Of a DNA stretch of 64,000 bases, positions 1 to 64,000 are shown in pieces. Numbering within the stretch: the first letter of the stretch is position 1; every line of letters begins with the position of its first letter. The DNA comes from Candidatus Saccharimonadota bacterium (lineage in GTDB: Bacteria; Patescibacteriota; Saccharimonadia; Saccharimonadales; JAXHNE01), in contig JAXHNE010000005.1 of NCBI GenBank assembly GCA_034520885.1, positions 13,748 through 77,747 of the forward strand. The letters are read 5' to 3'. Made by a program: the position numbers and the translations under genes. The notes under the pieces are model-generated. The model had not been told where the DNA came from, did no database searches, and worked only from the letters and a program-made list of their open reading frames with translations.

Positions 1-905
1 GGGTAGGGAGTTTCTTTTTGCCTGTAGGCCAACCGGTGCTTTTCCCAGGAGCCGTGTTCTTCGGTGATCGTGCACCCGGAGGTGTCGATCATTTTCAGTT
101 CTCTGCGCGAGTTGGTGTAGGCCACGAAGTTGCCGTCGTTGCTCACGGCGAAAGCCTGAGGCTCTATACCGACTTTCAGTATCATTTTCCGCTCGTAGTC
201 GGCCATATCGATTAACACCATGCCTTCGTTCCCACGGGTCAAAAGAAAGCGCCCGTTTTGTGAAAAACGGTGGCGGGATACGTTAAAATCGCCGTCCGAA
301 AGAGTAAGCTTTGTTTGGTTCTGAAAGTTCAGCCTGTCGGGGTGATACCCCCAGTGCACTTGGCGGCCATCCGCCCAAATTCCGCCCCAGCCGCGAAAGT
401 TCTCCTGCACGGTGATCTCGTACGTTTTGTCCTGAAAGTATTTTCGGTGGGTTTCCAGCACTTTGCTTCCTTGCGGAGCCGGCTCGAACCAACCCGTCGG
501 CCCGCTCATACCGTATTTGTAACTAACGAAGCCCGCTGCGGTCCCGTTATACAAAAAGCTTTCGTGCCGGGCGACGTTCCAGGCGTCGGTAGCACGTATC
601 GCGAAGCGCCCCTGGCTGTTGGCCACCGTGCAGTGTTCGCCAAGGTTTTCGCCCCTTAGGTGCTGAAAAAACGTGAATGATCCCGGCCTGTCGTAAACCT
701 TTTCGTCCAAAAACGCCTTGGAAACATTTTGATATTCGCAGTACGGAAGCTGCTCGACACGGTCTTCGGAAATGTCACCGATTGTCTCCAGGCTCGTGCC
801 GCCGTCCCAGTGCGTGAACGCCGTATCGGCGCTGGCGGTGTCCGGAAAACACCAAAAAACCAGGGTGCACAAAATCACCGAACCGGCCACTCCCACAAAC
901 TTCAT
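1..905 (-). CDS. Secreted or membrane-anchored beta-propeller-like repeat protein; 3' end cut by the window edge
   Basis: Hand translation of the minus strand from the ATG at 905-903 gives MKFVGVAGSVILCTLVFWCFPDTASADTAF..., a signal-peptide-like N-terminus. The frame stays open to position 1. It is missing from the ORF track only because no stop codon lies in the window. Segments such as FAVSNDGNFVAYTNSRRELKMID resemble TolB/WD40-type blades. Confidence 0.6.
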   Translation of the reverse strand, partial: MKFVGVAGSVILCTLVFWCFPDTASADTAFTHWDGGTSLETIGDISEDRVEQLPYCEYQNVSKAFLDEKVYDRPGSFTFFQHLRGENLGEHCTVANSQGRFAIRATDAWNVARHESFLYNGTAAGFVSYKYGMSGPTGWFEPAPQGSKVLETHRKYFQDKTYEITVQENFRGWGGIWADGRQVHWGYHPDRLNFQNQTKLTLSDGDFNVSRHRFSQNGRFLLTRGNEGMVLIDMADYERKMILKVGIEPQAFAVSNDGNFVAYTNSRRELKMIDTSGCTITEEHGSWEKHRLAYRQKETPY

Positions 906-999
906 TGAGTGAAGTATAACGCACTTCGCGCTGGAATGCCAAATTACGCGCGGTGCAACGCTTGTGTTTGATCAAAGCTTTTACGCTATAGTTTTTGGT

Positions 1000-2364
1000 A
1001 TGGAAAAGAGGATAACTCCGGCGGATTTTGGCAGCGACACTCCCCCGCCGCGCATCATCGGCACGGAGTGCGAGTATTTACTGCAAGGTGGTGGCGGGTT
1101 GTGGTGGGATATCGTGTCTCCGAAAAATATTCATAACATCGGCCTTGGCTCCAAGTATGAGTTCACTAGCAACGGTTCGCGGACTTATATTGATCTTGGT
1201 AAGCTTATCGAATACGCGACACCGGAGTCGCTCGGCCCCTTGGACGCAACGGTTTCTGATTTTGCGGGAGTTGAAGTTATGAGAAGGCTTGTCATGACCT
1301 CGTGCGTGGATTACGAAGGATTGTACCGGCAAACGGGCTCGTTCGCGCAAGAGAAACACAACAGAAGGGACAAGAGTACCACCAGAGGGTTTCATGAAAA
1401 TTATCTGGCCCCGGCAGAGGCGACGGAAACGGAGTTTTTTCAAAAACTGCTTCCTTCGTTTTTGGCCAGCAAAGTATTTGATGGACAGGGTGCACTTACA
1501 CCGAAAGGCTACGCCTTAAAACAAAAGGTATGGGATTGCGGTGGAGACCCCGTAACGAATACGTATCATCGGCAAACGACCGCGGGAAATAAACCCATGG
1601 TTATGGTGCGTAACGACGAAACCGCACAAGGCGACTGGCGGCGTGTGGAATTACGGTGCGTTGACGGCGGACTTTCACCCGAGGCCAGAGTGGTAGCGTT
1701 GGGCGCGACCTCATTGGTTCTACGCTTATTCGAGCACCCTCGTTTCGTGAAGCAATCGGATTTGGAGGAATTCGCTTCCTTGGTATCTCCGGCTGACGCG
1801 GCCAAAATATTCGCTAAGGATTTGGATTTTAATTCCAGGATCGCATCCACCGATACGCAGAAAAACGTGACGGCAACCTCCATTCAGGAGTGCTTTTTGG
1901 ACGCCTGTGAGTCGATGTCGAAAGAGGTGGAATTACCAAAGGACGAGCAATACGCCCTAGATAAGTGGCGGGAAATTACCGATCGGATGAAACAGGCGAA
2001 AATCCGTGAAGGATATGCCGCCGGGCTGCGCGGCATTTGTGATAACGTGGCATTGTTCACGAAGTTCCAGAAACACTACCCTGAGGAGGAGTGGACTCCG
2101 AAGAACTTGGAGGGTCTGCGGGTCACCCAAAACTGGGACAAAATATTACCCGTTGGCAGTGCGGTGAAGTGGTGGAAGAACCACGGATCACCCTTGCTGA
2201 AATCTGAGGCTATCAAAGCCCGGCTATTCGAACCCCCGCAAACGCGAGCACAGCGGCGATCCGAAAAAATTAGTGATCCCGCCGTGGAGTATGTCAATTG
2301 GTCGGGTTTTGCCGAAAACGGCGACCGATCACATGAAAGCGGCTCTTTCGGCGACGTTTACTAG
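1000..2364 (+). CDS. Pup ligase/deamidase family protein (PafA/Dop homolog)
   Basis: The track ORF is 964..2364 (GTG start), with an internal ATG at 1000 (MEKRITP...). RIIGTECEY and NGSRTYIDLGKLIEYATPES match the N-terminal signatures of the Pup-ligase (carboxylate-amine ligase) family. Its stop codon directly abuts the stop codon of a pup gene. PafA versus Dop cannot be decided by eye. Confidence 0.85.
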   Translation: MEKRITPADFGSDTPPPRIIGTECEYLLQGGGGLWWDIVSPKNIHNIGLGSKYEFTSNGSRTYIDLGKLIEYATPESLGPLDATVSDFAGVEVMRRLVMTSCVDYEGLYRQTGSFAQEKHNRRDKSTTRGFHENYLAPAEATETEFFQKLLPSFLASKVFDGQGALTPKGYALKQKVWDCGGDPVTNTYHRQTTAGNKPMVMVRNDETAQGDWRRVELRCVDGGLSPEARVVALGATSLVLRLFEHPRFVKQSDLEEFASLVSPADAAKIFAKDLDFNSRIASTDTQKNVTATSIQECFLDACESMSKEVELPKDEQYALDKWREITDRMKQAKIREGYAAGLRGICDNVALFTKFQKHYPEEEWTPKNLEGLRVTQNWDKILPVGSAVKWWKNHGSPLLKSEAIKARLFEPPQTRAQRRSEKISDPAVEYVNWSGFAENGDRSHESGSFGDVY

Positions 2365-2583
2365 TTATTGTCCGCCTTTTTGCTGGAATTCTTTGGCGAA
2401 TTTCTCCGCGTTCTCCTCAAGTACATCGTCTATTCCGTCGAGCAACTCGTCAATATCACTCTCGTTATCTTCAAACGCCCCGTTAACCGCGGCCTCGCCG
2501 GCTTTTTCGGCGATCTCTTCATTGGTGATTTCACCTTCGGTTTCTGTCCGTTCAGGTTTGCGGGTTTTTACTTGTTCTCCCAT
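2365..2583 (-). CDS. pup: Prokaryotic ubiquitin-like protein Pup
   Basis: The ATG at 2583 is preceded by GGAG about 6 nt upstream. The 72-aa product is MGEQVKTRKPERTETEG...DELLDGIDDVLEENAEKFAKEFQQKGGQ. The acidic, disordered N-terminal half, the conserved helix LLDxIDxVLEENAExF and the terminal GGQ are the Pup hallmarks. The longer track ORF (to 2634) is rejected as an N-terminal over-extension. Confidence 0.9.
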   Translation of the reverse strand: MGEQVKTRKPERTETEGEITNEEIAEKAGEAAVNGAFEDNESDIDELLDGIDDVLEENAEKFAKEFQQKGGQ

Positions 2584-2653
2584 GTGTGTCTCCTTTTCTA
2601 CATTAATAGTAGCTTGCGTTTTCAAAGTTCCCAAGCGTGAGCGTTTTAATTTG

Positions 2654-3157
2654 TTATTCTTCGCGGGGTTTTAGGACGATGTGGCGGTCGCGGCCTTGGC
2701 CTTCGGACTCCGTCACGAGGCCTTCGGCGTCCGCCAGTTTGTGGATGGTGCGGCGGTCGGCGGCGTTCATGGGTTTTAGGTGCATGGGCTCACCGATGTC
2801 TTTGACCTCTTTGACCCACTCGGTCGCGGTGTTCTCCAGGCGCTCGGCGCGCTGTTTTTTGTACTCCGCGATGTCGACGTTCACGCGTGATACGGCGTAG
2901 CCTTGGTTGCGCAGGGCGTTACTGATGGTGAACTGCAACGCGCGCAAGGTGTCGCCGCGTTGGCCGATCAAAAAGCCGTTGAGATGCGTGCTGGGCACGT
3001 GCAGCTCGATGACCTCGTTGTCTTCGGTGGTGGCGTAGACGTCGGTGTTGAGGCCAAAGAACGACAGAAGATCCTCCAGGTACTTTTTGGCGTAGAGAAT
3101 CGCTTCGTCTACCGAGTCGTTGATTTCTTGTGGTTCTTTGCTATCACCCTCACTCAT
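2654..3157 (-). CDS. jag: Jag/KhpB RNA-binding protein (Jag-N, KH, R3H domains)
   Basis: C-terminal R3H-type motif MNAADRRTIHKLADAEGLVTESEGQGRDRHIVLKP. Conserved position immediately after yidC, with a 4-nt overlap. Confidence 0.85.
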   Translation of the reverse strand: MSEGDSKEPQEINDSVDEAILYAKKYLEDLLSFFGLNTDVYATTEDNEVIELHVPSTHLNGFLIGQRGDTLRALQFTISNALRNQGYAVSRVNVDIAEYKKQRAERLENTATEWVKEVKDIGEPMHLKPMNAADRRTIHKLADAEGLVTESEGQGRDRHIVLKPREE

Positions 3158-4092
3158 TTCTTCCTCCTTCGCTTGGCTTTTTTGGAAGATTTTTTGGCTT
3201 TGTTCGGCTTTTTCTTGGGTTTTTCCACGACCTCGCCTTCGATGACCTTTTTATCGGACGTTTTGGTTTTGTCCGCGGTGCTTAGAAGTTCTTGCTTGTC
3301 CTGGTTGAGGATGTGGGCTTGCTGTAGATAACCGATGAGCCCGCCGGTGAACCAGTACAGCGCCAGGGCGGACGGGAGCCCGGCGGTCACGATAAAGATC
3401 ATGAACGGAATAAAGTAGCGCATGGTGCGCCCGGTGGCGGCGGAAACTTCGGATTGATCGGCCTTTTTGCCTTCTTTGGCGTCGTTTAAGATTTGTTTGA
3501 GCGAGCGGGAGTTTTCGTCCGTCGGCATAAGCTGTTTGCTGCTATAAAACTGAGTGACGGCGCTTCCCAGCACTAACGCCATGGCCGGCCAGTAAGTGCC
3601 CCCGCCACCGACCGCGCTGCGGGTAAGATCAATTACCCCGAACAAGGTTTGGTCGAAACGGGCCATGTTGCCGGCAATTTGCTCCAGCCATGGCAGGTGG
3701 TTAATAAAGCTGTAACTAAAGGTAATCAGCGCGTCCGGGTCGTCTACGAGTCGCCTTAACCCGGAAAGTAATCCGATCAAAATTACCAGCTGCACGATAA
3801 GCACGCCGATGGTGCCGAACGGGCTGATTTCCTTTTCCTTGTACAAGGCCATGAGCATCATGGATTCTTGTTGGCGATTCCCCTTGGTTTGTTTTTTGAT
3901 GCGCTTGATTTCCGGCTGGAGTTCGCGCATGGCTTTAGCGTGGTGCAACTGCTTTTTCACCAGCGGCCACATCAAAAGGCGCACGATAATCGTGAAAATA
4001 ATCAACGCCAGGCCGAAGTTGTGCCCCGGCAAGATCGCGTAAATAAAGACCAATAAGTTAAATATTGGCTGGACTATGAAAAAATCGAACAT
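3154..4092 (-). CDS. yidC: Membrane protein insertase YidC (short Gram-positive type)
   Basis: Multi-TM protein with the YidC/Oxa1 core (MWPLVKKQLHHAKAMRELQPEIKRIKKQ...) and a lysine-rich C-terminal tail. rnpA-yidC-jag synteny. Confidence 0.9.
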   Translation of the reverse strand: MFDFFIVQPIFNLLVFIYAILPGHNFGLALIIFTIIVRLLMWPLVKKQLHHAKAMRELQPEIKRIKKQTKGNRQQESMMLMALYKEKEISPFGTIGVLIVQLVILIGLLSGLRRLVDDPDALITFSYSFINHLPWLEQIAGNMARFDQTLFGVIDLTRSAVGGGGTYWPAMALVLGSAVTQFYSSKQLMPTDENSRSLKQILNDAKEGKKADQSEVSAATGRTMRYFIPFMIFIVTAGLPSALALYWFTGGLIGYLQQAHILNQDKQELLSTADKTKTSDKKVIEGEVVEKPKKKPNKAKKSSKKAKRRRKK

Positions 4093-4146
4093 ATAGCTCC
4101 TATGATAGCACGCTGTTACTTCTCCGCGCAGCCGTAAATTTTACGA

Positions 4147-4491
4147 CTAAATAATACCCGCTTGGGAGAGCTGGGTGCGCAACATGGTGTCCAGCTCCTC
4201 GTGCGGCATGGTGGCCACGTTTTCGCTGTACACCATGATGGCAATGTCATACGGGTGTTTTACGCGGTCTTCGTAATGGCGGACGACCTCGAACACCCGG
4301 CGGCGTATACGATTACGTACCACTGCGGATTTATTGACTTTTTTGCTCACCACTACCGCCAGCCGATACGTCGTGCGTTTGGGGTTTTTGTGGTATTTGA
4401 TGGCGCACATCGGCCCGCGCACCACCCTGCCGTGTTTGTACACGAACTTGAGGCTGCCGTAGCCGTGAAATCGATGTGCTTTGGAGATCAT
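4147..4491 (-). CDS. rnpA: Ribonuclease P protein component
   Basis: A 114-aa basic protein with the RNase P protein RNR-type motif (KSAVVRNRIRRRVFEVVR). Located between rpmH and yidC. Confidence 0.9.
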   Translation of the reverse strand: MISKAHRFHGYGSLKFVYKHGRVVRGPMCAIKYHKNPKRTTYRLAVVVSKKVNKSAVVRNRIRRRVFEVVRHYEDRVKHPYDIAIMVYSENVATMPHEELDTMLRTQLSQAGII

Positions 4492-4580
4492 GTAACTAAG
4501 TATAAAGTCAAAAGTTTATAAAGTTACAAGTTTTCCTGTCACGAAGACAGTTTTTTACTTGCCACTTTACACTTTAAAAC
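4492..4580. repeat. Cargo-less heptamer-periodic imperfect inverted repeat filling the rpmH-rnpA spacer
   Basis: The left arm reads aagtata aagtcaa aagttta taaagtt acaagtt. The apex is a hairpin ctgtc-acgaa-gacag. The right arm reads acttgcc acttta cacttta aaactta, i.e. NNNNctt words complementary to the aagNNNN words. It spans exactly from the rnpA start to the rpmH stop. Confidence 0.6.
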
Positions 4581-4718
4581 TTAAGCCGAGAGCTTGGCGC
4601 GGCTTTTATTGCGGCGGCGCTTGAGCACCGCTTTGCCCGCTTTGGAGGACATGCGGCTCATAAAACCGTGGCGGCGCGCGCGGCGGCGGGTTTTGGGTTG
4701 AAACGTTCTTTTTGGCAT
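4581..4718 (-). CDS. rpmH: 50S ribosomal protein L34
   Basis: Found by hand (45 aa, below the track cutoff): [45 protein letters not shown]. This is the classic L34 sequence at the head of the rpmH-rnpA operon. Confidence 0.9.
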
Positions 4719-4847
4719 AGAGGGTAATTTTACCGGTAAACGCCCGGGTTGTCAACTTCGGTGGGTAGGGCGCGTTCGGGCGGTGCGTATATTTCGGGCG
4801 GTGAAGTACGTGGAATTCACCACATTTTTGCCCGAATTTCCGGGTAG

Positions 4848-4973
4848 TTTTCCACGGTTTTTTTACTATTTTCCACAGTTTTTCAGTTGATTTTTTGGCT
4901 TGTGTACAATTCTACCCCTGTTTTTGAAAATGTCGCGCGTTTTCCGGGTTGAACAAAAAATTTCTGTGGAAAA
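4848..4973. promoter_or_regulatory. DnaA-box cluster upstream of dnaA (candidate oriC / dnaA control region)
   Basis: Near-consensus boxes versus TTATCCACA: ttttccacg at 4848-4856, ttttccaca at 4869-4877, and tgtggaaaa (reverse complement) at 4965-4973. More degenerate boxes lie in the dnaA-dnaN spacer, e.g. tgtggagaa at 6606-6614 and ttttacaca at 6648-6656. Confidence 0.5.
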
Positions 4974-5044
4974 CTTTGGATTGTTTGGTATATTGTGGGT
5001 ACGAACGCCGCCGGGCGTACGACTTAAAGCAGAGGGAGCAAAAG

Positions 5045-6409
5045 GTGCAGGACAGTTTGTGGCAAGCGGTTTTGGGGGAGATCGAGCTATCGGTTTCGCG
5101 CGCCAGTTTCGTCACGTGGTTCAAGAACACTCGCCTGCTGCGCCGCAACGAAGAATTAATGGTCATTGGCGTTCCGAACGTCTTTATAAAGCAGCAATTG
5201 GAGCAAAAGTATAATTCTTTGGTGTTGGACATCTTAAAAAAGAACGGGGTCGACTCGCTCAAAGTGGAGTATAAGATAAACTCCTCCATTACCCCGAAAA
5301 AGAAAGAAAACGACGAGGAAGAAACGGTGGTGCGCCGCGCCGCCGGTACCGTGAAAAAAACCAAACCTTCGTCGGCACTTACCCACAACTACCGCCAAGG
5401 CATTAACGAACGCTACACTTTTGAAAACTTTATCGTGGGGTCGGCCAACGAGCTGGCTTACGCCGCTTGCCAGGCGGTGGCGCAAAATCCGGGCTCCAAA
5501 TACAATCCGTTGTTTTTGTACGGCGGCGTGGGGATCGGAAAAACCCACCTGATCCAGGCGGTCGGCAACGAAATCCTCAAAGCCCGGCCCTCCTCCCGGG
5601 TGGTGTATATTTCTACCGAGCAGTTCGTGCAGGAATTCCTGGACGCCATTCGCTACAAAAAGAATACCGATTTTGCCGGCCACTACCGCAGCGCGGACGT
5701 GTTGATCGTAGACGATATCCAGTTCATCGCCGGCAAGGAAAAAACCCAAGAAGAATTCTTCCACACCTTTAACGCCCTGCACCAGGCCAATAAACAGATA
5801 ATTATTAGCAGCGATAAGCCGCCGCGGGATATCCCGACACTGGAAGAGCGGCTGCAATCACGTTTTGCCTGGGGGATGTCGATTGACATGCAAAACCCCG
5901 ATTACGAAACGCGCTGCGCGATCGTGACCGCCAAAGCCCAATCCCACGACGCTACGCTAGCGCCGGACGTAGTGGAATTTTTGGCCAATTTAATACAGAC
6001 CAACATCCGTGAGCTGGAAGGCGCGCTTAATCAACTACTCGCCTTTTGTGAAATGCGCGGGCTGGAGCCGGAAATCGGGATCGCCAAATCCTTGCTGAGC
6101 GGAAAATCTTCCCGCCCCAAACACGTCAGCGCCAAACAAATCATTGAGCGGTGCGCCAAACACTTTAACGTGGAGGTAGAAGACGTGCTCGGCCCCAAGC
6201 GCGACAAAGACATCGTGGTGCCGCGGCAAATCGCTATGTACATGCTGCGTAGTGAATTGCATTTGAGTTTTCCCAAAATCGCCCGGGAGCTTGGCCGTAA
6301 AGACCACACCACCGCGATTCATTCGGTCGAAAAAATCGAAAAGGCGTCCGGTTTGGATCCGGATCTTAAAACGGCGCTTTCCGATATTAAGGAGCGGTTG
6401 TATGCGTAG
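5045..6409 (+). CDS. dnaA: Chromosomal replication initiator DnaA
   Basis: AAA+ Walker A LFLYGGVGIGKTHL, Walker B LIVDDIQF, and the C-terminal DNA-binding domain (PRQIAMYMLR...HTTAIHSV). The start is set at GTG 5045, with GGGAG 6 nt upstream, giving VQDSLWQAVLGEI.... The track ORF begins at 4949 with an implausible extension. Confidence 0.9.
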   Translation: MQDSLWQAVLGEIELSVSRASFVTWFKNTRLLRRNEELMVIGVPNVFIKQQLEQKYNSLVLDILKKNGVDSLKVEYKINSSITPKKKENDEEETVVRRAAGTVKKTKPSSALTHNYRQGINERYTFENFIVGSANELAYAACQAVAQNPGSKYNPLFLYGGVGIGKTHLIQAVGNEILKARPSSRVVYISTEQFVQEFLDAIRYKKNTDFAGHYRSADVLIVDDIQFIAGKEKTQEEFFHTFNALHQANKQIIISSDKPPRDIPTLEERLQSRFAWGMSIDMQNPDYETRCAIVTAKAQSHDATLAPDVVEFLANLIQTNIRELEGALNQLLAFCEMRGLEPEIGIAKSLLSGKSSRPKHVSAKQIIERCAKHFNVEVEDVLGPKRDKDIVVPRQIAMYMLRSELHLSFPKIARELGRKDHTTAIHSVEKIEKASGLDPDLKTALSDIKERLYA

Positions 6410-6597
6410 TTTTGGAAGGTGGAAGATGGTAGGTGGAAGATGGAATTCATATTTTAGTACTTGGTTTTTGGCAAGTGGTCGTGAAAGTCTACTACTGGGT
6501 ATGCGTAAGTTTGGAAGGTGGAAGATGGTAGGTGGAAGATGGCGGTTGGGTGCTAACACTCTTTACTCTTTGCTCTTTGCTCTTTGCTCACACCTGT
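6400..6597. repeat. 44-bp direct repeat including the last dnaA codons, plus heptamer tracts
   Basis: gtatgcgta-N2-tttggaaggtggaagatggtaggtggaagatgg occurs at 6400-6443 and 6499-6542 (2 mismatches). The first copy contains the dnaA codons TAT GCG TAG. The internal words are ggaaggt ggaagat ggtaggt ggaagat (period 7). They are followed at 6568-6597 by ctcttta ctctttg ctctttg ctctttg ctcac. Confidence 0.8.
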
Positions 6598-6944
6598 GGG
6601 TGGCGTGTGGAGAAATCGTTGGAAAAGCTGTTCGTAAGGTTCGTGGGTTTTACACAAATACACAGCGCGCACTAAAAACATCATTTATTCACGTACGTTT
6701 TACACGGGTCCGTGCACAGTTTTTGTACTCACTTTTTCACAGGAATTTTACGAATTCTTCCCTGTTATTTGCTTTTGTACACATCTCCCACTGCCCCTAT
6801 AACGACTACTACTTATATAAACTAGTTAGAAGAAAGGTTTAAAAATGAATCCTATAAAACCGGCTCCAGAAAAAGTAAGGACAGGAAGTTCAACACTACA
6901 TTACAACCCAGGCATAACAATAAAACCAAAGGAGGTTTAACGGA

Positions 6945-8039
6945 ATGAAGTTGCAAGTTACCCAGGAAAATTTCGCCAAGGCGCTCGCCAGTGTGGCACG
7001 AACAGCAAGCTCTAAAAGCACCCTGCCCATTCTTTCCAACGTACTACTAAAAACCGCCGGGAATCGTTTACGCGTAGCGGCTACTAATTTAGATATCGGC
7101 ATTACGCATAACATTGGTTCCAAGATTAGCCAAGAAGGATCAATTACCGTTCCCGCCCGGCTTACGCAGGATTTCGTGAGTAGTCTCCCGGGCGAAGTGA
7201 TCGATCTGGAGCTGGAAGAAAACAAGCTGCACATTTCCACCGAAAAATACCAATCCACGATTAATGGTGTCGGCGCCGAGGATTTCCCGGTAATGCCGGC
7301 GATCAGCAACGGGTCTTCAATAAAAATTGACGCTCTTACCCTGAAAGAAGCGCTTTCGCAGGTGATCGTGGCGGCCAGTAACGACGAAGCCCGCCCGGTG
7401 CTTACCGGAATATTTATGCACGCGCACGAAGGAAATCTGTATTTCGTGGCCACGGACAGTTACCGCCTAGCGGAACGAAAAGTGATGCCGCTCAAACAAG
7501 ACGTTCGTTTACTGGTGCCTTCCAACGCCATGCAAGACTTACTGCGGGTGATTCCCGACGACACCGAAACCGTGGAAATTTTTTACGATGACCAGCAAGT
7601 AAGTTTCGTGGCCGGTGACGTGGAACTGGTGACACGCATGATCGACGGCGAATACCCCAACTACCGCAACCTTATCCCCGCCAAGTTCGAACACACCGCG
7701 ACCGTGGAGCGTTCCGAGTTCATTAATATCACTAAAGTATCCAGTTTGTTCGCCCGGGAAAGTGCCGGGAGCGTGACGTTGACGACGGACGAAAAAGCCA
7801 AGGAGTTGAGTATTACCTCGGTTGCCTCGCAGGTGGGCGACAACACCGCGGCGGCCAGCGCCAAAATTTACGGCGAGGGCGCGGCGATCACCCTTAATTC
7901 CCGCTACCTACTGGACGCGTTGAACGTGTTCCATGGCGCGGAAACCACCCTGTCGTTTAACAGTAAATTGGACGCCGCCCAGCTTTCCGACCCCAAAAAC
8001 AAGGACTATACTCATATTGTAATGCCGCTGAAGTCCTAG
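6945..8039 (+). CDS. dnaN: DNA polymerase III beta sliding clamp
   Basis: 364 aa with GGAGG upstream. Typical DnaN sequence (MKLQVTQENFAKAL...; ...YTHIVMPLKS) and dnaA-dnaN-recF synteny. Confidence 0.95.
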   Translation: MKLQVTQENFAKALASVARTASSKSTLPILSNVLLKTAGNRLRVAATNLDIGITHNIGSKISQEGSITVPARLTQDFVSSLPGEVIDLELEENKLHISTEKYQSTINGVGAEDFPVMPAISNGSSIKIDALTLKEALSQVIVAASNDEARPVLTGIFMHAHEGNLYFVATDSYRLAERKVMPLKQDVRLLVPSNAMQDLLRVIPDDTETVEIFYDDQQVSFVAGDVELVTRMIDGEYPNYRNLIPAKFEHTATVERSEFINITKVSSLFARESAGSVTLTTDEKAKELSITSVASQVGDNTAAASAKIYGEGAAITLNSRYLLDALNVFHGAETTLSFNSKLDAAQLSDPKNKDYTHIVMPLKS

Positions 8040-8473
8040 ACTTCAGCAAGTTGAAAGTGCAAAGCTTAAAGACTAAAGTTTTAGTATGAAGATAAATTCG
8101 TTCGAAGATATATTGGCTTGGAAAAAAGCCAAAGACCTTACGGTGGCGGTGTATAAAACCACCAAAAGCAACAAAGACAATGGCTTCAACAGCCAACTAC
8201 AAAGAGCCGCGGTGTCGATAATGAATAATATTGCTGAGGGGTTTGAGAGACAAAGCAACAAAGAGTTTAAAAAGTTTTTATATATAGCGAAGGGTTCTTG
8301 TGGTGAAGTGAGGTCAATGTTGCGGCTCGGCCAAAGCTTAGAGACGATAAACGAAGATTCCGGCAAGATTTTAATTGACCAGTCAATCGAGATTTCCAAA
8401 CTATTGTCAGGATTAATAAAGAAACTATGAAAACTTTCTACTTTATAAACTTTAAGAACTTTAAACTAAACGC
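8040..8473 (+). mobile_element. Putative heptamer-armed cassette 1 carrying a four-helix-bundle gene
   Basis: The left arm (8040-8085) is built of aagNNNN heptamers: aagttga aagtgca aagctta aagacta aagtttt. The right arm (8431-8473) is built of the complementary NNNNctt words: aaacttt ctacttt ...aactt taagaactt. The cassette begins 1 nt after the dnaN stop and ends 1 nt before the recF ATG. Confidence 0.55.
8086..8430 (+). CDS. Four-helix-bundle protein (23S rRNA intervening-sequence protein / Avd-like family)
   Basis: 114 aa. Family motif QLQRAAVSIMNNIAEGFERQSNKEFKKFLYIAKGSCGEVRSML. Three further paralogs lie in this window. Confidence 0.85.
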   Translation: MKINSFEDILAWKKAKDLTVAVYKTTKSNKDNGFNSQLQRAAVSIMNNIAEGFERQSNKEFKKFLYIAKGSCGEVRSMLRLGQSLETINEDSGKILIDQSIEISKLLSGLIKKL

Positions 8474-9526
8474 ATGATTTCAACATTGAGCCTCAAGCAA
8501 TTCAGGTCTTATCATGACGCTTCATTTGAGTTTGAGCCCGGGGTCAACATCATCGTCGGGCCGAATGCCAGCGGGAAGACGAATTTACTGGAGGCGATTT
8601 TGGTGTTAGCCAACGGGAGGTCGTATCGCGCCAAAGACCGGGAGTTACTGCGAACCGGCCAAGAATGGGCACGTTTGGACGCGCTCGCGGATAAAACGCC
8701 GCGCACGCTTAAACTGCAAACCAAAGCCGATAGCGCGCGGGTGGAAAAGGTTTTGGAGGTGGACGGCGTAGCCAAAAAACGCCTTACACTCCAGGACACG
8801 GTACCGGTGGTTTTGTTCGAACCCACCGACTTGCAACTCTTGACTGGTTCCCCCGCCCGGCGGCGAAGCTTTTTGGATACGCTCCTGAGCCGCAGCGAGC
8901 CGGATTTCGCCCGGCAACTACGGATTTACGAACGCAGCCTCGCGCAGCGCAATACGCTGCTTAAAACCGGTCATATGAGCAAGGACGAGCTGTTCGTGTG
9001 GAACGTGCGGCTTAGTGAATCCGGCGGTAAAATTATTGCGTCGCGCGCGGAGCTAATCAAGCGAATGAACACGGAGATAAACGGCCATTATAAAGACGTC
9101 GCGCACGAGGACAAACACATCACCGTGGCTTACCAAACCGACGTGAGCGCGCATCACGGGACGCAGTTAATGGAGTTGCTGGAAAAAAACATAAAACTGG
9201 ACGAAAAACGGGGGTTTACCAGCGTGGGACCGCACCGAGATGACATGTTGGTGGAGTTCGAAGGGCGGCCAGTGACCGAAACCGCTTCCCGCGGGGAGGT
9301 GCGCACCCTGGTGCTGGGGTTCAAAATGCTGGAACTTTCCATTATTGAAGCGTCACGCGGGCAAAAACCGCTCTTGCTACTGGACGACGTTTTTAGCGAA
9401 CTGGACGGCTCCCGCCGCAAAGCGCTAACGGATTTTTTGAAAGATCACCAAACCTTCATCACCACCACCGACGCCGACGTCGTCGTAGACCACTTCATGA
9501 AAAAAACCAACGTCATCGCGCTTTAG
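8474..9526 (+). CDS. recF: DNA replication and repair protein RecF
   Basis: Walker A GPNASGKTNLLEAI, an SMC-like signature, and Walker B LLLLDDVFSELD. Confidence 0.95.
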   Translation: MISTLSLKQFRSYHDASFEFEPGVNIIVGPNASGKTNLLEAILVLANGRSYRAKDRELLRTGQEWARLDALADKTPRTLKLQTKADSARVEKVLEVDGVAKKRLTLQDTVPVVLFEPTDLQLLTGSPARRRSFLDTLLSRSEPDFARQLRIYERSLAQRNTLLKTGHMSKDELFVWNVRLSESGGKIIASRAELIKRMNTEINGHYKDVAHEDKHITVAYQTDVSAHHGTQLMELLEKNIKLDEKRGFTSVGPHRDDMLVEFEGRPVTETASRGEVRTLVLGFKMLELSIIEASRGQKPLLLLDDVFSELDGSRRKALTDFLKDHQTFITTTDADVVVDHFMKKTNVIAL

Positions 9527-11059
9527 CTAGAGTCCGGTAATTACCCGATATCCTTCTTGTCTTAAAGAGCTATCCTTAATTAGTTGCTCCAAGTTGGATT
9601 TCACCCGGGAGATCTCATCTTGGCTATAACCCACTGTCTGTATATCTTCCTGGTATGTAGGCTCTCCTAATTCGGGGGCAATGTGTATGGTTTCGTTTTG
9701 TATTGAAACGTTTTTTACTATGGGGTTTTTTTCAAGCTCAAGAAATCGTTGACTGATGTTCATAGTATCTTGTGTTTCTTCGTCCAGAAGTAAGGTGTAC
9801 CTACTTTTAGTAGATAGAAAACAGGGATAAATTTTAGAGTCAAACGACCGGATTCCACACAGTGTGCCCTCACCCGGAGCACTATAGAGCACGGGGCCAC
9901 CCGTTTCTCGGGGATTAAATTTGATCACGGCGCTACTCGTTGATATATACAGCCTATCTTCTATGGTCGTGAAGCCGATACCTTCCGGAATCAGACTTGT
10001 TTTTTGGAGACCGTTATCCTTTTCATATACACCAAGTCCTTCATCGTGAATAATACAAATATAGTTGTTGCCACAAAAATCAGCGCCGCGGACTTCATCG
10101 AAAGATAGCTCATGTTGCCCACTCTCCGATTTTAAAACTACGGTTGAACCCTGCTCTTCTAGTTGGTCGGCATGTGCTTCAACGGCCTCGGCCCTCTCTC
10201 CGGAACCAATACTATGACCCCCACCGTATATAAACATAAACTCCTCGCCGTTGGAGCGAATGGCGTTAAGTGGTTTGTCGTCTTTTTGGTCAGCCGCTTC
10301 TGCTTGTGATGCGGTTAATGTATTGAGATCGGTAACCTTATAGTAGATTGCGTATTCGGTGTCATATGCAAGAAACCCATTTTTTAAATCGACAACTCGT
10401 AGATTTAAGTCGGTCGGGAGGTCTCCTACTATGCGATCCGCCGACACTTCGCCACTATCCGCTAGCGCGAAGAGCCTATGACGACCCGTCTCAAGTAGCT
10501 TAACCAGTAGGTAACTATCTCCCCCTTCTTCGATGTACCCTTCTACGTAACCATCTTGTGAAACGTCTATATTCTTAGCATAACTTGGGTTTGTGCCGCT
10601 TGCGGGAGTATGGAAAACGACTTCACTGAGTAAAGAACCGCCACAAAGTGACGAGAAAAACGCAAAAGGCTCACCCGTGCCATACACACACGGGTGAGGA
10701 TTTATTATCGCAAAACTGTGGTCGCGTTGCTTTATTAGTTCTCCGCCCATGTTTGTACTTTGAAAAAAACCGGGCACGTTGACCCTGGCAAAATAGCGAC
10801 CATCTTTCGAGTCCACAGTAGCCGTGTAATTGCCGCTCTTCAGCGAAATAGTCTCTTCGCTTGAGTTTAGCGGATAGGTTTCCGTCATGTTTTCGTCGTC
10901 GACAAGGGTTAACGTGCCACTACCAGATAAGCTCTCCATAGATATCACGAGTCGTCCACGAGTACTTACCCAAAACAGCAATAGAATAAAACTGGTTACA
11001 GCGAGGGCGACGATTGAGAGTCTGATTAGTTTTCTTTTTTGCACGGCTCTATCCTCCAT
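9527..11059 (-). CDS. Hypothetical N-terminally anchored extracytoplasmic protein (last gene of the T4SS-like operon)
   Basis: 510-aa ORF with a single N-terminal TM segment (LIRLSIVALAVTSFILLLFWV). Its start overlaps the stop of the upstream hydrolase gene. No family recognised. Confidence 0.6.
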   Translation of the reverse strand: MEDRAVQKRKLIRLSIVALAVTSFILLLFWVSTRGRLVISMESLSGSGTLTLVDDENMTETYPLNSSEETISLKSGNYTATVDSKDGRYFARVNVPGFFQSTNMGGELIKQRDHSFAIINPHPCVYGTGEPFAFFSSLCGGSLLSEVVFHTPASGTNPSYAKNIDVSQDGYVEGYIEEGGDSYLLVKLLETGRHRLFALADSGEVSADRIVGDLPTDLNLRVVDLKNGFLAYDTEYAIYYKVTDLNTLTASQAEAADQKDDKPLNAIRSNGEEFMFIYGGGHSIGSGERAEAVEAHADQLEEQGSTVVLKSESGQHELSFDEVRGADFCGNNYICIIHDEGLGVYEKDNGLQKTSLIPEGIGFTTIEDRLYISTSSAVIKFNPRETGGPVLYSAPGEGTLCGIRSFDSKIYPCFLSTKSRYTLLLDEETQDTMNISQRFLELEKNPIVKNVSIQNETIHIAPELGEPTYQEDIQTVGYSQDEISRVKSNLEQLIKDSSLRQEGYRVITGL

Positions 11060-12197
11060 TAATCGACCAGTGCCACGGTTCAGAAGGCAGGTTTTTTAAG
11101 CTGGTGTTGTCGCGTAAAAGTATAAAGCATGGATGGCTTCTACTGCTAATTGTGCTGCCATTACACGTAAAGTCAACAGCACTACCCCGTTCATGATTCG
11201 ATCTACCAGGGATTGCCGTAGCAATCCTACAGCTACCAGGAGGGGCGGAATACACGTCAGGACAACCGTTCTTGACGCGCAACTCTTCTTGGCGCTGTAC
11301 GGATCTCCAACCCCAACCACTCATGTTGAGTCCTTCGTTGTTCGCCAGGTTCACAACCCTCTCAACCTCTTCGGCGATACACGGGTGGACACGTATGCCG
11401 ACTGCCGAAACTGTTTGAGATTCCTCTACGGGTTCAGCCGGGCAGCCATTCTCATCTAACGCAACCGGGCCACCACCCGATTCTCCCGAACAAGTGGATA
11501 CCGAAACGTTTGAAACGCCTTCGACAGCATTAGTCCCGGATCCGAATTCCTGCAGCCAGGCGAGCGCTTGTGAGTGTCTAACCGGGCGGGTTCTTTCTAT
11601 GTGGGCAGGATTTTCATATTCCTCAAGAAAAATATCAGTCGCCTCAATATAGTCCTCCGTAGCCTTAATTGGTTCAAGAGTCGAAGACTTGTAGTCATCA
11701 CTTGTAAGTTCAGTCCACAAGTAGTCAAGTTGCACACCGAGGGGTTCGGTGGGTGGAACACCTCGTTCGGCATACAATTCCCGCAAACCTTGTTTGCGAG
11801 GAGGATGTGTCCACTGAACCAACCCGTAACCTGGCTGCCCTTTGCTGTTTTGATCCGGTGGTACCGTATCAGATCTGTGGGGCGGGTCGCTAAAAGCAAA
11901 CTCAACGACACGAGGATCCCAGGTGCCCGCTGACTCACTTTCGATATTACCCATAATACCCGCGACCTGAGCGGGGGTAAGCCCCTTTGATATAAGGAAA
12001 TTCCAAACCTTTTCCGGATTCTCCGAGCCGGTAAGGATGGTGGCTCCTTCACTGCAAGTACGCGAGTCCGGATCGTAGAAAGGAGTATATAGGTTTTCCC
12101 TGTCCGTGTCGGTGAGTGCGTAGGCCATCGAAGATATAAAAATTTGCCCCAAAAAAGCGAATAAAATAAATAAACAAAAAATACTGCGCCTATTCAT
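11049..12197 (-). CDS. Bifunctional cell-wall hydrolase (lysozyme-like domain + M15/VanY-type peptidase), functionally VirB1/CwlT-like
   Basis: The start is set at ATG 12197 (MNRRSIFCLFILFAFLGQIFISSMAYA, a signal peptide). It overlaps the upstream stop by 8 nt. GIMGNIESESAG is the phage-tail-lysozyme-type motif. The C-terminal PGRSNHERGSAVDF matches the SxHxxGxAxD zinc site of M15 peptidases. Confidence 0.8.
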   Translation of the reverse strand: MNRRSIFCLFILFAFLGQIFISSMAYALTDTDRENLYTPFYDPDSRTCSEGATILTGSENPEKVWNFLISKGLTPAQVAGIMGNIESESAGTWDPRVVEFAFSDPPHRSDTVPPDQNSKGQPGYGLVQWTHPPRKQGLRELYAERGVPPTEPLGVQLDYLWTELTSDDYKSSTLEPIKATEDYIEATDIFLEEYENPAHIERTRPVRHSQALAWLQEFGSGTNAVEGVSNVSVSTCSGESGGGPVALDENGCPAEPVEESQTVSAVGIRVHPCIAEEVERVVNLANNEGLNMSGWGWRSVQRQEELRVKNGCPDVYSAPPGSCRIATAIPGRSNHERGSAVDFTCNGSTISSRSHPCFILLRDNTSLKNLPSEPWHWSINGG

Positions 12198-14763
12198 TGG
12201 TAAAGTACGCTCCTGCTGCTTCGACCGCCGCTTCCTCCAGGAGGCAAGGGTTGGCAATCCTTTTTTCTTCCAATCCAGTGTAGGGGTTTTCATTTCCTTC
12301 GCCGGACTCTTCCCATCGTTCTTTGTACTCTTCGCAGCTTTCTTCGGTTAATTGATCGGGGTTTCGAGTAAAGGCGGGATCATTCTGGCTATAGCCGTAC
12401 CGTGTAATTCCAAAGGCGTTTATTGCCAGTTGCTGTTCGGCCAGTGAATCCGCCCCCACACTGCCGGTAAAAGCATTCCTTAAGTTCGCCTTGAAACCAT
12501 TCATTATTCCGAAGATCGCGCCAGTGCCCTGAGTTTGACCAATGGGTATAGAACCAACCAGGCCGCTGGCGAGTGATTGAGGGTGCTCAAGGCTTGCGAG
12601 GCGCGTAAGTAAGTCTTCTTTACGGAAGTTTTGACGTTGTTGCTCCAACTGTTCCTTCGTTATTTTAGCGTACTCTTCGTCGCTAATAACCGGGGCGCCC
12701 AGACCGTAAGGTTGGCCGGATTCGTCATATCCGCCCTCGGCGAATTCCGCCGATGTCACATCAGCGCCCGCTATGACTCCGTCCAACTTGACACGCGCCG
12801 GGCTGTCTTCTTGTACGGGGAGCGGAAAGACGTAACTAAATACCCATGTAAGAAAGGTGTCGAACAGGTTTTTAGCCCACTCTTCGAATGTATCGTAACC
12901 ACGAATATTGGATACCAAACCAAAGACGACACTTCCTATTGAGCTCAGGACGAAGTCTACAGCACCAACTATCCTTTCAAGGAAAAAGCGATAATCTGCT
13001 GGGCAAGGAGCGTTAATTTCTACAACAATTTCAACGCCTGGTGGACTTGTTACGCAGTCATCCAACGTATTTACTGCGCTGGCCACTCTATCGACCACCG
13101 GATTGTCCCGAAGCTTCTCTACCTCGAATCTATCCCCCGGGCCTCTAACAATCTTCTTTTCATCGCACACGTGATCACCTCTGTCTATCGGTTCTCCGTC
13201 CTGACAAGTGTATTCCTCGTCGGATTGTGCATGCACCGTTGAACTTCCGAGGAAGGCGACGTCATTGTTTTGTTGATTGGAATAGGCGCGCCACAATTTA
13301 CTTTTTTCAGCACCATCAAGGTCACTCAAAGCCGCTCCAAGTTCATTCAAGTCTACTTCGTGAGATTTTGTCTCGTCATTCAATGAACGAAAACCAGTAT
13401 AAATTTCTCTGTATTGTTCAGCAGCCAAAGCCGAATGGAACCGACTAAGTGCATCGTCATCTATAGCCCGGTCAAAATCATCAGCCAAAAGAGCCATGGA
13501 CGCAACAAAGTATAATTGTCCTGCCACAGGAATTTTAGTCGCTGCAAGCCGAGCCGAACTATCCTTCATGACCTTTGCCAACAATTTTTCGAGGACATAA
13601 CTGCTCACAGTTCCCCTGCTTCTACCAAGAGGTTTTCCATTCTCGTCTGTTCCACGAAAATGCTTTATAATGTCATTTCTGTCTTCCTCGGAAAGGTTGT
13701 TTCTGTCAAGGTCTCTTTCCCGCAAGTCGTTGGGGCCACAAGAGTTTGCGCGGCTTCCGATGTTCCTGTCGATAGCGCAGGTAAATATGAGGCCATACTT
13801 ACTAGAAAAAGGATATACAAACCTGCTTACGAATCTGTACTTATATCTCGTTCGTGCGCTTGCACTCCGGTCTTCCAGGTTATCTCTCGTGTCGCAAGCC
13901 CAAAAACACCAAAGCCTGACGTCGTGTTTTCGCTGGAGGTATTTACGGATTGAGCGGCGCTCCATGACCTGATAGATCTTTGTTTCTTGCCGTAAAAAAC
14001 GGTTCATTTCACGGCCGAAATCCCTCCTCCCCCTGTCGGTTACGATATTCCTGAATTTTCCGTCAACGTCCCTGCTTAAGTCGATTTCACTCCTGAGTTT
14101 GGTATCGTATAGGCGATGTCGAGTAATGCCGGTATCACTGTCTTGTTCCGTTCTGATTTCTATACCGTAGTTATCAAATAACTTTTGCTCGACTCGTGCG
14201 TCGCGCCATTGATTGAACAAGTTACCAGCGATACCTGCCCCCCTATAGGTATATCTGCAGTCGAGAGACACTGTCTGAGTACAGGTATTGAGCTGAGTCA
14301 TATAGGACACCATATATCTTTCCATGAGATGCCCCGCCCGGGCTTCAACGGCGTTGGCGGCAACAGCAAACGCTTTTTGGTTGATATTCTGCATAAAGTG
14401 TTCGAGCTTGAGTGCTGGGAGGGTCAATACCGATATGAGCACACCCCCGCCCACGAAAAGGCCGATAACTCCTCCTCCGGCTTTTCTGCGGCGGGTCCAG
14501 AACTTTTTCTTATTGGCACCACTTCCGTCATCTTTAAATAAGCTTTGCTCTTCTTCGCCTCCAGTGTCTTTACGAGGTTCAGCACCTTCTTCCTTTTCAG
14601 CGATTTCGTTAGGCGAGAGTGATCTTTGGCCGATATCCTCCGCCGCTCCGCTGTGGGCTTCGCGGTCCATGGCCTCTTCTTCATCGGGAGAAATACCGGT
14701 AATACCCCTTAATTCATCATTCGAGGTCCCCTTTTTTTGTCGTTGATCGTCGTAGACTGGCAT
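12190..14763 (-). CDS. Large T4SS-associated membrane protein, function unknown
   Basis: 857 aa. Acidic cytoplasmic N-terminus, a TM segment (GGGVIGLFVGGGVLISVLTLPAL) and a large exported region with a second hydrophobic patch. Lies between the virB4-like gene and the hydrolase. No family recognised. Confidence 0.6.
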   Translation of the reverse strand: MPVYDDQRQKKGTSNDELRGITGISPDEEEAMDREAHSGAAEDIGQRSLSPNEIAEKEEGAEPRKDTGGEEEQSLFKDDGSGANKKKFWTRRRKAGGGVIGLFVGGGVLISVLTLPALKLEHFMQNINQKAFAVAANAVEARAGHLMERYMVSYMTQLNTCTQTVSLDCRYTYRGAGIAGNLFNQWRDARVEQKLFDNYGIEIRTEQDSDTGITRHRLYDTKLRSEIDLSRDVDGKFRNIVTDRGRRDFGREMNRFLRQETKIYQVMERRSIRKYLQRKHDVRLWCFWACDTRDNLEDRSASARTRYKYRFVSRFVYPFSSKYGLIFTCAIDRNIGSRANSCGPNDLRERDLDRNNLSEEDRNDIIKHFRGTDENGKPLGRSRGTVSSYVLEKLLAKVMKDSSARLAATKIPVAGQLYFVASMALLADDFDRAIDDDALSRFHSALAAEQYREIYTGFRSLNDETKSHEVDLNELGAALSDLDGAEKSKLWRAYSNQQNNDVAFLGSSTVHAQSDEEYTCQDGEPIDRGDHVCDEKKIVRGPGDRFEVEKLRDNPVVDRVASAVNTLDDCVTSPPGVEIVVEINAPCPADYRFFLERIVGAVDFVLSSIGSVVFGLVSNIRGYDTFEEWAKNLFDTFLTWVFSYVFPLPVQEDSPARVKLDGVIAGADVTSAEFAEGGYDESGQPYGLGAPVISDEEYAKITKEQLEQQRQNFRKEDLLTRLASLEHPQSLASGLVGSIPIGQTQGTGAIFGIMNGFKANLRNAFTGSVGADSLAEQQLAINAFGITRYGYSQNDPAFTRNPDQLTEESCEEYKERWEESGEGNENPYTGLEEKRIANPCLLEEAAVEAAGAYFTNE

Positions 14764-15155
14764 TATTGAGTCCTGATTTTTGAGTTTTGTGTCTTGAGTG
14801 ATTTAAGAAGCCCGCTCAGTATCTTGGATATTTCATCGGTATTCTCCACCAGTCTATAATAGTCCTCAGTCTTGAAGTACTCAAGACTTCTTCCGAGTTC
14901 AAGCATAGATTCAACTTCGGCAGCAGAACCTTTGGCAATCAAGAGAAAGTTGGAAAAAGCCTTTGGGCTTCTTCTGGAGTGGCCTTCGGCTATATTGTTC
15001 ATAATCGAGACGGACGCTCTTTGTATCTGATCACGGAAGGAAAAGTCTTTGTTATTTTGCAGTAGTCCATATATTTCAACGCGTAAATGACGAGCTTTTT
15101 GCCAAGCCTTGATGTCTCGAAACGACTGCCCGGTGTTTTTGTTTACTTTGCTCAT
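14763..15155 (-). CDS. Four-helix-bundle protein (23S rRNA IVS protein / Avd-like family)
   Basis: 130 aa. Motif QIQRASVSIMNNIAEGHSRRSPKAFSNFLLIAKGSAAEVESML. Its stop shares 1 nt with the ATG of the downstream 857-aa gene (TAATG). Confidence 0.85.
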   Translation of the reverse strand: MSKVNKNTGQSFRDIKAWQKARHLRVEIYGLLQNNKDFSFRDQIQRASVSIMNNIAEGHSRRSPKAFSNFLLIAKGSAAEVESMLELGRSLEYFKTEDYYRLVENTDEISKILSGLLKSLKTQNSKIRTQ

Positions 15156-15196
15156 GGCTTTTGCTCAATACTCATCACTCACTACTCACAACTCAT
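14763..15196 (-). mobile_element. Putative heptamer-armed cassette 2 carrying a four-helix-bundle gene
   Basis: The right arm (15156-15196) reads gctcaat actcatc actcact actcaca actcatt (actcNNN). The left arm (14766-14810) reads ttgagtc ctgattt ttgagtt ttgtgtc ttgagtg (NNNgagt, the complement). The arm cores atcactca...aactca are shared. The left arm supplies the last codons of the gene (KSLKTQNSKIRTQ). Confidence 0.55.
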
Positions 15197-17122
15197 TTAT
15201 GAGCCGGGGCTTAGGCGGTTGTTCAGGTCTATTGTACCTTGTTCGCCGGATATTTCGCCCTGTTGTTCTATTTGGCTTACTTGTTCCGGATTGGTGGTGA
15301 TCAAATTGGTTTCCGTGGGGCTGGCGGTAACCTGAATATGTACGTGATTTTGCCCGGCAAAGAATAACCCTTGACCCACCGGGAATTGGCTGAGGCGTTT
15401 CTTTTCCTCGCTAGTGAGTTTGAATACATGAGAAAGTGTGTCCACGGCGGTGGAGGATTGTTTGAGCAGGATTTGCATGGAGGCGTTGGCCACGATTGCC
15501 CGCCCCATACGGCTACCCATAAAGTCTTCCACGTCTTGTGAAATGGTGGTGATACCCAGGTTGTATTTACGGGCCCGTTTGGCCAGGCTGAACATGAAAT
15601 TGGCGGAATCTTCGTACTTCATGAGCTGCCAGGCTTCGTCGACCACCAGCATACGACGCTTTTGGTCGGCTTTGGTTTTGTTCCAGATAAAGTTAAGTAC
15701 GATATACATGGCCACCGGGCGCAGTTCGTCTTCCAGGTCACGGATATTAAATACCACCATCGGGTTGTTGATGTCGATGTTAGACGGTTGCGAGAAGATA
15801 CCCGCGAACGTACCGGTGGTGTATTTGCGAAGCCGTTGCGCCAATTGCGGCCCATTTCCGCCCATATGTAACAGCGTGTCGTAAAGATCGTTAATGGTCG
15901 GCGGCGGCGAAGTGTGCGTGAGCGGATCGTTGGTGATTCCGGCTTTGGCATAGGTTTCGATCAGTGCGGCGTCCAGATCGGCCTCTTCAGCGGGGCTGAG
16001 CGCCGGAGCAATGCTGCCCTGGGCGCCTTCTTGTTGAGCCATTTGGGCCTGGGCGCCGCCCATCATCAGCCGTAAGAGCCCGTGCAAAGTAATCAGGTTG
16101 CTGCGCAGGGCGTTATCGGCCTCCTCTTCGTCGGCAACTTTCGGCAAATCAAAAGGGTTTATCCTGGTCGGTGAATTCAAACTTAAGCGAACGTAGGCTC
16201 CGCCGACCGCTTCGGCCATGCGCTGGTATTCGTTTTCCGGGTCGATAATGAACACCTCGGTGCCGAACATCATGCTACGCAAGGCTTCCAGCTTAACGGT
16301 AAAACTTTTACCGGCGCCGGACTTGGCAAACACCACGGAATTGCCGTTTTCCAAGGAAAAGCGATCAAAAATCACCAACCCGGAGTTGTGCATGTTAATG
16401 CCGTAAAGAATGCCGTTATCTTGCGTAAGATCGGCCGAAGTGAACGGGAAGCTGGTGCTTAAAGCGCCGGTGTTCAGGTTGCGGCGAATCTGCAGTTGAT
16501 CCGTAAATTGCGGCACGGTGCTGTTTAAGCCTTGCTCTTGCTGTGAAGTGGCCGGTTTGGAGTAAATTAATTGCTGGCCAAGCATGGATTCCACTTTTTG
16601 GGCGACGTATTCCAGCTCGTCTTCCGATCCCCCGTAAATCGTAAAGTACAGCCCGAAGCGGAAGAAGCGTTCTTCGCCCACCTGTAGTTTGTCGCGCATT
16701 TCCTCGGCGTCCTGGATGGCGGCCTGGGTGCCCGGATCGCGAACCCGACCCTTCTCGGCAGTGATTTGCATATCGGCCTCCAAGCGGGACACCTTTTTCT
16801 TGAGGTTATCCAGCACTACCTGGCTTTCGACTGGATAAATGTAAATTGAAAGATCAATCACTTCGTCCAGATTGACCATACTACTTAACCAACCGGTAAA
16901 AATTTGCCGCGGATACCCATACACGTAGTAGGTGCGGGCGTAGCGGGTGCCGATTTGAAAGTCCTTATTGTTAAAGACAATGGAGCTGGGGGCAATAAAG
17001 TCACGGAGCGCGCCAACACCCTTCTGGAAAGCGGCTTGGACTTCTTGCTCCTCACGGGCTTTTTGCTGCTGCGCCAGCGTCACCGGATCGGTCTGGTCGT
17101 TCTTTTTACCAAACAAACTCAC
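15197..17122 (-). CDS. virB4: VirB4/TrbE/ConE-family type IV secretion ATPase
   Basis: 641 aa. Walker A VFAKSGAGKSFT and Walker B MLVVDEAWQLM. The N-terminal domain is typical of VirB4 (GTRYARTYYVYGYPRQIFTGWL). GTG start. Confidence 0.9.
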   Translation of the reverse strand: MSLFGKKNDQTDPVTLAQQQKAREEQEVQAAFQKGVGALRDFIAPSSIVFNNKDFQIGTRYARTYYVYGYPRQIFTGWLSSMVNLDEVIDLSIYIYPVESQVVLDNLKKKVSRLEADMQITAEKGRVRDPGTQAAIQDAEEMRDKLQVGEERFFRFGLYFTIYGGSEDELEYVAQKVESMLGQQLIYSKPATSQQEQGLNSTVPQFTDQLQIRRNLNTGALSTSFPFTSADLTQDNGILYGINMHNSGLVIFDRFSLENGNSVVFAKSGAGKSFTVKLEALRSMMFGTEVFIIDPENEYQRMAEAVGGAYVRLSLNSPTRINPFDLPKVADEEEADNALRSNLITLHGLLRLMMGGAQAQMAQQEGAQGSIAPALSPAEEADLDAALIETYAKAGITNDPLTHTSPPPTINDLYDTLLHMGGNGPQLAQRLRKYTTGTFAGIFSQPSNIDINNPMVVFNIRDLEDELRPVAMYIVLNFIWNKTKADQKRRMLVVDEAWQLMKYEDSANFMFSLAKRARKYNLGITTISQDVEDFMGSRMGRAIVANASMQILLKQSSTAVDTLSHVFKLTSEEKKRLSQFPVGQGLFFAGQNHVHIQVTASPTETNLITTNPEQVSQIEQQGEISGEQGTIDLNNRLSPGS

Positions 17123-17144
17123 AAGACAACCCCCCGGGACTCTA

Positions 17145-17234
17145 AAGTCTGAAATCTGAAATGTGAAACCAGAAACAAATCTGAAATCTGAAATGTGAAA
17201 CCAGAAACAAATCTGAAATCTGAAATGTGAAACT
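17145..17234. repeat. 31-bp tandem repeat (about 2.8 copies) built of heptamers
   Basis: aaatctgaaatctgaaatgtgaaaccagaaac is repeated head-to-tail at 17146, 17177 and 17208 (the last copy is partial). It sits between the virB4 start and the stop of the four-helix-bundle gene. Confidence 0.9.
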
Positions 17235-17636
17235 TCATGATGAATTCCTCACAATCGCTCCGAGAATATTCATTAATTCGGTTGCTTCCTTCTGCAGTCT
17301 CGACTGTTCTTTACGATTTAATTCATTTGCTGTAATAAGTTCTAACCAGTAAATTGTTTCTCTCGCTTCTTTTTTTGCGATCTTAACCCGCATAATAAAA
17401 TCTTTCTTGCTTAAGGATTGATTTGCCTCCAAGTAGTTCGCACCAACGGAACCGGAAGAGCGAACGAGTTGCTTGCCGTCCTCTCTGTTACCGGCATTTT
17501 TAGGAAGTGCCCCCACGAATAAACGAACGTCTTTTGCGAACTTTTTAGTTCTATCTTCAAGATCAAAACGTTTCTGATTTCGTGCTTCGTGCTTGTTTCT
17601 GATTTCGTGCTTCGTGCTTCGTGCTTCAGTTTTCAT
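17235..17636 (-). CDS. Four-helix-bundle protein (23S rRNA IVS protein / Avd-like family), subtype B
   Basis: The start is set at ATG 17636, in an ATGA overlap with the upstream stop. Motifs RFDLEDRTKKFAKDV and QLVRSSGSVGANYLEANQSLSKKDFIMRVKIAKKEARET. The track ORF's 60-aa N-terminal extension overlaps the upstream gene and is rejected. Confidence 0.8.
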   Translation of the reverse strand: MKTEARSTKHEIRNKHEARNQKRFDLEDRTKKFAKDVRLFVGALPKNAGNREDGKQLVRSSGSVGANYLEANQSLSKKDFIMRVKIAKKEARETIYWLELITANELNRKEQSRLQKEATELMNILGAIVRNSS

Positions 17637-18547
17637 GAATATATATCCTTTTCCAGCTGTGGCTGGGCGGCTTGGCCTTCGCCCTTGGTGACAACTGGCG
17701 CTGTCATGGTGTTGAAGTCTTTCAGTTGCTGGCGGGTCGCGGTGTCCGGATTGTAGGTGTCGTAGTACAGTTCGATCAGCTCTTGCGTGTCCAGCGGGAT
17801 TCCCTGGATGCCGCATTGCTGCAACCCGTTTAACACCGCTTGTACGCGGTTACGCAGTTCGTCCTTGGCTTTGTTGAGCGTGGCTTCGTTGATGGTGACG
17901 TGCACGTCCTTGGGCTTGAAAATATGGGTCAGCCCCTGGAAGAATCCCCTACTACTTTCCACGGCCTGCTTTAGATCACCTTCCGGAAAGTACGGAATTA
18001 CCACGTAAAAATTCTTGTCCATAATGTTGGTTTGCAGGGAAAGGTTGTCGATGTAGGTAATGTAATCCTCCATTAACAGTGATAGCAGCATATTGTCATG
18101 CTCGCCACGGATTTTATCCAGCTTTTGGATATAGGGGGTCATGTCCACTTTGCGTGATCGCAGGAAAATTTGTATCGGAAAATATAAGGAGTTTAAAAAT
18201 CCCTGGTAACTGTATTCCACCGCATCCCGTTCTTCCGGGCTCATGAGATCGAAGTTGATGGAGCGGACGGCCACTACGGAGCGAAAGGAGCCGTCGTTCA
18301 TAATCACGATGCCATCGCGCACTTCGGCAATCTGTAAGGAGTTCTGGGTGCTATTAGGGTTGCCGGCCGGAGGTTGTTCCTTAGATTTTTGAGGTGTTGG
18401 TTGCTGGCCTTGAGATTGTTGGGGTGGCGGCTGTTGCCCCGGCGCTTGTTGTTGGCCGGGGTTTTGGGGCGCGTAGGCCTGCCCCGGCTGCGATTGAGCG
18501 GGAGGCTGCTGGGGATTGTTTTGTTGGCCGGGGTTTTGGGGATTCAT
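17633..18547 (-). CDS. T4SS-associated protein with a Gln/Pro-rich N-terminus, function unknown
   Basis: 304 aa. The first ~70 aa are low complexity (NPQNPGQQNNPQQPPAQ...). The segment DGSFRSVVAVRSINFDLMSPEERDAVEYSYQGFLNSLYFPIQIF is reminiscent of the N-terminal region of VirB4-type proteins, but this resemblance is weak and judged only by eye. Confidence 0.55.
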   Translation of the reverse strand: MNPQNPGQQNNPQQPPAQSQPGQAYAPQNPGQQQAPGQQPPPQQSQGQQPTPQKSKEQPPAGNPNSTQNSLQIAEVRDGIVIMNDGSFRSVVAVRSINFDLMSPEERDAVEYSYQGFLNSLYFPIQIFLRSRKVDMTPYIQKLDKIRGEHDNMLLSLLMEDYITYIDNLSLQTNIMDKNFYVVIPYFPEGDLKQAVESSRGFFQGLTHIFKPKDVHVTINEATLNKAKDELRNRVQAVLNGLQQCGIQGIPLDTQELIELYYDTYNPDTATRQQLKDFNTMTAPVVTKGEGQAAQPQLEKDIYS

Positions 18548-18802
18548 GTAAAACTAAACTCCACGTTTCAAATATCAATTTCCAGGGAATGGCTAAACAT
18601 TAACGTTTTCCCTGTCAATTTTACTTGTGATCGACCGTAATATCAAAACTATCCGATGACTTTCATTCATAAAAACCTCCGGATCGTAAGGAACTGATCG
18701 CACATTGGAGTTTGTGATTTGAGATTTAAGTTCTTCACGCCACCCTAAAAAGGTTATTCTTATATGCGGTTAATTATAGAGGAATTTTGTGCTTTGCACA
18801 AA

Positions 18803-19287
18803 ATAGCTGAAAGCTAAATGCTAAGAGCTCAAAGCTGCGCAATTTCCAATTTCCAATTTCTAATTTTCATTCAATTCTCAACCGCCATTTTTTAAACTAG
18901 TGGTAATTTTTTGGAAGATTAATACCAACTCATGAACTTCTTGCCATAATGATCGTAAATCAGCTTTTTTCGAAGGCGTTGCGGTACTAAGCATACGGAG
19001 CCAATGCTGTGTTTCTTGAGCCTCTTTTTTACAGATATGAATTTTATTACGGAAATCTTTTTTAGAGCTGGCCCCGTTCGCTTCCATATAGTTTGCTCCA
19101 ATGCTTGTCGAGGAACGAACCAACTGATTAATCAAAGGCTTGTTTATATTATTTTGTTTAATAACTTTACAGAGCTTAATTACATCTTCCCCAAACCTTG
19201 ATGTTCTTTCCTCTAAATCAAATTTATTGTCTTTTTGAGCCATTGAAGATTGATTGTAAATTGTAAAATTGAAAACTAAAAATTAAC
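18803..19287 (-). mobile_element. Putative heptamer-armed cassette 4 carrying a four-helix-bundle gene
   Basis: The left flank begins with agctgaa agctaaa tgctaag agctcaa agctgcg, then caatttc caatttc caatttc taatttt cattcaa. The right flank (19244-19287) reads ttgaaga ttgattg taaattg taaaatt gaaaact, whose reverse complement gives the caattt-type words. Confidence 0.55.
18878..19243 (-). CDS. Four-helix-bundle protein (23S rRNA IVS protein / Avd-like family), subtype B
   Basis: 121 aa. Motifs KFDLEERTSRFGEDV and QLVRSSTSIGANYMEANGASSKKDFRNKIHICKKEAQET. Confidence 0.85.
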   Translation of the reverse strand: MAQKDNKFDLEERTSRFGEDVIKLCKVIKQNNINKPLINQLVRSSTSIGANYMEANGASSKKDFRNKIHICKKEAQETQHWLRMLSTATPSKKADLRSLWQEVHELVLIFQKITTSLKNGG

Positions 19288-19345
19288 TTCTTGAATGATT
19301 CGATAGGCATACTGACAGCATAACGTATCAGCATTCAGCTGGTGG

Positions 19346-20464
19346 TCAGTGCAAACTGACCACGACTTCGTCGGGGTGGTCGTCGTCCTTGTTTTTGTTG
19401 GCTTGGCGGGCAATGGTTTCCACGTTCAGGTCGTTGTTATTGGCCAGTTGGGTGACTGACGGATCGGGTTTTTTCGGTTCCGGCTTGGCGGGTTCTTTTT
19501 GGTTCGTTGGTTGTTGATGAGGGGTGGATGGTGCCGCGTCTTTTTGCTTTTTTTGTTCGGAAAGCGGGAGCACGGTTTTTTGGTGCGTGGTGTAGGTGGA
19601 CTTTTTAGCTTGGGAGTCGTGAATTTTATTAAGTAAAGCTTCTTCATCGGCCTTGGAGAGGTTTTGCTCGCCCGGCTCCGGTTTGTCGTCAGTGTGCGGC
19701 GCAACGGTGGTGCCCTGCCCGGTTGCCATACCGGGTGGCGTTTTGCTAGGGTCGTTTTGGTGCATGAACCAAAAATCTTGCGGCGTTTGTTGGTTTTGCT
19801 GATTTTCTTGCGGGGCGGCTTGTGGGTGCGACATTCGTTGTTTTATCTGGTCTTTATGCGTGGCTTCGGATTGGGTAATCATTTTATCGATGTTTTTGGC
19901 GGTGGGATTGTTGTTTTCATCGAGCACGTCTTCTTTTACCCCAACATCGGTGGCAATTTGGGTGCCTACGGTTTCCGTTCCGGCGACCAACCGGTCGGAA
20001 TTGTCCACTTGTTGGCCGCCAAATGGCGAACCGCCCAATTGTTTTACCGCCCAGCCGCGGCTATCCACGGTTTGCGCCAGGGCGGAAAGCCGGCTGCGGA
20101 CTTGGGTTTGATCCAGTTCATCGGTAAGGTGCCGTTCCACTTTTTTCGGAACCGTAATAGTAACCAGTTCTTTTATGCCGGCTTGATCCCAAATGCGCTT
20201 ACGCGGCTTAAAGAAAAAGCGGATTTTTGCCAGCAACCATGTTTCCGTGGGTTGCGCTTTGCTCCACGGGAACCCGAGTACCCCGAAAAACACGGCCGGC
20301 GGTAGCAAAAATATCGCAAAAAATGCCGCCCCTTGAGTGAAAGTAAAAAAAATGAGGTACAAACACACGGCGGTAATTGCAAAGTAAATAAATTGCTTGA
20401 GCGTGAGCGGCCCGATGAGTTTGTCCTCGGCCTCGATATCTTGGATCACTTTGTGCTGCGCCAT
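19346..20464 (-). CDS. PrgI/VirB3-like T4SS membrane protein with a long disordered C-terminal extension
   Basis: The N-terminus VIQDIEAEDKLIGPLTLKQFIYFAITAVCLYLIFF followed by two TM helices is the PrgI-family pattern. The C-terminal ~200 aa are Q/P/K-rich. Confidence 0.7.
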   Translation of the reverse strand: MAQHKVIQDIEAEDKLIGPLTLKQFIYFAITAVCLYLIFFTFTQGAAFFAIFLLPPAVFFGVLGFPWSKAQPTETWLLAKIRFFFKPRKRIWDQAGIKELVTITVPKKVERHLTDELDQTQVRSRLSALAQTVDSRGWAVKQLGGSPFGGQQVDNSDRLVAGTETVGTQIATDVGVKEDVLDENNNPTAKNIDKMITQSEATHKDQIKQRMSHPQAAPQENQQNQQTPQDFWFMHQNDPSKTPPGMATGQGTTVAPHTDDKPEPGEQNLSKADEEALLNKIHDSQAKKSTYTTHQKTVLPLSEQKKQKDAAPSTPHQQPTNQKEPAKPEPKKPDPSVTQLANNNDLNVETIARQANKNKDDDHPDEVVVSLH

Positions 20465-20475
20465 CTATTTAAACC

Positions 20476-22644
20476 CTAACCTGTTCCAAATGGATTTTCT
20501 GGAGGTTCTTCTTCGCTTCGAAGCATTTCTTCTCTTTCTGCTTGTGTCACCCCCCCCCTGCTTAGCTTTCTCTCGACAGCATCCCTAACTGCGTTTTCAT
20601 CCGCTGGTTCAGCACCTGGCAGCAGCCCATTTTCTTGTTGTAATTTTACTCTCTCTGAATCAGTTAAGATACTTCGAATTTCTGCCTTGATGGCTGGATT
20701 GGTATATGCGTGGTAAGCCTGTTGTAGGGTTGACTCGATATCTTTAACTGCGTCTGCATTAACAGGTTTGCCATCAATATCGCCTCCACTGAGCGCCTTG
20801 GTGAAGGTTTTGTGGTATTTTTTGAGCATAGGTTCTTTCGCTCCTCCAATATCCTGAACGCTCATGCCTTGAATACGCTTAAGTTCTTGTGTTGCAGTAC
20901 CTGCACGGAAATTGCCATCTTCATCAACCCCAACACTATAGCCGGGTTTGGTGAGCGCTCCAGCTCGCGCTCCAGCAAGCTCTGCCTGGGTTTTGTACAT
21001 TGAACCAACACCACTCAAACCTTCCTGATCCAGGAGGTTTCCGACTTTGGCTACGTCTTCATTATCTGCAAAACCTTGCGACGCAAGAGCGAGTCCTGCG
21101 GCGCCCGTCACACTAGCACGTCCGTACTCGTCATTTCGAGAGACCGTAGTGAGATATGCACCGTTTTCCTCTAATTGTTTAGCCCCAAGTGCCATATTGT
21201 CATCGACTGAACCATCTGGTTTTCTGTAAGCTTTCATGTCCCGGACGACTCTATCCATGTCAGATGCAGAACCATTCCATCCCCTGATAAGTTCATTCCC
21301 GTCGTCGTCGAAGACACCTGTGCTGAGTGCTTTTAGTGCTCTGTCGTTCATTCCGACCTTACTGATGCTTTCGCCAAGTTTTTGCGTATCCTCCCACTTC
21401 GACTGAGCCAGTTCATTCAAAAGAGCTTTTCCACCCCTACTGCCAGAATAAATTTTGGCAGCACTCTTTGGATCCATTATGGCGCTAGCCCCAGAATTCA
21501 ATTTGTCAACCGCCCATCTACCCCGGGATCCTTTGGCGAACCTGTTTGGGTTTATTGCCCGGCTGGAAGACCAGCGTTCTCGTTTTTCGGCTCGTTTTTT
21601 GCGTTGGTGGTCGAAGATTCCGCGTGATTTTTCGTTGAGTGCTCCGGTGACCGTGGCGAACATCCCGCCAGCAACCTTAAAAGTGAATGGAATAAAGGCG
21701 TACGGAATTAAATAGGCAATAAAACCAAAGATATAATCCGCTATCGCGGCTTGGTCAGTAACTTCGCTACCGACGAATAGGTAAGCAAAAACCCTTCCCA
21801 TGGCAATCAAACCCATAATAAGCGGATACATAAATAAAAGCTTACTGAACAAACTCCACCAGTTGTTCCATAACTTGTCGTTACCGGGGAATATCCAAGC
21901 GAGAATCGCCAAGGGCGCAATTAGTAGTAGCATTACAATAAAAAGTTGCCTTATTATGAGAATCAGGAAGGCTATCGCAGCAACCGTTAGAAGCGTAGTC
22001 CCAAAAAAAGCGATAACAATGATCCCGCCAAGACCTAACAAGACCCAGTCGAGACCAGGTATACCAATCGAGAAAACATTCCGAAAACTTAATGCTTCAA
22101 AGCCACCAAATGGGCTCGTGATAAGACCGCCAACACCCCTGCCGGCCGCCTCTACGACATCAATGAAAAACGTTAGTAGTGGGTAAGATACCGCAATAAA
22201 TATGACCGCTATCACAAGACGCGGCAAGGCCTTTTTAACCGTATAGGCGCTTATGAAATCAAAACCGAGTGCGGTAGAGATGACCATGACGAGCATAATC
22301 GGCACCAAGATACTGAAAGCGATGCTTCGTATGTTACTGGCAGCATCGGCGAGGCGATCTTCTTCCGCGAAGTCGTTGTCAACTTCGAGCAAGTTTGCGA
22401 TTTGTCCGTCTAGCCACCTTACACTGGCATCGATAGCTGTCATGGCTGGGCACATGAACCATCCAAAGTCGCCGCCATGAGCTTCACAGTTGCCGCCGTC
22501 ATCCTCGTTCTCGGTTTCATTTTCCTGAGAAGCAGAATTGGAAGGTTGGGTACTGTCTGACTGGGCAAATGTAGCAGGAGCCGGCAAGAATAACCCGGTA
22601 GATACTATTCCCACAAAAAGAAGGGTCAAAAATTTTTTCGCCAT
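20476..22644 (-). CDS. VirB6/TrbL/ConG-like polytopic T4SS channel protein
   Basis: 722 aa. Signal peptide (LFLPAPATFAQS), about 6-8 TM helices in the central third, and a large soluble C-terminal domain. Position and topology are typical of VirB6-like proteins in Gram-positive-type systems. Confidence 0.7.
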   Translation of the reverse strand: MAKKFLTLLFVGIVSTGLFLPAPATFAQSDSTQPSNSASQENETENEDDGGNCEAHGGDFGWFMCPAMTAIDASVRWLDGQIANLLEVDNDFAEEDRLADAASNIRSIAFSILVPIMLVMVISTALGFDFISAYTVKKALPRLVIAVIFIAVSYPLLTFFIDVVEAAGRGVGGLITSPFGGFEALSFRNVFSIGIPGLDWVLLGLGGIIVIAFFGTTLLTVAAIAFLILIIRQLFIVMLLLIAPLAILAWIFPGNDKLWNNWWSLFSKLLFMYPLIMGLIAMGRVFAYLFVGSEVTDQAAIADYIFGFIAYLIPYAFIPFTFKVAGGMFATVTGALNEKSRGIFDHQRKKRAEKRERWSSSRAINPNRFAKGSRGRWAVDKLNSGASAIMDPKSAAKIYSGSRGGKALLNELAQSKWEDTQKLGESISKVGMNDRALKALSTGVFDDDGNELIRGWNGSASDMDRVVRDMKAYRKPDGSVDDNMALGAKQLEENGAYLTTVSRNDEYGRASVTGAAGLALASQGFADNEDVAKVGNLLDQEGLSGVGSMYKTQAELAGARAGALTKPGYSVGVDEDGNFRAGTATQELKRIQGMSVQDIGGAKEPMLKKYHKTFTKALSGGDIDGKPVNADAVKDIESTLQQAYHAYTNPAIKAEIRSILTDSERVKLQQENGLLPGAEPADENAVRDAVERKLSRGGVTQAEREEMLRSEEEPPENPFGTG

Positions 22645-22695
22645 TACAAGAATATTAACATAACGGGTATGCGTTCACACCAAATTTATAAAGTG

Positions 22696-23652
22696 TTAGC
22701 CGAAGTAAACCTCGCCGGGCTCTATCGATTTTATGGAGTAAAGACTCCAAACTTGAGTTGCCTGGTCGTCGCTTACGCTCAGATCCTCACTCCGCATATA
22801 GCCAACTTCGTACTTCCAGTGTTGATAGTCTTCTCCTTCGTTAGAAGTTTCTTTTACGATCACCTCAACCTCGCCTACTTCTTCAGTGCTTGAATCTATC
22901 ACTTCGTAAGTACTTGAGGAAACATAACCTGGATTATCTTGGCGGTAGCTCCACATACCAGTGAATGACTCCTGAAGTGAATTGGTTAAATCGCCCGATC
23001 CACCACCAACCACAAAATCAAGGCATCTTAAGCCGTCCCCGTACTCACCAGCGTTAAACATACAATTTAGGTTATGCTCCGTAATGGCAACGAGTTCTTC
23101 GGGGCTATCTACGTCCCAGTATTGCACTTTCGGGGTGAGTTCTTCCGGCAGCTCTTCAACGGGGGTTTCATCCGTTTCGATGGGCGCAGTCACGGGGGCT
23201 GATCCGGGTACTTCTTCATCGGCTACTGCCTCTTGTGTATTGTTGCTCGGCTCGTCTTCGTTCCCGCCAGAAATTGCTGCAAGAAATGCAACGCCGGCTA
23301 ACATTACCCCGCCGGCAACGGCAATGAATTTCCTGGAAATTATGTTCCGTGAAGGGTTTTGTTCGTCGGTTTCGGGTTCTGAATGGGGCGTGTTTTCCGG
23401 ATGCTCCGGGCTCAGTTCGGCGGTGGGTCGTTCGAAGTCCTTCCGTACGTTTTCCGGGAGCGTACCCGGATCTTGTATATCGCCGGGACTGATAAGACCC
23501 GCATCTATGGCTTCTTGGAGACTCATATCGCCAAAATCACCCGTTGGGTGATCTTCCCGCATTTCAGGAGGGACACTATCTGCTCCCGAGTGTGAAAATT
23601 TTGACTCGCTTTCAACTCCTGAAGCTTGCTCTGGATTGGATGGATCTACCAT
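22696..23652 (-). CDS. Bitopic membrane protein, first gene of the T4SS-like operon (possible VirB8-like role)
   Basis: 318 aa. Acidic disordered N-terminus, one TM segment (FIAVAGGVMLAGVAFLAAISGG) and an exported ~130-aa globular C-terminus. The VirB8-like assignment rests on topology and position only. Confidence 0.45.
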   Translation of the reverse strand: MVDPSNPEQASGVESESKFSHSGADSVPPEMREDHPTGDFGDMSLQEAIDAGLISPGDIQDPGTLPENVRKDFERPTAELSPEHPENTPHSEPETDEQNPSRNIISRKFIAVAGGVMLAGVAFLAAISGGNEDEPSNNTQEAVADEEVPGSAPVTAPIETDETPVEELPEELTPKVQYWDVDSPEELVAITEHNLNCMFNAGEYGDGLRCLDFVVGGGSGDLTNSLQESFTGMWSYRQDNPGYVSSSTYEVIDSSTEEVGEVEVIVKETSNEGEDYQHWKYEVGYMRSEDLSVSDDQATQVWSLYSIKSIEPGEVYFG

Positions 23653-23710
23653 TATGACCTCTCAATTGGTAATTATAGTATACCATAATTAGCATACCTT
23701 GTGCTACAAG

Positions 23711-23739
23711 TTGCGCAATGTTTCTGATAGAGGTACAAT
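23711..23739 (+). promoter_or_regulatory. Candidate sigma70-type promoter of the pilin array
   Basis: TTGCGC (23711-23716), a 17-nt spacer, then TACAAT (23734-23739). The ATG at 23750 follows 10 nt later with no Shine-Dalgarno sequence, so the mRNA would be nearly leaderless. Confidence 0.35.
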
Positions 23740-23749
23740 ATTTCCAACC

Positions 23750-24604
23750 ATGAAAGTTAAAAACAAAAAAGTCCTATTCATAACGCTACAGTTTTTGTCC
23801 ATTCTGGGCTTGTTTTTTGTTATTACAGTTCCGAAGGCAAATGCTGCTTTCACGAAAGAAAGAGCGCACCAGGAATACTATGTATGCGATAGCCCGTCAT
23901 ATGTAGAAAATCACCTCCAACGGGACAGTGAGGAAAAGTTCATAAGTGTTGAAAGGCACGATTCTTCCACCGGAGAAAGCACCGTTCATCTTTCATGCCA
24001 TTCAAGTGCCGACCTGATTAAGGTTCAAAGCGGTAGCACTATGCATGATACTTCCCGGTTTGCTGCTTTGTTTACGTGTGGTAGTGGTGAAAATCCGGGT
24101 ACGCTTACTTTTGACGAAGAAAAGATAGCCCCGTCCTCGGGAGCGAAGTACGTAACAGTTAAGTGCAGTAATGGTGATAACTTTGACTACGAGTTAAGTG
24201 GAGCCTATGGCGGGTGTTCGTCTCGGCGAGCCGAAGATTCATGTGATAATCCAACAATAACCAAGGAGCGCGACAACTTTGCCGACACTCTTGAAGAGAA
24301 CGCCAGCCGTGGCGAAAACGCCGAAGCTGTCGAGATAGCATCTGATTGTGAAGAAGGAATAGATCCGGATAATTGTAAAATTACCGACTACCTAAGAACG
24401 TTCACGAACGTACTAATCGCGTTGGTCGGTATAGTAGTGGTTATCATGGTCGTAGTCGGCGGCATTCAATACTCCGCGGCTCGTGACAATCCGCAGGCCG
24501 TACAGGCCGCCAAAGGGCGAATTGCGAATGCGGTGTTGGCGCTAATTGTCTATATATTCATGTCAGCCTTCTTGCAATATATAATTCCCGGAGGAGTCTT
24601 ATGA
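23750..24604 (+). CDS. VirB2/TrbC-like pilin-domain protein 1 with a large Cys-rich N-terminal domain
   Basis: The start is set at ATG 23750 (MKVKNKKVLFITLQFLSILGLFFVITVPKANA, a signal peptide). C-terminal module ...LIALVGIVVVIMVVVGGIQYSAARDNPQAVQAAKGRIANAVLALIVYIF..., i.e. two hydrophobic helices with a polar loop, shared with the next five genes. Confidence 0.75.
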   Translation: MKVKNKKVLFITLQFLSILGLFFVITVPKANAAFTKERAHQEYYVCDSPSYVENHLQRDSEEKFISVERHDSSTGESTVHLSCHSSADLIKVQSGSTMHDTSRFAALFTCGSGENPGTLTFDEEKIAPSSGAKYVTVKCSNGDNFDYELSGAYGGCSSRRAEDSCDNPTITKERDNFADTLEENASRGENAEAVEIASDCEEGIDPDNCKITDYLRTFTNVLIALVGIVVVIMVVVGGIQYSAARDNPQAVQAAKGRIANAVLALIVYIFMSAFLQYIIPGGVL

Positions 24605-25191
24605 TCGGGAGAGTGCTCGATTTTGCCGGTACCTTCAAGGTATATTTGGTCGTGGTTCTTGCTCTGGTTTTTGTTTTATTGTTCCTGGCTCCCAGTGCGA
24701 CTGCTGACCACGGGTTAACCAAAGCCGAATGTAGTGCGCGGGCGAGTAATTTTACCTCCGAAGAGTTCCGTGAATGTAACGAACACGCTGAAAGTGACCC
24801 AGGGGGTCTTGGAACGGCGGGAGGTCGATACGGACAAGGCAGCCCTGAACACTGTACTAGGGAGTCGTCAACTTTTCTGAACTTCCCCACTTGGTATAAA
24901 TATCTTGATCCAACTTTTACGGACGGTGAGTGTAAGCTTGACCTTGATTTTGAAGAGACTTCTACCTACACTGCGATATTCTTTGCAATTTTAGAGATTA
25001 TTCTACGGATTGCCGGTCTAGTGGCGGTTATTTTCGTAATTGTCGGGGGCTTTACGTTTATTACCAGTGACGGCCAACCGGAAAAAGCTAAAAATGCCCG
25101 CTGGACGATATTGAACGCATTAATTGGACTGGCCATTGCTTTGTCGGCGACAGTTTTGGTTAACTTTATTGGGAATAATCTGGGAATATAA
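24601..25191 (+). CDS. VirB2/TrbC-like pilin-domain protein 2
   Basis: ATGA overlap with the previous gene. Signal peptide. C-terminal module AGLVAVIFVIVGGFTFITSDGQPEKAKNARWTILNALIGLAIAL. Confidence 0.75.
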   Translation: MIGRVLDFAGTFKVYLVVVLALVFVLLFLAPSATADHGLTKAECSARASNFTSEEFRECNEHAESDPGGLGTAGGRYGQGSPEHCTRESSTFLNFPTWYKYLDPTFTDGECKLDLDFEETSTYTAIFFAILEIILRIAGLVAVIFVIVGGFTFITSDGQPEKAKNARWTILNALIGLAIALSATVLVNFIGNNLGI

Positions 25192-25196
25192 TTTCT

Positions 25197-25496
25197 ATGC
25201 TTTTACCGTTTCGTTTTTTTGCCCAACAAGTATTAGAGCGGGATGACCTTCCGGGTCTTCCGAATGTTGATCTTGCGCCGAGCTCGATACAAGACGCCAT
25301 TTCTTTGGTCGCAACGATTCTCGGCTTCATTTCGGTGATAGTGATCATTATTGCGTCAATTAAATTCGCCCTTTCCCAGGGCGAATCACAAAAAGTAGCT
25401 AATGCAAAAAACACGATTATTTATGCCTTGATTGGTTTGGTCGTGAGTCTTTTGGCCTACTCCATTGTGAACTTTGTGATTGGCGAGGTTACTTAA
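25197..25496 (+). CDS. VirB2/TrbC-like pilin 3
   Basis: 99 aa. Module ILGFISVIVIIIASIKFALSQGESQKVANAKNTIIYALIGLVVSLLAYSIVNFV. Confidence 0.7.
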   Translation: MLLPFRFFAQQVLERDDLPGLPNVDLAPSSIQDAISLVATILGFISVIVIIIASIKFALSQGESQKVANAKNTIIYALIGLVVSLLAYSIVNFVIGEVT

Positions 25497-25498
25497 CC

Positions 25499-25876
25499 AT
25501 GCGCAGACTGGCTGCTATCTTAATTGTTTTGTTCTCGTTCGCCAGTATTGGATTGTTTTCCGGTGATGTTGTGTCCGCACAAGTACTCAATCCTGCCTGT
25601 GAGGGAGTTGACCCATTACCTCCGGCATGCAGCGAAACGGATAATGATCCTTTTCGGGGCGGGTCACTGCTCTCCGATGTAGTAAGGCTATTTTCCTATG
25701 CACTCGGAGTTATCGTAGTAATCATGGTCATCATTGCCGGTATTAAATTTGCGACTTCGGGGGGAGACGCCTCAAGCGTTAAAAGCGCTCGTGACACATT
25801 GCTGTATGCGGTTCTTGCCCTGGCCATTGCGGCTATTGCCCAGTTGATTTTAATTTTCGTAATAGATAAAGTATAA
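25499..25876 (+). CDS. VirB2/TrbC-like pilin 4
   Basis: 125 aa. Signal peptide, then ALGVIVVIMVIIAGIKFATSGGDASSVKSARDTLLYAVLALAIAAIAQLI. Confidence 0.75.
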   Translation: MRRLAAILIVLFSFASIGLFSGDVVSAQVLNPACEGVDPLPPACSETDNDPFRGGSLLSDVVRLFSYALGVIVVIMVIIAGIKFATSGGDASSVKSARDTLLYAVLALAIAAIAQLILIFVIDKV

Positions 25877-25893
25877 GAAGAAAGGATAGTTAT

Positions 25894-26280
25894 ATGAAAA
25901 AACAAATTTTAAAATTCTGTGCGGTATTGGCTCTGGCACTTGGTTTAGTGATGCCGGCTGCAGTTTCCGTACCCGCGTACGCTCAAACTACGGATGATGT
26001 CCAAAGAGGTGTTGATTTCACTTGTCCCGGCGGTAACTGTGGCGGGAATGCCGAAACCGAAGTCGGTAATATTATCTCTACGGTCATAAACGTGCTAAGT
26101 ATTGTAGTGGGAGTGGTCGCCGTGATTATGGTAATCATCGGTGGCTTAAAATACATCATTTCCTCGGGCGACTCCGGTAATGTTCAATCGGCCAAGAACA
26201 CTATTCTCTACGCCATTGTCGGCCTTGTCATCGTCGCCTTCGCGCAAATCATCGTTCGTTTTGTATTGGATCAAGTCTAG
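25894..26280 (+). CDS. VirB2/TrbC-like pilin 5
   Basis: 128 aa. Signal peptide ending AYAQ, then VVGVVAVIMVIIGGLKYIISSGDSGNVQSAKNTILYAIVGLVIVAFAQIIVRFV. Confidence 0.8.
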   Translation: MKKQILKFCAVLALALGLVMPAAVSVPAYAQTTDDVQRGVDFTCPGGNCGGNAETEVGNIISTVINVLSIVVGVVAVIMVIIGGLKYIISSGDSGNVQSAKNTILYAIVGLVIVAFAQIIVRFVLDQV

Positions 26281-26346
26281 TAGATTTAATTACGGCTTGA
26301 TGTATGGTATAAATGAGTCATCAACAAAAGGACTAAAGGAATACTC

Positions 26347-26766
26347 ATGAAGAAAAAAATACGAATGTTACTGACAAGTTTCGCGCTCACATTCGGCTTG
26401 GTTGGCGCTTTCGCCTTTACCGGACCGGCTACTGTTTCCGCGCAGATTGAAGGATGTGAAGAAGGTATCAGTGGCGGTTTGGACTGCGGCTCCGCTAGTA
26501 CTGACGAAGAAGGTGCCGATGCAAATGCCAGTGAACGGGTCGACAGTATTATTAAGACGGTCATTAACGTCTTCTCCATCGTGGTCGGCGTGGTCTCCGT
26601 GGTGATGATCATTATCGGCGGCCTGAAGTACATTACCTCCGGCGGAGATTCCGGCAATGTGACCGGTGCCAAGAACACCATTCTCTACGCTATCATTGGT
26701 CTCGTGGTCGTTGCCCTGGCGCAAATCATCGTCCGGTTCGTACTGGAACGTGCGACCGGCGCTTAA
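26347..26766 (+). CDS. VirB2/TrbC-like pilin 6
   Basis: 139 aa. Signal peptide, then VVGVVSVVMIIIGGLKYITSGGDSGNVTGAKNTILYAIIGLVVVALAQIIVRFV. This is the closest paralog of pilin 5. Confidence 0.8.
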   Translation: MKKKIRMLLTSFALTFGLVGAFAFTGPATVSAQIEGCEEGISGGLDCGSASTDEEGADANASERVDSIIKTVINVFSIVVGVVSVVMIIIGGLKYITSGGDSGNVTGAKNTILYAIIGLVVVALAQIIVRFVLERATGA

Positions 26767-26787
26767 ACGAAGACCCCGGTATTTTAA

Positions 26788-26815
26788 ACACCCTGCTTCA
26801 TGGCAGGGTGTTTTT
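26788..26815 (+). terminator. Rho-independent terminator after the pilin array
   Basis: Stem acaccctgc / gcagggtgt with a 6-nt loop, followed by TTTT. Confidence 0.7.
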
Positions 26816-26844
26816 AGTTGAAGGCAACGTAACGCATGGGTAAT

Positions 26845-26872
26845 AAAAAAGACCTCCTTTTTAGCGGAGGCC
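26845..26872 (-). terminator. Rho-independent terminator after hsp20
   Basis: On the minus strand: ggcctcc-gctaaaaa-ggaggtc followed by TTTTTT. Confidence 0.6.
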
Positions 26873-26898
26873 TTTCGTTTTCCCGTTGGGGTTTAGGT

Positions 26899-27402
26899 TT
26901 AGTTGACCTGGATTTTCTTTACGGTATCTTGCTTGACTTTGTTAAAGCTAATGGTCAGCACGCCGTCTTTTAGCAAGGCTTCGATTTCGTCTTCTTTGAC
27001 GGGTACGGGCAGCGCGATGCTGCGGCTGAATTCGCCCCAGTAGCATTCCTGCACGAAGTAGTTTTCCACGTCTTCTTCGTTGCCCGCGGAAAGCGTTCCG
27101 CGGATACTGAGCGTGTTATCGGCAATGCTGACGTCCAGCTCTTGCTTGTTAACGCCGGCAGTACGGGCTTTTACCACTAGTTTTTCCTTGGTTTCGTAAA
27201 CGTCTACCGCGAGCTGTCCGGGGACCGCTTCTTCTTCGTCCCAGTCGTCAGTCGGAGCGGGAGCCGCTCCGGCGGCCGGTGCGCCTTGTTGGTCCGGTTG
27301 GTCTTGTCCTTCCGGAGCCGGGCCGAGATCGTCGTCACCCAGAAACGCCGCGGTTAGCTCGTCTTCCATCAATAAATCTTCGTCATCACGCTTACGTGCC
27401 AT
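26899..27402 (-). CDS. Hsp20/alpha-crystallin family small heat-shock protein
   Basis: Alpha-crystallin domain VDVYETKEKLVVKARTAGVNKQELDVSIADNTLSIRG...GEFSRSIALPVPVKEDEIEALLKDGVLTISFNK. Confidence 0.9.
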   Translation of the reverse strand: MARKRDDEDLLMEDELTAAFLGDDDLGPAPEGQDQPDQQGAPAAGAAPAPTDDWDEEEAVPGQLAVDVYETKEKLVVKARTAGVNKQELDVSIADNTLSIRGTLSAGNEEDVENYFVQECYWGEFSRSIALPVPVKEDEIEALLKDGVLTISFNKVKQDTVKKIQVN

Positions 27403-27680
27403 AAAGTTGTTACCCTCCAGGTTTTAGACACCTTCCCCAAGGTGCGTGCTCTTTTTTGAGCTCAAATGTTAGTTGTCGTTTTTTTACGAGTTTTTGTTGA
27501 TAGCTAGTATAACGTGATAGGTATCAGAGGTGCAACCTTTCCGGGTGGTTATTTACAACACATTAATCACAACATATTGGTGTATCGTTAAAAAAACTCG
27601 TGAAACTTGCCGATAGACGGCGTTTTACGGGAGGACGACTGGTTACACGCGGAGGATAGCTGTTATGTTGTAGGAAGCTT

Positions 27681-28355
27681 ATGTTTATTGCCGAAAGAGC
27701 CATATCCCTGCTGGCGCCTCACCGCTGCCTGGTTTGTGAGCGTGAAGGCGCTTTGCTATGCGAATGGTGTCGGCCGGACGCTTTTCCCCCGCTGCCGCCA
27801 CGTTGCTTTGGTTGTTATCGGCTCAGCCGGGACTTTAAAACCTGTAGTGATTGCCGCAAACAATCGCGGATTTCGCACGCCTGGATCGTGACGGAGTATG
27901 ACGCTTTGGCCACGTCGGTCATTCAAAAATTTAAGTTCCAGCGAGCCAAGCGGGCGTGCGAACTCATTGCCGGGGAGCTTGACCAACTTTTACCGGAACT
28001 TGGCAGTGAACTAATTATCACCCACGTGCCGACCGCGACCGGCCGGCGCCGCCAACGCGGCTATGACCAATCCGAGTTGATTGCCAAATCCTTGGCCCGT
28101 TTACGTGGGTTACCACACGGAACGCTGTTATACCGCCACGGCCAGGCACGTCAAGTCGGCGCCGATAGGCAAAAGCGTATCAAACAAATGCAGGCGGTTT
28201 TTCGCGTTCATAAAAACGCACCGCAGTACCCAAAAGTGTTGCTAATTGACGATTTGGTAACTACCGGTGCTTCCCTGGAAGCGGCCGCCCGAACGCTAAA
28301 AAATGCGGGCGCAGGGCGCGTATACGCCGCCGCCTTCGCCCAACGCAGTGTTTAA
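27681..28355 (+). CDS. comFC: ComF family protein (ComFC-type phosphoribosyltransferase)
   Basis: N-terminal Cys4 zinc-finger pattern (CLVCEREGALLCEWC...CFGC...CSDC) and the PRT motif VLLIDDLVTTGASL. Confidence 0.85.
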   Translation: MFIAERAISLLAPHRCLVCEREGALLCEWCRPDAFPPLPPRCFGCYRLSRDFKTCSDCRKQSRISHAWIVTEYDALATSVIQKFKFQRAKRACELIAGELDQLLPELGSELIITHVPTATGRRRQRGYDQSELIAKSLARLRGLPHGTLLYRHGQARQVGADRQKRIKQMQAVFRVHKNAPQYPKVLLIDDLVTTGASLEAAARTLKNAGAGRVYAAAFAQRSV

Positions 28356-28660
28356 GAATATATAAATACGCCGATAATGATCGGGATGTATACCAGCGAC
28401 CAAAGTACACCCGCTGCGACTACCGGAAAACTCTTGATTCGAAATCCGTAGGCCATCCAGGATAGAGAGGATACCAAAAAGAACGACCAACTAAACAGCG
28501 AATGCTCCTGCGCTGATTGTGCTTGGTAAATCTTAAATGCAATCGGCAGCGAAGCGATCGGTTCTATAGAACCAACGACCGTGACCCAAATAGCCAGTTT
28601 AGAGTGTTTACGGTGCGCAGCCTTTAGGAGTTTTGTTTTGCTGAGTTTATGATGTTTCAT
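28352..28660 (-). CDS. SemiSWEET / PQ-loop family small membrane transporter (probable)
   Basis: 102 aa with three TM helices. IASLPIAFKIYQAQSAQEHSLFSWSFFLVSSLSWMAYGF resembles the PQ-loop motif region. Confidence 0.55.
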   Translation of the reverse strand: MKHHKLSKTKLLKAAHRKHSKLAIWVTVVGSIEPIASLPIAFKIYQAQSAQEHSLFSWSFFLVSSLSWMAYGFRIKSFPVVAAGVLWSLVYIPIIIGVFIYS

Positions 28661-28677
28661 GAGTTTCTACCGGGAGA

Positions 28678-29496
28678 TTAGGCGGCTTTACTGGTGTCTT
28701 CGTGAAAAATCGATGCTGGTTTTTGGTTTTTTCCTTGAATGTAATCTCTCGCCTGTTGGCGGGTCGTGTCCTTACCCAATACTCGGTTTCGGGCTGTCTT
28801 GCTGTGGAGGGATACGACCCCGGTAGTTTTTTCGCCGGTCTTTTCGTCAATAATATCCGTTTCGTGCGTCCAGGCTTCTCCCCAAGCTTTTGCTCTTTCA
28901 TGTGCTTTGCGTGCTGTTTCGGATTGCTGCATAAAGGGTTTCGCGGCAGCTTCAATGGCCAACATCCCCATTCCCCTGACCGGTGCGAGTGTGACAAGCT
29001 CATAGGCGGCCATCTTTGCCATATCGAGCCGGGAAAACTTTCTATCCCCACCCGGGTTTGCGTGTTCACGAGCCACAGGGTTGTTATGTCTTTTATGCAT
29101 AGCCTCCCGGGCATCTTGGTCACCTTCAAGCAAGCGGGGAATGTGTTTTAGCCGGCTAACACGAGTTTTAAGGTTTTCGGAAAAACTAAGCGTGTAAACG
29201 TTTTCTTCGCTTGCTATGAAACCCGTATCAATCGTTAAATCCCAGTGATTTTCTTTGGCTGAACGCATAAAATCCTTAGCTTTGTTGCCGGCGGACTTAA
29301 TTTGTTCCCAACGGTTTTTAAAGAAACCACTATTAGGTTGGTTTTCGCTGGATTCTATGCTTTCCAGCGCTAACGATTGGTCAATAGAATCTGTCACCTG
29401 TTCCAGACCGGCAACATCAGGGCTCATTTCAAAGTTCTCTGAGCCAAGTAAATCTTCTTGTTCTGGTGTTTTTTGTTTTTGGATTTCCATAATCAT
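28678..29496 (-). CDS. Hypothetical protein
   Basis: 272-aa ORF with ordinary-looking codon and amino-acid composition. No family recognised. Confidence 0.5.
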   Translation of the reverse strand: MIMEIQKQKTPEQEDLLGSENFEMSPDVAGLEQVTDSIDQSLALESIESSENQPNSGFFKNRWEQIKSAGNKAKDFMRSAKENHWDLTIDTGFIASEENVYTLSFSENLKTRVSRLKHIPRLLEGDQDAREAMHKRHNNPVAREHANPGGDRKFSRLDMAKMAAYELVTLAPVRGMGMLAIEAAAKPFMQQSETARKAHERAKAWGEAWTHETDIIDEKTGEKTTGVVSLHSKTARNRVLGKDTTRQQARDYIQGKNQKPASIFHEDTSKAA

Positions 29497-29700
29497 ACAC
29501 TAGCATAAGTATTATTATAAGTCAAACTTATTGTATTGTTTATATTGAATGACGACCACAAAGTTCAATTGTATAATCTTATCTACCTTCTTGTTTAAAA
29601 TGATAGAAGTGTTAACCTGGAGCGATTTACAGATATACAGCGATACTTTAAGATAATTGGGAGCAGTAACCCAAAGCACATCAAGCGGTTTAGGCAGTTC

Positions 29701-29790
29701 GGAGGAGTCGGATAGTGGTTTATTCCAGCGGTCTTGAAAACCGCCAAGGGCGCAAGTCCTTCGTGGGTTCGAATCCCACCTCCTCCGCCA
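29701..29790 (+). tRNA. tRNA-Ser (anticodon TGA)
   Basis: Hand-folded: acceptor GGAGGAG/CTCCTCC, anticodon arm GCGGT-CTTGAAA-ACCGC, long variable arm, T-arm GTGGG-TTCGAAT-CCCAC, encoded CCA. Confidence 0.9.
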
Positions 29791-29822
29791 AAAATGTGGT
29801 AGGCTTGTTGTCGCAGGCCAAT

Positions 29823-29915
29823 GGAGAGGTACCCAAGTGGCTGAAGGGGCGGCTTTGCTAAAGCTGTAGGGGGGCGCAAGCTCCCGCGAGGGTTCGAATC
29901 CCTCTCTCTCCGCCA
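29823..29915 (+). tRNA. tRNA-Ser (anticodon GCT)
   Basis: Hand-folded: acceptor GGAGAGG, anticodon arm CGGCT-TTGCTAA-AGCTG, long variable arm, T-arm GAGGG-TTCGAAT-CCCTC, encoded CCA. Confidence 0.9.
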
Positions 29916-30001
29916 TTCGACGCGCTGCGCTTGCTCATGGCAAGCCAGCAAGGTGAATGATTCTGAGCGAACGCAGTGAGTCGAAGAACCAGGAGAAGAG
30001 C

Positions 30002-30035
30002 GGTCAGAGATTTTTCTCTGGCCGTTTCTCTTTTT
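30002..30035 (+). terminator. Probable terminator after the tRNA-Ser pair
   Basis: Stem ggtcagaga / tctctggcc (9 bp including one G-T pair) with a tttt loop, followed by the T-rich run gtttctcttttt. Confidence 0.5.
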
Positions 30036-30220
30036 AGAGAAAGATTCGAACCCTCATAAGCGAGCAAGGCGAGCGGTGGGTCGATATTCAAGCGAAACCG
30101 AGGAAGCTCGCTTACTCGCAGTTCGCGCCGAATATACCTTAGTAATCCCTCTCTCTGAAAAATCCGACTGACCAGTGTTGCCGCTTTCTTCGGCGGCAAG
30201 CATAAGCTACAATAAAACGC

Positions 30221-31030
30221 ATGGAACCAGGAAGCGTGATAAAGCCCGACCAGGGCGGCCAAAACCCTGATCCCGAGCAAGAGCCCCGGGAACCCCAAAA
30301 CGCCCAGCCGCCCCGAGAAGAGCAACCCGCGCCGCAGGCACCTCAACCGGAAGCCCCTGAAGATACTCCCGCTCCGCAAAACCAACCTCCGGTAGAGGAA
30401 AAACCGGCTCCTCCGGAACCTTCCACCGCTGCCAAGCAACCAACCGATCCCCTGCCACCCGAACCACAACCGACCGATACTAATACACGGGCGGAATTTA
30501 CCAGCTCCGGGTTCGAGCAAGGTAATCAGCAACCACCGGAGAGCACGCCACCAGCGCCCGCCCCTTCATCGAACGCGCAGGTTTCGTGGTCGGCCTCGGA
30601 GTACATCGCCCATCAAAAAGGAGCCGCGTGGTACCTGGGATTAGCGGGAGCGGGCGCGTTAATTACCGTTTTGGTTTTTGTCGTCACACGCGACATTATT
30701 GCTACGGCCGTCTTCCCGGTAATTACGCTGTTATTCGGAATATTCGCCGCTCGTCCGCCAGAAGTGCGGCAATACGAGGTACAAAGCAGTGGCATCACCA
30801 TTAGCGGCAAACATTACGACTTTGAAGATTTTAAGTCGTTCGCGGTGCAAGAACAAGCCTCCATGCCCGCCATATTTTTGCTTCCCACCAAGCGCTTTAT
30901 GCCCGCCATAACCATTTACTTTCCGCCGGACCAAGGTGATGAGATTATCGGTACGCTCAGCCAGTACCTTCCCCACGAGGAACGTGATGCCGATGCCGTC
31001 GACCGCCTCATGCACCGCGTACGGTTTTAA
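30221..31030 (+). CDS. Hypothetical membrane protein with a Pro-rich N-terminus
   Basis: 269 aa. The N-terminal ~110 aa are P/Q/E-rich. Two TM helices (AWYLGLAGAGALITVLVFVV, AVFPVITLLFGIFAA) are followed by a globular C-terminus. Confidence 0.6.
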   Translation: MEPGSVIKPDQGGQNPDPEQEPREPQNAQPPREEQPAPQAPQPEAPEDTPAPQNQPPVEEKPAPPEPSTAAKQPTDPLPPEPQPTDTNTRAEFTSSGFEQGNQQPPESTPPAPAPSSNAQVSWSASEYIAHQKGAAWYLGLAGAGALITVLVFVVTRDIIATAVFPVITLLFGIFAARPPEVRQYEVQSSGITISGKHYDFEDFKSFAVQEQASMPAIFLLPTKRFMPAITIYFPPDQGDEIIGTLSQYLPHEERDADAVDRLMHRVRF

Positions 31031-31106
31031 TTAGCGATAAGCCCGCAGTTTATATGAAACGAGGTGCCCTCCAGGGCATGTACTTACGTATGATATAGTT
31101 TTTTGT

Positions 31107-31859
31107 ATGAAGTTTATGGGCGGGACTCCCGTGTATCGTCGGAGACGATTCTTGGCGGTGGCGGCAGTTGCTTTTATTTTCGTGAGCGTGGCGGCGTATG
31201 ACACCGTACGGTTACACCGCCCCGTTACCCCCTTGCCCGGCGCACTATCAAAACACGAAGTACCACGAAAACAGCGGACTTTGGCGGTAGAGGCGCTCGG
31301 GCGCCTAGCGGTAAAGAATCGCGTATCGAGCGATGATTACTCGCGCGAACAATTCGGTAACGGCTGGGCTGAAGGCGGTGGTTGCGACACGCGCAACCGA
31401 ATTTTACGCCGTGATCTACAAGAGGTGGCCGTGGACGACGATAACTGTACGGTGCTGTCCGGCGTGCTCACGCATGATCCGTTTACCGCGCGGGAGATAC
31501 CGTTTAAGCGGGGCCGCGCCACGAGCGGCGATATCCACATCGAACACCTGGTGGCGGTTTCCGATGCCTGGCAAAAGGGCGCGCAAGAGCTTACTGCCCG
31601 GCAACGCCGGGATTTTTATAACGACCCGCTTAACTTGATCGCGACCGACAGCGCGGCAAACGTGGAAAAAGGCGGTGCCGATGCCGCGCACTGGCTCCCC
31701 GACCGCGCCTATCGCTGCATGTACGTGGCGCGCCAGATTGCCGTCAAACAAAAGTACGGACTGTGGGTGACCCAAAACGAACGTAGTGCCATGGAGCGCA
31801 CCCTGCACAATTGTCCCGACCAACTACTCCCGATCGTTAACCACTCGAAAGAAACGTGA
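31107..31859 (+). CDS. Membrane-anchored/secreted DUF1524-type HNH-like nuclease
   Basis: N-terminal TM segment. GGCDTRNRILRRDL...IHIEHLVAVSDAWQKGA...NDPLNLIATDSAANVEKGGADAAHWLP...CMYVARQIAVKQKYGLWV matches the pattern of DUF1524 (GmrSD C-terminal-type) nucleases. GTGA overlap with comEC. Confidence 0.75.
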   Translation: MKFMGGTPVYRRRRFLAVAAVAFIFVSVAAYDTVRLHRPVTPLPGALSKHEVPRKQRTLAVEALGRLAVKNRVSSDDYSREQFGNGWAEGGGCDTRNRILRRDLQEVAVDDDNCTVLSGVLTHDPFTAREIPFKRGRATSGDIHIEHLVAVSDAWQKGAQELTARQRRDFYNDPLNLIATDSAANVEKGGADAAHWLPDRAYRCMYVARQIAVKQKYGLWVTQNERSAMERTLHNCPDQLLPIVNHSKET

Positions 31860-33307
31860 AAGGCGTTCTCAACAAACGGATACACGTTTCGTGGCATATT
31901 GCCGCCACTGCGGCCGGGATTTTAGCGGGAACGCTGGCCGCACGATACGTACCCGCCGCCGCTTTCGCCGACTACTCCTGGTTGGTTATCGCCGCGGCGC
32001 TGATTTTTATTACGTTGCTCAAGCGCCGGTTGGCATTCATCGCTTTGATCATTTTGGCCGGTATGTTTTTGGGCTTGTACCGTGGATCGGTGCAAACCCG
32101 GGAGCTTGCCCGTTACGAGCCGTTTTACGAAAGCCAAGTTACTTTGAGGGCACAAGTAGTGGATGACACCACCAGCGGTCCGGGCGGTGATCAGCGGCTG
32201 CTGCTCGGGGACGTGAGCCTTGAAAACCGCCCCATGCCTGGGGAGATCTGGGCCAGCGTTCCAACCAACGCGGAGATCAAGCGCGGTGATAAAGTCACCA
32301 TATCCGGCTATTTGAGCGAAGGATTCGGCACGTTCGCCGGGTCGATTTTTCGCGCCCGGCTGGTTGCCGTGGAGCGGCCGGTGCCCGGAGATGTCGCCCG
32401 CCGCGTACGTGACGGGTTCGCCGAAAAAGTCCGCCTGAGTGTTCCGGAGCCGGAAGCCAGCCTGGGCATAAGCTACGTGAGCGGACACAGAAAAGCCCTG
32501 CCGGAGGATTTAAGCGAAACCTTTCGTTTGCTCGGTCTTTCGCACCTCGTCGTGGCCAGCGGATTTCACCTTACGATTATTATTCGGTTTGCCCGGCGCT
32601 TCTTTTCTGGCCGTTCCAAATACTTGGCAACACTACTGTGCTTTCTGGCGATAGGCGGGTTTTTGTTGATCACCGGATTTAGCACGTCCATGACGCGGGC
32701 GGCCTTGGTGACGGGCTTGAGCCTGATCGCCTGGTATTACGGCCGAGTCATCCACCCGGTGACGCTGCTGTTGTTCGTGGCGGCGGTGACCGTACTCTTG
32801 AGTCCTTCGTACATATGGGGTGACGTGGGGTGGTTTTTGTCCTTCAGTGCTTTTAGCGGCGTGATAATCATGAGTCCGCTGCTACAAAAGTACTTTTGGG
32901 GCAAAAAAAGATCCGGATATTTCCGGGACCTTATCGTGGCGACCACCGCGGCACAGATTGCCACTTTTCCGGTTATCGCCGCGGCGTTCGGCACCTATTC
33001 TCCTTTGGCGCTTTTCGCCAACGTGTTCATGTTGCCGCTCGTGCCTTTCGCCATGCTATTCACCGTCACCGGAGGTTTGGCGGGCTTGGTAGTACCCGGC
33101 CTGGCGGGAGTATTCGGCTTGCCCGCCCTGATTATTTTGCGCTACATGACCACCCTGACGGATTGGCTGGCCGCTATTCCATGGGCTCAGGGCGAGATCC
33201 AGTTCAGCGCTTTGCACGTAGGGGTGAGCTATATCGTTATGCTGGCGGCCCTGGCTTATATGTGGCGTAAAACCGGGCACGACTTTCGGGAAGAAACGCC
33301 GATATAA
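31856..33307 (+). CDS. comEC: ComEC/Rec2 DNA-uptake channel protein (competence domain only)
   Basis: 483-aa polytopic protein. LGLSHLVVASGFHLTII is the ComEC competence-domain motif. No C-terminal metallo-beta-lactamase domain is evident. Confidence 0.9.
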   Translation: MKGVLNKRIHVSWHIAATAAGILAGTLAARYVPAAAFADYSWLVIAAALIFITLLKRRLAFIALIILAGMFLGLYRGSVQTRELARYEPFYESQVTLRAQVVDDTTSGPGGDQRLLLGDVSLENRPMPGEIWASVPTNAEIKRGDKVTISGYLSEGFGTFAGSIFRARLVAVERPVPGDVARRVRDGFAEKVRLSVPEPEASLGISYVSGHRKALPEDLSETFRLLGLSHLVVASGFHLTIIIRFARRFFSGRSKYLATLLCFLAIGGFLLITGFSTSMTRAALVTGLSLIAWYYGRVIHPVTLLLFVAAVTVLLSPSYIWGDVGWFLSFSAFSGVIIMSPLLQKYFWGKKRSGYFRDLIVATTAAQIATFPVIAAAFGTYSPLALFANVFMLPLVPFAMLFTVTGGLAGLVVPGLAGVFGLPALIILRYMTTLTDWLAAIPWAQGEIQFSALHVGVSYIVMLAALAYMWRKTGHDFREETPI

Positions 33308-33364
33308 ACTTCGTATTGTTAATTTTTTGACAGGCTCCGTTTAGGGCGATAGGATGTCACTAAT

Positions 33365-35113
33365 ATGAAAATGGGCTGGGTTTTGGGTTTAGCTACGGTC
33401 TTCACCGCCGTTTTTCTATTGCCGGTTCACGTTGCGGCCGATACTGGCAACACGACTGCAACTACCGCTTCAAATATCCTCGTGAGTGAAGTGCAAAACA
33501 GGGGTGTCGTGGATGGCGAAACGTCCGGAAGCCGGGAGTTTATCGAACTGTATAATCCCACGGAAGAGACCGTGTCGCTTGATGGCTGGCAACTAGTGTT
33601 TTATAACGCCAGCGGCAGCGTGGAACGCGAAGTGGCGACGTTTGAGGACGACGCCGACACGGAGGTGTATTACGAAATATCACCCGACTCATTTTTTGTC
33701 GTAAGCCACGAGGCCTTTTTGCCCGACGCCGACTTTATACTGGACTCCCGTTCGGTTTCCGGTTACTTGAATTATAACGATGGAACGGTTCGTTTGTTTA
33801 ACGCCCAGGACGAGCCGGTCGATCTCATGGGTTACGGTGACCCCGAAGGATTCAATACCAATCCCGCCCCCGCTCCCGAGGAAGACGAATCGCTGAGCCG
33901 CTGTTTCGACGAAAACGGTATCGTGCGAAACACTGGTGACAATTCGGTCGATTTTCTCATAAATGATGCCCCGCTTCCCGGCGAAGGCATAGAGTGCCCG
34001 GACGCTGTGGGAGATCCCGATGACGATAACGACGAGACCTCCGGCGATTCTGACGACCCCGATGACGAGTCTAATGACGACAACGGTGATGATTCTGAGG
34101 ACCCCGATTCTTCAAAAGACAACGACGACGAAAACGAGGATACCGAAAACGAACCTCCGGCCAATACCTGCGAGAAAGTGCGACTCTCGGAAATAGGCGC
34201 CTATCTGGACGAGCAATTCATCGAGGTGTACAACACTTCCGATGAAGCGGTTTCACTAAAAGGTTGCCAGCTGCAAACCAACCGCAGTGACGAAACCTAC
34301 GTTTTTGGTGATAAAACCATGGAGCTTCAATCTTATTCGGCGGTGCTCATCGAGAATACGGAACTCACACTCACCAAAACCACCACCGGCACGGTGTACG
34401 TATTATCGGAGGACGGCTCCGTGGAGGTCGACGAGCAATACTACGAAGACCTAAAATCCGAAACTTCCTGGGCGTGGTTCGGCGACGGCCAATGGGAACA
34501 AACTTTCACCACGACCCCGGGCGGGGAAAACGTCCGGCGGGAACTTCGCCCCTGCCCCGAAGGTAAAAAACGCCACCCCGAAACGCGCAGATGCCGCACC
34601 ATCGAAACGGAAGAATCGTCGCTCAAGCCGTGCGATCCGGATCAAGAACGCAACCCCGAAACCAACCGTTGCCGCAAAATTGACGCGGGCAGCTCCGACC
34701 TCGAGCCGTGCGGGCCGGGCAGAGAGCGCAACCCGTCCACCAATCGTTGCCGCTCCATAGGCGGTGACTCCCGGGAGCTCGTGCCATGCGATGACGACCA
34801 AGAACGCAATCCGGAGACCAATCGTTGCCGACTCATTAACTCGACCTCGGAGCTTAAACCGTGCGGCGAAGGCAGAGAGCGTAACCCCGAAACCAACCGT
34901 TGCCGTAACGTGGCTTCGGCCTCCACGGTTTCGGGTATGGACGTTCGGGACGTGGCCTCCACGAACACGGGGACGCCCACCAGCTGGTGGTTCGCCGGCT
35001 TCATGGTAGCGTTCGCGACCGCGTACGGTTTGTGGGAATGGCGCTACGACATAAAAAACCTGGGAATGCGTTTGAACGAAAAGTTTTCCGTCCGCAAACC
35101 CGGCAGCGGCTGA
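33365..35113 (+). CDS. Lamin-tail-domain (LTD) surface protein with an acidic linker, five Cys-pair repeats and a C-terminal TM anchor
   Basis: Signal peptide. Two LTD-like modules (EFIELYNPTEETVSLDGWQLVFYN; QFIEVYNTSDEAVSLKGCQLQTN). D/E-rich linker. Five repeats of PCxxxxERNPETNRCR. Hydrophobic C-terminal segment WWFAGFMVAFATAYGLW. Confidence 0.8.
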   Translation: MKMGWVLGLATVFTAVFLLPVHVAADTGNTTATTASNILVSEVQNRGVVDGETSGSREFIELYNPTEETVSLDGWQLVFYNASGSVEREVATFEDDADTEVYYEISPDSFFVVSHEAFLPDADFILDSRSVSGYLNYNDGTVRLFNAQDEPVDLMGYGDPEGFNTNPAPAPEEDESLSRCFDENGIVRNTGDNSVDFLINDAPLPGEGIECPDAVGDPDDDNDETSGDSDDPDDESNDDNGDDSEDPDSSKDNDDENEDTENEPPANTCEKVRLSEIGAYLDEQFIEVYNTSDEAVSLKGCQLQTNRSDETYVFGDKTMELQSYSAVLIENTELTLTKTTTGTVYVLSEDGSVEVDEQYYEDLKSETSWAWFGDGQWEQTFTTTPGGENVRRELRPCPEGKKRHPETRRCRTIETEESSLKPCDPDQERNPETNRCRKIDAGSSDLEPCGPGRERNPSTNRCRSIGGDSRELVPCDDDQERNPETNRCRLINSTSELKPCGEGRERNPETNRCRNVASASTVSGMDVRDVASTNTGTPTSWWFAGFMVAFATAYGLWEWRYDIKNLGMRLNEKFSVRKPGSG

Positions 35114-35235
35114 TTTACACCTATCGGCTTGAATCCTTAACAAATTAAGAATCCTCCATAGCTGACCCCAAAGGGCCCACGACGGAGGATGGTGCACGGT
35201 AGTAAGGGAAGTTCAAACGTTACTGGTACAAAATG

Positions 35236-35664
35236 CTATGGTTGTTGCCTAACACCTAGGTAGTAGTTATTAGCACCCACAGCTCCGTACCATTCAGCAG
35301 TACGTATCCCAGCAAGCTTTTCTTGAAGTTGCCTACTGGCTTTGGGGCTTAAAGTCGCACCTGGTACTGGCTCTAGCGGAGGAGGTTCACTCCTCCAGGT
35401 TGGCATACCGCCTGGGAGACTTCTGCCTTTCACGACGTGTTTGCCAGCTAGAAAAATATTGAACGCTTCCGTTCTATCGTGAGGTACTTGCAATATATCG
35501 GCAAATCCTCGCATAGCGGTTAGTAATTCTGTGCGTTCGATTTCTGGTCCCAACAATGCAACGGCTGCTAGGTGGTGAATGGTTTTTACGTCATTATCAC
35601 CAACCTCAATAGGAGGCTCAAAATCGTATGCCATTCCATCTTGTTCAAAATGTGCTATTTGCAT
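35236..35664 (-). CDS. Hypothetical protein (islet-associated)
   Basis: The start is set at ATG 35664 (MQIAHFEQDGMAYDF...). AT-rich 5' part. No family recognised. Confidence 0.4.
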   Translation of the reverse strand: MQIAHFEQDGMAYDFEPPIEVGDNDVKTIHHLAAVALLGPEIERTELLTAMRGFADILQVPHDRTEAFNIFLAGKHVVKGRSLPGGMPTWRSEPPPLEPVPGATLSPKASRQLQEKLAGIRTAEWYGAVGANNYYLGVRQQP

Positions 35665-35805
35665 AATTGAATTATGATTTTTTTCATACTTTTTGCAAGC
35701 ACAAGCAAAACACCAAACAAGATACAAACTCATTTTAAAGCGTCAAAAATATAGTTATCAAAAAAAGATTGAATATGACTTAAATCTCTATCTGTAATTT
35801 CACTG

Positions 35806-35850
35806 TGGTACCCCTGAAGAAACGTCTTTCGAACCCTGATCTGGCAGGGG
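35806..35850 (-). other. Degenerate tRNA-3'-end-like relic (possible old att site)
   Basis: tggtacccctgaagaaacgtctttcgaaccctgatctggcagggg shares TGGTAC..CCC and TTCGAACC with the 3' half of the tRNA-Arg gene at 37866, but it cannot be folded as a tRNA. Confidence 0.35.
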
Positions 35851-35917
35851 CGCTGGCATCTCTGCTTGGGTCGGCTCAATGAGCTGCAATTATCGCCTGC
35901 TCAATGCGCAGTATCGG

Positions 35918-36712
35918 CTATCGCTCGTCAAGCTTTCTGCCTGTGAGTGCCTGGCGTGGGTCAGCACCAGCGGGGAGCTGCACTTTGATCGCGACACGTT
36001 GGCCAGGTCTTAGGTCGTGGTGCGGAAGCCGAATGGAATACTGCCGAGGTGATTTCCGCTCGTCTGGAAAGCCGCGAGTGAAATCTCCGGACTTGCCACT
36101 CCACATCTGCATGCCTGGGGTCGGCGAACTCAAGAACCCCAGGTAGTTCGCACTGAGCATGTCGACGGTGCTCGTGACCGCAAACGCAATCTCCTCAGCC
36201 CAAGTCCGAGGCTCGAACCACACGAGTGCGGTAGATGACTCCTCTGCTGACTCAACGGTAACGTTTAGGTTAGGAGCGCTCGGAATCGAGCCGGGGGTGG
36301 CTGGTTCCCCCCTGACCGCAGCGTCGAATGTCTTGAGCCAGTCGGCCTTCGAGAGGCGGGTCAGATCAATGTACAGCCGATCCTCCAGAAAATCTGGCAT
36401 CTTGTCGACCGTACCGATCTTCACCGGCACTATGAAGAACGTTTCCTCTTTGATCTCGCGCATGATCGCCTTACGCAACTCACGAGTTACCCAAGGCTTG
36501 TCAATGGTTACCCGAGACAGGAAAACGAAGAACTTGTCCGTGGTGTTGATTCCTTCGGCGATCCTTCCAAGGAGCGAGTCCCCACCCACAATCTCATAGC
36601 GATCAAGCCATGGCTGAAGGTCCGGCAGTTCGCTTGTCACTACATTGAATACATCATTCACGGCTGCAGCGTCCTCACTGGCGTGGCAGAAAAATGCTCT
36701 TCTTTCGGGCAC
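35918..36712 (-). CDS. TIR-domain protein with an unknown C-terminal domain
   Basis: The N-terminus AFFCHASEDAAAVNDVF...WLDRYEIVGGDSLLGRIAEGINTTDKFFVFLSRVTIDKPWVTRELRKAI fits the bacterial TIR pattern (FxSHAxED ... G ... S ... W..E). The C-terminal ~130 aa are unassigned. Confidence 0.75.
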   Translation of the reverse strand: MPERRAFFCHASEDAAAVNDVFNVVTSELPDLQPWLDRYEIVGGDSLLGRIAEGINTTDKFFVFLSRVTIDKPWVTRELRKAIMREIKEETFFIVPVKIGTVDKMPDFLEDRLYIDLTRLSKADWLKTFDAAVRGEPATPGSIPSAPNLNVTVESAEESSTALVWFEPRTWAEEIAFAVTSTVDMLSANYLGFLSSPTPGMQMWSGKSGDFTRGFPDERKSPRQYSIRLPHHDLRPGQRVAIKVQLPAGADPRQALTGRKLDER

Positions 36713-37148
36713 GATCGCCTCCTCTCCTCGGATTTATTACCAAGCCGCTACTCGGAGCGAGCCGTTGCACGACTTTGGTAGCTACTTCCAGTACAAGAAT
36801 AGCACGAGAGACCTACGAACCCTTGCTTGCCGATTCATTCAAGTAGTCGATTAGTGAACGGACTACCAACACCCATCTGTCTCTGGTCTCGTGATTACGC
36901 TCAGCTGAACCAGCCGAATACTCCGGACGCTTGTGACGTTTGAGTAGCTGAATGAGGTATCGGTATGTCATGCCAGCCCGGCTGGCAGCGCGGGCATCAT
37001 CGGGGAGATGTAGAGGCACACAGAACGCTCGAACACTCACTACAGATGCGGAAAAGCCTCCACTTAAGTGAGATTCATCTCTACAGATTGGAGGTTCGAA
37101 TTAGTGCTAAACGGTACAGCTTAGTAGCTGAGGTTAGAACGCAATCTA

Positions 37149-37664
37149 TTATCGCTCCGCTTCATATTTTGCAATAACATCATCGTAAATCTTCAGGTCT
37201 TTTATTGAAAGTTTTTGAGGAGAGGAGCTGTATTTATGTATCCATTTCGCTGCATCTTCTACGCTGTCTGCCACATAATCAGATGATACTTTAAGAAAGG
37301 GGTGTACCCACTCATCCATCTTTACACCATGAAAAGTAGCATTAGTTTTCCGATGATGAGTGTCTTTGGGGATGACGGATACAACAGGTTTTCTGAAATG
37401 TTTTGCAATAATCATTTCCTGAGCAGTACCGGCTCCAATTTTTTGTTGAGCATCAACAACACAGACGTCAGCCTGTCTAATCATGGATAAGTCATGCCCC
37501 ACTACCATTTCAGCGCCAGCGTTATCGCTGATTGCATCACCATGTATAAACTCTGCATCGGGGAGCAGGTTCTTGATAGTTTCTATATATGGAATCTTCC
37601 AGTCAACCCAATTTTCACGAATATCGTCACCCTTTGGGATACTGCCTAACAAAACTATTTTCAT
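37149..37664 (-). CDS. Nucleoside 2-deoxyribosyltransferase-like (NDT/SLOG-type Rossmannoid) protein
   Basis: The start is set at ATG 37664 (MKIVLLGSIPKGDD...). HDLSMIRQADVCVVDAQQKIGAGTAQEMIIAKHFRKPVVSV matches the D..i..aD-vv...GTa.E.G.A...KPV pattern of NDT-like proteins. Confidence 0.6.
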   Translation of the reverse strand: MKIVLLGSIPKGDDIRENWVDWKIPYIETIKNLLPDAEFIHGDAISDNAGAEMVVGHDLSMIRQADVCVVDAQQKIGAGTAQEMIIAKHFRKPVVSVIPKDTHHRKTNATFHGVKMDEWVHPFLKVSSDYVADSVEDAAKWIHKYSSSPQKLSIKDLKIYDDVIAKYEAER

Positions 37665-37725
37665 AAAATGATTATAACAACTAAAGAAGTAGACGCCGTT
37701 CTGACGTCTACTGATCAATCTCGCG

Positions 37726-37744
37726 TGGTACACCCGACAGGATT
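37726..37744. repeat. 19-bp direct repeat of the tRNA-Arg 3' end (att-like)
   Basis: tggtacacccgacaggatt at 37726-37744 is identical to 37866-37884, the 3' end of the tRNA-Arg gene. Confidence 0.85.
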
Positions 37745-37865
37745 ACTATGGTATATTCCGCCCGTTTGCCAACAAGTTGGCGGGGGATTATCGAACCTTG
37801 ACGGTTCGGATTCGCTAACGCGAACCTACCAATGAAAAAGCCGACCGACCGGCCGACTCTTTCAT

Positions 37866-37942
37866 TGGTACACCCGACAGGATTCGAACCTGTGACCTCC
37901 TGTACCGCAAACAGACGCTCTATCCAGCTGAGCTACGGGTGC
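37866..37942 (-). tRNA. tRNA-Arg (anticodon GCG by hand folding)
   Basis: The reverse complement folds as GCACCCG TA GCTC AGCTGGATA GAGC G TCTGT TTGCGGT ACAGG AGGTC ACAGG TTCGAAT CCTGT CGGGTGT A CCA. Confidence 0.85.
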
Positions 37943-38208
37943 TTATCTAAAAAAGCAATTTTTCCATCCTTTACTATACGCTCAATATAATCTCGACGTT
38001 TCCAAGATTTAATTCGTTTCTCTGCCCACCTAGCCGTGGCGATGTCATTTACTTCTTGAGTAAATGCAAGCTTAAACTTGCCGAGCCTGTGCGTACTGTA
38101 AGTATGGCTTGAACTATACTGCGCTACCCTGCGTTTTATGTCATTCGTAGAGCCAACATAGTATCTACCTGAGTTGTAAAAGTACAGTATGTACACGCAA
38201 GCCATCAA
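37933..38208 (-). CDS. GIY-YIG nuclease superfamily protein (small stand-alone type)
   Basis: 91 aa. CVYILYFYNSGRYYVGSTNDIKRRVAQY carries the GIY...YxG...R motifs. The last 10 nt overlap the 5' end of tRNA-Arg. Confidence 0.75.
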   Translation of the reverse strand: MMACVYILYFYNSGRYYVGSTNDIKRRVAQYSSSHTYSTHRLGKFKLAFTQEVNDIATARWAEKRIKSWKRRDYIERIVKDGKIAFLDKHP

Positions 38209-38352
38209 TTCATAATACCAGCCCCGACGATTGTCGGGGCCCCGAAACTACAGCGGGGCAGAGCTACGGGAGCATATTTTCGCCATGAAAACGAGGCTTA
38301 TCATAGCATTTTCCCCGGATATTTACCACTGTTTCTGCTAAAATCTGTCTCT

Positions 38353-38442
38353 GGAGAGGTGACCGAGCGGTCGAAGGTGCTGCTCTCGAAAAGCAGTGTG
38401 CCCGCAAGGGCACCGAGGGTTCGAATCCCTTCCTCTCCGCCA
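38353..38442 (+). tRNA. tRNA-Ser (anticodon CGA)
   Basis: Hand-folded: acceptor GGAGAGG/CCTCTCC, anticodon arm CTGCT-CTCGAAA-AGCAG, long variable arm, TTCGAAT T-loop, encoded CCA. Confidence 0.9.
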
Positions 38443-38521
38443 TCCATCCTTCGCTAAAGCTACGGAGGATTACCAGGATAATGAGTCGAAGAACCATGAA
38501 AAGACGAATCCCACGCAGGAT

Positions 38522-39502
38522 TTAGTCGAAGAAAATACTCGCGGCCTGCGCGGCAACGAACAAAGCTATACCGATACCGGTAATAATTGCCGGCCATTTG
38601 GCTCTTTTGAGGATCGGTCTGTGGGGGCCAATTTGCTGCGCCATACTAAACGAGCGGCGTACGCTCGCGGTGCTGCCCAGAACCTCTTCCATGATGGTGA
38701 ACAGCGCCCGCAGCTTTTTCTCATTGTAGCGTCTTCCCCCGTCGTACACGTAGAGCGCGTTCTTATAAATTTCAATATCCGCGGGTTCATGGAGATCAAT
38801 CAGCGTTTGCATAACCGACGGGTTCAAAATCTGCAGCACCTCGATTTCATATTCCTTCGGTCCGAACACGTTAAAGTACTTGTTAAAATCTCCTTCCAGC
38901 TCCAGTTGTTGCGACCGGTCGAAATCCATCGAGCCAACGCTGCCGTCCTTTTTGTTGTCCAGCAAGATATGTGGCAAGGTTTTATCAAGCGTAATTTTTA
39001 CGGTGGTAAAGTAAGACGTCTTTTTATTTTTGCCGCTTCCGGTAGTGTACTGATAGTCAAACACCGAAAAGGGCCGGTCGTTCATGTGTCCGGTAATACC
39101 GTGCGAAGCTTTCCTGGAGCGGCCTTTTTGAAACAATATCCCCTGCTCATTATTCACGGTAAGCGTTTCGTCGTAACGAAAGTCGTTGTCCTTACAAAAT
39201 CGTTCTATTAACAGTGCTCGTTTTCCGCTCACGTAGAAGTTGTATCCGAATGAAAGAATCATCAGTAGCGGTATCATGACAATGAATAAAAACAGCGGGA
39301 GTGGCACTTCGCCACTCACGACCGCCCCTAAGAGAAAAACGAAGGGCGCCACGAGAACAATGATTCCAATAATGATCGCCGCGCCAAAGAGGTACTTTAC
39401 GACGTTATTTTTGTGGTTGTGATTAGCTGTTTTCAGGCGAAAATACTTCCGCAAGGAAGTCGAAACCGGGTATTTTTTATCGAAAGCCCCGTAGTCGGTC
39501 AT
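38522..39502 (-). CDS. Hypothetical membrane protein
   Basis: 326 aa with two N-terminal TM helices and one C-terminal TM helix. No family recognised with confidence. Confidence 0.6.
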   Translation of the reverse strand: MTDYGAFDKKYPVSTSLRKYFRLKTANHNHKNNVVKYLFGAAIIIGIIVLVAPFVFLLGAVVSGEVPLPLFLFIVMIPLLMILSFGYNFYVSGKRALLIERFCKDNDFRYDETLTVNNEQGILFQKGRSRKASHGITGHMNDRPFSVFDYQYTTGSGKNKKTSYFTTVKITLDKTLPHILLDNKKDGSVGSMDFDRSQQLELEGDFNKYFNVFGPKEYEIEVLQILNPSVMQTLIDLHEPADIEIYKNALYVYDGGRRYNEKKLRALFTIMEEVLGSTASVRRSFSMAQQIGPHRPILKRAKWPAIITGIGIALFVAAQAASIFFD

Positions 39503-40641
39503 TGCTCTCGATCCGGTTTCCGGTTTTTATTCGCGCTTTGATCTTCACGCGCCGCACTATTGGGATCCGGCACTTGGCCGTGCTCGGTGTTTTCATCAGT
39601 TGATTCACGGTTTTCCACGGACGTCTCGGGCGTTTCGCGTTCCGGCTTTTTCCGCGTTATAAACAAGATAACAATACCGATCACCAAATAAATGAGGGTG
39701 ATGATCGCCCCGCTGAGCAGAAGGTCTTTGCCCAGGCTATCCACCACGGAAGCCACGACGCCATCGAGTGTCCGGTCGTTTTGCGGGTCAAGCGTTGTTT
39801 TGAGTCCGTTCAGCGTGAAATGCGTAATGATTCCCGCGATTACCAACGAAACGGTGGTGCCAACAAATAGCTTTCCGAGTTTACGCGTGCCTTCCCGGCG
39901 AGTGTCATATAAAAATACGATTCCCGCGCCGGTAATGGCGGCCAAAACGCCCAAAATCCACGGAAGCTTTGTGAAGACGGCGAATAATGACGGGAGGTTT
40001 TGTGCGCTGTTAGTAGAATCATGGCGCTCCCCTTCTTTGAACAAATCTTCTCCGGTTAGCGTGGTATCAGGCAAAAACTCCTCACTTTGGCCGTATTCAT
40101 CAATGAATTTTTGTTTTTCGGCCGCCAGGTCGATCGGTGGCTTGCACGGAACGGTAAACGGGTCGAATTCCTCGTTTTGTAAGGCCCGAAGTTCTTGCGG
40201 AGAGCAAGGCTCCAAATCGTTGACACGCCCAAAGGCGTTGTCGGCAAGTGATTGAATTATCGTCTCTTTTTCCGCGGCCAAATTAATCGTGAAATCCGGA
40301 TACTCCGCTTCACCGTTGAGCCACACGTAGGTGCCATCGATCATGCGCTCCACGATGTTTTGCTTTTTGTCCGGAGGGAAAGCGCTGGCGATCGCCTCCC
40401 GCACGTGGGGATCATCGGGCGAGAGGCCGGCATCTTCTTCCGTTTCGTCCGGTGTAGCGGGTTGGAAATCAAATAACTCATGCAGTGGAATATCGTATGC
40501 GCCGGAGTCCTCTACGGCGGTCTTTGCGGGCTCCGGCGTACCGAACGTCAGTAACAGCGCGGTTGCCACCGCGAAACCGAATAACCCTAGGCGGCACCCG
40601 AGAACGCCCAGGCCACGAACGAGCTTTTTAAGAATGCGCAT
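39499..40641 (-). CDS. Hypothetical membrane protein
   Basis: 380 aa. N-terminal TM segment, exported acidic domain, three C-terminal TM helices and a charged tail. 4-nt overlap with the downstream gene. Confidence 0.6.
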   Translation of the reverse strand: MRILKKLVRGLGVLGCRLGLFGFAVATALLLTFGTPEPAKTAVEDSGAYDIPLHELFDFQPATPDETEEDAGLSPDDPHVREAIASAFPPDKKQNIVERMIDGTYVWLNGEAEYPDFTINLAAEKETIIQSLADNAFGRVNDLEPCSPQELRALQNEEFDPFTVPCKPPIDLAAEKQKFIDEYGQSEEFLPDTTLTGEDLFKEGERHDSTNSAQNLPSLFAVFTKLPWILGVLAAITGAGIVFLYDTRREGTRKLGKLFVGTTVSLVIAGIITHFTLNGLKTTLDPQNDRTLDGVVASVVDSLGKDLLLSGAIITLIYLVIGIVILFITRKKPERETPETSVENRESTDENTEHGQVPDPNSAAREDQSANKNRKPDREQ

Positions 40642-40660
40642 AAACTAATTCTAGCAGAGC

Positions 40661-41500
40661 CTAACAGTCGGCAATATTCACATAGGTTTTCTTGAACGCT
40701 AAATGATCGGATCCAATGTCGATGACTTCTCGCTGATCGAAGAGTTCGTCGCCACAGGCAAGGTCTACGTGGTCAATAGCTCTGGTTGGAGACCACGCCG
40801 GATGTGTGGGCGGGCCATAACTTACGCCTGCCGCTAAAACATCAAGCGACCAGGAGCCAACTTCGCTCTCCACGGCGTTTAAGTCGCCACAAAGATTAAC
40901 GTTCTCTTGGCGCTCCTCGGCTTTCCCCATAATCGCGTCGGCCTGTAAGGCTCGTTCTTGTTGGTTCAAGCCCAGATGGGTCGCAGTCATGAACAGCGAA
41001 TTTTGTTTGGTTTGCACCTCAAACATAATCGCGTTGCGCGGAATACCGGTTTCTGAATTGGGCAAGTATTCGACGTCAACGTTTAGTAGTGGTGGTTTGC
41101 TAAGGATGGCATTGCCGGATTCTCCATAAAAGGGATAGCGAGTCGTAGTCGCGTAGACGACGTTGTATCGTTCTTGTTCGTAAAGCTGTGTTAGCTCTTC
41201 ACCCTTCTTGACTTCTTGCAGGCAAACGATGTCGGGGTTGTATTCGTCCAGCGTGTCTTTAAAGGTTTCGAACAAAGGCATCCGGCCTTCGTCCCACCCG
41301 CGTACGTTAGCGGTCATAATGGTTAGTTCATCGTCGTCCAGGGGTTCGGCGGCTTCGTGGGTCATGACGGTGGTGTCTTCGGGGTACATGTATTCGTTGG
41401 CGCCCCAAGCGATGGTACCCAGCAAAGCGGCTTTGGCCAGGAAAGGTTTCCAGCCCTCGCGCACCACCTCTTTTAAAGATTTATTCGGTGTATTCTCCAT
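40661..41500 (-). CDS. Endonuclease/exonuclease/phosphatase (EEP) family protein, membrane-anchored
   Basis: LTIMTANVRGW, PDIVCLQEV and the terminal IGSDHLAF motifs are typical of the EEP fold. N-terminal TM segment. Confidence 0.8.
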   Translation of the reverse strand: MENTPNKSLKEVVREGWKPFLAKAALLGTIAWGANEYMYPEDTTVMTHEAAEPLDDDELTIMTANVRGWDEGRMPLFETFKDTLDEYNPDIVCLQEVKKGEELTQLYEQERYNVVYATTTRYPFYGESGNAILSKPPLLNVDVEYLPNSETGIPRNAIMFEVQTKQNSLFMTATHLGLNQQERALQADAIMGKAEERQENVNLCGDLNAVESEVGSWSLDVLAAGVSYGPPTHPAWSPTRAIDHVDLACGDELFDQREVIDIGSDHLAFKKTYVNIADC

Positions 41501-41610
41501 TGTTCGTCGATTTATAGCATCGCATGAAAACCCGTTTTGTTTCCATTGTATTTACCGCAATGCACCCTGTTCATAACGTACTGCGCGGGGTTTTCTGCTA
41601 CATTAAAAGC

Positions 41611-42006
41611 ATGGAAGATAGCATTTTTACCAAAATCATTAACGGTGATATTCCCTGCCATAAGGTATATGAAGACGACCGCGTGTTCGCCTTTTTGGAT
41701 ATTCACCCTATCCAGCCCGGACACACCTTGGTGGTGCCCAAAAAACAAATCGATCAGTTCGATGAGCTGAGCGAAGAAGATTACGAAGCGCTATTTGGCG
41801 CGGTGAAAGTGATCGCCCAAAAGCAAAAAGCGGTATTGGGTAAACCGCGTGCGTGCGTACGGGTCGAAGGCTTTGACGTGCCGCACGCCCACGTGCACGT
41901 TTATCCGTGTAATGATGCGCGGGAGTTTTATGGCGACCCCGACCGAGCGCAAAAAGAACCGGATCATGACGCCCTGGCCGAAGTGGCTCAAAAATTAGCG
42001 CTTTAG
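41611..42006 (+). CDS. HIT (histidine triad) family protein
   Basis: The start is set at ATG 41611 (MEDSIFTKIINGDIPCHKVYEDDRVFAFLDIHP...). Histidine triad VPHAHVHVYP. Confidence 0.9.
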   Translation: MEDSIFTKIINGDIPCHKVYEDDRVFAFLDIHPIQPGHTLVVPKKQIDQFDELSEEDYEALFGAVKVIAQKQKAVLGKPRACVRVEGFDVPHAHVHVYPCNDAREFYGDPDRAQKEPDHDALAEVAQKLAL

Positions 42007-42021
42007 TGCTAAACTGGAGAT

Positions 42022-42198
42022 ATGTCGAACGCACTTATCGGATTTTTGTTGGGAGCCGGCGTAGCCGCTTGGGTATATTCCAAAATGATGAGCAAAACCG
42101 GAAATAACACTAAACAGGCCATTACTACGGCGGCGATTGCCGCGGCCGTCGCGTTTTTGATGGTCGTTTCCCTGCTCAGCCTGGTGCCGTCAAACTAG
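42022..42198 (+). CDS. Small two-TM membrane protein (58 aa)
   Basis: Hand-found ORF with GGAGA upstream of the ATG at 42022: MSNALIGFLLGAGVAAWVYSKMMSKTGNNTKQAITTAAIAAAVAFLMVVSLLSLVPSN. Confidence 0.45.
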   Translation: MSNALIGFLLGAGVAAWVYSKMMSKTGNNTKQAITTAAIAAAVAFLMVVSLLSLVPSN

Positions 42199-42312
42199 TA
42201 AAATACGGCTAGTTTTTATTGGTTTTTACCCGTAAAAGCGGTATTATTATGCTATGGATCCCGTAAGGGTTTTCTTTCGGGTACGTGCAACTAATGGTGG
42301 AGAATAAATTTC

Positions 42313-43305
42313 GTGACTAGTGGGAGTTCTAACGGAACGGATGCGGAGCGCTCCGCGGAAAACGGGGTAAGCCGGGAGCGGTCTATTTCTGACGAGGCAA
42401 GCCACGTAGGAAATAGGGCAAGTCAAGGACTTGCCCGTGACGACCAAAGGTCTATTTCTGACGAGGCAAGCCTCGCCAAGGCGTTGAAGGCCGCGCGCAA
42501 AAACGCGGGGTTAACCCAGCAAGAACTGTGCGAAAAGGCGGATTTAAGCTATTCCACGCTCGCCAAAATTGAGCGCGGCGCCATTAAAGCGCCGTCCATT
42601 TTTACCATCGCGCACATCGCGGCGGTCGTCGGTTTGTCGCTGGACGAGCTTGTTGGCGATTCACTGGGCGGCGTTACTCCCAAAAAAACTTCTAAAAAGA
42701 TCTCCAAGGCCGGTACGCGGTTCGTGTACTTCGATATCAACGGTTGTTTGGTGCGCTTTTTCCACCGGGCGTTTGCCTCTCTCGCCGAACAAAGCGGCGC
42801 CAAGGCCGACGCCGTGGAAGCCATTTTTTGGCACTATAACGACACGGTGTGCCGTGGCGAAATGTCCATCGATGAGTTTAACGGCATTTTAAATAAAAAA
42901 CTGGGGTGCGAGAGGCTGGACTGGCGCGAGCACTACTTGGACGCCGTGGAGCCCATCGAGGAAATGACCGACCTGGTCAAATGGGCGGCCGAACATTATC
43001 ATATCGGGCTTTTGAGTAATATCATGCCCGGCTTGATCGCCGCCATGACCGAACGTGACATGTTGCCGCGCGCTGATTATGACGCGATTATTGATTCCTC
43101 ATCGGTCAAAGCCATAAAACCCGAACAGCATATTTTTGACGTGGCACTGGAAAAATCCGGCGTGGAACCCCATGAAATATTGTTCGTGGACGATTCGCGT
43201 ACCAACATTATGGCCGCCGAACGCGATGGGTGGAAGGTGATGTGGTTCGATGATTATCGGCCGGACGAGTCGGCGGAGAGAATCCGCAAAGCCCTAGAGT
43301 ACTAA
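42313..43305 (+). CDS. XRE-type HTH domain fused to a HAD-superfamily hydrolase
   Basis: HTH LTQQELCEKADLSYSTLAKIERG. HAD motif I FVYFDINGCLV and motif IV ILFVDDSRTNIMAAERDGW. The true start is uncertain (the track uses GTG 42313). The 5' region contains a 69-nt in-frame duplication. Confidence 0.75.
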   Translation: MTSGSSNGTDAERSAENGVSRERSISDEASHVGNRASQGLARDDQRSISDEASLAKALKAARKNAGLTQQELCEKADLSYSTLAKIERGAIKAPSIFTIAHIAAVVGLSLDELVGDSLGGVTPKKTSKKISKAGTRFVYFDINGCLVRFFHRAFASLAEQSGAKADAVEAIFWHYNDTVCRGEMSIDEFNGILNKKLGCERLDWREHYLDAVEPIEEMTDLVKWAAEHYHIGLLSNIMPGLIAAMTERDMLPRADYDAIIDSSSVKAIKPEQHIFDVALEKSGVEPHEILFVDDSRTNIMAAERDGWKVMWFDDYRPDESAERIRKALEY

Positions 43306-43650
43306 CAGAAGCTGACTGACCAGCTTCCCGTCAGGCACTTTTTGCATGGCCAAAAAGTGCCCCAAAAAGGCCACAGGCGCGAAAACCTCTTTATGATCTC
43401 ATTGTCAAAAAGCACAACGCTCGGACAACTCAAGCTTGCTTTATTGATTTCAGCCGACAAGCTTTCTAACAAGTCCTCGGCAGAAATTGTGCTTTTGACA
43501 CTCGCTCATCAGGAGGCTTTCGAAGCCTGGAAGCCAGGTGAACAACCGCCGAAGGCAGTTGTAGGTATATAAAACAAACTTGAGGCTTGTTTACTGGTTT
43601 TACCCGGATCGGCCAATAAGTTTGAGCAGAGCCTGGAACCCCTCGCCACC

Positions 43651-43832
43651 TACTTTTTACTTATTACTTTCCCCATCTTCTATCTTCCATCTTCTATCTA
43701 CCAAATTCCAACTTCCATCTTCCAACTCCTAGCACCTAAACCCTATCCATGAACTATGAACCCAGAACTCTTTCCTCAATCCTCAATCCCCGATCTCCTA
43801 TCTACTATCTACCAACTTCCACCTTCTATCTG
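43651..43832. repeat. About 180-bp orphan heptamer-periodic pyrimidine-rich tract
   Basis: The tract reads ccatctt ctatctt ccatctt ctatcta ccaaatt ccaactt ccatctt ccaactc ctagcac ctaaacc ctatcca tgaacta tgaaccc agaactc tttcctc aatcctc aatcccc gatctcc tatctac tatctac caacttc caccttc. No complementary arm lies nearby. Confidence 0.85.
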
Positions 43833-43851
43833 CGCCTCTGTTAAATGATAA

Positions 43852-43889
43852 TAATACTAGAATTAATACTAGTATTAATTCTAGTATTA
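43852..43889. repeat. Perfect 38-bp AT-rich palindrome overlapping the valS stop codon (possible bidirectional terminator)
   Basis: taatactagaattaatact|agtattaattctagtatta. The two halves are exact reverse complements, and 43887-43889 is the valS TAA. Confidence 0.8.
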
Positions 43890-46544
43890 ATTATCGAATC
43901 GTTTGATTTCGTTTTTCAGGTTTTTCAGCAGAGCTCGGTTCTCTTCCAGTTGGTCTTTGGTTTGCTGTACTACCGTTTTCGGGGCGTTTTTCACGTAGGA
44001 TTTATTGTCCAGCCGGCCTTCCAGTTGCTTGATTATCTTTTGGTAGTCTTCCGCCCTGCCCTTCAGGTTATCAACGTATTTCACGACGGTTCGTTTGTCG
44101 ATATCCAGCCAGGCTTCGTACGGCGTTTCCGTTAAGTTGAGCCCGGAGCCGTCCTTTACCTCCTTGACCGTTTCCAGCCCGGCCAGGCGGCTGATGAGCG
44201 TCGCGTTGTTGTCAATAAACTCTTCACCCCCGTGGTACAAGCCGATGTTCTTTACCTTGAGTTCGTTCTTGATGTGGCGCACCTCGGAAATAATTACTTT
44301 AATGTCCTCGAACGTTTTGGCCTGTTCTTCATCGGCCTTCCGAGCTTTCGGCCATCGGCTTACGGCCAGCAAGTCTTTATCGGGGTGCAGGGTTTGCCAA
44401 ATGGTTTCGGTCACGAACGGAGCGAACGGATGCAGCATTTTAAGGCACGTCTCCAGCACGTAGGAAAGCATATCAAGGTTTTCATGGACTTTACTGGCCT
44501 CGATGTACCAATCGGCCACATCGTCCCACACGAAGTGATACAGCGTCTCGTAGGCTTCAGCGAACCGGTAGTTATCTAGCGAATCGGAAACTGAAGTAAT
44601 ACAATAGTTCATGTTATGAAGTATCCAATGATCGGCCAAAGACTGGGGTTGAGGTTTTTTAGTGGTGTGCCCTTCCAGCTTACCCTCTACGTAACGGGCG
44701 ACGTTCCAAAGCTTGTTACAGAAATTACGCGCTGATTCGATGCGCCCCCTGCTCCAGTTCATGTCCTGTCCTGCGGCTACTCCGGCAATTAACCCCATGC
44801 GCAACGCATCGGTACCGTATTCTTCAATAACGTCAAGAGGATTTACGATAGATTCCGGCCGGCTTTTGCTCATTTTTTTGCCGTCTTCAGCTCGCACCAT
44901 CCCATGAAGGTAAACCGTTTTAAATGGTACTTGTCCGGTCATATAAGTGGTCGAAAGTATCATTCTGGCGATCCAAAAGAAGATGATATCCCAGCCGGAC
45001 TCCATAACACTGGTTGGATGATAAGCTTGAAAATCCGGACTTTTTTCCAGTACTTGCTCAAGAGTAAGGTCTTGGTTGGCGGCTAGCTCCGGATCAACTA
45101 GGGTACTCCATGTCCAGAGTGCCGAGCTAAACCAAGTGTCTAGCGTGTCCGCGTCTTGTTTCCAGGTGTGGAACCCCTCCGCTCCATCGTCGACCGGTGG
45201 TCGTATGCCAACATAGGTTTCTGTTTCGCCTTCTGCGTTCGTGCGATACCAGGCGGGAATACGGTGCCCCCACCAGATTTGTCTGGAGATACACCAGTCG
45301 CGCAAATTATCAATCCAGTGGAAGTATATTTTTTCAAATCTACTGGGCACAATCTCGATATCCTTGGCTTTTATAACGTCCTGCATTACTTCTTTCAGAC
45401 TGTGTTTTTTGCCCTTCCACTCCACTGCTTTTTTGTTAACATCAACGAACCACTGTAAGCGTATCTGGGGCTCGATCACCCCTTTCCCTCGTTCGTTCAC
45501 TGCCATGCTGTGGGTGTAGTTGTCGTTGACTTTAATAAGAAGCCCTTTTTTATCGAGCTTTTCTACGATTTTTGGACGCGCCTCTTCAATGGGTATACCG
45601 GCGAACTCCTTAGCAATAGGTAGGAGTTTTCCATGAAAGTCAATAATCTGCTCCTTGTCTAATCCGTGTCTTTCTGCAATTTCAAAATCAGTCGCGTCGT
45701 GCCACGGTGTGATCGTCATTACCCCTGTTCCAAACTCCGGATCGATCGCTTCGTCTTTTATGATAGTGGCGGTTACTTTGCCGTTTATCCACTCCGCCTC
45801 AAAGGTATCGCCATGCTTGTATTCTGAGTAGCGTTTGTCATCCGGGTGCATCACGACGTACTTATCGCCGAACTTGGTCTCCGGCCGTGCGGTACCAATC
45901 TCGAACGGACCGTATTTAAAGGTATAGAATTTGGCCTTTTTTTCGACTCTTTCCACTTCGTCGTCTGAAACGTTCGTTTCAAGGTTAGGATCCCAGTTAA
46001 CAATGCGACTACCCCTGTAAATGAGCCCATCGTTGTACATACGAATAAAAGTTTCGTTGACGCAACGATTGAGTGCACCATCAAGTGTGTAGCGTTGTCG
46101 CGTCCAGTCAGCACTAAAACCAAGTGCTCGCATTTGCTCCACCATTGTGCCGCGACTACTGGCTACGAATTCTTTAGTCCGACGAAGAAATTCTTCTCTG
46201 CCCACCTCGTGTTTGTTTGTGTCCTCGTCAGCAAGCTTCTTTTCGATAACCGCGTTTACCGCAATTGCCGCATGATCAGTTCCAGGGAGCCATAGCACAT
46301 CCTTCCCCTGTAATCGTTGGTAGCGCGCCATAACGTCCTGAAGGCTATACATCGCGTGCCCAAGACTTAAAGTACCCGTTTCGTTGGGGGGCGGCATACT
46401 AATACTAAAGCGCTCGGCTTTTTTATCCGGCCGAGCAATAAATACTTCGCTGCGCTCCCAGAGAGCGTAGATGTCTTTCTCGTAGAGTCGAGGCTCATAT
46501 AACTTTGGCAGCTTCACGAATAACACTTCCCTTTTTACATTCAA
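43887..46544 (-). CDS. valS: Valine--tRNA ligase
   Basis: 885 aa. Class I HIGH-type (PPPNETGTLSLGHA) and KMSKS (KMSKS present) motifs, plus a C-terminal coiled coil. The track start is TTG 46544; GTG at 46517 (VKLPKLYEP) is an alternative. Confidence 0.95.
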   Translation of the reverse strand: MNVKREVLFVKLPKLYEPRLYEKDIYALWERSEVFIARPDKKAERFSISMPPPNETGTLSLGHAMYSLQDVMARYQRLQGKDVLWLPGTDHAAIAVNAVIEKKLADEDTNKHEVGREEFLRRTKEFVASSRGTMVEQMRALGFSADWTRQRYTLDGALNRCVNETFIRMYNDGLIYRGSRIVNWDPNLETNVSDDEVERVEKKAKFYTFKYGPFEIGTARPETKFGDKYVVMHPDDKRYSEYKHGDTFEAEWINGKVTATIIKDEAIDPEFGTGVMTITPWHDATDFEIAERHGLDKEQIIDFHGKLLPIAKEFAGIPIEEARPKIVEKLDKKGLLIKVNDNYTHSMAVNERGKGVIEPQIRLQWFVDVNKKAVEWKGKKHSLKEVMQDVIKAKDIEIVPSRFEKIYFHWIDNLRDWCISRQIWWGHRIPAWYRTNAEGETETYVGIRPPVDDGAEGFHTWKQDADTLDTWFSSALWTWSTLVDPELAANQDLTLEQVLEKSPDFQAYHPTSVMESGWDIIFFWIARMILSTTYMTGQVPFKTVYLHGMVRAEDGKKMSKSRPESIVNPLDVIEEYGTDALRMGLIAGVAAGQDMNWSRGRIESARNFCNKLWNVARYVEGKLEGHTTKKPQPQSLADHWILHNMNYCITSVSDSLDNYRFAEAYETLYHFVWDDVADWYIEASKVHENLDMLSYVLETCLKMLHPFAPFVTETIWQTLHPDKDLLAVSRWPKARKADEEQAKTFEDIKVIISEVRHIKNELKVKNIGLYHGGEEFIDNNATLISRLAGLETVKEVKDGSGLNLTETPYEAWLDIDKRTVVKYVDNLKGRAEDYQKIIKQLEGRLDNKSYVKNAPKTVVQQTKDQLEENRALLKNLKNEIKRFDN

Positions 46545-46847
46545 GCACCATCATAGCACCCCTGGTGCAAAATCAGCAAACAGTGGTGGTTTCATGTGAA
46601 ATTTTTAGCAATACAACCCAAGAGTTTCTTCGCTGACTAGCGAGTGAAACCCCTTACTTCTACTGCTAAAACCGGTATTCTGTTTCCTCTGGTGCGACCC
46701 GCTTGGATACACGGGTAAATTCCACTGTTTTTGTTTCATAAGCAGTATAACACGGAACAAAATACGAACAAACTGTTTAGGTGTAAGGGTGTGGTTTACT
46801 GGCAGGGCGGCTTTGTCTATTTATTAAACATTTGTTAAACTTTAATC

Positions 46848-47147
46848 ATGAAGAAATACATCGAAACGAATAAAAATACGGAAGAAATCGGATTCCGGGA
46901 ACTTCGTAATAACGCCGATAGCGTGATACGTAACGTCGGCAAAGGCAAATCCTATGTGGTGAAGCGCCACTCGAAGCCGCTGTTTCGTATCGTTCCGATG
47001 GACGAGCCGGTGTGGAATACGGTCGTTGATTTTACGGAACTTTCACCGGAAGGGGTCGGCATTGAGGAGGTTCTTGAGAGCATTGATCAGCTAAAAGCCG
47101 AAAAACCCAAAAAATATGGCGGACAAAATAAAAAAATTTCTGGCTAA
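46848..47147 (+). CDS. Phd/YefM-type antitoxin (probable)
   Basis: 99 aa. EIGFRELRNNADSVIRNVGKGKSYVVKRHSKPLFRIVPMDE fits the Phd/YefM N-terminal fold pattern. It overlaps the toxin gene by 32 nt. Confidence 0.65.
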   Translation: MKKYIETNKNTEEIGFRELRNNADSVIRNVGKGKSYVVKRHSKPLFRIVPMDEPVWNTVVDFTELSPEGVGIEEVLESIDQLKAEKPKKYGGQNKKISG

Positions 47148-47361
47148 GCTTTCAAAGCGGGAGCTCGATAGCGTGCAAGCGCTTCTTTTGGATATTCGCA
47201 ATCACGAAATAGAACACCTTGACGTAAAGCCCATAAAAGGCCAAAAGGGCGTGTACCGGGCTCGCAAGGGGCGGATCCGGGTTATCTTCTCGAACCATAG
47301 CGGTAAAATACATATTCTGGCGATTGGCCGGCGGGACGATCAAACTTACCGCGGTTTTTAG
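47116..47361 (+). CDS. RelE/ParE-family toxin
   Basis: 81 aa. ...KPIKGQKGVYRARKGRIRVIFSNHSGKIHILAIGRRDDQTY matches the L.G....yR.R.G.yRiiy......i.i..i..R...Y pattern. Confidence 0.7.
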   Translation: MADKIKKFLAKLSKRELDSVQALLLDIRNHEIEHLDVKPIKGQKGVYRARKGRIRVIFSNHSGKIHILAIGRRDDQTYRGF

Positions 47362-47453
47362 GCTACATACTCAGATTCGGTTTGATATCGAGCGTGTACG
47401 GGTCGGCCTCGGGTTGATCATGCATCATCTTGAAACATCCCAATGTAGCAATC
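47362..47453 (-). pseudogene. Duplicated, diverged copy of the tsaD 3' end (last 29 codons plus stop)
   Basis: 92 bp with 9 mismatches relative to 47542-47633. It translates to IATLGCFKMMHDQPEADPYTLDIKPNLSM*, versus IATLGCFKMMHNQPQADPYTLDIKPNLSM* in tsaD. It starts 1 nt after the toxin stop codon. Confidence 0.8.
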
Positions 47454-47542
47454 CCCGCCCCAAAATCTTGACGCTCCACAATCTGGTTGCGGACTGCTTC
47501 GCTCAGGATTTGGGGCGGGGCAGGCATCGCGCCCGGTAATTG

Positions 47543-48766
47543 CTACATGCTCAGATTTGGTTTGATATCGAGCGTGTACGGGTCGGCTTGGGGTTGATTA
47601 TGCATCATCTTGAAGCACCCTAATGTAGCAATCATGGCGCCGTTGTCGGTCATGAGCTGGGGGTCGGTGTATTCGATTGGTATCGGTAGGCGTTCGGCAA
47701 GCTGGCGGCGGAGTTCCGGGTTGGCGGCCACGCCGCCGCCGATAACGACGCTCTCGGGCTGAAACTCCTCATAAGCCGCCGCTACCTTATCTACTACTGT
47801 TTCTATAGCAGTTCGTTGGAAACTGGCGGCAATATCGGCCTTCTGGGCTTCTGAGAGCCGTTCCGCGATCTTATGGGAAGGGAAGTGGTGATCCATGCCG
47901 ATTTCCTTTTGGGCGAGCCGTAAAACGGCCGTTTTGAGCCCGGAGAACGAATAATTGTATTTATCTTGGAGCTTGGCTTTCGGGAGGTCATAGGCATATG
48001 GATCGCCGTCTTTAGCTTTTTGGCCGATACTCGGGCCGCCGGGGTAGGGGAGGCCGAGCAATTTGGCGACTTTATCGAAGGCTTCGCCAATGGCGTCATC
48101 GGTGGTCTGCCCCAAAAGCGTGTAGTCAAAGTGATCACGCCAGATAACGATCTGCGAATGCCCGCCACTGACGATAAGCCCCAGCATTGGGAATGCCGGG
48201 CTCTTAGCCCTTAGCCTATAGCTATCAGCTTTTAGCTTTGAGCTTTCAGCTATTCCCGTAAGGAAATTGGCATAGATGTGTGCTTCCACATGGTTGATGG
48301 CGTAGAGCGGTTTGTTTTTGGTGATGGCATAGGTGCGCGCGGCCATCACGCCGACCAATAGTGAACCGCCCAACCCCGCACCATGCGTCACGGCGATAGC
48401 GTCAATTTCATCCCACGGATTAGATTCCGTTGTCCGTTGTCTGTTCTCTGTGATCTGTTTTCTGTCCTCTGTTGTCCGTTGTCTGTAATCTGTGTTCTGT
48501 AATCTGTGTTCTGTAATCTGTGTTCTGTGCCCCTTGCTCCCTGCTCCCTGCTCCGTGTTCGCCACGAACGCATCATGCAGTGCTTTATTTATGACCGGCT
48601 GGATGCTTTCGATATGGCTGCGGGCGGCGATTTCCGGCACTACGCCACCGTACGCCACGTGCAAATCCATGCTGGACAGCACCGCGTTGGACAGCAGTTT
48701 TTGACCGTCTTCCACGACCGCGGCCGCCGTTTCGTCGCAACTCGTTTCAATTCCCAGTATTTTCAT
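47543..48766 (-). CDS. tsaD: tRNA N6-adenosine threonylcarbamoyltransferase TsaD, with two in-frame low-complexity insertions
   Basis: MKILGIETSCDETAAAVVEDG..., VPEIAARSHIE, GLIVSGGHSQ and the C-terminal conserved blocks. At 407 aa it is longer than usual because of heptamer-tract insertions at 48424-48561 and 48200-48253. Confidence 0.9.
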   Translation of the reverse strand: MKILGIETSCDETAAAVVEDGQKLLSNAVLSSMDLHVAYGGVVPEIAARSHIESIQPVINKALHDAFVANTEQGAGSKGHRTQITEHRLQNTDYRQRTTEDRKQITENRQRTTESNPWDEIDAIAVTHGAGLGGSLLVGVMAARTYAITKNKPLYAINHVEAHIYANFLTGIAESSKLKADSYRLRAKSPAFPMLGLIVSGGHSQIVIWRDHFDYTLLGQTTDDAIGEAFDKVAKLLGLPYPGGPSIGQKAKDGDPYAYDLPKAKLQDKYNYSFSGLKTAVLRLAQKEIGMDHHFPSHKIAERLSEAQKADIAASFQRTAIETVVDKVAAAYEEFQPESVVIGGGVAANPELRRQLAERLPIPIEYTDPQLMTDNGAMIATLGCFKMMHNQPQADPYTLDIKPNLSM

Positions 48767-48792
48767 AACGTTTTACCAAGTATACTAGGAGT

Positions 48793-50085
48793 ATGCAGCC
48801 AAAGAAATTCGTCCGAAGAGTTGTCCCCAAAAGCGGGGTACGTATTGCCGAGGAATCTTATCGCCGCGGTCGTATCTATGCTTTACAAGCTCGCTACGGC
48901 TTTCCGGCCCGCAAACTAAAAATTATCGGGGTAACTGGCACCAACGGCAAAACCACGACGTGCCTGTACCTGAACGAAATCTTAAAGGCCGGCGGGTATA
49001 AAACCGCGATGTACACCACCGCGACCATTGAGCTTAATGGTAAAAGCGAGCCCAATCACACGCACCGCACGCTGCCGTTGACCGGCAAGCTGCTGGCGTT
49101 TTTGAAAAAAGTCCAAAAAAGTAACGTCGATTATTTAATTCTGGAGGTCACCAGCCAAGCACTGGATCAGCATAAACTACTGGGCATTCCGTTCGAGGTG
49201 TCGATATTAACCAACCTGACGCAAGAACACCTGGACTACCACGGCACCATGAAACGCTACGCCAAAGCCAAAGCGCGATTATTTAACACCTACGCCGATC
49301 CGAAGTTTTGCGTACTCAATGCTGATAGCGAGTGGTACGACTACTTCTTAGAACAATCAGTCGGACAGGTAGTAAGTTACGGAACGAGCAGCGACGCTAC
49401 GGAGCGAATCAAACAAATAAAATCTACTAAATCCGGCATGAGCTGGCAGCTGCTTAACGGCGATAAAGTCATGGACGTGCGCATTCCGCAATACGGCGAA
49501 TTTAACGTGACCAACGCTTCGGCCGCGGCAACCGCCGCTTTGGCGCTACAAGTAAAACCCAAAGATATCACCACGGGCGTAAAAAACGTCAAACGTATGG
49601 CGGGGCGCATGGAGTTGGTTGACGCGGGCCAACCCTTTAAGGTGTGGATAGATTATGCGGTGACACCGGACGCCTTGGAAAAGGTGCTTGCCGCCGGACG
49701 TCAAGCGGCAAGCAAAAGCGGGCGGGTGATAATCGTTTTCGGAGCGACGGGTGACCGCGATAAAGCCAAACGCCCCAAAATGGGCGAAGTCGTGGCTAAA
49801 CATGCCGATAAAATTTATTTGACGGACGACGAAACCTACACCGAAGACCCCGCGGCCATTCGCAAGGCCGTCATGCGCGGTATCGTGAAAGGGAAGGGCA
49901 AAAGCAAAACCAAAACCACCGAAATTGCCGACCGCCAAAAAGCCATTGCCGCGGCACTGAAAGCCGCCAAAAAGGGCGACGTGGTAATTATCACCGGCAT
50001 CGGCCACCAAAACGCCCGCAACATGGGCGGAAAAGACGTCTCCTGGAACGAACGGAAAATCATCGAAAACTATTTGACAAAATGA
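48793..50085 (+). CDS. Mur ligase family protein (MurE-like, short N-terminus)
   Basis: P-loop GVTGTNGKTTT, a central Mur-ligase domain and the C-terminal TGDRD motif. AGGAG lies upstream of the ATG. The usual DNPR motif is replaced by DDETY, so the added amino acid is unclear. Confidence 0.8.
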   Translation: MQPKKFVRRVVPKSGVRIAEESYRRGRIYALQARYGFPARKLKIIGVTGTNGKTTTCLYLNEILKAGGYKTAMYTTATIELNGKSEPNHTHRTLPLTGKLLAFLKKVQKSNVDYLILEVTSQALDQHKLLGIPFEVSILTNLTQEHLDYHGTMKRYAKAKARLFNTYADPKFCVLNADSEWYDYFLEQSVGQVVSYGTSSDATERIKQIKSTKSGMSWQLLNGDKVMDVRIPQYGEFNVTNASAAATAALALQVKPKDITTGVKNVKRMAGRMELVDAGQPFKVWIDYAVTPDALEKVLAAGRQAASKSGRVIIVFGATGDRDKAKRPKMGEVVAKHADKIYLTDDETYTEDPAAIRKAVMRGIVKGKGKSKTKTTEIADRQKAIAAALKAAKKGDVVIITGIGHQNARNMGGKDVSWNERKIIENYLTK

Positions 50086-50131
50086 AATATAAGTTGTATT
50101 TTAAGTGTCTTTGTGATAAATTGAGGCGGAA

Positions 50132-50416
50132 ATGACCGAAAGAAGCAACCCATTTAGTGAAGTGAACGACGAGGCTCTTGTGGGGTACCACAACGAGCTT
50201 GCTCGTGAAGCCAATGAAGCTAAGGACAAATTGGAGCGGCTTAAAGGTGAACGGGGTGAAGACGAGCTTATGGATGATCCCGATGTAAGCTATTTACAAG
50301 GAAAGGTTAGGGGGTTTGATATTGCGACTAGCGGGCTTCACGCCCTTATAGAGGCTCGCAAGCTTGATGACGCATCACTTGATGCGGCAATCAAAACCTT
50401 TAAAACCGGAGAATAA
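50132..50416 (+). CDS. Hypothetical small acidic protein
   Basis: 94-aa helical-looking ORF. No family recognised. Confidence 0.4.
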   Translation: MTERSNPFSEVNDEALVGYHNELAREANEAKDKLERLKGERGEDELMDDPDVSYLQGKVRGFDIATSGLHALIEARKLDDASLDAAIKTFKTGE

Positions 50417-50494
50417 GCACAAATAATATTGACAAAATGTACAATAATTGCTATTATTAAGCACGTACAATACTAAAACAAAAGGAAAACAAAA

Positions 50495-50764
50495 ATGGAA
50501 AATCCAATCCCAACCGTAGAGGATAAGCCAGCTGAGCTTCAGGCAGTTGATGAATTGCGTGCAGACGCAAAAACCCCAGAAGATCATGCCTACTTAGATA
50601 AAGTAACAGAACAGGTTAAGGCAGAGAGAGCGCAGCTGCTCGGTGGTCCAGCTGTAAGAACCCAAGAGCTGCCAGACGGCACTAATCCTACACTGGAAGA
50701 GCTTAAAAAGTCTCAAGAAAATGACGAAGAACCCTCAGGTCCCTACAATGGTGGCCAACGCTAA
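50495..50764 (+). CDS. Hypothetical small acidic protein
   Basis: 89-aa ORF with GGAAAA upstream, followed by a strong terminator. Confidence 0.4.
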   Translation: MENPIPTVEDKPAELQAVDELRADAKTPEDHAYLDKVTEQVKAERAQLLGGPAVRTQELPDGTNPTLEELKKSQENDEEPSGPYNGGQR

Positions 50765-50789
50765 ATAGCCTTCACGTTATATTTAAAAA

Positions 50790-50813
50790 ACACCCCGTTC
50801 TGGGGTGTTTTTT
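50790..50813. terminator. Bidirectional-looking Rho-independent terminator
   Basis: An A-run, then the stem acacccc / ggggtgt with a 5-nt loop, then TTTTT. Confidence 0.7.
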
Positions 50814-50974
50814 GTTGGCATGAAAATGGGCACGTTTTGTTTGATCGGAGGCGATTGCCTGCGACGAAAAAATAAACGTGCCCAGGGGTCCCGAGCGGGG
50901 GGTGGTGTAACGTGTACTGCAATGAATGCTGCAACGTGTAGTGTGTTTCCCCGCCCGGGCGTCCTGGTTGGCCT

Positions 50975-51421
50975 CTAGCTGTGGTCGTCGGGGTCGCCGT
51001 GGGCGAACATCGCAACGGCCTGCTCGTCGCTCCCGTAGAGGAACTTCCGCAACATCTCGTAGTCCTGGACTCGCACCCTGTTGTTCACCTCGAGTATGAA
51101 CTGCTCAGCGATACGATGCATACGATGTACGTCATTGAAATGAGCAGGGAAGACCAGCTCATAGCGGGCTTCTGGTTCCTTGCTGGTGAGCACGATCTCC
51201 AGGTTCTCGATGCCGTTGGTGACGGCGTCGAGGAAGTTTCCAAACATGTGCGTTGGTTCGGCCTCACACCAGATCTTGATGCGGGTGTGCCCGGTTTTGG
51301 ACTCACACTCGCCGTTGTTGCTCACCACGAGCAATTCTGGGTCGATCTCTTCCGAGTCGAATTCCACTATTTCCCCTATCAGTTGCCAATATGGACTCTT
51401 TGAAGATACTCCTTTTGACAA
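50975..51421 (-). CDS. Hypothetical protein
   Basis: 148-aa ORF in a visibly GC-richer patch. No family recognised. Confidence 0.45.
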   Translation of the reverse strand: MSKGVSSKSPYWQLIGEIVEFDSEEIDPELLVVSNNGECESKTGHTRIKIWCEAEPTHMFGNFLDAVTNGIENLEIVLTSKEPEARYELVFPAHFNDVHRMHRIAEQFILEVNNRVRVQDYEMLRKFLYGSDEQAVAMFAHGDPDDHS

Positions 51422-51482
51422 AACATGTCAAATATTTTTTAAGTTGACTCACCGCTGTATAAAATGTTAAAATTACGCGACT

Positions 51483-52058
51483 ATGACAAAAGCATCAGGA
51501 GAATTTCCAGATTTTGGTGAAGGCGCACGCGAAGGTGCAGCTTTTAGCTTTGAAATGACAGAAGTAGATGAACGCTATCTTGAGGTTAAGCCGGTGTTTG
51601 ATAAAGTAACGGGATTTTTATTGCGCGCTAAAGCATCAGACGAAGCGCTTGAAGAAGTCGCTGGACCACGTACGCGACGTTTTAAGATTCGCTCCGCCGG
51701 TAACGACGACTTTCCTTTTGCTCATGACCACGTAACGCTTATTCCTAAACGACGCGAAGAAACAATAATTGCCCGTCGTGATTTGCGATTTGCCGTGAGC
51801 GAACGCGATCAAGAAAACCAAACACTAAAAACGGTGTTTATTACAGATTTTGACAGTAACGGTGACGCAATGGGTGATTTTATACTTACTGAGACGACAT
51901 TTGGCTGGTACAGCGACGACGTTCGTTTACATTTGCGTGAAGGTAAACTGGGCGGTATCGAAGGGCTTGAGCACGAAAAAAATGCACCAGCTTTTTTGGA
52001 TGCCCAAATGGAAATGTTTGAACTCGACCATCAAACCAACCACTCAGAAGCTGCTTAG
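51483..52058 (+). CDS. Hypothetical protein
   Basis: 191-aa ORF, divergent from the 148-aa gene. No family recognised. Confidence 0.45.
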   Translation: MTKASGEFPDFGEGAREGAAFSFEMTEVDERYLEVKPVFDKVTGFLLRAKASDEALEEVAGPRTRRFKIRSAGNDDFPFAHDHVTLIPKRREETIIARRDLRFAVSERDQENQTLKTVFITDFDSNGDAMGDFILTETTFGWYSDDVRLHLREGKLGGIEGLEHEKNAPAFLDAQMEMFELDHQTNHSEAA

Positions 52059-52361
52059 ATCTTTTATAAATTTGCACCTCCCAATTGTTACCCTCGTAAA
52101 CATATCCCCAGATACACCAATAGAGTAGAAAGTTATTCGTCTAGGGTGTCGTCTTGGGGGTTTTTGTTAAGCAAATCGAGTGTTTTAGTCTCTATATAAT
52201 CAAGTTTCAGATCGATCATATCAAGTAAATCTTCGGCATGTGCAAGTTTGGCGGCAATAGTTGCCGACTTTTCTTGAAATTGTTGGTGAGGATCTTTTTC
52301 CATGGATTTTACGCTTATGTAGGCTCATTTCTATGGGCGGGAATGCTCCGGGAACGCGTTG

Positions 52362-55058
52362 TTAACGGAGGGAGATGACGGTTTCGTCGGATTCGCCGTC
52401 TTTGCCAACGTGTAGGGTGTCGCTATTTTTGCTGTTTTTGGCTGGTTTGGCGGCTGGATTTTTGGCTGCGGACTTTTTGTCGTCTAATTTTGCGCGTGCT
52501 TTTTTGGGTTTTTCCTCCGTTGATTGATTAGCTTTCGGACTCTCTGACTTACCTTTTTTTCTACGACGACGCCGGCGACGCTTTTTCTTCGGCTGCCCAG
52601 GCGTTTCTTTGCTAGCCAGCTCAATAATGCTTTTGGCGCTTTTGTTGCCGTCTTTTGGGGCAGTTGTTTCGGGCGTCGGCTCTTTTTCGAACTTCGTTTC
52701 TCGCGTGGTTTTCGGGGGCGTATCGGCCTGATCTTTAGGTTCGGGGGCAGGGGGTTTGGGCGCTGGTTTGTCCGCGGACTTCTTGGGTGGCTTCTGTAGC
52801 TTATCGATTTTATTGAGTTCACTGCCGTAGCGCTCTTGCATGAAGGCTTCGATGTGTTCACGGTCGGCGGCGAATTGGCGTCGGCTTTGGTCAATGATAG
52901 AGGCGGAGTGGTTTTCGCCGTATTCGGGCAAGTTCAAGGTGGTAGCGGAGAAGGCGGGTTGTTTCTCGCCTTCGATAATCATACTGATGGCGATGTGGCG
53001 GTTATGCATGTGCACGATGTCGTGATCTTCAAAGTGTGGTTCAAAGTATTTTTGCATGACTTTGGCGTCGTCTGCGCTGGTACGGAAGGTAATAATGGAA
53101 CCGACGTTGCCGAACACCGCGTCTTTGACCTCCGGCGTCATTTGCGCGGTGTATTGGTTGGCCACCGTCAGATTTAAGGCGTATTTTCGGGCCTCGGACA
53201 AAATGGTGGCGAAGCTGTCGGTGGCGAAGTTTTGGAACTCGTCAACGTAGAGGTAGAACGGCACGCGCTCACTTGCCTCGATATCCGCCCGGCTCATGGC
53301 GCCCATTTGAATTTTGGTCACCAGCAAGGCACCCAAAAGGCTGGCGTTGTCCTCGCCAATAAGCCCGCGGGAGAGATTGACGATTAAAATTTTGCGCTCG
53401 TCCATGATTTTACGGATGTTAAAACTGCTTTTGGGCTGGCCGATGATGTTGCGAACAATCGGGTTGGCGGTAAAAGCGCCGACTTTGTTTAATACCGGCG
53501 CCACGGCTTCGGCCTGGAATTTGGGGTTCCAGCTGGCGAATTCTACTTGCCAAAAGTTGCGCACCACCGGGTCGTCGACGTAGGTCAGGACTTCGTCGCG
53601 GAATTTTTTATCGGTTAAAATGCGGGTGATATCCAGCATGGTGGATTCCGGATAATCCAAAAGCGCCAGCAAGCTGTAGCGCAAAATGTATTCCAGGCGA
53701 GGTCCCCAGGATTCGAACATGCGTTTTAAGACGCCGATAAGTTCCGACGCCGTGTGGGTTTTGAGTTTGTCGTCCACCACCTCCATGGGGTTGAAGGCGA
53801 TAGGAAAATCGGTGTCCGCGGGGTTGAAGTAAATTACGTCCTCCACGCGATCCGGAGAAATTCGTTTGAGCGTATTCAGGGCGTAATCGCCGTGCGGATC
53901 GATGACCGCGAACCCGTACGGGCTGGGAATGTCGGAAATGGTCAGGAGCTCCAGCAGGGCGGATTTACCTACGCCGGTCTGTCCGATGATGTAAAGGTGA
54001 CGTCCGCGATCCGAACGGTGCACGCCAAAAGGCGTGTGATGTCCACGGAAGTTAGTTGCTGCCAGAGGGCTGACGTGGTCGGTGTTCTCGCCCACGAGAA
54101 TCGGCAAGTTAGCCGGCGGTTCGGCGGTTTTGGCATTGGCCCACAAAATATTGGGCGTTTCCACGTTGGTATGCGGTAAGTGGAATAAACTGGCGACTTC
54201 CTCGATGTTTAAAATAAAGCTTTTACTTAAAGTTCGGTTGGTGTAGGCCTGAATGTGCGCCGGTTTGTTATCAATAAATTTTTGCTTGAATCCGTTTAAA
54301 TAAGTGCTGTTGAACTGCTTATAGCTGGCGATAATGGATTGCAAACGCATTTTGGCTTCCGACGGGGAAGTATTGCCGGCATAGACCAGCCGTACACAAA
54401 CGTCGTAGGCCAGTTTTTGGGCTTTTTCTTCCGCGCCTTTGACGCGGGCGTTTTCGTGTTCGGCCAGTTTTTGGCCGCCGCTGTCTTCCGGTGGAGCCCA
54501 CAGCGCCTTGCCCAGTCCGACACCGCCGCCGCGCATTTTGGCGATGTAACGTTCGCTGGCTTTATGCCAACTGTCCCCGGTGGGGCGTACGATGACTTGT
54601 AGCCAAGCCTCTTCGTCGTCCCGGAATTGGGCCAAGGTAGCAGTGATTGCCGCTAGCGGGTCGACCTCAAAACTTGGGAAGGTTTTAATTGGCAACTGAC
54701 TGGGGCCGGTGAGCGCAATCTCCGCCGCCATGCGGGTCGGGGCAGTATTGGTGCTTAAATCAGCGTAGTCGCTAATTTCGGTAATGTGCACCGTCGGGTA
54801 CTGGGCGTAAATTTGCTCGATGACATAACTTTTTAGGTACGTCGGTACCCACACGTAAAAACCAATACGGCGGTTTTTGACGGCAATTTCGAAACTAATT
54901 TGCTGGCTGGCGTTTTTAAGGAGTAAACCTTGTTTGCCGCCATGCAGCAATCCGTGCAGCGAGGCCAGCATTTGCTCCGCAGCCAACTCCTTTTTTTCGT
55001 TGGTGCGGGGAACTTGCAATAAGAGCACTGTACCATCTGGTGTCGGTGTTTGTGACAT
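52362..55058 (-). CDS. VirD4/TraG-like (coupling-protein-type, HerA/FtsK-superfamily) P-loop ATPase with a long basic C-terminal tail
   Basis: 898 aa. Walker A IIGQTGVGKSALLELL and Walker B FYLYVDEFQNF. The C-terminal ~180 aa are K/P/R-rich (KKKRRRRRRRKKGKS). No N-terminal TM helices are seen. Confidence 0.65.
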   Translation of the reverse strand: MSQTPTPDGTVLLLQVPRTNEKKELAAEQMLASLHGLLHGGKQGLLLKNASQQISFEIAVKNRRIGFYVWVPTYLKSYVIEQIYAQYPTVHITEISDYADLSTNTAPTRMAAEIALTGPSQLPIKTFPSFEVDPLAAITATLAQFRDDEEAWLQVIVRPTGDSWHKASERYIAKMRGGGVGLGKALWAPPEDSGGQKLAEHENARVKGAEEKAQKLAYDVCVRLVYAGNTSPSEAKMRLQSIIASYKQFNSTYLNGFKQKFIDNKPAHIQAYTNRTLSKSFILNIEEVASLFHLPHTNVETPNILWANAKTAEPPANLPILVGENTDHVSPLAATNFRGHHTPFGVHRSDRGRHLYIIGQTGVGKSALLELLTISDIPSPYGFAVIDPHGDYALNTLKRISPDRVEDVIYFNPADTDFPIAFNPMEVVDDKLKTHTASELIGVLKRMFESWGPRLEYILRYSLLALLDYPESTMLDITRILTDKKFRDEVLTYVDDPVVRNFWQVEFASWNPKFQAEAVAPVLNKVGAFTANPIVRNIIGQPKSSFNIRKIMDERKILIVNLSRGLIGEDNASLLGALLVTKIQMGAMSRADIEASERVPFYLYVDEFQNFATDSFATILSEARKYALNLTVANQYTAQMTPEVKDAVFGNVGSIITFRTSADDAKVMQKYFEPHFEDHDIVHMHNRHIAISMIIEGEKQPAFSATTLNLPEYGENHSASIIDQSRRQFAADREHIEAFMQERYGSELNKIDKLQKPPKKSADKPAPKPPAPEPKDQADTPPKTTRETKFEKEPTPETTAPKDGNKSAKSIIELASKETPGQPKKKRRRRRRRKKGKSESPKANQSTEEKPKKARAKLDDKKSAAKNPAAKPAKNSKNSDTLHVGKDGESDETVISLR

Positions 55059-55234
55059 CAGGTCGATTATACCCTAAAATTAAAGATTTTTCAATATATT
55101 CTTATGGTTTTGTAAAGAGTTCCGTTGGTTTGCAATTTGACAATGACGGGCGTATAGTTGGTAGCTAAGTTTAATGTGTGCCTCGGTGGACCACAAAAAA
55201 CAGCCGCCTGAAAACTACTAAATCCGCAGCAGGG

Positions 55235-55273
55235 TTGACTAAATAATTAGCACTCTATTATTATGAGTGCTAA
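55235..55273 (+). promoter_or_regulatory. groESL promoter -35 box plus a perfect CIRCE operator (HrcA site)
   Basis: TTGACT at 55235-55240. TTAGCACTC-tattattat-GAGTGCTAA at 55247-55273 equals the CIRCE consensus TTAGCACTC-N9-GAGTGCTAA. The -10 (tattat) lies inside the spacer. Confidence 0.9.
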
Positions 55274-55333
55274 TGATCGATGTGATTTGCGAGATACATC
55301 GATCAAAAATGAGGCATAAACAGGAGGACGAGT

Positions 55334-55600
55334 ATGGCCGTAAACATCAAGCCACTTGGCGAGTACGTGGTGGCGCAAACCGAAGAAGCGCCCAGCAAAA
55401 CCGCCAGCGGGTTGTATATCCCCAAAGAAGCGCAGGAAAAACCCAAGATTTCCAAGGTTTTGGCCGTGGGCAAGGACGTCAAAGAGGTAAAAGTGGGCGA
55501 CCGCATTATTTACGGCGGTTTCAGCAACACCGAAGTCAACCATGACGGCGAAGATTACATGCTTATTAAGGAAGAAAACATCTACGCGGTAGTTAAATAG
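55334..55600 (+). CDS. groES: Co-chaperonin GroES
   Basis: 88 aa. MAVNIKPLGEYVVAQTEEAPSKTASGLYIP... AGGAGG lies upstream. Confidence 0.95.
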   Translation: MAVNIKPLGEYVVAQTEEAPSKTASGLYIPKEAQEKPKISKVLAVGKDVKEVKVGDRIIYGGFSNTEVNHDGEDYMLIKEENIYAVVK

Positions 55601-55657
55601 CTAAAAGCTTAAAGCCGAAAGCTCTGAGCTTATGGCTCTTGGCTCTTGGCTCAAGCG
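55598..55657 (+). repeat. Cargo-less heptamer-periodic hairpin in the groES-groEL spacer
   Basis: The tract reads tagctaa aagctta aagccga aagctct gagctta tggctct tggctct tggctca agc. The A-rich left half pairs with the T-rich right half (about 16 of 22 positions). This includes G-U pairs that form only in the sense-strand RNA. Confidence 0.7.
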
Positions 55658-55675
55658 ACTGGAAGGAGCGAAAGA

Positions 55676-57343
55676 ATGGCTAATAAAGTTTTTTACGATG
55701 AAGACGCCCGCCGGCGAGTACTGGGCGGCGCGGAAATTTTATACAACGCGGTACGCACCACCATGGGGCCCAAAGGCCGCAACGCGGTTTTAAGCAAAAG
55801 CTACGGTGGTCCCACGGTTACGCATGACGGGGTGAGTGTCGCTAAAGGCGTGGAACTGGAGGACAAGGACGACGAAACGCTGGGCTACAAAGTCGGCGCC
55901 GAACTTATTAAACAGGCCGCTAACAAAATGAACGACGTGGCGGGTGATGGCACCACCACCGTGACCGTGCTGACGTATCACATTTTGAGCGAGGCCAACA
56001 AGTTGATCGCCGCCGGGCACAACCCCATGTTGTTGCGCAAAGGCTTGGAAGCCGCGGCCCAAGACGTACAGGCCAAGTTAGGATCTATGTCCGAAGACAT
56101 CAAGGCCAACAAAAAGCGCGTGGCGGAAGTCGCCACCATTTCCGCCGGCGATAACGAAATCGGTAACTTGATTGCTGAGGTAATCGGCCAGGTCGGCAAA
56201 GACGGCGTGGTCACCGTGGAAGAAGGCCAAAGCCTGGAGCTGGAAAGCGAAGTAGTAGAAGGCTTTACCTTTGATCGCGGCTTCGTCAGCCCCTACATGG
56301 TGACGGATTCCGGCCGCATGGAAGCCATCCAGGAAAAGCCGGCCGTGGTGATTACCGATAAAAAAATCAGCAGCTTACAGGAATTCTTACCACTCATGGA
56401 AAAACTGGCGCAAGCCGGCAAAAAGGAGCTGATGTTAATTGCCGAGGACGTGGAAGGCGAAGCGCTGGGATCGCTGATTCTCAACCGCCTCAAAGGTGTC
56501 TTTAACACCGTCGCCGTCAAAGCGCCGGCCTTTGGTGATCGCCGCAAGGACGCGTTGCAAGACATCGCGATTCTTACCGGCGCGACGGTGATTAGCGAAG
56601 ACCAAGGTATGAGCTTTGAAAACGTGGACATCGACGTGGCCGGAAGCGCCCGTAAAGTGATCGTCACCAAGGACGACACCACGATTATCGAGGGCAACGG
56701 GTCGGTTAACGAGCTAAAAGCCCGTATCGATCAAATCAATACGCAGATCGAAGCCGCGACCAGCGAATACGACAAAGAAAACCTGGAAAAACGCCGCGCC
56801 GCACTGCAGGGCAAAGTGGCGGTGATTAAGGTTGGCGGTGCTACGGAAACGGAAATCGAGGAAAAGAAATTCCGCGTGGACGACGCCGTGGCCGCCGTGA
56901 AAGCCGCACTGGACGAAGGTATCGTGCCTGGTGGTGGCGTAACGTTGGTTAATCTAATTTCCGCGGTGAGCGAACAAAAGTCCGACGATGACGCCGTGGC
57001 CGCCGGCCGGCAACTGCTGAAAAAGGCGCTGGAACAACCGTTCCGCTGCTTACTGGAAAACGCCGGGCTTAACGCCGATGGCTGGCTGCCGCTCGTGAAG
57101 CAAGCCAAGGACGGACAAGGCGTGGACGTTAACGAACCCAACAAGTTAGTGGACATGAAGTCCGCCGGCGTGATTGATCCGGCCCGCGTGACCAAGGAAG
57201 CCATTCAAAACGCCGCATCGATTGCCGGCACCTCCATGACCATGGGCGCGCTGGTAGTCGAAGTGCCGCAAAAAGAAGAGTCCGGTGGCGGAGCCGCCGG
57301 CGGTGGAATGCCCGGAGGCATGGGCGGAATGATGGGTATGTAG
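55676..57343 (+). CDS. groEL: Chaperonin GroEL
   Basis: The start is set at ATG 55676 (MANKVFYDEDARRRV...), with GGAAGGAG upstream. Typical GroEL throughout, including the C-terminal GGM-type tail (GGMPGGMGGMMGM). Confidence 0.95.
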   Translation: MANKVFYDEDARRRVLGGAEILYNAVRTTMGPKGRNAVLSKSYGGPTVTHDGVSVAKGVELEDKDDETLGYKVGAELIKQAANKMNDVAGDGTTTVTVLTYHILSEANKLIAAGHNPMLLRKGLEAAAQDVQAKLGSMSEDIKANKKRVAEVATISAGDNEIGNLIAEVIGQVGKDGVVTVEEGQSLELESEVVEGFTFDRGFVSPYMVTDSGRMEAIQEKPAVVITDKKISSLQEFLPLMEKLAQAGKKELMLIAEDVEGEALGSLILNRLKGVFNTVAVKAPAFGDRRKDALQDIAILTGATVISEDQGMSFENVDIDVAGSARKVIVTKDDTTIIEGNGSVNELKARIDQINTQIEAATSEYDKENLEKRRAALQGKVAVIKVGGATETEIEEKKFRVDDAVAAVKAALDEGIVPGGGVTLVNLISAVSEQKSDDDAVAAGRQLLKKALEQPFRCLLENAGLNADGWLPLVKQAKDGQGVDVNEPNKLVDMKSAGVIDPARVTKEAIQNAASIAGTSMTMGALVVEVPQKEESGGGAAGGGMPGGMGGMMGM

Positions 57344-57683
57344 CATGCTTGCCCCGTAGTAAATCCCGCTCGAAGTGATATGTAATCAGATCACGGAGAA
57401 ACGAGATTTTACTACCGGGGATGGGCATGTAAGGCTAACGCACCACACGCGGTACAATTCGGCAAAGCCGATTGAATCCAGTATTTTTGGCGCATCTTGG
57501 CAGTTTTCTTTCCGGGGCGCAGTCAATGTACGAGAAAGTACATCTCCTTTGCGCTCCTCAAGAAGAACTGCCACCCTGTATCCAAATGCGTTACCCTTCG
57601 TTTCACCACCTATAACGGCTTTTCGTAAAAAACTTGCAAACCTTGCGAGTATGGGCGGGAGTAAGCGTAAGCGTATACAAAAG

Positions 57684-57712
57684 TTGTTTATTTAGCGAAT
57701 ATATCGTATAAT
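57684..57712 (+). promoter_or_regulatory. Candidate promoter of the LPXTG-protein gene
   Basis: TTGTTT, a 17-nt spacer, then TATAAT (57707-57712). AAGGAG at 57724-57729 precedes the ATG at 57735. Confidence 0.4.
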
Positions 57713-57734
57713 CAACTCCAAACAAGGAGTGCAC

Positions 57735-58301
57735 ATGGGACTGTTTAACCGCAAAAAATCTACTGACAACGATATTAATAGCTATTACACCAGCGAGCGT
57801 CGCCAGCGTGTTGGCATGGCGTGGGCATTAGGCATTGCTACGCTCATTTTGACCGTATTGTTGGCGCTCGGGCTATTTTATGGCGGGCGTTGGACATACC
57901 GTACGGTGTTTGATGACGATGAAACCACCACCAGTGAAACGGCTACCGAAGAAGACCAGACCGATGATCAAACTACTCCCGGGGTAAATGACGACGAGCA
58001 AGACGAAAACAATGATCAATCCGACGACCAGGCGGACCAAGGAGCCGACGACTCTGGCTTCGAAGACATTGTGGGCAGTGATACGGACGAAACTAGCAGT
58101 GATACTGACGAGACCGGCAGTGCTACCGGCGGCAGCTCGGACCGAGATAGCAGCCAGCCTTCCGGCGAAGAATTGTCGAGCACGGGTTCGCAAGGGCTTC
58201 CCAGCACCGGCCCTGAAGACACGTTGGGTGTTTTTGTAATCGTTTCGGTCGCTTTCGGGCTGGGACACAAAGCTTACCACGTAAAAAAAGCCAGTAGATA
58301 A
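57735..58301 (+). CDS. LPXTG-motif cell-wall-anchored acidic protein
   Basis: N-terminal TM/signal segment, D/E/T-rich low-complexity middle, and a C-terminal sorting signal of LPSTG + VFVIVSVAFGLG + HKAYHVKKASR. Confidence 0.75.
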   Translation: MGLFNRKKSTDNDINSYYTSERRQRVGMAWALGIATLILTVLLALGLFYGGRWTYRTVFDDDETTTSETATEEDQTDDQTTPGVNDDEQDENNDQSDDQADQGADDSGFEDIVGSDTDETSSDTDETGSATGGSSDRDSSQPSGEELSSTGSQGLPSTGPEDTLGVFVIVSVAFGLGHKAYHVKKASR

Positions 58302-58460
58302 AAAACCGGGCTCCAGAAATAGACGCTTCACCGGCAACGGTCTTGGTGCTCATGCTATAATATAAGCAATAGCATTTGAGAGATGCGCGCAATTTAAATG
58401 GAGGTATTGAGGTCGCGAAGACAGACACAAAATCATAAAACTTTTCATTAAAAAGGAGGG

Positions 58461-58835
58461 ATGATGAGTGCAGCTTCACAGCAAGAGATACAAACCATGC
58501 TTGACCAAATGCGTACGCGCATGCAAGATCGAATGGCCACGAGACAGGACGTGCAACGGGCGACGGATGACGCCAGGGACCGCATGATCAGTTACATGCA
58601 CGACTATTTGCAGCAAAACCAGCAACAGTTCGTACGGCAACTGGATGACCGGACGAAAACGTATAAATCGCAGATAACGAATCTGGAATACCGGATCCAG
58701 TCGCTGGAACAAGAAATTCGTAACGCTAACCAGATACTAAACCAAATGGCCCAAAAGCAACAAAGCGTTATTATTCCGCATGTTCAGGAGGCGGTGAGTA
58801 ATCAACATAACTACCGCTATGTCCAGGAAGGCTAG
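58461..58835 (+). CDS. Hypothetical coiled-coil protein (Q-rich)
   Basis: 124-aa ORF with GGAGG upstream and a heptad-like composition. No family recognised. Confidence 0.5.
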   Translation: MMSAASQQEIQTMLDQMRTRMQDRMATRQDVQRATDDARDRMISYMHDYLQQNQQQFVRQLDDRTKTYKSQITNLEYRIQSLEQEIRNANQILNQMAQKQQSVIIPHVQEAVSNQHNYRYVQEG

Positions 58836-59186
58836 ATACTAGAGGTTAGAGGTTAGACGTTAGAGGCTAGACGTTAGAGATTGGAGGTTAGGATTTAGGA
58901 GTTCGTAGCTAGGCAGCTTAGCGGTTAGCAAAAACACAATGGGAAGGACGTAAATAGCGAGTTATCAGGTTTTTCAAACCCCATGGTAATGGAGCGTAAG
59001 TTCACTACGGGTAGGCTGTCACGCTGCCAATTAAACACCGGGTTGGTCACCAGGCTATTGATAAATAGAGGCCGCGGAAACACTTTCTTGGCTTTTACCT
59101 TCTACCCAACCTCCAACGTCTAACGTCTAGCGTCAAATTTCTAGCCTCTAGCCTCTAACGTCCAACCTCTAACGTCTTAGTCTCTA
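58836..59186. repeat. Heptamer-armed inverted repeat enclosing a 168-bp non-coding core
   Basis: The left arm (58836-58929) reads tagaggt tagaggt tagacgt tagaggc tagacgt tagagat .... The right arm (59098-59186) reads aacctcc aacgtct aacgtct ... agcctct agcctct aacgtcc aacctct aacgtct. The reverse complement of the left arm contains tagcctctaacgtctaacctcta, versus tagcctctaacgtccaacctcta in the right arm (about 24 of 25 nt). Confidence 0.85.
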
Positions 59187-59254
59187 TTTTTGCCGCTGGG
59201 CAAGCCCAGCAGCAAATCCTGATAGCAAGTAGTAAGCAATCAGATTACGCGCTA

Positions 59255-59809
59255 TCAAGACTTTTGCTGCTGGGTAAAGTAATTGATTTCGTTGATAACG
59301 TCCAAAAGTGCTTGGGCGCGGGCTTTGTCGTTTTCGATTTTTTGGGCGGCTTCGTAGGCTTCTTTTAACAGGGACTGATCATCCGTGGCCTGAATCATCA
59401 TCATGGTGGTGCGGAACTTTTCTTCCGCGGTTTGGTCCAAATGTGACACTAACGGGGAAAGTTGAGACAAAGCTTGCTGCTTAATCTCTACCAGATTGCC
59501 GGAAGGTGCCGGTTCGTCTTCCGCTTGCGGGGCGGGGTCGGGCGTGCCGTGATCGGTCACCATGTGCTCGGTGTCTTCGTGGTGCGGAATGTTATCCTGC
59601 GGCGCATCGGGTTGTTGTGCGTCCGTTGTAGCCGGTGCCGGATTGGCGTCCACCGGTTGTTGAGTCGCCGGCTGGAACGGTGAGTTTTGCCCGCCCATGG
59701 TCGGCAAATCCGGCGCGCCCCCGTTGTTTTGTGGCTGAGGTTCACCAAAATCCTGGAGGTCGTTTTGTTGTTGAGCATCGTTATTCTTTGAATTTCCAAA
59801 CATTTCCAC
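59255..59809 (-). CDS. Hypothetical protein with a Q/P-rich N-terminus and a helical C-terminus
   Basis: 184-aa ORF. No family recognised. Confidence 0.5.
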   Translation of the reverse strand: MEMFGNSKNNDAQQQNDLQDFGEPQPQNNGGAPDLPTMGGQNSPFQPATQQPVDANPAPATTDAQQPDAPQDNIPHHEDTEHMVTDHGTPDPAPQAEDEPAPSGNLVEIKQQALSQLSPLVSHLDQTAEEKFRTTMMMIQATDDQSLLKEAYEAAQKIENDKARAQALLDVINEINYFTQQQKS

Positions 59810-59920
59810 CCCTGTATCCCGCTGTCGGGAATTTCCATTTAGCAGTTTTCAATTTACAATTATAAGCGTAGCAAAAATTTACAGTAAACGAAAGCGTTTT
59901 GAAGGGAAGGAAACCGGAGC

Positions 59921-60952
59921 ATGCTGGACGATCTGAAATACATTCACCAAAAGGACGGTAGTGATGCGTTGGGAATCGCCGGCCGGCAAGCCCGTCAACT
60001 GGCGCATGAGTTTACGTTGGAATGGCAACCGGAAAACGAAATAAAAAATGTCGTCCTGGCCGGTATGGGCGGTTCGGCCTTGGCCGGGCTTTTGAGTACC
60101 ACGTGGCCCGATTATCACGTACCCTTTGAGATCGTTCGGGATTATGATATCCCAACGCACGTTAACGACAACACCTTATTTATCGCCTCCAGCTATTCGG
60201 GAAACACCGAGGAAACGTTGTCCGCGCTAGGGCAGGCCGAAGCGGCGGGAGCGCAAATCGTGATCCTGTCCGGCGGCGGAAAACTCATTGAATTGGCCGA
60301 AGAAAAGAGCTATCCCTACGAAGTAATCCCCAAAGTCGAGCAGCCGCGTTTCGCGGTGTTTTACGCGCTCAAAGCTTACGTGACCATACTGGAGCGCGCC
60401 GGGCTAGTAAAAACCACCGAAGCCGAAAAAACCATGCACCGAGCGAGCACATTTATTGCCCGTGCCGTGGAGCAATGGGGCGCGGATCGACCAACGAGTA
60501 AAAATCCGGCCAAAGAACTGGCCTTGGAGTTGGCCGGCAGTTCGCCGGTAATTTACGCCGGGCCGAAATTGTTCCCGGCCGCCTACAAGTGGAAGATCAG
60601 TTTTAACGAAAACGCCAAAAACGTGGCCTGGTGTAACGAGTACCCGGAATTTAACCACAACGAATTCATGGGCTGGACGAGCCACCCGGTAGAAAAACCC
60701 TACAAAGTCGTGGAGCTGCGCAGCAACTTGGAACACCCGCGCACCCAAAAACGTTTTGAGGTCAGCGAACGTTTGCTATCCGGTAAACGTCCCGCTCCGG
60801 AAGTAGTGGAAGTCCAAGGAGAGACCATCTTAGAGCAGCTACTGTGGGCGGTGGCTTTCGGTGATTTCGTGAGCATTTACGTGGCGCTGCTTAACGGAGT
60901 TGATCCGTCACCGGTAAAGTTAATCGAAAAATTCAAAAAAGATTTGGGTTAA
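59921..60952 (+). CDS. Bifunctional phosphoglucose/phosphomannose isomerase family (SIS domain) protein
   Basis: 343 aa. SIS motif VVLAGMGGSALAG...FIASSYSGNTEET. Size and C-terminal region are typical of the PGI/PMI family. Confidence 0.75.
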   Translation: MLDDLKYIHQKDGSDALGIAGRQARQLAHEFTLEWQPENEIKNVVLAGMGGSALAGLLSTTWPDYHVPFEIVRDYDIPTHVNDNTLFIASSYSGNTEETLSALGQAEAAGAQIVILSGGGKLIELAEEKSYPYEVIPKVEQPRFAVFYALKAYVTILERAGLVKTTEAEKTMHRASTFIARAVEQWGADRPTSKNPAKELALELAGSSPVIYAGPKLFPAAYKWKISFNENAKNVAWCNEYPEFNHNEFMGWTSHPVEKPYKVVELRSNLEHPRTQKRFEVSERLLSGKRPAPEVVEVQGETILEQLLWAVAFGDFVSIYVALLNGVDPSPVKLIEKFKKDLG

Positions 60953-60964
60953 TACGAAGAAGCC

Positions 60965-61678
60965 ATGAACGACGCGCGCCACATAAAATCCCTGGGAACT
61001 ATCCTGGGGGTGTGGGCGCATCCGGACGACGAAGTCTTCAGTTGTGGCGGCATCATGGCTTTGGCCGCGGAGAACGGGCAGCGCGTAATGTGCATGACTG
61101 CCAGCCGCGGGGAAGCCGGCGTCCAGGACGAGTCCCGCTGGCCGGCGGAGAAACTCGGCGCCATTCGCACCAAAGAGCTGGAAGCGGCGTACGAGTGCTT
61201 GGGCGCTATCGAGCACGTGTGGTTCGATTATTCCGACGGGAAAGTCGGCGATGTGTCGCTCGCGGAAGGCGAGAAAGTCGTGACGCGCCGTATCGAGGCG
61301 TGTCATCCGGACACTATTTTAACGTTCGGGCCGGAGGGGATGACCGGCCACCCCGATCACCGCGCGGTTTCTGCTTGGGCAACGCGCGTGGGCAAAGAGC
61401 GGGGCATAGCGGTGTATCACGCGGTGCTTACGCCGGAAACGTACGACGCCGACCGCGAAGCCGACGAACAATTCGACATATTTTTTAACATAGAACGACC
61501 GCCGATCGTACAACGTGGAGACTGCGACTTATATATCGATCTTAGTGATAAAACGCTGCAAAAAAAGTGCGCCGCTTTAAAGGCCATGCCCTCCCAAACC
61601 GAATCACTCATAAAAGCCATGGGCGAAGAAAAAGTATGTGATATGAACCGAATCGAGAGTTTCGTAAGGGCTAAATAG
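60965..61678 (+). CDS. PIG-L/LmbE family deacetylase
   Basis: GVWAHPDDEVFSCGG (AHPDDE zinc motif) and TGHPDH. Confidence 0.85.
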   Translation: MNDARHIKSLGTILGVWAHPDDEVFSCGGIMALAAENGQRVMCMTASRGEAGVQDESRWPAEKLGAIRTKELEAAYECLGAIEHVWFDYSDGKVGDVSLAEGEKVVTRRIEACHPDTILTFGPEGMTGHPDHRAVSAWATRVGKERGIAVYHAVLTPETYDADREADEQFDIFFNIERPPIVQRGDCDLYIDLSDKTLQKKCAALKAMPSQTESLIKAMGEEKVCDMNRIESFVRAK

Positions 61679-62186
61679 GCGCGTTTTTCAGGCCGAGCTT
61701 GTACCCAATGTAGGCAAATAATAAATGCATCCCGAACCAGATGATTACTATTTGTGCGCAAAGAATGAGCGTAAGCTCGGCAAAAGGAAGCGCGAACACA
61801 ATTCCGCCAAGGATATAGTCGATTTGATCGAAAGGAAACCACTTTTCACCCGAGGCGACGCCTTTTTGCCGCTTAAAAAAGCTTTCCAGCGCATCGCCGA
61901 GGAGCGCTCCGGCGCCCAACGCGACGCCGATAATAAACGACATTTCCGGAAAATCGGCCGGCGCCAGTAGCTGTTGCCCGTGCCCGACGCCGCCGGCAAT
62001 CAGCGCGCCGCACACCACGCCGCGAATGGTTTTGTTATTACCGAGAATCCGAATGCCGCGAAAGGATTTGCCGAAATCCAGCGGAGTATTCCAACGGGTA
62101 ACGAACGGGATTTTATTGATCAGGACAGGGGCGGCGTTGGCCACGCCGGCCGGCAGGAAAAACCACAGCGCGAAAAGCCAGCTCAT
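61671..62186 (-). CDS. CDP-archaeol synthase (CarS, DUF46) family protein
   Basis: 171 aa, polytopic. LPAGVANAAPVL, PLDFGKSFRGIRILGNNKTIRGV, LGDALESFFKRQKG and FPFDQIDY align block by block with my recollection of archaeal CarS (PIDFGK..G.RILGDGKTWRG, FGDL..SFIKRR.G, DQL). Confidence 0.7.
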   Translation of the reverse strand: MSWLFALWFFLPAGVANAAPVLINKIPFVTRWNTPLDFGKSFRGIRILGNNKTIRGVVCGALIAGGVGHGQQLLAPADFPEMSFIIGVALGAGALLGDALESFFKRQKGVASGEKWFPFDQIDYILGGIVFALPFAELTLILCAQIVIIWFGMHLLFAYIGYKLGLKNAPI

Positions 62187-62842
62187 CCCCGATCTCCCTT
62201 TTTGATTTTCTTTTTGGCGCGGTTAAGCTTGGGGTACAAAAGCGCCCGCATGGACGGGCGATTGGTGATCAACTGGCCGGTTTTGATAAGTTCGACCACA
62301 TTATTTTTGCCGGGCCGCTCGGCAAGATCGCTGTAGGTCTTACCCAGGCCTTTATGGCCATGGGCATCGCTGCTAGCCGCTCCGGGTACGTTATTTATCC
62401 GCGACCATACCAGGGCTTGTTCGCCGCGGTTTTGCAAAAACGCCCGGCCGTTACACACTTCGATTAGGTCAATTTCGGCGGTATGTTTTTCAATCGTTTC
62501 CGGATGCAGTCCTTTGCGAACGGTTTCGAACGGATGGGGGACGTAGACGATCCCGTTTTGTTGTTTGATGGCCGAAATGGTGTCGGCCGGCGTTTGATGG
62601 GGCCGCACCTCATTCGTTAAAAATAAGCCGATAATTTCGCCCTCGGTGGTCATGATTTCTTCGCCCACGATAATGCGATCACCAAGCGCTTCGCGGGCTT
62701 TTTGCGCGAAATCAATACGGTTGTGGTCGGTGATGGCGATGTAATCCAGAACGCCGTCCTCCAGCGTTCGTTGGTACTGTTTCAGGGTGATGCCGCCGTC
62801 GTAGGAGTGTTCGGAATGGGTGTGAAGGTCGGTTTTAAACAT
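62183..62842 (-). CDS. PHP-domain metal-dependent phosphoesterase
   Basis: The start is set at ATG 62842 (MFKTDLHTHSEHSYDGG...AITDHN). It shares 1 nt with the upstream stop and has a 4-nt overlap with the downstream gene. Confidence 0.8.
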   Translation of the reverse strand: MFKTDLHTHSEHSYDGGITLKQYQRTLEDGVLDYIAITDHNRIDFAQKAREALGDRIIVGEEIMTTEGEIIGLFLTNEVRPHQTPADTISAIKQQNGIVYVPHPFETVRKGLHPETIEKHTAEIDLIEVCNGRAFLQNRGEQALVWSRINNVPGAASSDAHGHKGLGKTYSDLAERPGKNNVVELIKTGQLITNRPSMRALLYPKLNRAKKKIKKGDRG

Positions 62843-63486
62843 TAGCCGAGCTTTCGATAAATGGCGAACAAACGGGCGAAGGCGGTGTACCACGCGGTGA
62901 CGGCGATAAGCCCGACTGCCAGGGCCAATTCATTTACGAGTAATCCCACGACCAGCGCGAACATTCTGACTTCATAACGCATAAGGCCGTTTTGAAATAG
63001 CCGATTAACTTGATTGGCCGTGAGTGAGCCGTCCTTGACCGCGGTTTCACCCTTGGCTTTGACATAGCTGACCAACAAAGAGCCGCCACAGGCCGCTACC
63101 ACGAGCGCCGCGATAAGTGCCGGAGAATAATCGCCGACCGGCCGGTTGATGAGTGCGTAGGCCGCCCCGATATATAAAATGACCTCCTTCATACGATCGG
63201 TGCTGGCGTCCAAAAGCATGCCACCGGCGGAGGCCTTTTTTTGCAAGCGGGCCAGTTCGCCGTCCAAGGCGTCCATTAATCCGAAAACTACTAATAACCC
63301 GGCGGCCAAAACGTAAGACCCGGTGGCGATGAAATAGGCAATGGGTACGTGCGCTAATAAACTGGTGACGGTCACCATATTGGGGGTTATACTTCCCCCG
63401 GATAAGCGATGTAGTACGCCAGCGATTTGCTTCACTATGTTACGGACGGCGTTTCTTACGGTTTCTAGTGCTCCGCTCATGGACAC
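62842..63486 (-). CDS. CDP-alcohol phosphatidyltransferase family protein
   Basis: Signature DALDGELARLQKKASAGGMLLDASTDRMKE (D-G-x2-A-R-x8-G-x3-D-x3-D) in a polytopic protein. Confidence 0.85.
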   Translation of the reverse strand: MSMSGALETVRNAVRNIVKQIAGVLHRLSGGSITPNMVTVTSLLAHVPIAYFIATGSYVLAAGLLVVFGLMDALDGELARLQKKASAGGMLLDASTDRMKEVILYIGAAYALINRPVGDYSPALIAALVVAACGGSLLVSYVKAKGETAVKDGSLTANQVNRLFQNGLMRYEVRMFALVVGLLVNELALAVGLIAVTAWYTAFARLFAIYRKLG

Positions 63487-63544
63487 TAGTATACTCGACT
63501 GTCGGAAATCATTACAGTATCAGGTGTTTCGGCGTAGCTTCGGT

Positions 63545-64000
63545 TCACGTATTAATACTAAATTCGCTCAATGTTTTTACGGCTTTTCGTACATTTTCTT
63601 CGGCCTTTTCATTTTCTACCACCCCGTTTTTTACATAATCTTTGACTTTGGGGATGGGTATTTCGGCGACGGGGAAAAGTTTTACGCGTAATATATTGAG
63701 TTTTAGCTGGGCTGCGGCCCGCGTTCCGCCCATACCGCCGTAGCCAACAATGGCCGCCGGTTTATTGTGCCACTCGCCAAAGAGCCAGTCGATCGCATTT
63801 TTCAGGGAAGCGGGCGGTCCGTGATTGTACTCCGCGCTGACCAGTATGAAGGCGTCGGAGGCCTTTACCTTTTTTGACCACGTTCGGACGCGTTCGTCCT
63901 CGTACTGTTCGTTGGCCGCGCCGGGAATGGTTTCCTGATTAACGAACGGCAAATCCAGTTCTTTTAAGTCGGCCACCTCGTATTCGGCACCGATGTCGTC
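63545..64000 (-). CDS. NADPH-dependent FMN reductase family flavoprotein; 5' end beyond the window
   Basis: ILVSAEYNHGPPASLKNAIDW is the family motif. The reading frame stays open upstream of the track's GTG (63976) to position 64000 (DDIGAEYEVADLKELDLPF). Confidence 0.75.
   Translation of the reverse strand, partial: DDIGAEYEVADLKELDLPFVNQETIPGAANEQYEDERVRTWSKKVKASDAFILVSAEYNHGPPASLKNAIDWLFGEWHNKPAAIVGYGGMGGTRAAAQLKLNILRVKLFPVAEIPIPKVKDYVKNGVVENEKAEENVRKAVKTLSEFSINT

Follow-up and report, generated by a model that had tools for sequence, protein, structure and literature searches.

A chromosomal T4SS locus beside dnaA, dnaN and recF in a Candidatus Saccharimonadota bacterium, probably vertically inherited and non-conjugative

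Introduction

The T4SS locus of Saccharimonadia is already known, having been published between 2020 and 2025, and is not new. The closest known systems to the locus analysed here are the T4SS of Ca. Southlakia epibionticum ML1 (SEML1_0004/0006-0019) and that of Ca. Nanosynbacter lyticus TM7x, which also share with it the class Saccharimonadia. In ML1, recF is followed by SEML1_0004, 0005, the lysozyme 0006, 0007, VirB4 0008, 0009, PrgI 0010 and the VirB6-like 0011, and then by six pilins (0014-0019), Hsp20 (0020), ComF (0021) and tRNA-Ser (0022) (PMC10633639). It was demonstrated by Tn-seq that the T4SS cluster and the pilin array of S. epibionticum are essential for epibiotic growth (Wang 2023, PMC10633639). 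In a phylum-wide survey it was established that the T4SS of Patescibacteria is related to MPF_FATA and almost always lacks a relaxase, that the T4CP is usually encoded far from virB4, and that the loci contain arrays of VirB2-like pilins and lie near dnaA/dnaN; relaxases were found in only 103 genomes, seldom near virB4 (Quinonero-Coronel 2025, PMC12102498).

The MPF_FATA prototype, the Prg/Pcf system of Enterococcus pCF10, has a relaxase (PcfG), a T4CP (PcfC), the adhesins PrgA/B/C, the VirB8-like PrgL and PrgD, and has no VirB2 pilin. The Trs system of Staphylococcus pGO1/pSK41 carries a separate small homologue of the VirB4 N-terminal domain (TrsD) beside VirB4.

Results

The window analysed is the whole 64-kb stretch of DNA, and its proteins are entered in NCBI as 'MAG: Candidatus Saccharibacteria bacterium' (tags U5L95_019xx). 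A minus-strand operon (9527-23652) diverges from a plus-strand pilin array (23750-26766). The operon encodes, in order, a bitopic protein, the VirB6-like, PrgI/VirB3 and TrsD-like proteins, VirB4, an 857-aa membrane protein, a lysozyme plus M15 hydrolase and an anchored protein of 505-510 aa. All the genes listed in the original prediction, with their order and coordinates, were confirmed, but three 23S_rRNA_IVP genes inside the operon, recognised by their Pfam matches, had been overlooked. The features are as follows.

4949-9526: DnaA, DnaN and RecF, directly abutting the T4SS locus; YidC is also directly upstream
9527..11044, minus strand: N-terminally anchored protein, 505-510 aa, last operon gene, abutting recF; one TM segment and four invariant cysteines
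11049..12197, minus strand: membrane-anchored peptidoglycan hydrolase, 382 aa, lysozyme plus M15/VanY peptidase, with an N-terminal TM segment
12190..14763, minus strand: membrane protein, 857 aa; two TM segments, seven cysteines invariant
14763..15155, minus strand: four-helix-bundle protein (23S_rRNA_IVP / TIGR02436), 130 aa, between VirB4 and the 857-aa gene; Pfam E=6.1e-33, TIGR02436 E=2e-32
15197..17122, minus strand: VirB4 ATPase, 641 aa, of CD1110/MPF_FATA-like type
17235..17636, minus strand: four-helix-bundle protein (23S_rRNA_IVP), 133 aa, between the TrsD-like gene and VirB4; Pfam PF05635 E=4.4e-15
17633..18547, minus strand: TrsD-like protein, 304 aa; rich in Q and P at the N-terminus, the rest being a homologue of the domain with which monoderm VirB4 ATPases begin
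18878..19243, minus strand: four-helix-bundle protein (23S_rRNA_IVP / Avd-like), 121 aa, between PrgI and the TrsD-like gene; Pfam PF05635 E=5.2e-17
19346..20464, minus strand: PrgI/VirB3-like protein, 372 aa; 2-TM hairpin at the N-terminus, then a long tail of low complexity
20476..22644, minus strand: VirB6-like polytopic protein (TrbL_3), 722 aa, with a helical-repeat hydrophilic C-terminal half ('extended VirB6')
22696..23652, minus strand: bitopic protein, 318 aa, first operon gene; a single TM segment between an acidic N-terminus and an acidic linker, then a C-terminal domain of ~140 aa
23750-24604, 24601-25191, 25197-25496, 25499-25876, 25894-26280 and 26347-26766, plus strand: six divergent VirB2-like pilin genes (T4SS_pilin PF18895)
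26899-27402: Hsp20
27681-28355: ComF-like gene
29701: tRNA-Ser
31856-33307: ComEC

The first pilin gene probably begins at 23750 (284 aa), that of the hydrolase at 12197 (382 aa) and the last operon gene at 11044 (505 aa). Topologies were taken from Kyte-Doolittle hydropathy and agree with the assigned component types.

From recF through Hsp20-ComF-tRNA-Ser the locus is colinear with SEML1_0003-0022 of ML1, and shares with it the site right after dnaA-dnaN-recF, the TrsD-like protein of ~300 aa and the six divergent pilins. The two differ in that there is one VirB6-like gene here (722 aa) as opposed to two in ML1 (999 and 1089 aa), that the M15 peptidase domain is found on the lysozyme protein and not on the large membrane protein as in ML1, that a single protein of 505-510 aa takes the place of two (250 and 212 aa), and that the operon here contains three inserted four-helix-bundle genes. 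Nothing essential separates the locus from the surveyed clade of Patescibacteria T4SS, with which it has in common an MPF_FATA-related VirB4, an adjacent TrsD-like protein (TrsD being the commonest partner in the survey), a PrgI-type VirB3, VirB6, a pilin array (2-11 genes in the surveyed loci), the lack of a relaxase, assessed here over 64 kb, a distant T4CP homologue and a chromosomal position near dnaA/dnaN. The original prediction of a chromosomal, probably non-conjugative apparatus next to the origin genes was well founded and matches the published descriptions (PMC12102498, PMC10633639); its reading of the architecture was sound, but it overlooked that this is a known system, and one without which a cultured relative cannot grow as an epibiont.

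At least 561 Saccharimonadales genomes encode a VirB4 with 82-90% identity to this one. Among relatives with full flanks, RecF, TrsD and PrgI accompany VirB4 in 42/42, the VirB6-like protein in 41/42 and pilin arrays in 37-40 of the 42. VirB4-TrsD-PrgI lies beside recF in every one of these 42 relatives, which argues for vertical inheritance of a chromosomal machine as opposed to an ICE. Median identity falls from 84% for VirB4 and 67% for TrsD to 23% for the proteins of 857 and 510 aa, and the 318-aa protein has nearly no detectable relatives; this gradient fits a conserved motor with surface parts that diversify.

We show here that the locus encodes a minimal, MPF_FATA-like monoderm translocon made up of VirB4, a separate TrsD-like protein, PrgI/VirB3, one extended VirB6-like protein and anchored peptidoglycan hydrolases. 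The Gram-positive architecture that had been proposed holds. VirB4 scored 363 bits against the NCBIfam conju_CD1110 model (cut-off 325, model positions 177-735 of 752), a curated equivalog, and also matched PDB 4AG5 (E=1.7e-48); its matches to CedB and CedD (NCBIfam) were sub-threshold. It has the Walker A motif SGAGKS and the Walker B motif VVDEAW. By BLASTP, residues 40-607 align to residues 225-788 of pCF10 PrgJ (E=8e-41); VirB4 is without the N-terminal ~180-220 residues found in PrgJ. The 304-aa protein, encoded by a gene that abuts VirB4 and is present in 79/80 loci, is by sequence a homologue of TrsD and of this VirB4 N-terminal domain. Its NCBIfam matches were all below the cut-offs (VirB4_plasma positions 100-248, E=4e-7; conju_CD1110 positions 2-79, E=1.9e-6; TrsD, E=2.5e-6, 27.5 bits against a cut-off of 200), and a match to PF26593 (TraC-like) stands among the precomputed Pfam results but was not recovered with the local copy of Pfam. 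The PrgI/VirB3-like protein matched Pfam PrgI with E=5e-12 (46.6 bits, cut-off 27).

The 722-aa protein has a leader and at least five TM segments. A precomputed match assigns it to Pfam PF19590 (TrbL_3), as it does 120/120 homologues among the matches listed, while nothing was found by a local hmmscan, in which TrbL_3 was not recovered, by a profile search of PDB or by hhalign against PrgH. Its AF2 model (pLDDT 85.4) gave as top PDB matches in Foldseek the VirB5/VirB6 stalk chains of R388 (TrwI/VirB6), with a probability of 0.99-1.00, TM of 0.39-0.48 and E of ~0.1, a modest fold match. The original VirB6-like call was thereby confirmed as a TrbL_3 protein with a VirB6-like predicted fold; of the two assignments put to profile searches, VirB4 passed its curated cut-off, and VirB6 passed through the precomputed TrbL_3 match and the similarity of its fold. 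A single VirB6-like gene is the norm in the clade (50/50 loci).

All six pilins match T4SS_pilin PF18895, five above the cut-off and one at 26.1 against 26.6; pilin 5 also exceeds the cut-off of TrbC/VirB2 (28.6 bits, cut-off 27.9), to which three others match sub-threshold. A 2-TM hairpin is common to all, and a Sec-type leader or N-terminal hydrophobic segment is found in 5/6. Pilins 2-6 align to the first with 18-28% identity. The first two carry large extra N-terminal domains, and pilins 4-6 have a cysteine pair ahead of the hairpin. Six VirB2-like pilins are unusual for a monoderm system.

The hydrolase, with matches to Phage_lysozyme2 (E=1.9e-28) and VanY (E=5.7e-8), is the functional counterpart of VirB1/PrgK. 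Three further envelope proteins (857, 510 and 318 aa) are fast-evolving and bear cysteines. It had been claimed that at least four large components belong to no recognisable family; this stands for these three and not for the 304-aa protein, which is TrsD/TraC-like. The 857-aa protein corresponds to the first ~950 aa of SEML1_0007. The search for homologues gave no more than 13, and those of greater length bear CHAP, VanY or Exo_endo_phos domains. Its relatives carry a C-terminal cell-wall hydrolase domain on the same chain; in one (L040) the 857-aa counterpart has the M15 domain fused to it. Its AF2 model was poor (pLDDT 53.8), and Foldseek gave no match. The 505-510-aa gene occupies the position of SEML1_0004/0005; its product has 10 homologues at ~20% identity and matched no PDB or Pfam family (PPC was weak, 21.4 bits against a cut-off of 25.9).

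The 318-aa protein is an accessory, fast-evolving component, detected by tblastn in 1/42 relatives. A word-indexed search returned only the protein itself, and 22 remote relatives share its architecture, with two invariant cysteines in the C-terminal domain. Its gene sits where S. epibionticum has SEML1_0012, which is non-essential and annotated as NTF2-like. Its topology and domain size are right for a VirB8-like (NTF2-fold) component, but at the sequence level it matched nothing in Pfam, NCBIfam or PDB, nor PrgL, and the sequence searches could demonstrate no VirB8-like component in the locus.

No relaxase, integrase or plasmid Rep turned up when every large ORF of the 64-kb window was scanned against Pfam. 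This agrees with the original prediction, as does the presence of a single VirD4-like ATPase:

52362..55058, minus strand: VirD4/TraD-like P-loop ATPase, 898 aa, 26 kb from the locus

The match of this protein to T4SS-DNA_transf is weak (23.6 bits, cut-off 20.1), and TrwB_AAD_bind, SXT_TraD and conju_CD1115 were all below cut-off. The protein lacks an N-terminal TM segment, ends in a long K/R/P-rich tail and is an uncertain member of the system. No membrane-anchored VirD4/TcpA-type coupling protein was found encoded with the locus, this ATPase being the sole candidate.

Discussion

We consider it highly probable that the locus is a conserved, vertically inherited chromosomal T4SS of Saccharimonadia (Patescibacteria/CPR), orthologous to and colinear with SEML1_0004-0019, and that it is not conjugative. 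In such a machine VirB4, TrsD, VirB3 and VirB6 would form the membrane channel and its motor, and the hydrolases would clear the way across the cell wall. The pilins may polymerise into a tube or fibre, a predicted pilus reaching the envelope of the host bacterium, with the variable surface proteins fitting the apparatus to particular hosts. The machine could then export proteins into the host or take up host molecules.

It might be argued that the VirB4 module only builds a VirB2-type tether to the host and that nothing is translocated, since no linked coupling protein is present to recruit substrates and the six pilin paralogues have variable exposed regions reminiscent of antigenically variable VirB2 arrays (PMC12102498). 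We regard this as unlikely. Adhesion and motility of Saccharibacteria are already served by two type IV pilus systems (PMC11623550, PMC12857230), a VirB6-type channel protein (41/42 relatives) and wall hydrolases are retained, and the Ptl and Brucella VirB systems are examples of protein secretion that proceeds without a T4CP (PMC12102498).

The proximity of the ComF-like gene and ComEC, within 1-5 kb of the pilin array, suggests a T4SS for DNA uptake or exchange, comparable to ComB of H. pylori or Ced of archaea, feeding ComEC/ComF for transformation or nucleotide scavenging. The sub-threshold CedB and CedD matches point the same way, as do the T4SS loci of class ABY1, which co-localise with comF, recG and radA (PMC12102498), and the lack of nucleotide synthesis in Patescibacteria. 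This role nevertheless appears quite improbable. In S. epibionticum the deletion of comEC abolished competence but not viability, and competence relies on type IV pili (PMC12857230); as comEC is dispensable and the T4SS essential, the essential role of the T4SS is not ComEC-dependent uptake. The adjacency of ComF is merely conserved synteny.

Comparison with conjugative systems bears on the last alternative. The locus shares with pCF10 the core order PrgH(VirB6)-PrgI(VirB3)-PrgJ(VirB4)-PrgK(hydrolase), the PrgI family and a hydrolase of the phage-tail-lysozyme type, but lacks the relaxase, adhesins and linked T4CP, has six pilins, encodes the VirB4 N-terminal domain as a separate gene, and has a VirB6-like protein ~3x larger than PrgH and undetectable by comparison with it. 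The Trs system of pGO1, in which TrsD is likewise separate, is conjugative and without pilins, unlike the locus. VirB2-type pilins are shared with the MPF_T systems R388 Trw and Agrobacterium VirB, and it is the R388 stalk that the predicted fold of the 722-aa membrane domain best matches; unlike MPF_T, the system is monoderm, without the VirB7, VirB9 and VirB10 outer-membrane core, and no VirB5, VirB8 or VirB11 is recognisable. With no relaxase in the 64-kb window and no dedicated coupling protein, the locus is not a conjugation machine. That it is an ICE or its remnant near the origin, with relaxase, oriT and integrase outside the window, is very hard to credit: the MPF_FATA-related VirB4 clade, the pCF10-like gene order, the VirD4-like ATPase and a GC content slightly below the flanks (~0.45-0.50 against 0.50-0.53) would be in keeping with it, but integrase and Rep are also missing from the 64 kb, neither a tRNA nor a repeat lies at the borders, relatives keep the locus in a fixed position between recF and hsp20/comF, the identity of VirB4 over hundreds of species is typical of a core gene, and relaxases are scarce in the survey (PMC12102498).

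Within this probably vertically inherited system, the three 23S_rRNA_IVP genes are insertions that go unmentioned in the Patescibacteria survey (PMC12102498). The gene at 18878-19243 is missing from the PrgI/TrsD-like junction in most relatives. The end of the 130-aa gene (14763) is the first base of the 857-aa gene, while the start of the 133-aa gene overlaps the TrsD stop codon (ATGA), and this gene is followed by a 32-nt tandem repeat in three copies (17145-17240).

Architecture of the T4SS locus

ORF listing and translation resolved a string of co-directional minus-strand genes running from 23652 to 9527 and, separated from it by a gap of approximately 100 bp, a divergent plus-strand string at about 23750-26766. 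Pfam matches and predicted topologies of the encoded proteins were as follows.

318-aa protein: bitopic
722-aa protein: leader and at least five TM segments
372-aa PrgI: Pfam PrgI, 46.6 bits against a cut-off of 27; 2-TM hairpin
641-aa ATPase: Pfam P-loop_TraG / AAA_10
414-aa protein (382 aa by gene-caller start): Phage_lysozyme2 and VanY/M15; N-terminal anchor
510-aa protein: N-terminal anchor
Six plus-strand genes: T4SS_pilin PF18895; 2-TM hairpin, with an N-terminal hydrophobic segment in five of the six

With the starts given by the gene caller, pilin 1 is also shorter, at 284 aa, as is the last gene of the operon, at 505 aa. Gene order (ORFs), families (Pfam) and topologies all confirm the T4SS-like locus claimed in the original prediction, and no relaxase, integrase or plasmid replication protein turned up when all large ORFs of the 64 kb were scanned with Pfam. 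The order of genes was predicted correctly, but three small genes within the operon, encoding four-helix-bundle proteins of the 23S_rRNA_IVP family (IVP), had been overlooked; a fourth such gene is located between dnaN and recF. By Pfam, the large ORFs of the remaining sequence include the housekeeping genes YidC, DnaA, DnaN, ComEC, ValRS, TsaD, Mur ligase, GroEL and a bacterial-type phosphoglucose isomerase (bact-PGI_C), along with a small defence-like patch; RecF was identified from its own sequence and precomputed SMC_N/AAA matches. An Rfam scan of the window found tRNAs only, and a promoter/terminator scan gave 21 promoters, not above the 19.4 expected in shuffled sequence.

A weak VirD4/TraD-like P-loop ATPase of 898 aa is encoded at 52362-55058 on the minus strand and carries a Walker A (GQTGVGKS) and a Walker B (YVDEF) motif. 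It has no N-terminal TM segment and ends in a K/R/P-rich tail of ~200 aa, an architecture that is atypical when compared with a membrane-anchored coupling protein.

VirB4, TrsD-like and VirB6-like proteins

The VirB4 assignment stood in profile searches, as the 641-aa protein passed the curated NCBIfam CD1110 equivalog cut-off (363 bits against 325); it also matched the T. pseudethanolicus VirB4 structure 4AG5 (E=1.7e-48). The CD1110 alignment spans model positions 177-735 of 752 only, and VirB4 residues 40-607 align with residues 225-788 of pCF10 PrgJ. Because both alignments start there, the protein is without the first ~180-220 residues of monoderm VirB4. The adjoining 304-aa protein, which shows a median identity of 67% in relatives and a precomputed Pfam 'TraC-like' match, matched two VirB4 models, in their N-terminal parts, and also the TrsD model, all at sub-threshold values (E=4e-7 to 2.5e-6); BLASTP and hhalign against PrgJ were both negative, and its link to the VirB4 N-terminus comes from HMM libraries only. 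We read it as a putative detached N-terminal domain of VirB4, which is consistent with the TrsD assignment in PMC12102498. The proposal that several large components have no recognisable family was upheld for the 318-, 857- and 505-510-aa proteins, but not for the 304-aa protein with its TrsD-like matches.

For the 722-aa protein the predicted VirB6 identity was borne out, if not strongly. Precomputed PF19590 (TrbL_3) was found on the protein and on 120 of 120 homologues among the matches listed, whereas local Pfam (E up to 10), NCBIfam, a PDB profile search and hhalign against PrgH gave nothing. In Foldseek, the best PDB matches of its AF2 model (63-sequence alignment, pLDDT 85.4) were the R388 TrwJ/VirB5-TrwI/VirB6 stalk chains, with a probability of 0.99-1.00, a target-normalised TM of 0.39-0.48 and E of 0.09-0.3; the chain length of 260-272 residues points to TrwI/VirB6 as the chains matched. 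The TrbL_3 matches, the predicted fold, the polytopic topology and the PrgH-like place upstream of PrgI suggest a VirB6-like protein, a reading that holds, though not strongly. The C-terminal half of the model is a confident helical-repeat domain, and the protein may be an 'extended VirB6'.

Conservation and synteny

NCBI records the window proteins as hypothetical (U5L95_019xx), from a 145-kb contig of a 'Candidatus Saccharibacteria bacterium' MAG. When one genome of each GTDB species was scanned with the VirB4 sequence, at least 561 relatives emerged; the 80 best all belong to Saccharimonadales/Saccharibacteria and show 82-90% identity. When all window proteins were compared by tblastn with these 80 best loci, the order was the same throughout: ComF, Hsp20, pilin array, (bitopic protein), VirB6-like, PrgI, TrsD-like, VirB4, large membrane protein, lysozyme/peptidase, (anchored protein) and RecF. 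Among the 42 loci having full 10-kb flanks, VirB4 was accompanied by RecF, TrsD-like and PrgI genes in every case, by the VirB6-like gene in 41 and by pilins in 37-40. The locus is a core chromosomal locus that is inherited vertically, and no island. Median identity among relatives declines across the components: VirB4 stands at 84%, TrsD at 67% and the 857- and 510-aa proteins at 23%, and hardly any relatives of the 318-aa protein are detectable. This gradient fits a conserved cytoplasmic and membrane motor with fast-diversifying surface parts.

Relation to the published Saccharibacteria system

In 2023, Wang and colleagues described an 'apparent T4SS (SEML1_0006-0019)' in Ca. Southlakia epibionticum ML1, found to be essential by Tn-seq (PMC10633639). 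In their work the system most resembled Gram-positive conjugative T4SSs, the pilin series was essential, and coupling and relaxase proteins were not recognisable. The gene order of the window is colinear with that of ML1.

Genes of ML1 and their window counterparts (ML1 order from the supplementary tables of PMC10633639)
dnaA, dnaN, recF (0003): DnaA, DnaN, RecF, 4949-9526
0004 (250 aa), 0005 (PEGA, 212 aa): 505-510-aa anchored protein
0006 lysozyme: 382-aa lysozyme and M15 hydrolase
0007 (1114 aa, C-terminal DD-peptidase): 857-aa membrane protein
0008 VirB4: 641-aa VirB4
0009 (294 aa): 304-aa TrsD-like protein
0010 PrgI: 372-aa PrgI
0011 VirB6-like: 722-aa VirB6-like protein
0012 NTF2-like (non-essential): 318-aa bitopic protein, by position
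0013 VirB6-like: no counterpart
0014-0019, six pilins: six pilins
0020 Hsp20: Hsp20, 26899-27402
0021 ComF: ComF-like, 27681-28355
0022 tRNA-Ser: tRNA-Ser at 29701

Whereas ML1 has two VirB6-like genes the window has one, and a single polytopic VirB6-like gene is the rule in its clade (50/50 loci). The last gene encodes a single long protein in the window, in contrast to the two genes (0004 and 0005) of ML1. In a phylum survey by Quinonero-Coronel and colleagues in 2025 (PMC12102498), the VirB4 clade was placed as sister to MPF_FATA, with TrsD as the commonest VirB4 partner and PrgI-type VirB3 and VirB6 also found. It was further reported that VirB2-like pilin arrays comprise 2-11 genes, in Saccharimonadia especially, that relaxases occur in 103 genomes only, and that T4CP homologues lie mostly distant from virB4 and the loci near dnaA/dnaN. 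The same points are treated in a 2025 FEMS review (PMC12857230). Since its elements are contained in these three papers, every part of the original finding and its interpretation is already in the literature, and the locus is one further uncultured member of the published Patescibacteria/Saccharimonadia T4SS. This T4SS is the first shown to be essential to its own carrier bacterium, and it is also of interest as a monoderm system with VirB2-like pilins, both already published (PMC7427843, PMC10633639, PMC12102498, PMC12857230). The window adds comparative detail in the single VirB6-like gene, the shuffling of hydrolase domains between neighbours, the three unassigned and very fast-evolving envelope proteins and the IVP insertions.

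Envelope proteins and wall hydrolases

Only 13 homologues of the 857-aa protein were detectable, the longer of which end in CHAP, VanY or Exo_endo_phos domains. In the window the M15/VanY domain sits on the lysozyme protein (11049-12197), beside the 857-aa gene (12190-14763), whereas the M15 domain is fused onto the 857-aa homologue in the related VirB4 locus L040 (11927-15010) and likewise, at the C-terminus, onto the large membrane protein SEML1_0007 of ML1. The position of the domain thus differs among loci: domains have been shuffled between neighbouring wall-hydrolase genes of the T4SS. The 857-aa protein is accordingly the body, itself non-catalytic, of a PrgK/TraG-like wall hydrolase whose enzyme domains swap between these neighbours. 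Its AF2 model, built from a 13-sequence alignment, was poor (pLDDT 53.8) and had no Foldseek match with E<5. When the family was compared with PrgK by hhalign, the match was confined to the CHAP domain of the longer relatives.

A word-indexed search with the 318-aa protein retrieved the protein itself alone. The full phmmer search added 22 remote relatives that share its bitopic architecture, with a C-terminal domain of ~140 aa bearing two invariant cysteines. The profile had no meaningful match in PDB, PrgL or Pfam; the best PDB match, VirB10 (E=0.022), was dismissed as it fell on an N-terminal low-complexity stretch. Topology, together with the NTF2-like annotation of the positional counterpart in ML1, makes it a plausible VirB8-like candidate. 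The 505-510-aa protein matched no PDB or Pfam family, and a PPC match was below cut-off.

Proposed mechanism

Components of a minimal monoderm translocon are encoded at the locus together with wall hydrolases and VirB2-like pilins, and Pfam found no conjugative DNA-processing genes among the large ORFs of the 64 kb. Drawing on what is known of the VirB/Trw and Prg/Pcf systems and on S. epibionticum genetics, we propose that VirB4 hexamers, with the N-terminal domain supplied by TrsD, would dock onto PrgI/VirB3 and onto a channel formed by the VirB6-like protein. Peptidoglycan would be opened by the lysozyme/M15 hydrolase and the 857-aa protein, and pilins would be pulled out of the membrane and would polymerise as a tube or fibre directed at the host cell. 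The pilin paralogues, along with the variable proteins that bear cysteines, would tune host specificity. The cargo might be proteins moving outward or host molecules moving inward; the FEMS review likewise speculates that T4SS and pilus together make up a conduit through which signals pass or the host is drawn on for uptake (PMC12857230).

It could also be suggested that the machine serves adhesion only, a reading weakened because the channel protein and hydrolases are retained universally. A role in DNA uptake is similarly weakened, because in ML1 a comEC deletion is viable whereas the T4SS is essential (PMC12857230). That the locus is an ICE is rejected, given the fixed synteny in relatives, the absence of relaxase and integrase from the 64 kb and of tRNA borders at the locus. 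The chromosomal, probably non-conjugative reading first proposed is supported.

IVP genes in operon junctions

Unlike the ML1 prototype, the window carries four IVP/Avd-like genes in the junctions of the recF/T4SS cluster, all of them intergenic and two tight against T4SS genes.

8086-8430, plus strand: between dnaN and recF
14763-15155, minus strand: end coordinate is the first base of the 857-aa gene
17235-17636, minus strand: start codon overlaps the stop of the TrsD-like gene (ATGA)
18878-19243, minus strand: PrgI/TrsD junction

After the gene at 17235-17636, just upstream of the VirB4 start, lie three copies of a 32-nt unit (17145-17240), and inside its 5' coding region two copies of a 25-nt unit (17570-17619) encode a repeated EARxxKHE-like peptide. 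IVP genes are sporadic in relatives, occurring in 8 of 80 loci and in each case at one of the same three junction types (among them L025:9535-9921, L002:9532-9945, L030:8471-8824, L062:8545-8901 and L010:17676-18020). At one shared junction the window copy is 62% identical to that of L025 and has no similarity to that of L002, and the window copy at the PrgI/TrsD junction is unlike those of L030 and L062. Since copies at the same junction are sometimes unrelated, comparison of the sequences suggests a small gene cassette inserted recurrently and independently at these junctions. A reading that we consider improbable is that the genes are more than random passengers, being either an undescribed small mobile cassette that targets the junctions of this highly expressed operon or an accessory or regulatory T4SS subunit. 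PF05635, the IVP family, resembles the Avd proteins of DGRs (PMC10053308); no reverse transcriptase was found in the window. The Patescibacteria T4SS survey does not mention IVP insertions (PMC12102498), which are possibly the sole new item here, and a minor one.

Other genes in the window

A stretch bracketed by tRNAs (29701-38442; two tRNA-Ser at 29701-29915, tRNA-Arg and tRNA-Ser at 37866-38442) has a GC content of 0.55-0.57, above the remainder of the window, and contains ComEC. Its defence-like genes encode a GmrSD_C endonuclease (31107-31859), a lamin-tail-domain protein (33365-35113), a TIR_2 protein (35918-36712) and a nucleoside deoxyribosyltransferase-like protein (37149-37733). A PafA/Dop-like member of the Pup-ligase family (E=1.5e-37) is encoded on the plus strand at 964-2364, upstream of the genes at the origin. 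On the minus strand, 61671-62186 encodes a protein of the CarS-like CDP-archaeol synthase family (Pfam CarS-like, E=1.2e-24) and 62842-63486 a CDP-alcohol phosphatidyltransferase, the two being separated by a PHP-domain gene; the former belongs to an archaeal-type lipid enzyme family, here in a bacterial genome.

Follow-up and report, generated by a model that had tools for sequence, protein, structure and literature searches.

Introduction

Correia/NEMIS, ERIC and REP/BIME sequences and MITEs are inverted repeats that lie between cistrons and are co-transcribed, some of them being substrates of RNase III or RNase E. The STRR of cyanobacteria are tandem heptamers in intergenic DNA, TRAP-type oligomeric rings read spaced short repeats, and the early region of phage T7 is an example of RNase III/stability punctuation of a long transcript. 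Genes for four-helix-bundle proteins are found in the intervening sequences (IVSs) of 23S rRNA. In the IVS of Coxiella, a 28-bp stem carries an S23p open reading frame (ORF) in its loop, tandem heptamers (GACAGAT) stand 5′ of the ORF, and the first repeat is where RNase III cuts (PMC4990558). ORFs of the 23S_rRNA_IVP type also occur in rRNA insertions of the CPR (PMC11270868). Avd, the accessory variability determinant of diversity-generating retroelements (DGRs), is a pentameric, positively charged four-helix bundle in contact with a defined RNA element (bioRxiv 10.1101/2023.10.23.563531). In Patescibacteria, T4SS genes are often located near the origin, and in one Saccharibacteria strain T4SS components are listed as essential (PMC12102498).

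The T4SS operon and its cassettes

The window, i.e., the whole stretch of 64,000 nucleotides that was analysed, is an origin-proximal part of a Candidatus Saccharibacteria genome, and no rRNA was found in it. The T4SS genes and the cassette genes are:

8086-8430, plus strand: cas1, the fourth TIGR02436 gene, between dnaN and recF, with AAAGT units in the arm at 8050-8085 and ACTTT units in that at 8431-8470
12190-14763, minus strand: 857-aa gene, whose counterparts in relatives have a VanY domain
14763-15155, minus strand: casA, 130 aa, TIGR02436/PF05635 four-helix bundle, between VirB4 and the 857-aa gene (PF05635 E = 6e-33; TIGR02436 111.7 bits)
15197-17122, minus strand: VirB4, 641 aa (PF19044, PF12846, PF01935)
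17235-17636, minus strand: casB, 133 aa, TIGR02436, between the 304-aa TrsD-like gene and VirB4 (PF05635 E = 1.6e-15; TIGR02436 80 bits)
17633-18547, minus strand: TrsD/TraC-like 304-aa gene (weak NF041427 TrsD match; orthologues PF26593, TraC-like)
18878-19243, minus strand: casC, 121 aa, TIGR02436, between PrgI and the 304-aa gene (PF05635 E = 5e-17; TIGR02436 83 bits)
19346-20464, minus strand: PrgI/VirB3-like gene, 372 aa (PF12666 E = 5e-12)

The first-pass annotation had placed three four-helix-bundle cassettes between these T4SS genes, and both the ORFs and the PF05635/TIGR02436 matches agree with this. All three genes are intact and score 80-112 bits, where the cut-off of TIGR02436 is 24 bits. 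For casB, which matches PDB 2RLD with E = 1.9e-14, the ATG at 17636 is the sole in-frame start. Given four copies in 61 junctions, the filling of three consecutive junctions has P ~0.006, or ~0.018 if only the 37 co-directional junctions are counted. The 30 largest ORFs in the window include no transposase, integrase or reverse transcriptase, and no terminator-like site was found on the operon strand within 14761-19290. The junctions themselves show the following:

14761-14765, minus strand: TAATG, read directly, in which the casA TAA and the ATG of the 857-aa gene have the last A of the stop in common
17633-17636, minus strand: ATGA, read directly, in which the casB ATG overlaps the TGA of the 304-aa gene
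17123-17146, minus strand: G-rich ribosome-binding segment CCCGGGGGG, insert-derived as read from the sequence, before the VirB4 GTG (17122)
18548-18804, minus strand: extra spacer between casC and the 304-aa gene, with hairpin TTTTGTGCAAAGCACAAAA

The two overlaps had been reported as signs of generally tight junctions. They are present, but tightness holds for only two of the six junction sides, the others being spacers of 41 nt between VirB4 and casA, 112 nt between casB and VirB4, 102 nt between PrgI and casC, and 330 nt between casC and the 304-aa gene. Mini-hairpins with a Shine-Dalgarno (SD) sequence, equivalent to the CCCGGGGGG segment, are present in casB orthologues and in ORF-less inserts. 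A sigma70-like site (18646-18618, 10 of 12 matches) lies inside the extra spacer.

Arms, repeat units and pairing

Each ORF is flanked by complementary arms of about five 7-9-nt units each. In the window these are:

14766-14801, minus strand: casA 3′ arm, inside the ORF, ACTC-core heptamers (CACTCAA, GACACAA, AACTCAA, AAATCAG, GACTCAA), encoding the C-terminal extension KSLKTQNSKIRTQ
15163-15196, minus strand: casA 5′ arm, directly after the VirB4 stop, five GAGT-core heptamers (ATGAGTT, GTGAGTA, GTGAGTG, ATGAGTA, TTGAGC), pairing with the 3′ arm in the MFE structure
17147-17234, minus strand: casB 3′ arm, non-coding, three 32-nt units with TTTCAC/TTTCAG/TTTGTTTCTGG heptamers, complementary to the 5′ arm
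17570-17634, minus strand: casB 5′ arm, two 25-nt units with GAAGCAC/GAAATCA/GAAACAA heptamers, translated as the N-terminal extension MKTEARSTKHEIRNKHEARNQK
18805-18837, minus strand: outer 3′ arm around casC, AGCTTTN units, pairing with 19307-19340 in the MFE structure
18840-18877, minus strand: casC 3′ arm, GAATTGA, ATGAAAA, TTAGAAATTG, GAAATTG, GAAATTG (MFE, shuffles)
19244-19287, minus strand: casC 5′ arm, TTTTCAA/TTTTACA/ATTTACA/ATCAATC units (MFE, shuffles)
19307-19340, minus strand: outer 5′ arm around casC, GCTGAATGCTGA... (MFE)
58836-59182, plus strand: ORF-less member, with a TAGAGGT heptamer arm, a ~190-nt loop and an ACCTCTA/ACGTCTA arm (MFE stem ~65 bp)

The earlier reading that arm sequence encodes protein termini is borne out for both KSLKTQNSKIRTQ and MKTEARSTKHEIRNKHEARNQK: the Pfam match of casA stops at residue 115 of 130, the distance from the start to YDLEDR is 21-23 aa in the casB type compared with 9 aa in canonical relatives, and these relatives are without the 12-15 extra arm-encoded residues of either extension. 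The pairing of the outer arms suggests that casC is nested in an older hairpin; their AGCTTTN unit type recurs at 48220-48251.

The arms are periodic: at lag 7 their autocorrelation is 0.40, as against 0.27 for controls, and lag 14 shows a harmonic. AGT is enriched 8-fold in 5′ arms and ACT 7-fold in 3′ arms, at a spacing of 7-9 nt and with a polarity that is fixed relative to the ORF. In several phyla the core of the unit depends on the protein subfamily, being GAGT/ACTC in one and CGAAA/TTTCG in another: casA-like proteins, of whose subfamily the AGT core is typical, go with AGT arms in 61 of 77 cases, and casB-like proteins, including those of Verrucomicrobia, Doudnabacteria and other lineages, with GAAA/TTTC arms in 13 of 14 (Fisher p 1e-8 to 6e-11). 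The core motif is conserved across phyla and the spacers vary. The median number of units per arm is five, and the TIGR02436 family is pentameric. Nostoc reference plasmids have the same architecture, with inverted heptamer arrays (e.g., AATTCGC, GGAAGTC) beside four-helix-bundle genes.

Compared with dinucleotide shuffles, the complementarity of the arms gave z = -2.1 for casA, -4.8 for casB and -3.7 for casC, and a median of about -3 for 77 metagenomic relatives. Unconstrained MFE folding paired the 5′ with the 3′ arm in all four window cassettes and all nine casB orthologues, with 20-48 long-range arm pairs in each; casB of the window has 48, and the TTGTTTC/GAAACAA pairs are kept in the RNAalifold consensus of the nine orthologues. 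A pairing signature specific to RNA was absent, with G-U not above A-C overall. For casC the sense strand scored z = -3.7 and the antisense strand -1.3, but the sense strand was the stabler in only 37 of the 77 loci. No compensatory covariation was found among the nine casB orthologues, in which the paired columns are simply conserved. Thus, the complementarity could be incidental to inverted arrays that bind protein, or to a process at the level of DNA.

The cassettes in related genomes

VirB4 is 80-94% identical across Saccharibacteria. The loci of 80 related Saccharibacteria species were compared within 10 kb on either side of virB4. Such genes do occur in related T4SS loci, but in only four of the 80; in the other 76 the operon is without one. 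All 12 family ORFs in the set lie at four junction types, PrgI|TrsD, TrsD|VirB4, VirB4|857-aa and dnaN|recF, of which VirB4|857-aa is filled by a family ORF in the window only, and dnaN|recF is also filled in L007, L009, L020, L053 and L067. The gap between TrsD and VirB4 has a median of -1 nt over the 80 species, most of which have a direct 1-nt stop/start overlap there, and is 510 nt in the window. From PrgI to TrsD the median is 48 nt (window, 798 nt) and from VirB4 to the next gene 34 nt (window, 433 nt). In the window, L067 and L001 the cassette ATG occupies the old TAATG/TGATG/ATGA overlap, and of 27 filled junctions 16 keep TRATG where VirB4 starts, compared with 13.6% of control starts (p = 4e-7).

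The junctions are colonised independently by unrelated cassette subtypes: L001 has a different subtype at TrsD|VirB4, and L019 and L033 another at PrgI|TrsD. In L067 there is a casA orthologue (67% identical) and a split copy of casC (72% identical). Around the operon, copies like casA and casC are found again in L067 and L092, a few of them antisense to it, yet intact. The casB type lies at TrsD|VirB4 in all nine orthologues examined (window and eight other genomes), all with the arm-encoded N-terminus and a 1- or 4-nt overlap, and the genomes that bear it are scattered among nearest neighbours, by VirB4 similarity, that do not. Rather than being recent pseudogenes, the cassette ORFs are under purifying selection (dN 0.19-0.34, dS saturated).

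In the closest relative, L081, whose VirB4 is 94% identical, VirB4|next gene holds an ORF-less hairpin of 126 nt with casA-like arms and a stretch resembling the first codons of casA. Heptamer hairpins lie at TrsD|VirB4 in L051, L052, L053, L009 and L072, that of L051 with an arm remnant similar to the casC 5′ arm. Overall, about 20% of the species have ORF-less hairpins at T4SS junctions, often with the SD mini-hairpin before VirB4. Arm sequences at one junction differ between genomes, and no two copies seen at different sites were nearly identical.

Outside these loci, casB-like genes of 60-65% identity with the same arms lie inside ruvA|ruvB, LemA|M48 and aaRS|EF-P in other lineages. The genes upstream of 58 metagenomic relatives are spread over 76 Pfam families unrelated to each other, and the 25 commonest of these include none of the T4SS. 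Among 72,556 plasmids, homologues of casA were found in eight records, all cyanobacterial, and of casB in 27, mostly cyanobacterial. Family genes are co-oriented with their neighbours in 119 of 136 cases, compared with 163 of 217 control pairs (p = 3e-4). Across the family, the cassettes have the direction of their neighbours, which are genes of many unrelated kinds, and they decay into hairpins without an ORF. The preference for inter-cistronic junctions that the first-pass annotation had suggested for this operon is, therefore, upheld as a general one.

Origin and role of the cassettes

The cassettes are probably insertion modules of the intervening-sequence type, located co-directionally in the spacers of conserved operons, and passengers rather than components of the T4SS. 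The module would comprise a TIGR02436 (S23p/Avd-like, pentameric four-helix-bundle) gene and a pair of inverted arrays, each of about five 7-9-nt units, and would settle co-directionally between the cistrons of conserved operons. In an operon that is essential, close to the origin and coupled in translation, as that of the T4SS is, an insertion would survive only if it were non-polar, and the cassettes therefore look stitched in. casB would now use the stop/start overlap by which TrsD and VirB4 were once coupled, as a result of which its 5′ arm is translated, and would supply VirB4 with a new Shine-Dalgarno segment; casA would read through its own 3′ arm to the TAATG overlap with the 857-aa gene. 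Transcription would be by read-through from the operon promoter, and translation would be driven by coupling. In the transcript, the arms could pair and enclose the ORF; the resulting stem is, by analogy with the IVSs of 23S rRNA, a candidate site for RNase III, at which the polycistron may be split. A cut there would sever the start codon of casB, so that translation and cleavage would exclude each other within one transcript. The pentamer may bind the arms, and the mobility of the cassettes, by whatever means they spread, we infer from their patchy distribution. In time, cassettes would lose the ORF, leaving heptamer hairpins.

It is unlikely that the cassettes are transposon-like elements acting at the level of DNA, whose arrays are subterminal binding sites synapsed by the protein or a trans factor, with a duplicated stop/start pentamer and incidental RNA pairing. 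The complementarity of the arms without strand asymmetry, the conserved cores with variable spacers, the MITE-like ORF-less derivatives and the kept TRATG, compatible with a 5-bp target duplication, would all fit; but the kept TRATG could be a vestige of a casA-like stop overlap, no catalytic motif is known in the helical bundle of ~120 aa, the 30 ORFs scanned in the window offer no transposase, integrase or reverse transcriptase, recent identical copies were not found, and a pure DNA transposon needs neither the fixed AGT/ACT polarity nor the enrichment in co-orientation.

More doubtful still is recruitment, the other possibility raised by the first-pass annotation, in which the four-helix-bundle proteins, at least those of the casB lineage, are accessory or regulatory parts of the T4SS (e.g., setting TrsD:VirB4 stoichiometry, or as a chaperone). 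The constant position and overlaps of the casB type, the strong purifying selection on it, the recurrence of copies around the operon in L067 and L092 and the clustering in the window speak for it. As a property of the family it is not supported, since 76 of the 80 relatives do without the gene, most keeping the direct TAATG overlap, casB carriers are scattered among casB-free neighbours, differing subtypes fill one junction, casB-like genes with the same arms lie in other gene pairs in other lineages, and neither the 58 metagenomic neighbourhoods nor the plasmids show an association with T4SS. A local modulatory role of the casB lineage at TrsD|VirB4 is conceivable in view of its long-term residence (nine of nine) and purifying selection. 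That the stems are instead host-domesticated modules of RNA processing or regulation, kept as RNase III/stability punctuation of the T4SS transcript with the ORF secondary, is very improbable, because most relatives manage without a hairpin, having just the 1-nt overlap, purifying selection acts on the ORFs and the arms at one junction vary among genomes, even though ORF-less hairpins do lie at the same junctions and the Coxiella authors rated the RNA part above S23p in importance (PMC4990558).

Comparison with known systems

Like Correia/NEMIS, ERIC, REP/BIME and MITEs, the cassettes are inverted repeats between cistrons with ORF-less forms common at operon junctions; unlike them, their arms are arrays of short units with spacers that differ in each copy and no conserved TIR sequence, and the gene of the full-length cassette is not a transposase gene but one from whose subfamily the unit core can be predicted. 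The Nostoc plasmid genes with their inverted heptamer arrays resemble STRR, although a literature search found no paper tying STRR to the TIGR02436 family. By analogy with TRAP, a homo-oligomeric ring would match a similar number of short, regularly spaced cores, with a median of five units per arm and a pentameric family; the TIGR02436 fold is, however, unrelated to TRAP, and binding to the arms is putative. Avd is homologous to the cassette proteins, the match of casA to the PHROG Avd family being weak (E = 7e-5), but the cassettes differ from DGRs in having neither a reverse transcriptase in the 30 ORFs scanned nor a template/variable repeat pair, and heptamer arms have not been described for DGRs.

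The IVSs of Coxiella burnetii (S23p) and Leptospira also have a PF05635/TIGR02436 ORF in a stem loop formed by terminal inverted repeats, are of similar size (428-444 nt, compared with 433-510 nt here), and share the tandem heptamers 5′ of the ORF, the co-orientation of the ORF with the host transcript, the sporadic distribution and the ORF-less or decaying forms. They differ in that their host is rRNA, whereas that of the cassettes is a protein-coding operon, and in that their ORFs are decaying, whereas those of the cassettes are under purifying selection, with excision by RNase III putative. Unlike the IVSs, the cassettes have arms that partly encode the termini of their proteins and ORFs that are tied to the neighbouring cistrons by stop/start overlaps.

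Cassette genes in the T4SS operon

The origin-proximal genes of the window are ordered YidC, DnaA, DnaN and RecF, followed by the T4SS operon, which runs on the minus strand from 23652 to 9527, with the pilin genes on the opposite strand. The operon consists of a 318-aa gene, a 722-aa TrbL/VirB6-like gene, PrgI/VirB3 (19346-20464), a 304-aa TrsD-like gene (17633-18547), VirB4 (15197-17122), an 857-aa gene (12190-14763), lysozyme/VanY and a 510-aa gene. The window is part of a Candidatus Saccharibacteria MAG, and its VirB4 has hundreds of homologues in Saccharibacteria, with 84-94% identity. The first-pass annotation had placed three small four-helix-bundle genes within this operon; their presence is confirmed, and a tblastn search of the window with all three (casA, casB and casC) revealed one further copy (cas1) between dnaN and recF:

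casC, 18878-19243, minus strand: extra ORF interrupting the T4SS operon
casB, 17235-17636, minus strand: extra ORF interrupting the T4SS operon, matching the solved structure 2RLD
casA, 14763-15155, minus strand: extra ORF interrupting the T4SS operon
cas1, 8086-8430, plus strand: copy at the dnaN|recF junction

All four proteins exceed the curated cut-off of TIGR02436 (24 bits; casA 111.7, casB 80.0, casC 83.1, cas1 112.1), and the three in the operon also exceed that of PF05635 (33.8 bits; 113.7, 57.7 and 62.5 for casA, casB and casC, respectively). The match of casB to PDB 2RLD, an entry with five chains, has E = 1.9e-14.

The junctions had been described as tight, which holds for two sides, where the overlaps are exactly as reported (TAATG at 14761-14765 and ATGA at 17633-17636), but not for the other four, which have spacers of 41, 112, 102 and 330 nt. 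Likewise, the flanking repeats (arms) do encode protein termini: the last 15 residues of casA derive from its 3′ arm and the first 22 residues of casB from its 5′ arm. Both extensions are absent from canonical family members. All nine casB orthologues have an open frame across the arm, with no alternative start in any. Values of dN were 0.19-0.34 with saturated dS for casB across nine genomes, for casA compared with locus L067, and for cas1 compared with L007 and L009; as nearly every pair was saturated for dS, point estimates of dN/dS were discarded and only the qualitative relation, dN << dS, was kept. Judged by this substitution pattern, the cassette genes are functional.

The arms and their pairing

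Each cassette ORF is flanked on both sides by imperfect inverted repeats, and these arms are built from short tandem units. The units of casA are GAGT-core heptamers in the 5′ arm and ACTC-core heptamers in the 3′ arm; those of casB are GAAGCAC, GAAATCA and GAAACAA (5′) and TTTCAG and TTTGTTTC (3′); and those of casC are of the TTTTCAA type (5′) and GAAATTG (3′). Thus, the cassettes have the trait known from the Coxiella intervening sequence (IVS), i.e., tandem heptamers in the 5′ arm preceding an ORF of the S23p family.

MFE folding of whole inserts, unconstrained for the window cassettes, paired the two arms with each other in 4/4 window cassettes and 9/9 casB orthologues. Compared with dinucleotide shuffles, the arm-arm duplex energies have sense-strand z-scores of -2.1 (casA), -4.8 (casB), -3.7 (casC) and -2.2 (cas1). 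By both measures, the terminal inverted repeats can form a stem enclosing insert and ORF, as in an IVS. Only the short-arm shuffle test and the whole-insert folds were informative; long-flank duplexes and lenient Smith-Waterman scoring were dropped, as 150-nt flanks gave excess background and alignments that drifted into random sequence. Neither the counts of G-U versus A-C nor the sense versus antisense energies were consistently asymmetric, and the stem is therefore not claimed to be specific to RNA. Among the nine casB orthologues, an anchored ungapped test for compensatory covariation found self-pairing not above cross-pairing, and RNAalifold returned conserved pairs only, with one both-sides change among 16 arm pairs.

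Insertion into a normally tight operon

The window was compared with 80 species-representative Saccharibacteria loci around virB4. The gaps between the genes concerned are much shorter in these relatives, about 45 of which have TrsD and VirB4 sharing a single base (TAATG).

Table. Gaps between neighbouring T4SS genes (median in relatives; window)
TrsD to VirB4: -1 nt; 510 nt
PrgI to TrsD: 48 nt; 798 nt
VirB4 to next gene: 34 nt; 433 nt

On this comparison of gene spacing, the cassettes are insertions into a normally tight operon. At filled sites, the start codon of the cassette sits in the former overlap (ATGA in the window, TAATG in L067, TGATG in L001), and VirB4 gains a new G-rich ribosome-binding segment, often within a mini-hairpin. 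TA or TG still precedes the VirB4 ATG (TRATG) in 16/27 filled TrsD|VirB4 junctions, compared with 13.6% of controls (p = 4e-7); the retained TRATG could equally stem from duplication of a target pentamer or be the vestige of a stop overlap.

Hot spots, repeated occupation and decay

The suggestion that the elements prefer inter-cistronic junctions is supported: the 80 loci contain 12 family ORFs, every one of them located at one of three junctions (PrgI|TrsD, TrsD|VirB4 or dnaN|recF), and co-orientation with neighbouring genes is a family-wide property (see below). The dnaN|recF junction is filled in the window and in 5/80 relatives (L007, L009, L020, L053 and L067). For three consecutive junctions to be filled with four copies in the window, P is ~0.006-0.018. 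Different subtypes have entered the same places: L001 has at TrsD|VirB4 a subtype 37% identical to casA/cas1, and L019 and L033 have another at PrgI|TrsD. The presence of unrelated subtypes at one junction in different genomes argues for repeated colonisation.

Genes of the casB type occupy TrsD|VirB4 in every orthologue examined (L081, L082, L067, L091, L092, L093, L095, L097 and the window), and share the arm-encoded N-terminus MK.E.RS.K.ETN..QKRFDLEDR. The genomes that carry them do not form a single clade, being scattered by VirB4 similarity among nearest neighbours free of casB, which implies either loss on many occasions or lateral spread by way of the conserved flanks.

Remnants are also found. 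The closest relative, L081 (VirB4 94% identical), has at the position of the window casA a 126-nt ORF-less hairpin, which retains casA-like arms and a stretch resembling the first casA codons. Heptamer hairpins or other inserts occur at TrsD|VirB4 in ~20% of species (L051, L052, L053, L009, L072 and others), and the arm in L051 resembles that of casC.

Several further observations concern these junctions. In the window, casC appears nested in an older outer hairpin of AGCTTTN units (18805-18837 / 19307-19340). The 330-nt spacer beyond casC (18548-18877) contains the hairpin TTTTGTGCAAAGCACAAAA and, upstream of the TrsD-like gene, a sigma70-like site (18646-18618, 10/12 matches). The PrgI|TrsD spacers of L067 (5639-8417) and L092 (1534-1908) contain family genes, intact or split, in antisense orientation to the operon, the casC-like copy of L067 being in two fragments ~1 kb apart; inversion by recombination between the inverted arms could have produced these antisense copies. 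At TrsD|VirB4 of L053 (~9852-10004), a 151-nt ORF-less heptamer hairpin is, by manual reading, apparently spanned in frame by a putative 50-codon mini-ORF, which would start in a TAATG overlap and end in a TGATG overlap with VirB4. As this mini-ORF overlaps at both ends, coupling could be relayed through the hairpin.

Passengers or components of the T4SS

The alternative offered by the first-pass annotation was recruitment of the four-helix-bundle proteins to T4SS expression or function. The constant position of casB in its lineage is a caveat in favour of such a role. Otherwise recruitment is unsupported. A family ORF occurs within ±10 kb of virB4 in 8/80 loci and inside the operon in only 4/80, so presence and position are not conserved and the cassettes are dispensable for the T4SS; the TrsD|VirB4 gap has a median of -1 nt. 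The cassette proteins match only PF05635 and TIGR02436 above threshold, and no T4SS family; the sub-threshold matches are to DUF5454 (casC) and NF0089xx subfamilies. The genes upstream of 58 metagenomic copies belong to 76 Pfam families, the 25 most frequent of which include none of the T4SS, and the accessible text and supplements of a survey of Patescibacteria T4SSs (PMC12102498) do not mention the TIGR02436/PF05635 family.

Thus, the best-supported reading, with the caveat for the casB lineage, is that the cassette genes are passengers in the T4SS operon. A passenger cassette would exploit host transcription and translational coupling, and its arms can form a long stem. By analogy with IVSs, which RNase III removes from the precursor RNA with no religation, this stem may be processed by RNase III. 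The Saccharibacteria T4SS operon, some components of which were reported to be essential to the epibiotic growth of one strain (PMC12102498), tolerates foreign cistrons wired into its translational coupling, and one lineage keeps them stably; that the genes are passengers matters to anyone interpreting or engineering this locus.

Properties of the family

A metagenome scan for casA relatives covered 80 diverse loci with 40-59% identity. A neighbour is on the same strand in 119/136 cases, compared with 163/217 control pairs (p = 3e-4), and both neighbours are co-oriented in 43/57, compared with 75/133 controls (p = 0.002). The flanks are complementary (median z ~ -3), with a lag-7 autocorrelation of 0.40 compared with 0.27 in controls, and with further signals at 14 (a harmonic) and 9/18 (secondary). 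The unit core is conserved and its polarity is fixed relative to the ORF: per 70 nt, 5′ arms have 4.7 copies of AGT, an 8-fold excess over control, and 3′ arms have 3.9 copies of ACT, a 7-fold excess. The AGT/ACT units are spaced, by decreasing frequency, at 7, 9 and 8 nt, in chains with a median of 5 units (range 3-15).

A second core, CGAAA(Y) in the 5′ arm and (R)TTTCG in the 3′ arm, with GAAACAA...TTGTTTC innermost, accompanies casB-like proteins. It is seen in Saccharibacteria, in a protein cluster named for Verrucomicrobia, at a LemA|M48 site in Doudnabacteria, and at ruvA|ruvB and aaRS|EF-P sites. Protein subfamily and arm core are associated with Fisher p values of 1e-8 to 6e-11, in which the nine Saccharibacteria copies are non-independent; five lineages outside the Saccharibacteria agree with the casB-like core on the 5′ arm. 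Finished Nostoc plasmids have the same cassette architecture with other cores (AATTCGC, GGAAGTC), so the design is no artefact of assembly.

In one casB-like cassette, located between genes for two surface proteins, the downstream arm (L181:2866-2929) is direct rather than inverted, with GAAA units on both sides.

Other repeats and genes in the window

An ORF-less long hairpin at 58836-59182 (MFE stem ~65 bp, loop ~190 nt, no family ORF) has TAGAGGT heptamers in its 5′ arm (58840-58900) and ACCTCTA/ACGTCTA heptamers in its 3′ arm (59106-59182). The dnaA-dnaN spacer (6400-6589) contains two 44-nt direct repeats (6400-6443 and 6499-6542, 95% identical) of GGAAGAT/GGTAGGT heptamers and, 3′ of these, an array of four CTCTTTG units (6558-6589); thus, the presumed oriC region also carries heptamer arrays. 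Downstream of ValRS (43661-43831), there are two pyrimidine-rich ATCTTCY arrays without an obvious inverted partner, whose units are the reverse complement of the GGAAGAT type at 6400. An AGCTTTN array at 48220-48251 has the unit type of the outer arms around casC.

The TsaD ORF has an over-long 5′ end, which contains about 15 TCTGTNN heptamers (48426-48554); since its Pfam match begins only at residue 118, translation probably starts further downstream. A 92-nt direct repeat (47362-47453 / 47542-47633, 91% identity) duplicates the 3′ end of this gene 180 nt on and may be an insertion or deletion scar.

The TrsD/TraC-like 304-aa gene is paralogous to the N-terminal region of VirB4, with weak matches to VirB4 families in NCBIfam and PF26593 in its orthologues; in its Q/P-rich N-terminus, a stretch of 21 nt is repeated exactly (18449 and 18521). 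Five tandem repeats of ~78 nt (34543-34918) lie within a lamin-tail-domain ORF (33365-35113). About 30 kb from the T4SS operon, an 898-aa gene (52362-55058) has weak coupling-protein (T4CP/TrwB-like) and DUF87 matches.

Possible function of the cassette protein

The ORF of IVSs has been known since the early 1990s, its purpose being a standing question. The conserved, subfamily-specific cores, together with about five units per arm, suggest that a pentameric protein reads its own arms. Tentatively, and as a proposal that is less likely than not to be true, TIGR02436 proteins could be sequence-specific readers of their own flanking arrays, protein and arms together being a self-recognising, spreading and toggling module. 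One pentamer would bind one array of about five 7-9-nt units, with one unit per subunit, and the recognition core (GAGT, CGAAA and others) would co-vary with the subfamily of the protein. The module would spread, possibly by homologous recombination through conserved flanks, into spacers within transcription units that are highly conserved (rRNA helices, virB4, dnaN-recF, ruvAB), and would toggle between arm-arm pairing, as an RNase III substrate, and protein-bound arms.

If true, this would explain the purpose of the IVS ORF and why heptamer arrays litter some genomes. Arms of about five units, with a core that tracks the subfamily, offer a concrete and cheap functional test for a very large family: the pentamer against five cognate repeats. 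ORF-less heptamer hairpins also gain a plausible origin.

Comparison with known elements

The closest parallel is the ORF-bearing IVS of 23S rRNA, the anatomy of which is alike. The Coxiella IVS, 428 nt long, carries its S23p ORF in a loop closed by a 28-bp terminal stem; tandem heptamers (GACAGAT) precede the ORF, and RNase III cuts at the first repeat (PMC4990558); S23p-family ORFs are also found in rRNA insertions of CPR bacteria (PMC11270868). Rfam finds no rRNA in the window, and the cassette flanks are protein-coding; thus, although they work like IVSs, the cassettes are no rRNA IVSs.

The accessory protein Avd of DGRs is a homologous pentamer which contacts a specific RNA element (bioRxiv 10.1101/2023.10.23.563531). 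Despite this homology, the DGR reading was rejected, as the adjacent RT and the TR/VR pair are missing here: there is no RT among 30 ORFs scanned and no TR/VR-like direct repeat near the cassettes. A MITE or DNA transposon would have shared terminal inverted repeats and a transposase, whereas the arms differ among the four window copies and among genomes, and no transposase was present among the window ORFs scanned. A defence system was dismissed for want of a PADLOC match, and no casC relatives were found on viral contigs.

A literature search found no description of the family in operon junctions, nor of a link between family and heptamer arrays beyond the Coxiella heptamers. ORF-bearing IVSs are no curiosity of rRNA, but one habitat of a widespread cassette type, which lives in the operon spacers of Saccharibacteria, other Patescibacteria, Cyanobacteria and Verrucomicrobia, among others.

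Follow-up and report, generated by a model that had tools for sequence, protein, structure and literature searches.

Elhai et al. are said to have described, in 2008, very small dispersed repeats of Nostoc and Anabaena that are nested in heptamer arrays and occasionally lie inside conserved genes and RNAs. The Rickettsia palindromic elements (RPEs) of the Alphaproteobacteria are about 150 bp long, carry conserved family sequences and occur in dozens of genes (Ogata et al. 2000, as reviewed in PMC10969869). Heptanucleotide tandem repeats of bacteria are further represented by the cyanobacterial STRR, by long simple sequence repeats (Mrazek 2007) and by the TAACTGA repeat of the Beggiatoaceae (PMC4679880). 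A search of the literature linked heptamer repeats to neither Saccharibacteria nor CPR bacteria, and found no description of in-gene inserts for the group. The locus considered here is a tsaD gene of a Candidatus Saccharimonadota bacterium (Saccharimonadales), located in a 64-kb stretch of contig JAXHNE010000005.1 that is referred to as the window; the gene contains two tracts of degenerate 7-nt units.

The tsaD gene and its two heptamer tracts

The gene, the two tracts and the sub-arrays of the larger tract are located as follows (TRF, Tandem Repeats Finder).

47543..48766, minus strand: tsaD coding sequence, 407 aa, equal to the 353-aa Saccharibacteria baseline plus 48 aa plus 6 aa
48422..48559, minus strand: site 1 tract, residues 70-115 (NTEQ...TTES), within the +48 aa insertion that separates helix alpha1 from the DAIAVT strand
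48535..48555, minus strand: 5' sub-array of site 1, (GGAGCAG)x3 (TRF 48535-48554, 2.9 copies, 100%)
48426..48534, minus strand: main sub-array of site 1, about 16 units of ACAGANN/ACGGANN (13 overlapping matches vs 0.04 expected)
48200..48253, minus strand: site 2 tract, residues 172-189 (IAESSKLKADSYRLRAKS), AGCT-core heptamers, located by TRF, lag-7 identity and ortholog alignment

The gene product (MDZ7785896.1, from a 145-kb contig) scores 358 bits against the TIGR03723 TsaD family (cut-off 296), matches TsaD entries of the PDB at 1.6e-65 and forms a protein cluster with a single member. Every invariant residue of the family is kept, including H159, H163 and D374, and the catalytic core is intact. 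The AlphaFold model (pLDDT 88.4 overall) has as its best Foldseek match the E. coli TsaD of entry 4ydu, which was deposited under the name YgjD, at a TM-score normalised to the target (TMt) of 0.87, such that the TsaD fold is predicted to be kept despite both inserts. These occupy loop positions of TsaD, as a sequence-only reading of the locus had supposed; pLDDT falls to 45-62 over residues 71-110 at site 1, a low confidence that resembles a disordered loop, and lies at 74-89 at site 2. Both loops are probably exposed at the surface, and that of site 1 is probably disordered. The premise of that reading, namely that tsaD is an essential gene, is doubtful for the phylum, because Tn-seq in the cultivated Saccharibacterium Southlakia epibionticum called TsaD, TsaC, TsaB and a TsaE-like protein non-essential (PMC10633639, Table S1). 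The same call would explain why inserts are tolerated, and relaxed constraint on tsaD may be the cause of the insertion hot spot.

The 7-nt periodicity that had been claimed for both tracts held in a period scan. Identity at lag 7 amounts to 0.73 at site 1 and 0.745 at site 2, compared with 0.26 in the remainder of tsaD, and in 10,000 shuffles of each tract not one was as high; TRF returns period-7/14/42 arrays at 48429-48554 and period-7/14 arrays at 48216-48253. In both tracts, identity at lag 7 roughly matches that at lag 14 and does not fall below that at lag 21, which makes 7 nt, and not 21, the basic period. Both are multiples of 3 in length and free of stop codons in the reading frame, and they encode the peptides that had been quoted for them. 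The smaller tract had also been placed exactly, the larger one 2 nt off (48424-48561 for 48422-48559).

The site 1 peptide is periodic at 7 aa (HRTQITE/HRLQNTD/YRQRTTE/DRKQITE/NRQRTTE). Within the main sub-array, three perfect 14-mers at 48482-48528 (TRF period 14, 3.4 copies, 100%) and a 42-nt duplication (TRF period 42, 2.0 copies, 84%) point to recent in-frame growth. Zero stop codons occur in all three sense frames of this tract, where T makes up 7% of the sense strand, while in site 2 the used frame is free of stops and the remaining sense frames contain 5 and 3, which argues that ribosomes read site 2. Both tracts are probably translated. The richness of site 1 in ANN codons was considered as a form of t6A sensing and discarded, 23 ANN codons out of a total of 48 codons being unremarkable for an A-rich tract.

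Alignment with orthologs bore out the earlier view of both tracts as lineage-variable insertions and corrected their extent: site 1 adds 48 aa, and site 2 adds not 18 but 6. The counterpart of site 1 is absent from T. maritima TsaD and from the 353-aa relatives. At site 2 the net gain of 6 aa is counted against a baseline loop of 16 residues following the HxxxH helix, and the end of the 54-nt tract (YRLRAKSP) aligns with the ordinary loop of relatives, Y-x-L-P/R-x-x-x-P. This +6 aa variant is common to many diverged homologs and may thus be old and vertically inherited instead of a recent insertion.

Period-7 arrays in the window and in the tsaD genes of relatives

Period 7 is the sole enriched short period in the window, with 16 regions and 983 nt at lag 7; the lags from 2 to 20 other than multiples of 7 yield 0-2 regions each, and shuffles about none. 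Fourteen of the 16 arrays lie in the non-coding 13% of the window, and both coding arrays are in tsaD. The assignment of the two tsaD tracts to the period-7 population that fills spacers and flanks small gene cassettes in the window is thereby supported. Arrays of this population outside tsaD include the following.

6410..6598, plus strand: (TGGAAGR)n in two blocks and (CTCTTTG)n, directly 3' of the dnaA stop codon
15160..15198, plus strand: spacer array (CTCANNA)n, between a 23S_rRNA_IVP gene and a VirB4/TraG-like gene
17133..17233, plus strand: spacer array (TCTGAAA)n, one arm at the second 23S_rRNA_IVP gene
17570..17640, plus strand: opposite arm array at the second 23S_rRNA_IVP gene
18802..18837, plus strand: AGCT-family intergenic array (ATAGCTGAAAGCT...), adjoining a cassette arm
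18832..18875, plus strand: array (CAATTTC)n, flanking the third IVP gene
19250..19288, plus strand: array (ATTGAAA/TTGTAAA)n, other flank of the third IVP gene
43667..43834, plus strand: arrays (ATCTTCC)n (reverse complement of GGAAGAT) and (TCCTCAA/ATCTACT)n, in a convergent spacer before the valS stop
55596..55655, plus strand: AGCT-family array filling the groES-groEL spacer, with the groES stop TAG in its first unit (groEL by Pfam)
58827..58889, plus strand: array (TAGAGGT)n, left arm of an inverted pair
59102..59180, plus strand: array (AACCTCT/AACGTCT)n, right arm, 75-78% complementary to the arm at 58827..58889

The array at 17133..17233 is inverted relative to 17570-17606 (70% complementarity), and the IVP protein probably takes its first 22 aa from that at 17570..17640. 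The word family of site 2, which had been noticed elsewhere in the window, does recur: the 13-nt word ATAGCTRAAAGCT is present in exactly 3 copies (at 18803, at 48241-48253 on the minus strand and at 55597) where none is expected, and an alignment of the three loci extends over about 36 nt. As RNA, site 2 forms an imperfect hairpin of -21.9 kcal/mol (z = -1.85), and 9 of 200 shuffles fold equally well. Site 1 of the window has neither an inverted arm nor hairpin potential (MFE -3.5 kcal/mol as DNA, -8.1 as RNA). An arrangement of the two tsaD tracts as inverted arms on either side of the intervening 170 nt was rejected, the ACAGA and AGCT units not being complementary.

Among 120 retrieved Saccharibacteria TsaD homologs, 52 have 353 aa and neither insert; in the rest, the same two loops hold inserts that are unrelated to one another and scattered on a rough neighbour-joining tree. 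All 120 are full length and in frame, in a set that is biased towards intact genes. Forty-five of the 55 loci fetched with query-protein patterns have a baseline segment of 14 residues across the site 1 loop, and a metagenome scan for tsaD relatives gave mostly insert-free 353-aa genes, of use as a baseline. The period-7 arrays present in approximately 0.6 Mb of Saccharibacteria loci are almost confined to tsaD.

In the tsaD loci of relatives designated L003 and L161-L165, the inserts of L162, L163, L003, L164 and L165 are hairpins of inverted heptamer arrays (z of -4.0 and -2.4 in L003, -2.7 in L163, -4.7 in L164). Their unit families also build spacer arrays of the window, namely GGAAGG (arrays at 6410..6598, site 1 hairpin of L163), AGAGGTT (as TAGAGGT at 58827..58889, site 2 of L164 and site 1 of L165), CTCANNA (15160..15198, site 1 of L164) and AGCTNAA. 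Site 1 of L162 and site 2 of L003 share a 75-nt element, loop sequence included, in copies that are 92% identical; the tsaD cores of both loci share about 70% DNA identity with the window gene. The same element is therefore present at non-homologous positions of tsaD in relatives, a result that does not extend to site 1 of the window, and its presence at different loops argues for the dispersal of elements and not only for local repeat growth. The (GGAGCAG)x3 sub-array of site 1 has the GAGCARG unit, and the frame (EQGAGSK), of the left hairpin arm in L162 and L003; in comparison with the repeat families of other genomes, these first three units are the part of site 1 that finds a match. In scans of viral contigs, GAGCAAR arrays were seen in 9 and AGAGGTT arrays in 34 miscellaneous contigs, including giant-virus bins.

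Origin of the inserts

The explanation that is preferred here, and considered rather probable, regards the tracts as in-frame, translated insertions of a dispersed heptamer-array family, comparable to the RPEs and later reshaped by slippage. The Saccharimonadales genome carries degenerate heptanucleotide arrays of several unit families, often paired in inverted orientation around a short loop or a small gene, which occupy operon spacers and flank 23S_rRNA_IVP cassettes. In the N-terminal subdomain of TsaD, array sequence would have entered two loops, which follow helix alpha1 and the metal-binding HxxxH helix, respectively, and an insert would persist only if it added a multiple of 3 nt and was free of stops in the frame read. 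Its translation would then yield a hydrophilic peptide that is periodic at 7 aa; this peptide would be long and probably disordered at site 1 but short at site 2, and would leave the fold intact. The arrays would subsequently change by slippage or duplication, in in-frame steps of 42 nt. The earlier suggestion that one repeat process both builds the cassette arms and invades coding DNA thus stands in so far as the tsaD tracts belong to the same period-7 population and are in frame; the discrete palindromic elements of relatives, which that suggestion did not include, point beyond local growth alone.

Such heptamer-array elements may be mobile. A Pfam scan of about 30 window proteins gave no transposase, reverse transcriptase or other mobility enzyme, and no target-site duplications were recognised at the borders of the tsaD inserts. 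A search for other host proteins with the insert peptides (L003, L163, L165, and sites 1 and 2 of the window concatenated) produced 9 word-sharing candidates, none of which scored. An exhaustive HMMER search with the site 1 peptide gave 29 matches at E<=0.001; the 13 examined were set aside as relatives, being unrelated ORFs with 7-aa repeats (HRAQSTE, YRIQNTE, DNRQQTT and others), that is, translated heptamer microsatellites uninformative on relatedness. A more far-reaching version of the preferred explanation is put forward tentatively: the arrays may represent an undescribed mobile palindromic family of the Saccharimonadales with arms of 7-nt arrays, whose full-size members would carry the 23S_rRNA_IVP (four-helix-bundle) gene and whose miniatures would reside in operon spacers and, in frame, in proteins, with the two loops of a dispensable TsaD as a recurrent landing site. 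It would then be the CPR counterpart of the RPEs.

The strongest competitor, although unlikely, is purely local microsatellite growth in tsaD by slippage on short seeds, with no relation to the intergenic arrays, the likeness reflecting a genome-wide bias towards 7-nt slippage. The ACAGANN unit is unique to tsaD within the window, such that local growth alone would suffice for the larger tract; the perfect 14-mers and the 42-nt duplication agree with it, as does the closest relative, L161, which has a shorter array of a related unit (ACGGANG) at the site 1 position. It also agrees with the report that, in many bacteria, heptanucleotides outnumber every other class of long simple sequence repeats, polymerase slippage being the proposed cause (Mrazek 2007, as cited in PMC4679880). 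Against growth in place speak the 75-nt element shared by two loops in two genomes, the 13-nt word and 36-nt layout repeated at three window loci, and the unit families that recur in the tsaD inserts of other genomes and in window spacers; slippage alone leaves the inverted-arm architecture unexplained.

It is quite improbable that the inserts are selected protein features, i.e. charged flexible loops that aid tRNA binding or contacts with TsaB/TsaE, with the periodicity as a mere route of construction. The same two loops have been expanded repeatedly in Saccharibacteria, frames are kept and the +6 aa variant is widespread; between the window and L162, moreover, third codon positions are conserved at 10 of 14 in site 2 vs 44% in the core, a pattern that argues for a cause at the DNA or RNA level and not at the protein level. 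On the other hand, insert sequences are unrelated between lineages, 43% of the homologs (52/120) are insert-free, site 1 is predicted with low confidence, and a lag-7 identity at least as high as that at lag 21 is not expected of protein-level selection.

Heptanucleotide phase variation occurs in other organisms, and in this context the perfect 14-mers might be taken for a contingency switch, in which gain or loss of 7- or 14-nt units shifts the frame and turns tsaD off or on. The 3.4 perfect copies in the ORF would be compatible with such a device, and the OFF state could be viable, tsaD being dispensable in a cultivated Saccharibacterium; yet most units are degenerate and only three are perfect, a poor substrate for slippage, and no homolog among the 120, albeit in the intact-biased set, is out of frame, so that a switch is very improbable. 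Scarcely credible, finally, is removal of the tracts before the mature protein, in the manner of an intron or intein, which the sequence-only reading had allowed for: that they interrupt a conserved gene is all that speaks for it, while Rfam gave no family match, introns included, in 47300-48800 at E<=1, tracts of 54 and 138 nt (18 and 46 aa of low complexity) are too short for group I/II introns or inteins, stop avoidance at site 2 is frame-specific, and insert lengths are always multiples of 3.

Significance and comparison with known systems

If insertion of a dispersed heptamer-array family is the correct explanation, tsaD would be another example, independent of that in Rickettsia and the second of its kind, in which repeat DNA has colonised the gene of a conserved enzyme and is carried as protein loops, and would extend in-gene colonisation to the reduced genomes of the CPR. 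A 7-nt unit would cause an array to be read in three frames, with survival only of those that are stop-free and compatible in length, which would make the locus a clean natural experiment on how non-coding repeats turn into protein sequence. The recurrence of unit families across genomes and the 75-nt element at two loops would point to a spreading mechanism, which could be sought in cultivated, genetically tractable Saccharibacteria. As a practical warning, length variation in core genes of the CPR may stem from repeat elements and not from functional domains.

The Nostoc/Anabaena small mobile repeats of Elhai et al. 2008 are alike in their association with heptamers and different in phylum and sequences. 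The tandem repeats of Borgs (PMC9879509) share with the tsaD tracts a process at the DNA level that acts in intergenic DNA as well as in ORFs, is A-rich and yields hydrophilic or disordered segments. The unit length of Borg ORF repeats is always divisible by three, however, and the copies are perfect, whereas the tsaD units are of 7 nt and degenerate; as a consequence, the frame cycles through three phases in tsaD, and the total length alone is a multiple of 3. The bacterial heptanucleotide repeats (PMC4679880) likewise comprise several 7-nt families, are mostly intergenic and often adjoin start codons; slippage has been proposed for them, and stop codons constrain their orientation. In contrast to the arrays described here, they are essentially non-coding and not reported as inverted-arm hairpins around cassettes.

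The RPEs (PMC10969869) are not built from 7-nt units, while here the arms are heptamer arrays and in-gene hits were seen in tsaD only; the larger tract of the window, in addition, is not palindromic, and the likeness drawn is one of description. The tsaD inserts resemble the RPEs in that the latter are dispersed short palindromic repeats, found both in intergenic DNA and in frame within conserved, unrelated ORFs, where they are translated as extra segments, predicted to be compatible with the fold and present in some orthologs and absent from others.

Two period-7 tracts within tsaD

The gene is identified as tsaD by its score against profile TIGR03723 (358 bits, cut-off 296) and by PDB TsaD chains, which match the ORF product at 1.6e-65; an identical protein is on record as NCBI MDZ7785896.1. 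The source organism is a Candidatus Saccharibacteria/Saccharimonadales MAG, and the close tsaD loci all come from the same group.

47543-48766, minus strand: tsaD, 407-aa ORF with TIGR03723 and PDB matches
48422-48559, minus strand: site 1, residues 70-115
48200-48253, minus strand: site 2, residues 172-189

Tandem Repeats Finder reported arrays of period 7, 14 and 42 at 48429-48554, and of period 7 and 14 at 48216-48253. Lag-7 identity is 0.73 in site 1 and 0.745 in site 2 vs 0.26 in the remainder of tsaD, and for each tract 0 of 10,000 shuffles matched the observed value. Because identity at lag 7 is about equal to that at lag 14 and at least that at lag 21, the periodicity is that of the DNA, at 7 nt, and not of the protein, at 21 nt. 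An earlier, sequence-only reading had quoted the tract peptides correctly and placed site 2 exactly, whereas its coordinates for site 1 were 2 nt off.

Site 2 contains 5 and 3 stop codons in the unused sense frames and 0 in the used frame, and such frame-specific avoidance implies that this tract is probably translated. Site 1, with a T content of 7%, has no stop codon in any sense frame. Removal of the tracts from the RNA or protein, which had been put forward as an alternative, is unlikely in view of the frame-specific stop codons, the lack of any Rfam match at E ≤ 1 in tsaD or its flanks, and the size of the tracts, since introns and inteins are longer than these allow.

Insertion loops in orthologs and relatives

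In the alignment with T. maritima TsaD (6nak), query residues 64-112 are unmatched and ≈ 12-14 additional residues occur at 172-190. Among the 120 best TsaD matches, all from Saccharibacteria and biased towards proteins resembling the query's inserts, 353 aa is the commonest length (52 proteins) and 423 aa the longest, the surplus of longer homologs lying mostly at sites 1 and 2. The insert-free 353-aa baseline reads NQALSDANCTWDDI at site 1 and FLTETSLPGY then TLPxxQPxFP at site 2; relative to it, the window protein has 48 extra residues at site 1 and 6 at site 2 (353 + 54 = 407), and YRLRAKSP, the tail of the 54-nt site-2 tract, aligns to an ordinary loop of relatives. The 14-residue baseline segment across the site-1 loop occurs in 45 of 55 loci fetched by query-protein patterns. 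The insert states are spread irregularly over a rough neighbour-joining tree of core columns, and the nearest neighbours of the window protein include insert-free proteins, a homolog (P0002, locus L161) with a shorter related array at site 1, and another (P0009, locus L163) with an unrelated hairpin insert.

The AlphaFold model, for which 93 sequences served as input, has a mean pLDDT of 88.4 and a pTM of 0.86, with mean values of 45-62 for residues 71-110 and 74-89 for site 2. Its helices and strands follow one another as in the TsaD N-terminal subdomain, site 1 coming after helix 44-67 and site 2 after helix 159-168, which bears H159 and H163; the top Foldseek match is E. coli TsaD (4ydu; target-normalised TM-score 0.87), and all family-invariant residues are kept. 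We infer that the insert loops are surface-exposed.

Retrieval of the DNA of insert-bearing tsaD genes revealed that most inserts in relatives are imperfect hairpins, in which a heptamer run, a short loop and a complementary heptamer run form 4-5-bp helices with 2-3-nt mismatches between them; several fold better than shuffles (z = -2.4 to -4.7).

Hairpin arms of inserts in relatives' tsaD loci
L162 site 1: (AGAGCAA)4 ... (CTGCTCA)4
L003 site 2: same element as L162 site 1
L163 site 1: (TGGAAGG)4 ... (TTCCAAA)4
L003 site 1: (GAAGNNA)n ... (CTTCACA)n
L164 site 2: (GAGGTTA)n ... (TAACCTN)n
L165 site 1: (AGAGGTT)n ... (CTCTACT)n
L164 site 1: (NNATGAG)n ... (CTCANAA)n

The two copies of the 75-nt element, one at site 1 of L162 and the other at site 2 of L003, are 92% identical, with 6 differences, and have their loop sequence and reading frame in common, the two tsaD cores each being ≈ 70% identical to the window's at the DNA level. 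Unless a discrete element has been dispersed, its presence in two different loops is difficult to account for, and mobility would follow from this one element at two positions in two genomes; no mobility enzyme was identified by Pfam among ≈ 30 window proteins scanned, and no target-site duplication was recognised at the insert borders. Across ≈ 0.6 Mb of Saccharibacteria loci, period-7 arrays lie nearly all within tsaD, which makes the two loops a hot spot; the exception is the groES-groEL spacer array of L165 (ATTTAAC, 4295-4334), whose unit differs from that of the window's array in the same spacer.

All insert-bearing site-1 alleles (L162, L163, L003, L164, L165 and the window at 48410-48425) begin with AFP-like codons (GCN TTY CC) and finish with the palindrome TGATCCGTGGGATCA, coding DPWDQ, where insert-free alleles have C-T-W-D-D; these features may represent a target or boundary structure. 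The TsaDs of L029, L031, L036, L042, L016 and L007 have additional insertions of up to ≈ 60 aa in two other loops (KAKM...YDFS and LP.PI.Y.DPKL), one of which holds a (CGGCCTA)3 heptamer run in L036.

In the window itself, site 2 is an array of units with an AGCT core, and its RNA forms a single imperfect hairpin (-21.9 kcal/mol, z = -1.85; 9 of 200 shuffles fold equally well). Over the first 36 nt it is almost the same as L162 site 2, and 10 of 14 third codon positions agree vs 44% in the core, which would fit either a constraint on the DNA or more recent shared ancestry. Site 1 consists of two arrays: three GGAGCAG units, matching the left arm and frame of the L162/L003 element (EQGAGSK vs EQGARSK), precede ≈ 16 ACAGANN/ACGGANN units, for which neither a complementary arm nor folding potential was found. 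In L161, the closest relative (74% amino-acid identity), ≈ 8 ACGGANG units stand at this place. Recent growth of site 1 in frame-preserving steps is evident from three perfect 14-mers and a 42-nt duplication, and its peptide repeats with a 7-aa period (HRTQITE, HRLQNTD, YRQRTTE, DRKQITE, NRQRTTE); growth in situ alone could account for this larger tract.

Heptamer arrays across the window

Period 7 is the sole enriched short period in the 64 kb: lag 7 yields 16 regions (983 nt in total), the non-multiples of 7 among lags 2-20 yield 0-2 each, and shuffles ≈ 0. Non-coding DNA, 13% of the window, holds 14 of the 16 arrays, the other two being those in tsaD; arrays adjoin start and stop codons and occupy entire spacers.

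6400-6598: arrays directly 3' of the dnaA stop codon
14763-15155, minus strand: 23S_rRNA_IVP gene (PF05635)
17165-17201 / 17570-17606: inverted array pair, 70% complementary
≈ 17235-17636, minus strand: 23S_rRNA_IVP gene (PF05635)
18878-19243, minus strand: 23S_rRNA_IVP gene (PF05635)
55596-55655: array forming the entire groES-groEL spacer, groES stop codon within its first unit
58829-58916 / 59102-59177: inverted array pair, 75-78% complementary over 64-76 nt

The unit family GGAAGRT occurs at 6413 and 6512 and, as reverse complement, at 43673; AGCTNAA occurs at 18805, 55598 and tsaD site 2. The word ATAGCTRAAAGCT has 3 copies vs 0 expected, and its three loci align across ≈ 36 nt, which bears out the proposal that site 2 shares a word family with 18803 and 55598. 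Families GGAAGG, AGAGGTT, CTCANNA and AGCTNAA are common to the tsaD inserts of relatives and the window's spacer arrays.

The three 23S_rRNA_IVP genes (four-helix-bundle) lie among type IV secretion genes (PrgI-like, VirB4/TraG-like, lysozyme), and heptamer arrays, some of them inverted arms, make up all the spacers around them. The three genes resemble cassettes that end in arrays. In the ≈ 190 nt between 58829-58916 and 59102-59177 no ORF exceeds 52 aa and Rfam gives no match at E ≤ 1; this interval may be an empty cassette or a novel small RNA. The arrays after dnaA occupy the usual oriC region, where a ≈ 45-nt direct repeat (6400-6445, 6498-6543) copies the final dnaA codons. A perfect 38-nt AT-rich palindrome at 43852-43889, with two fully complementary halves of 19 nt, overlaps the valS stop codon.

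The final 92 nt of tsaD including its stop codon (47542-47633) are duplicated 180 nt downstream at 47362-47453 (91% identity), the 88-nt spacer carrying a CCCCGCCCCAAAATC/GATTTTGGGGCGGGG hairpin; layout and spacer are conserved in locus L006, with a more diverged distal copy. The arrangement has no Rfam match and resembles a miniature integrated element that arrived with a tsaD 3' end of its own. Immediately beside the duplicated tsaD end, on the plus strand (46848-47361), a gene for a Phd/YefM-like antitoxin overlaps a small ORF, a probable toxin.

Possible dispensability of tsaD, and known systems

The premise that tsaD is essential rests on other bacteria: Tn-seq of Southlakia epibionticum calls the whole t6A pathway, with TsaD (SEML1_0048), TsaC, TsaB and a TsaE-like protein, non-essential, and insertions in these genes are dense (PMC10633639 Table S1). 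The tsaD/Mur-ligase neighbourhood of the window recurs in that genome. Dispensability would be a simple reason for tolerating repeated colonisation, while the gene is still under selection in nature, as conservation of its core shows.

The closest functional analogue of the tsaD inserts is provided by the Rickettsia palindromic elements, dispersed palindromes that insert in frame into genes unrelated to one another and can be accommodated by the fold of the host protein (PMC10969869). Heptanucleotide tandem repeats, mostly intergenic, occur in cyanobacteria, Beggiatoaceae and other bacteria, with polymerase slippage as the proposed origin (PMC4679880). Borg tandem repeats generate disordered protein regions, but within ORFs all their unit lengths are divisible by three (PMC9879509), in contrast to the 7-nt units of the tsaD tracts. 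No published account of such repeats in Saccharibacteria or CPR bacteria was found in the literature. The tsaD case unites such traits: its units are 7 nt long, its arms are inverted, and the repeats sit in frame within the gene of a conserved enzyme.
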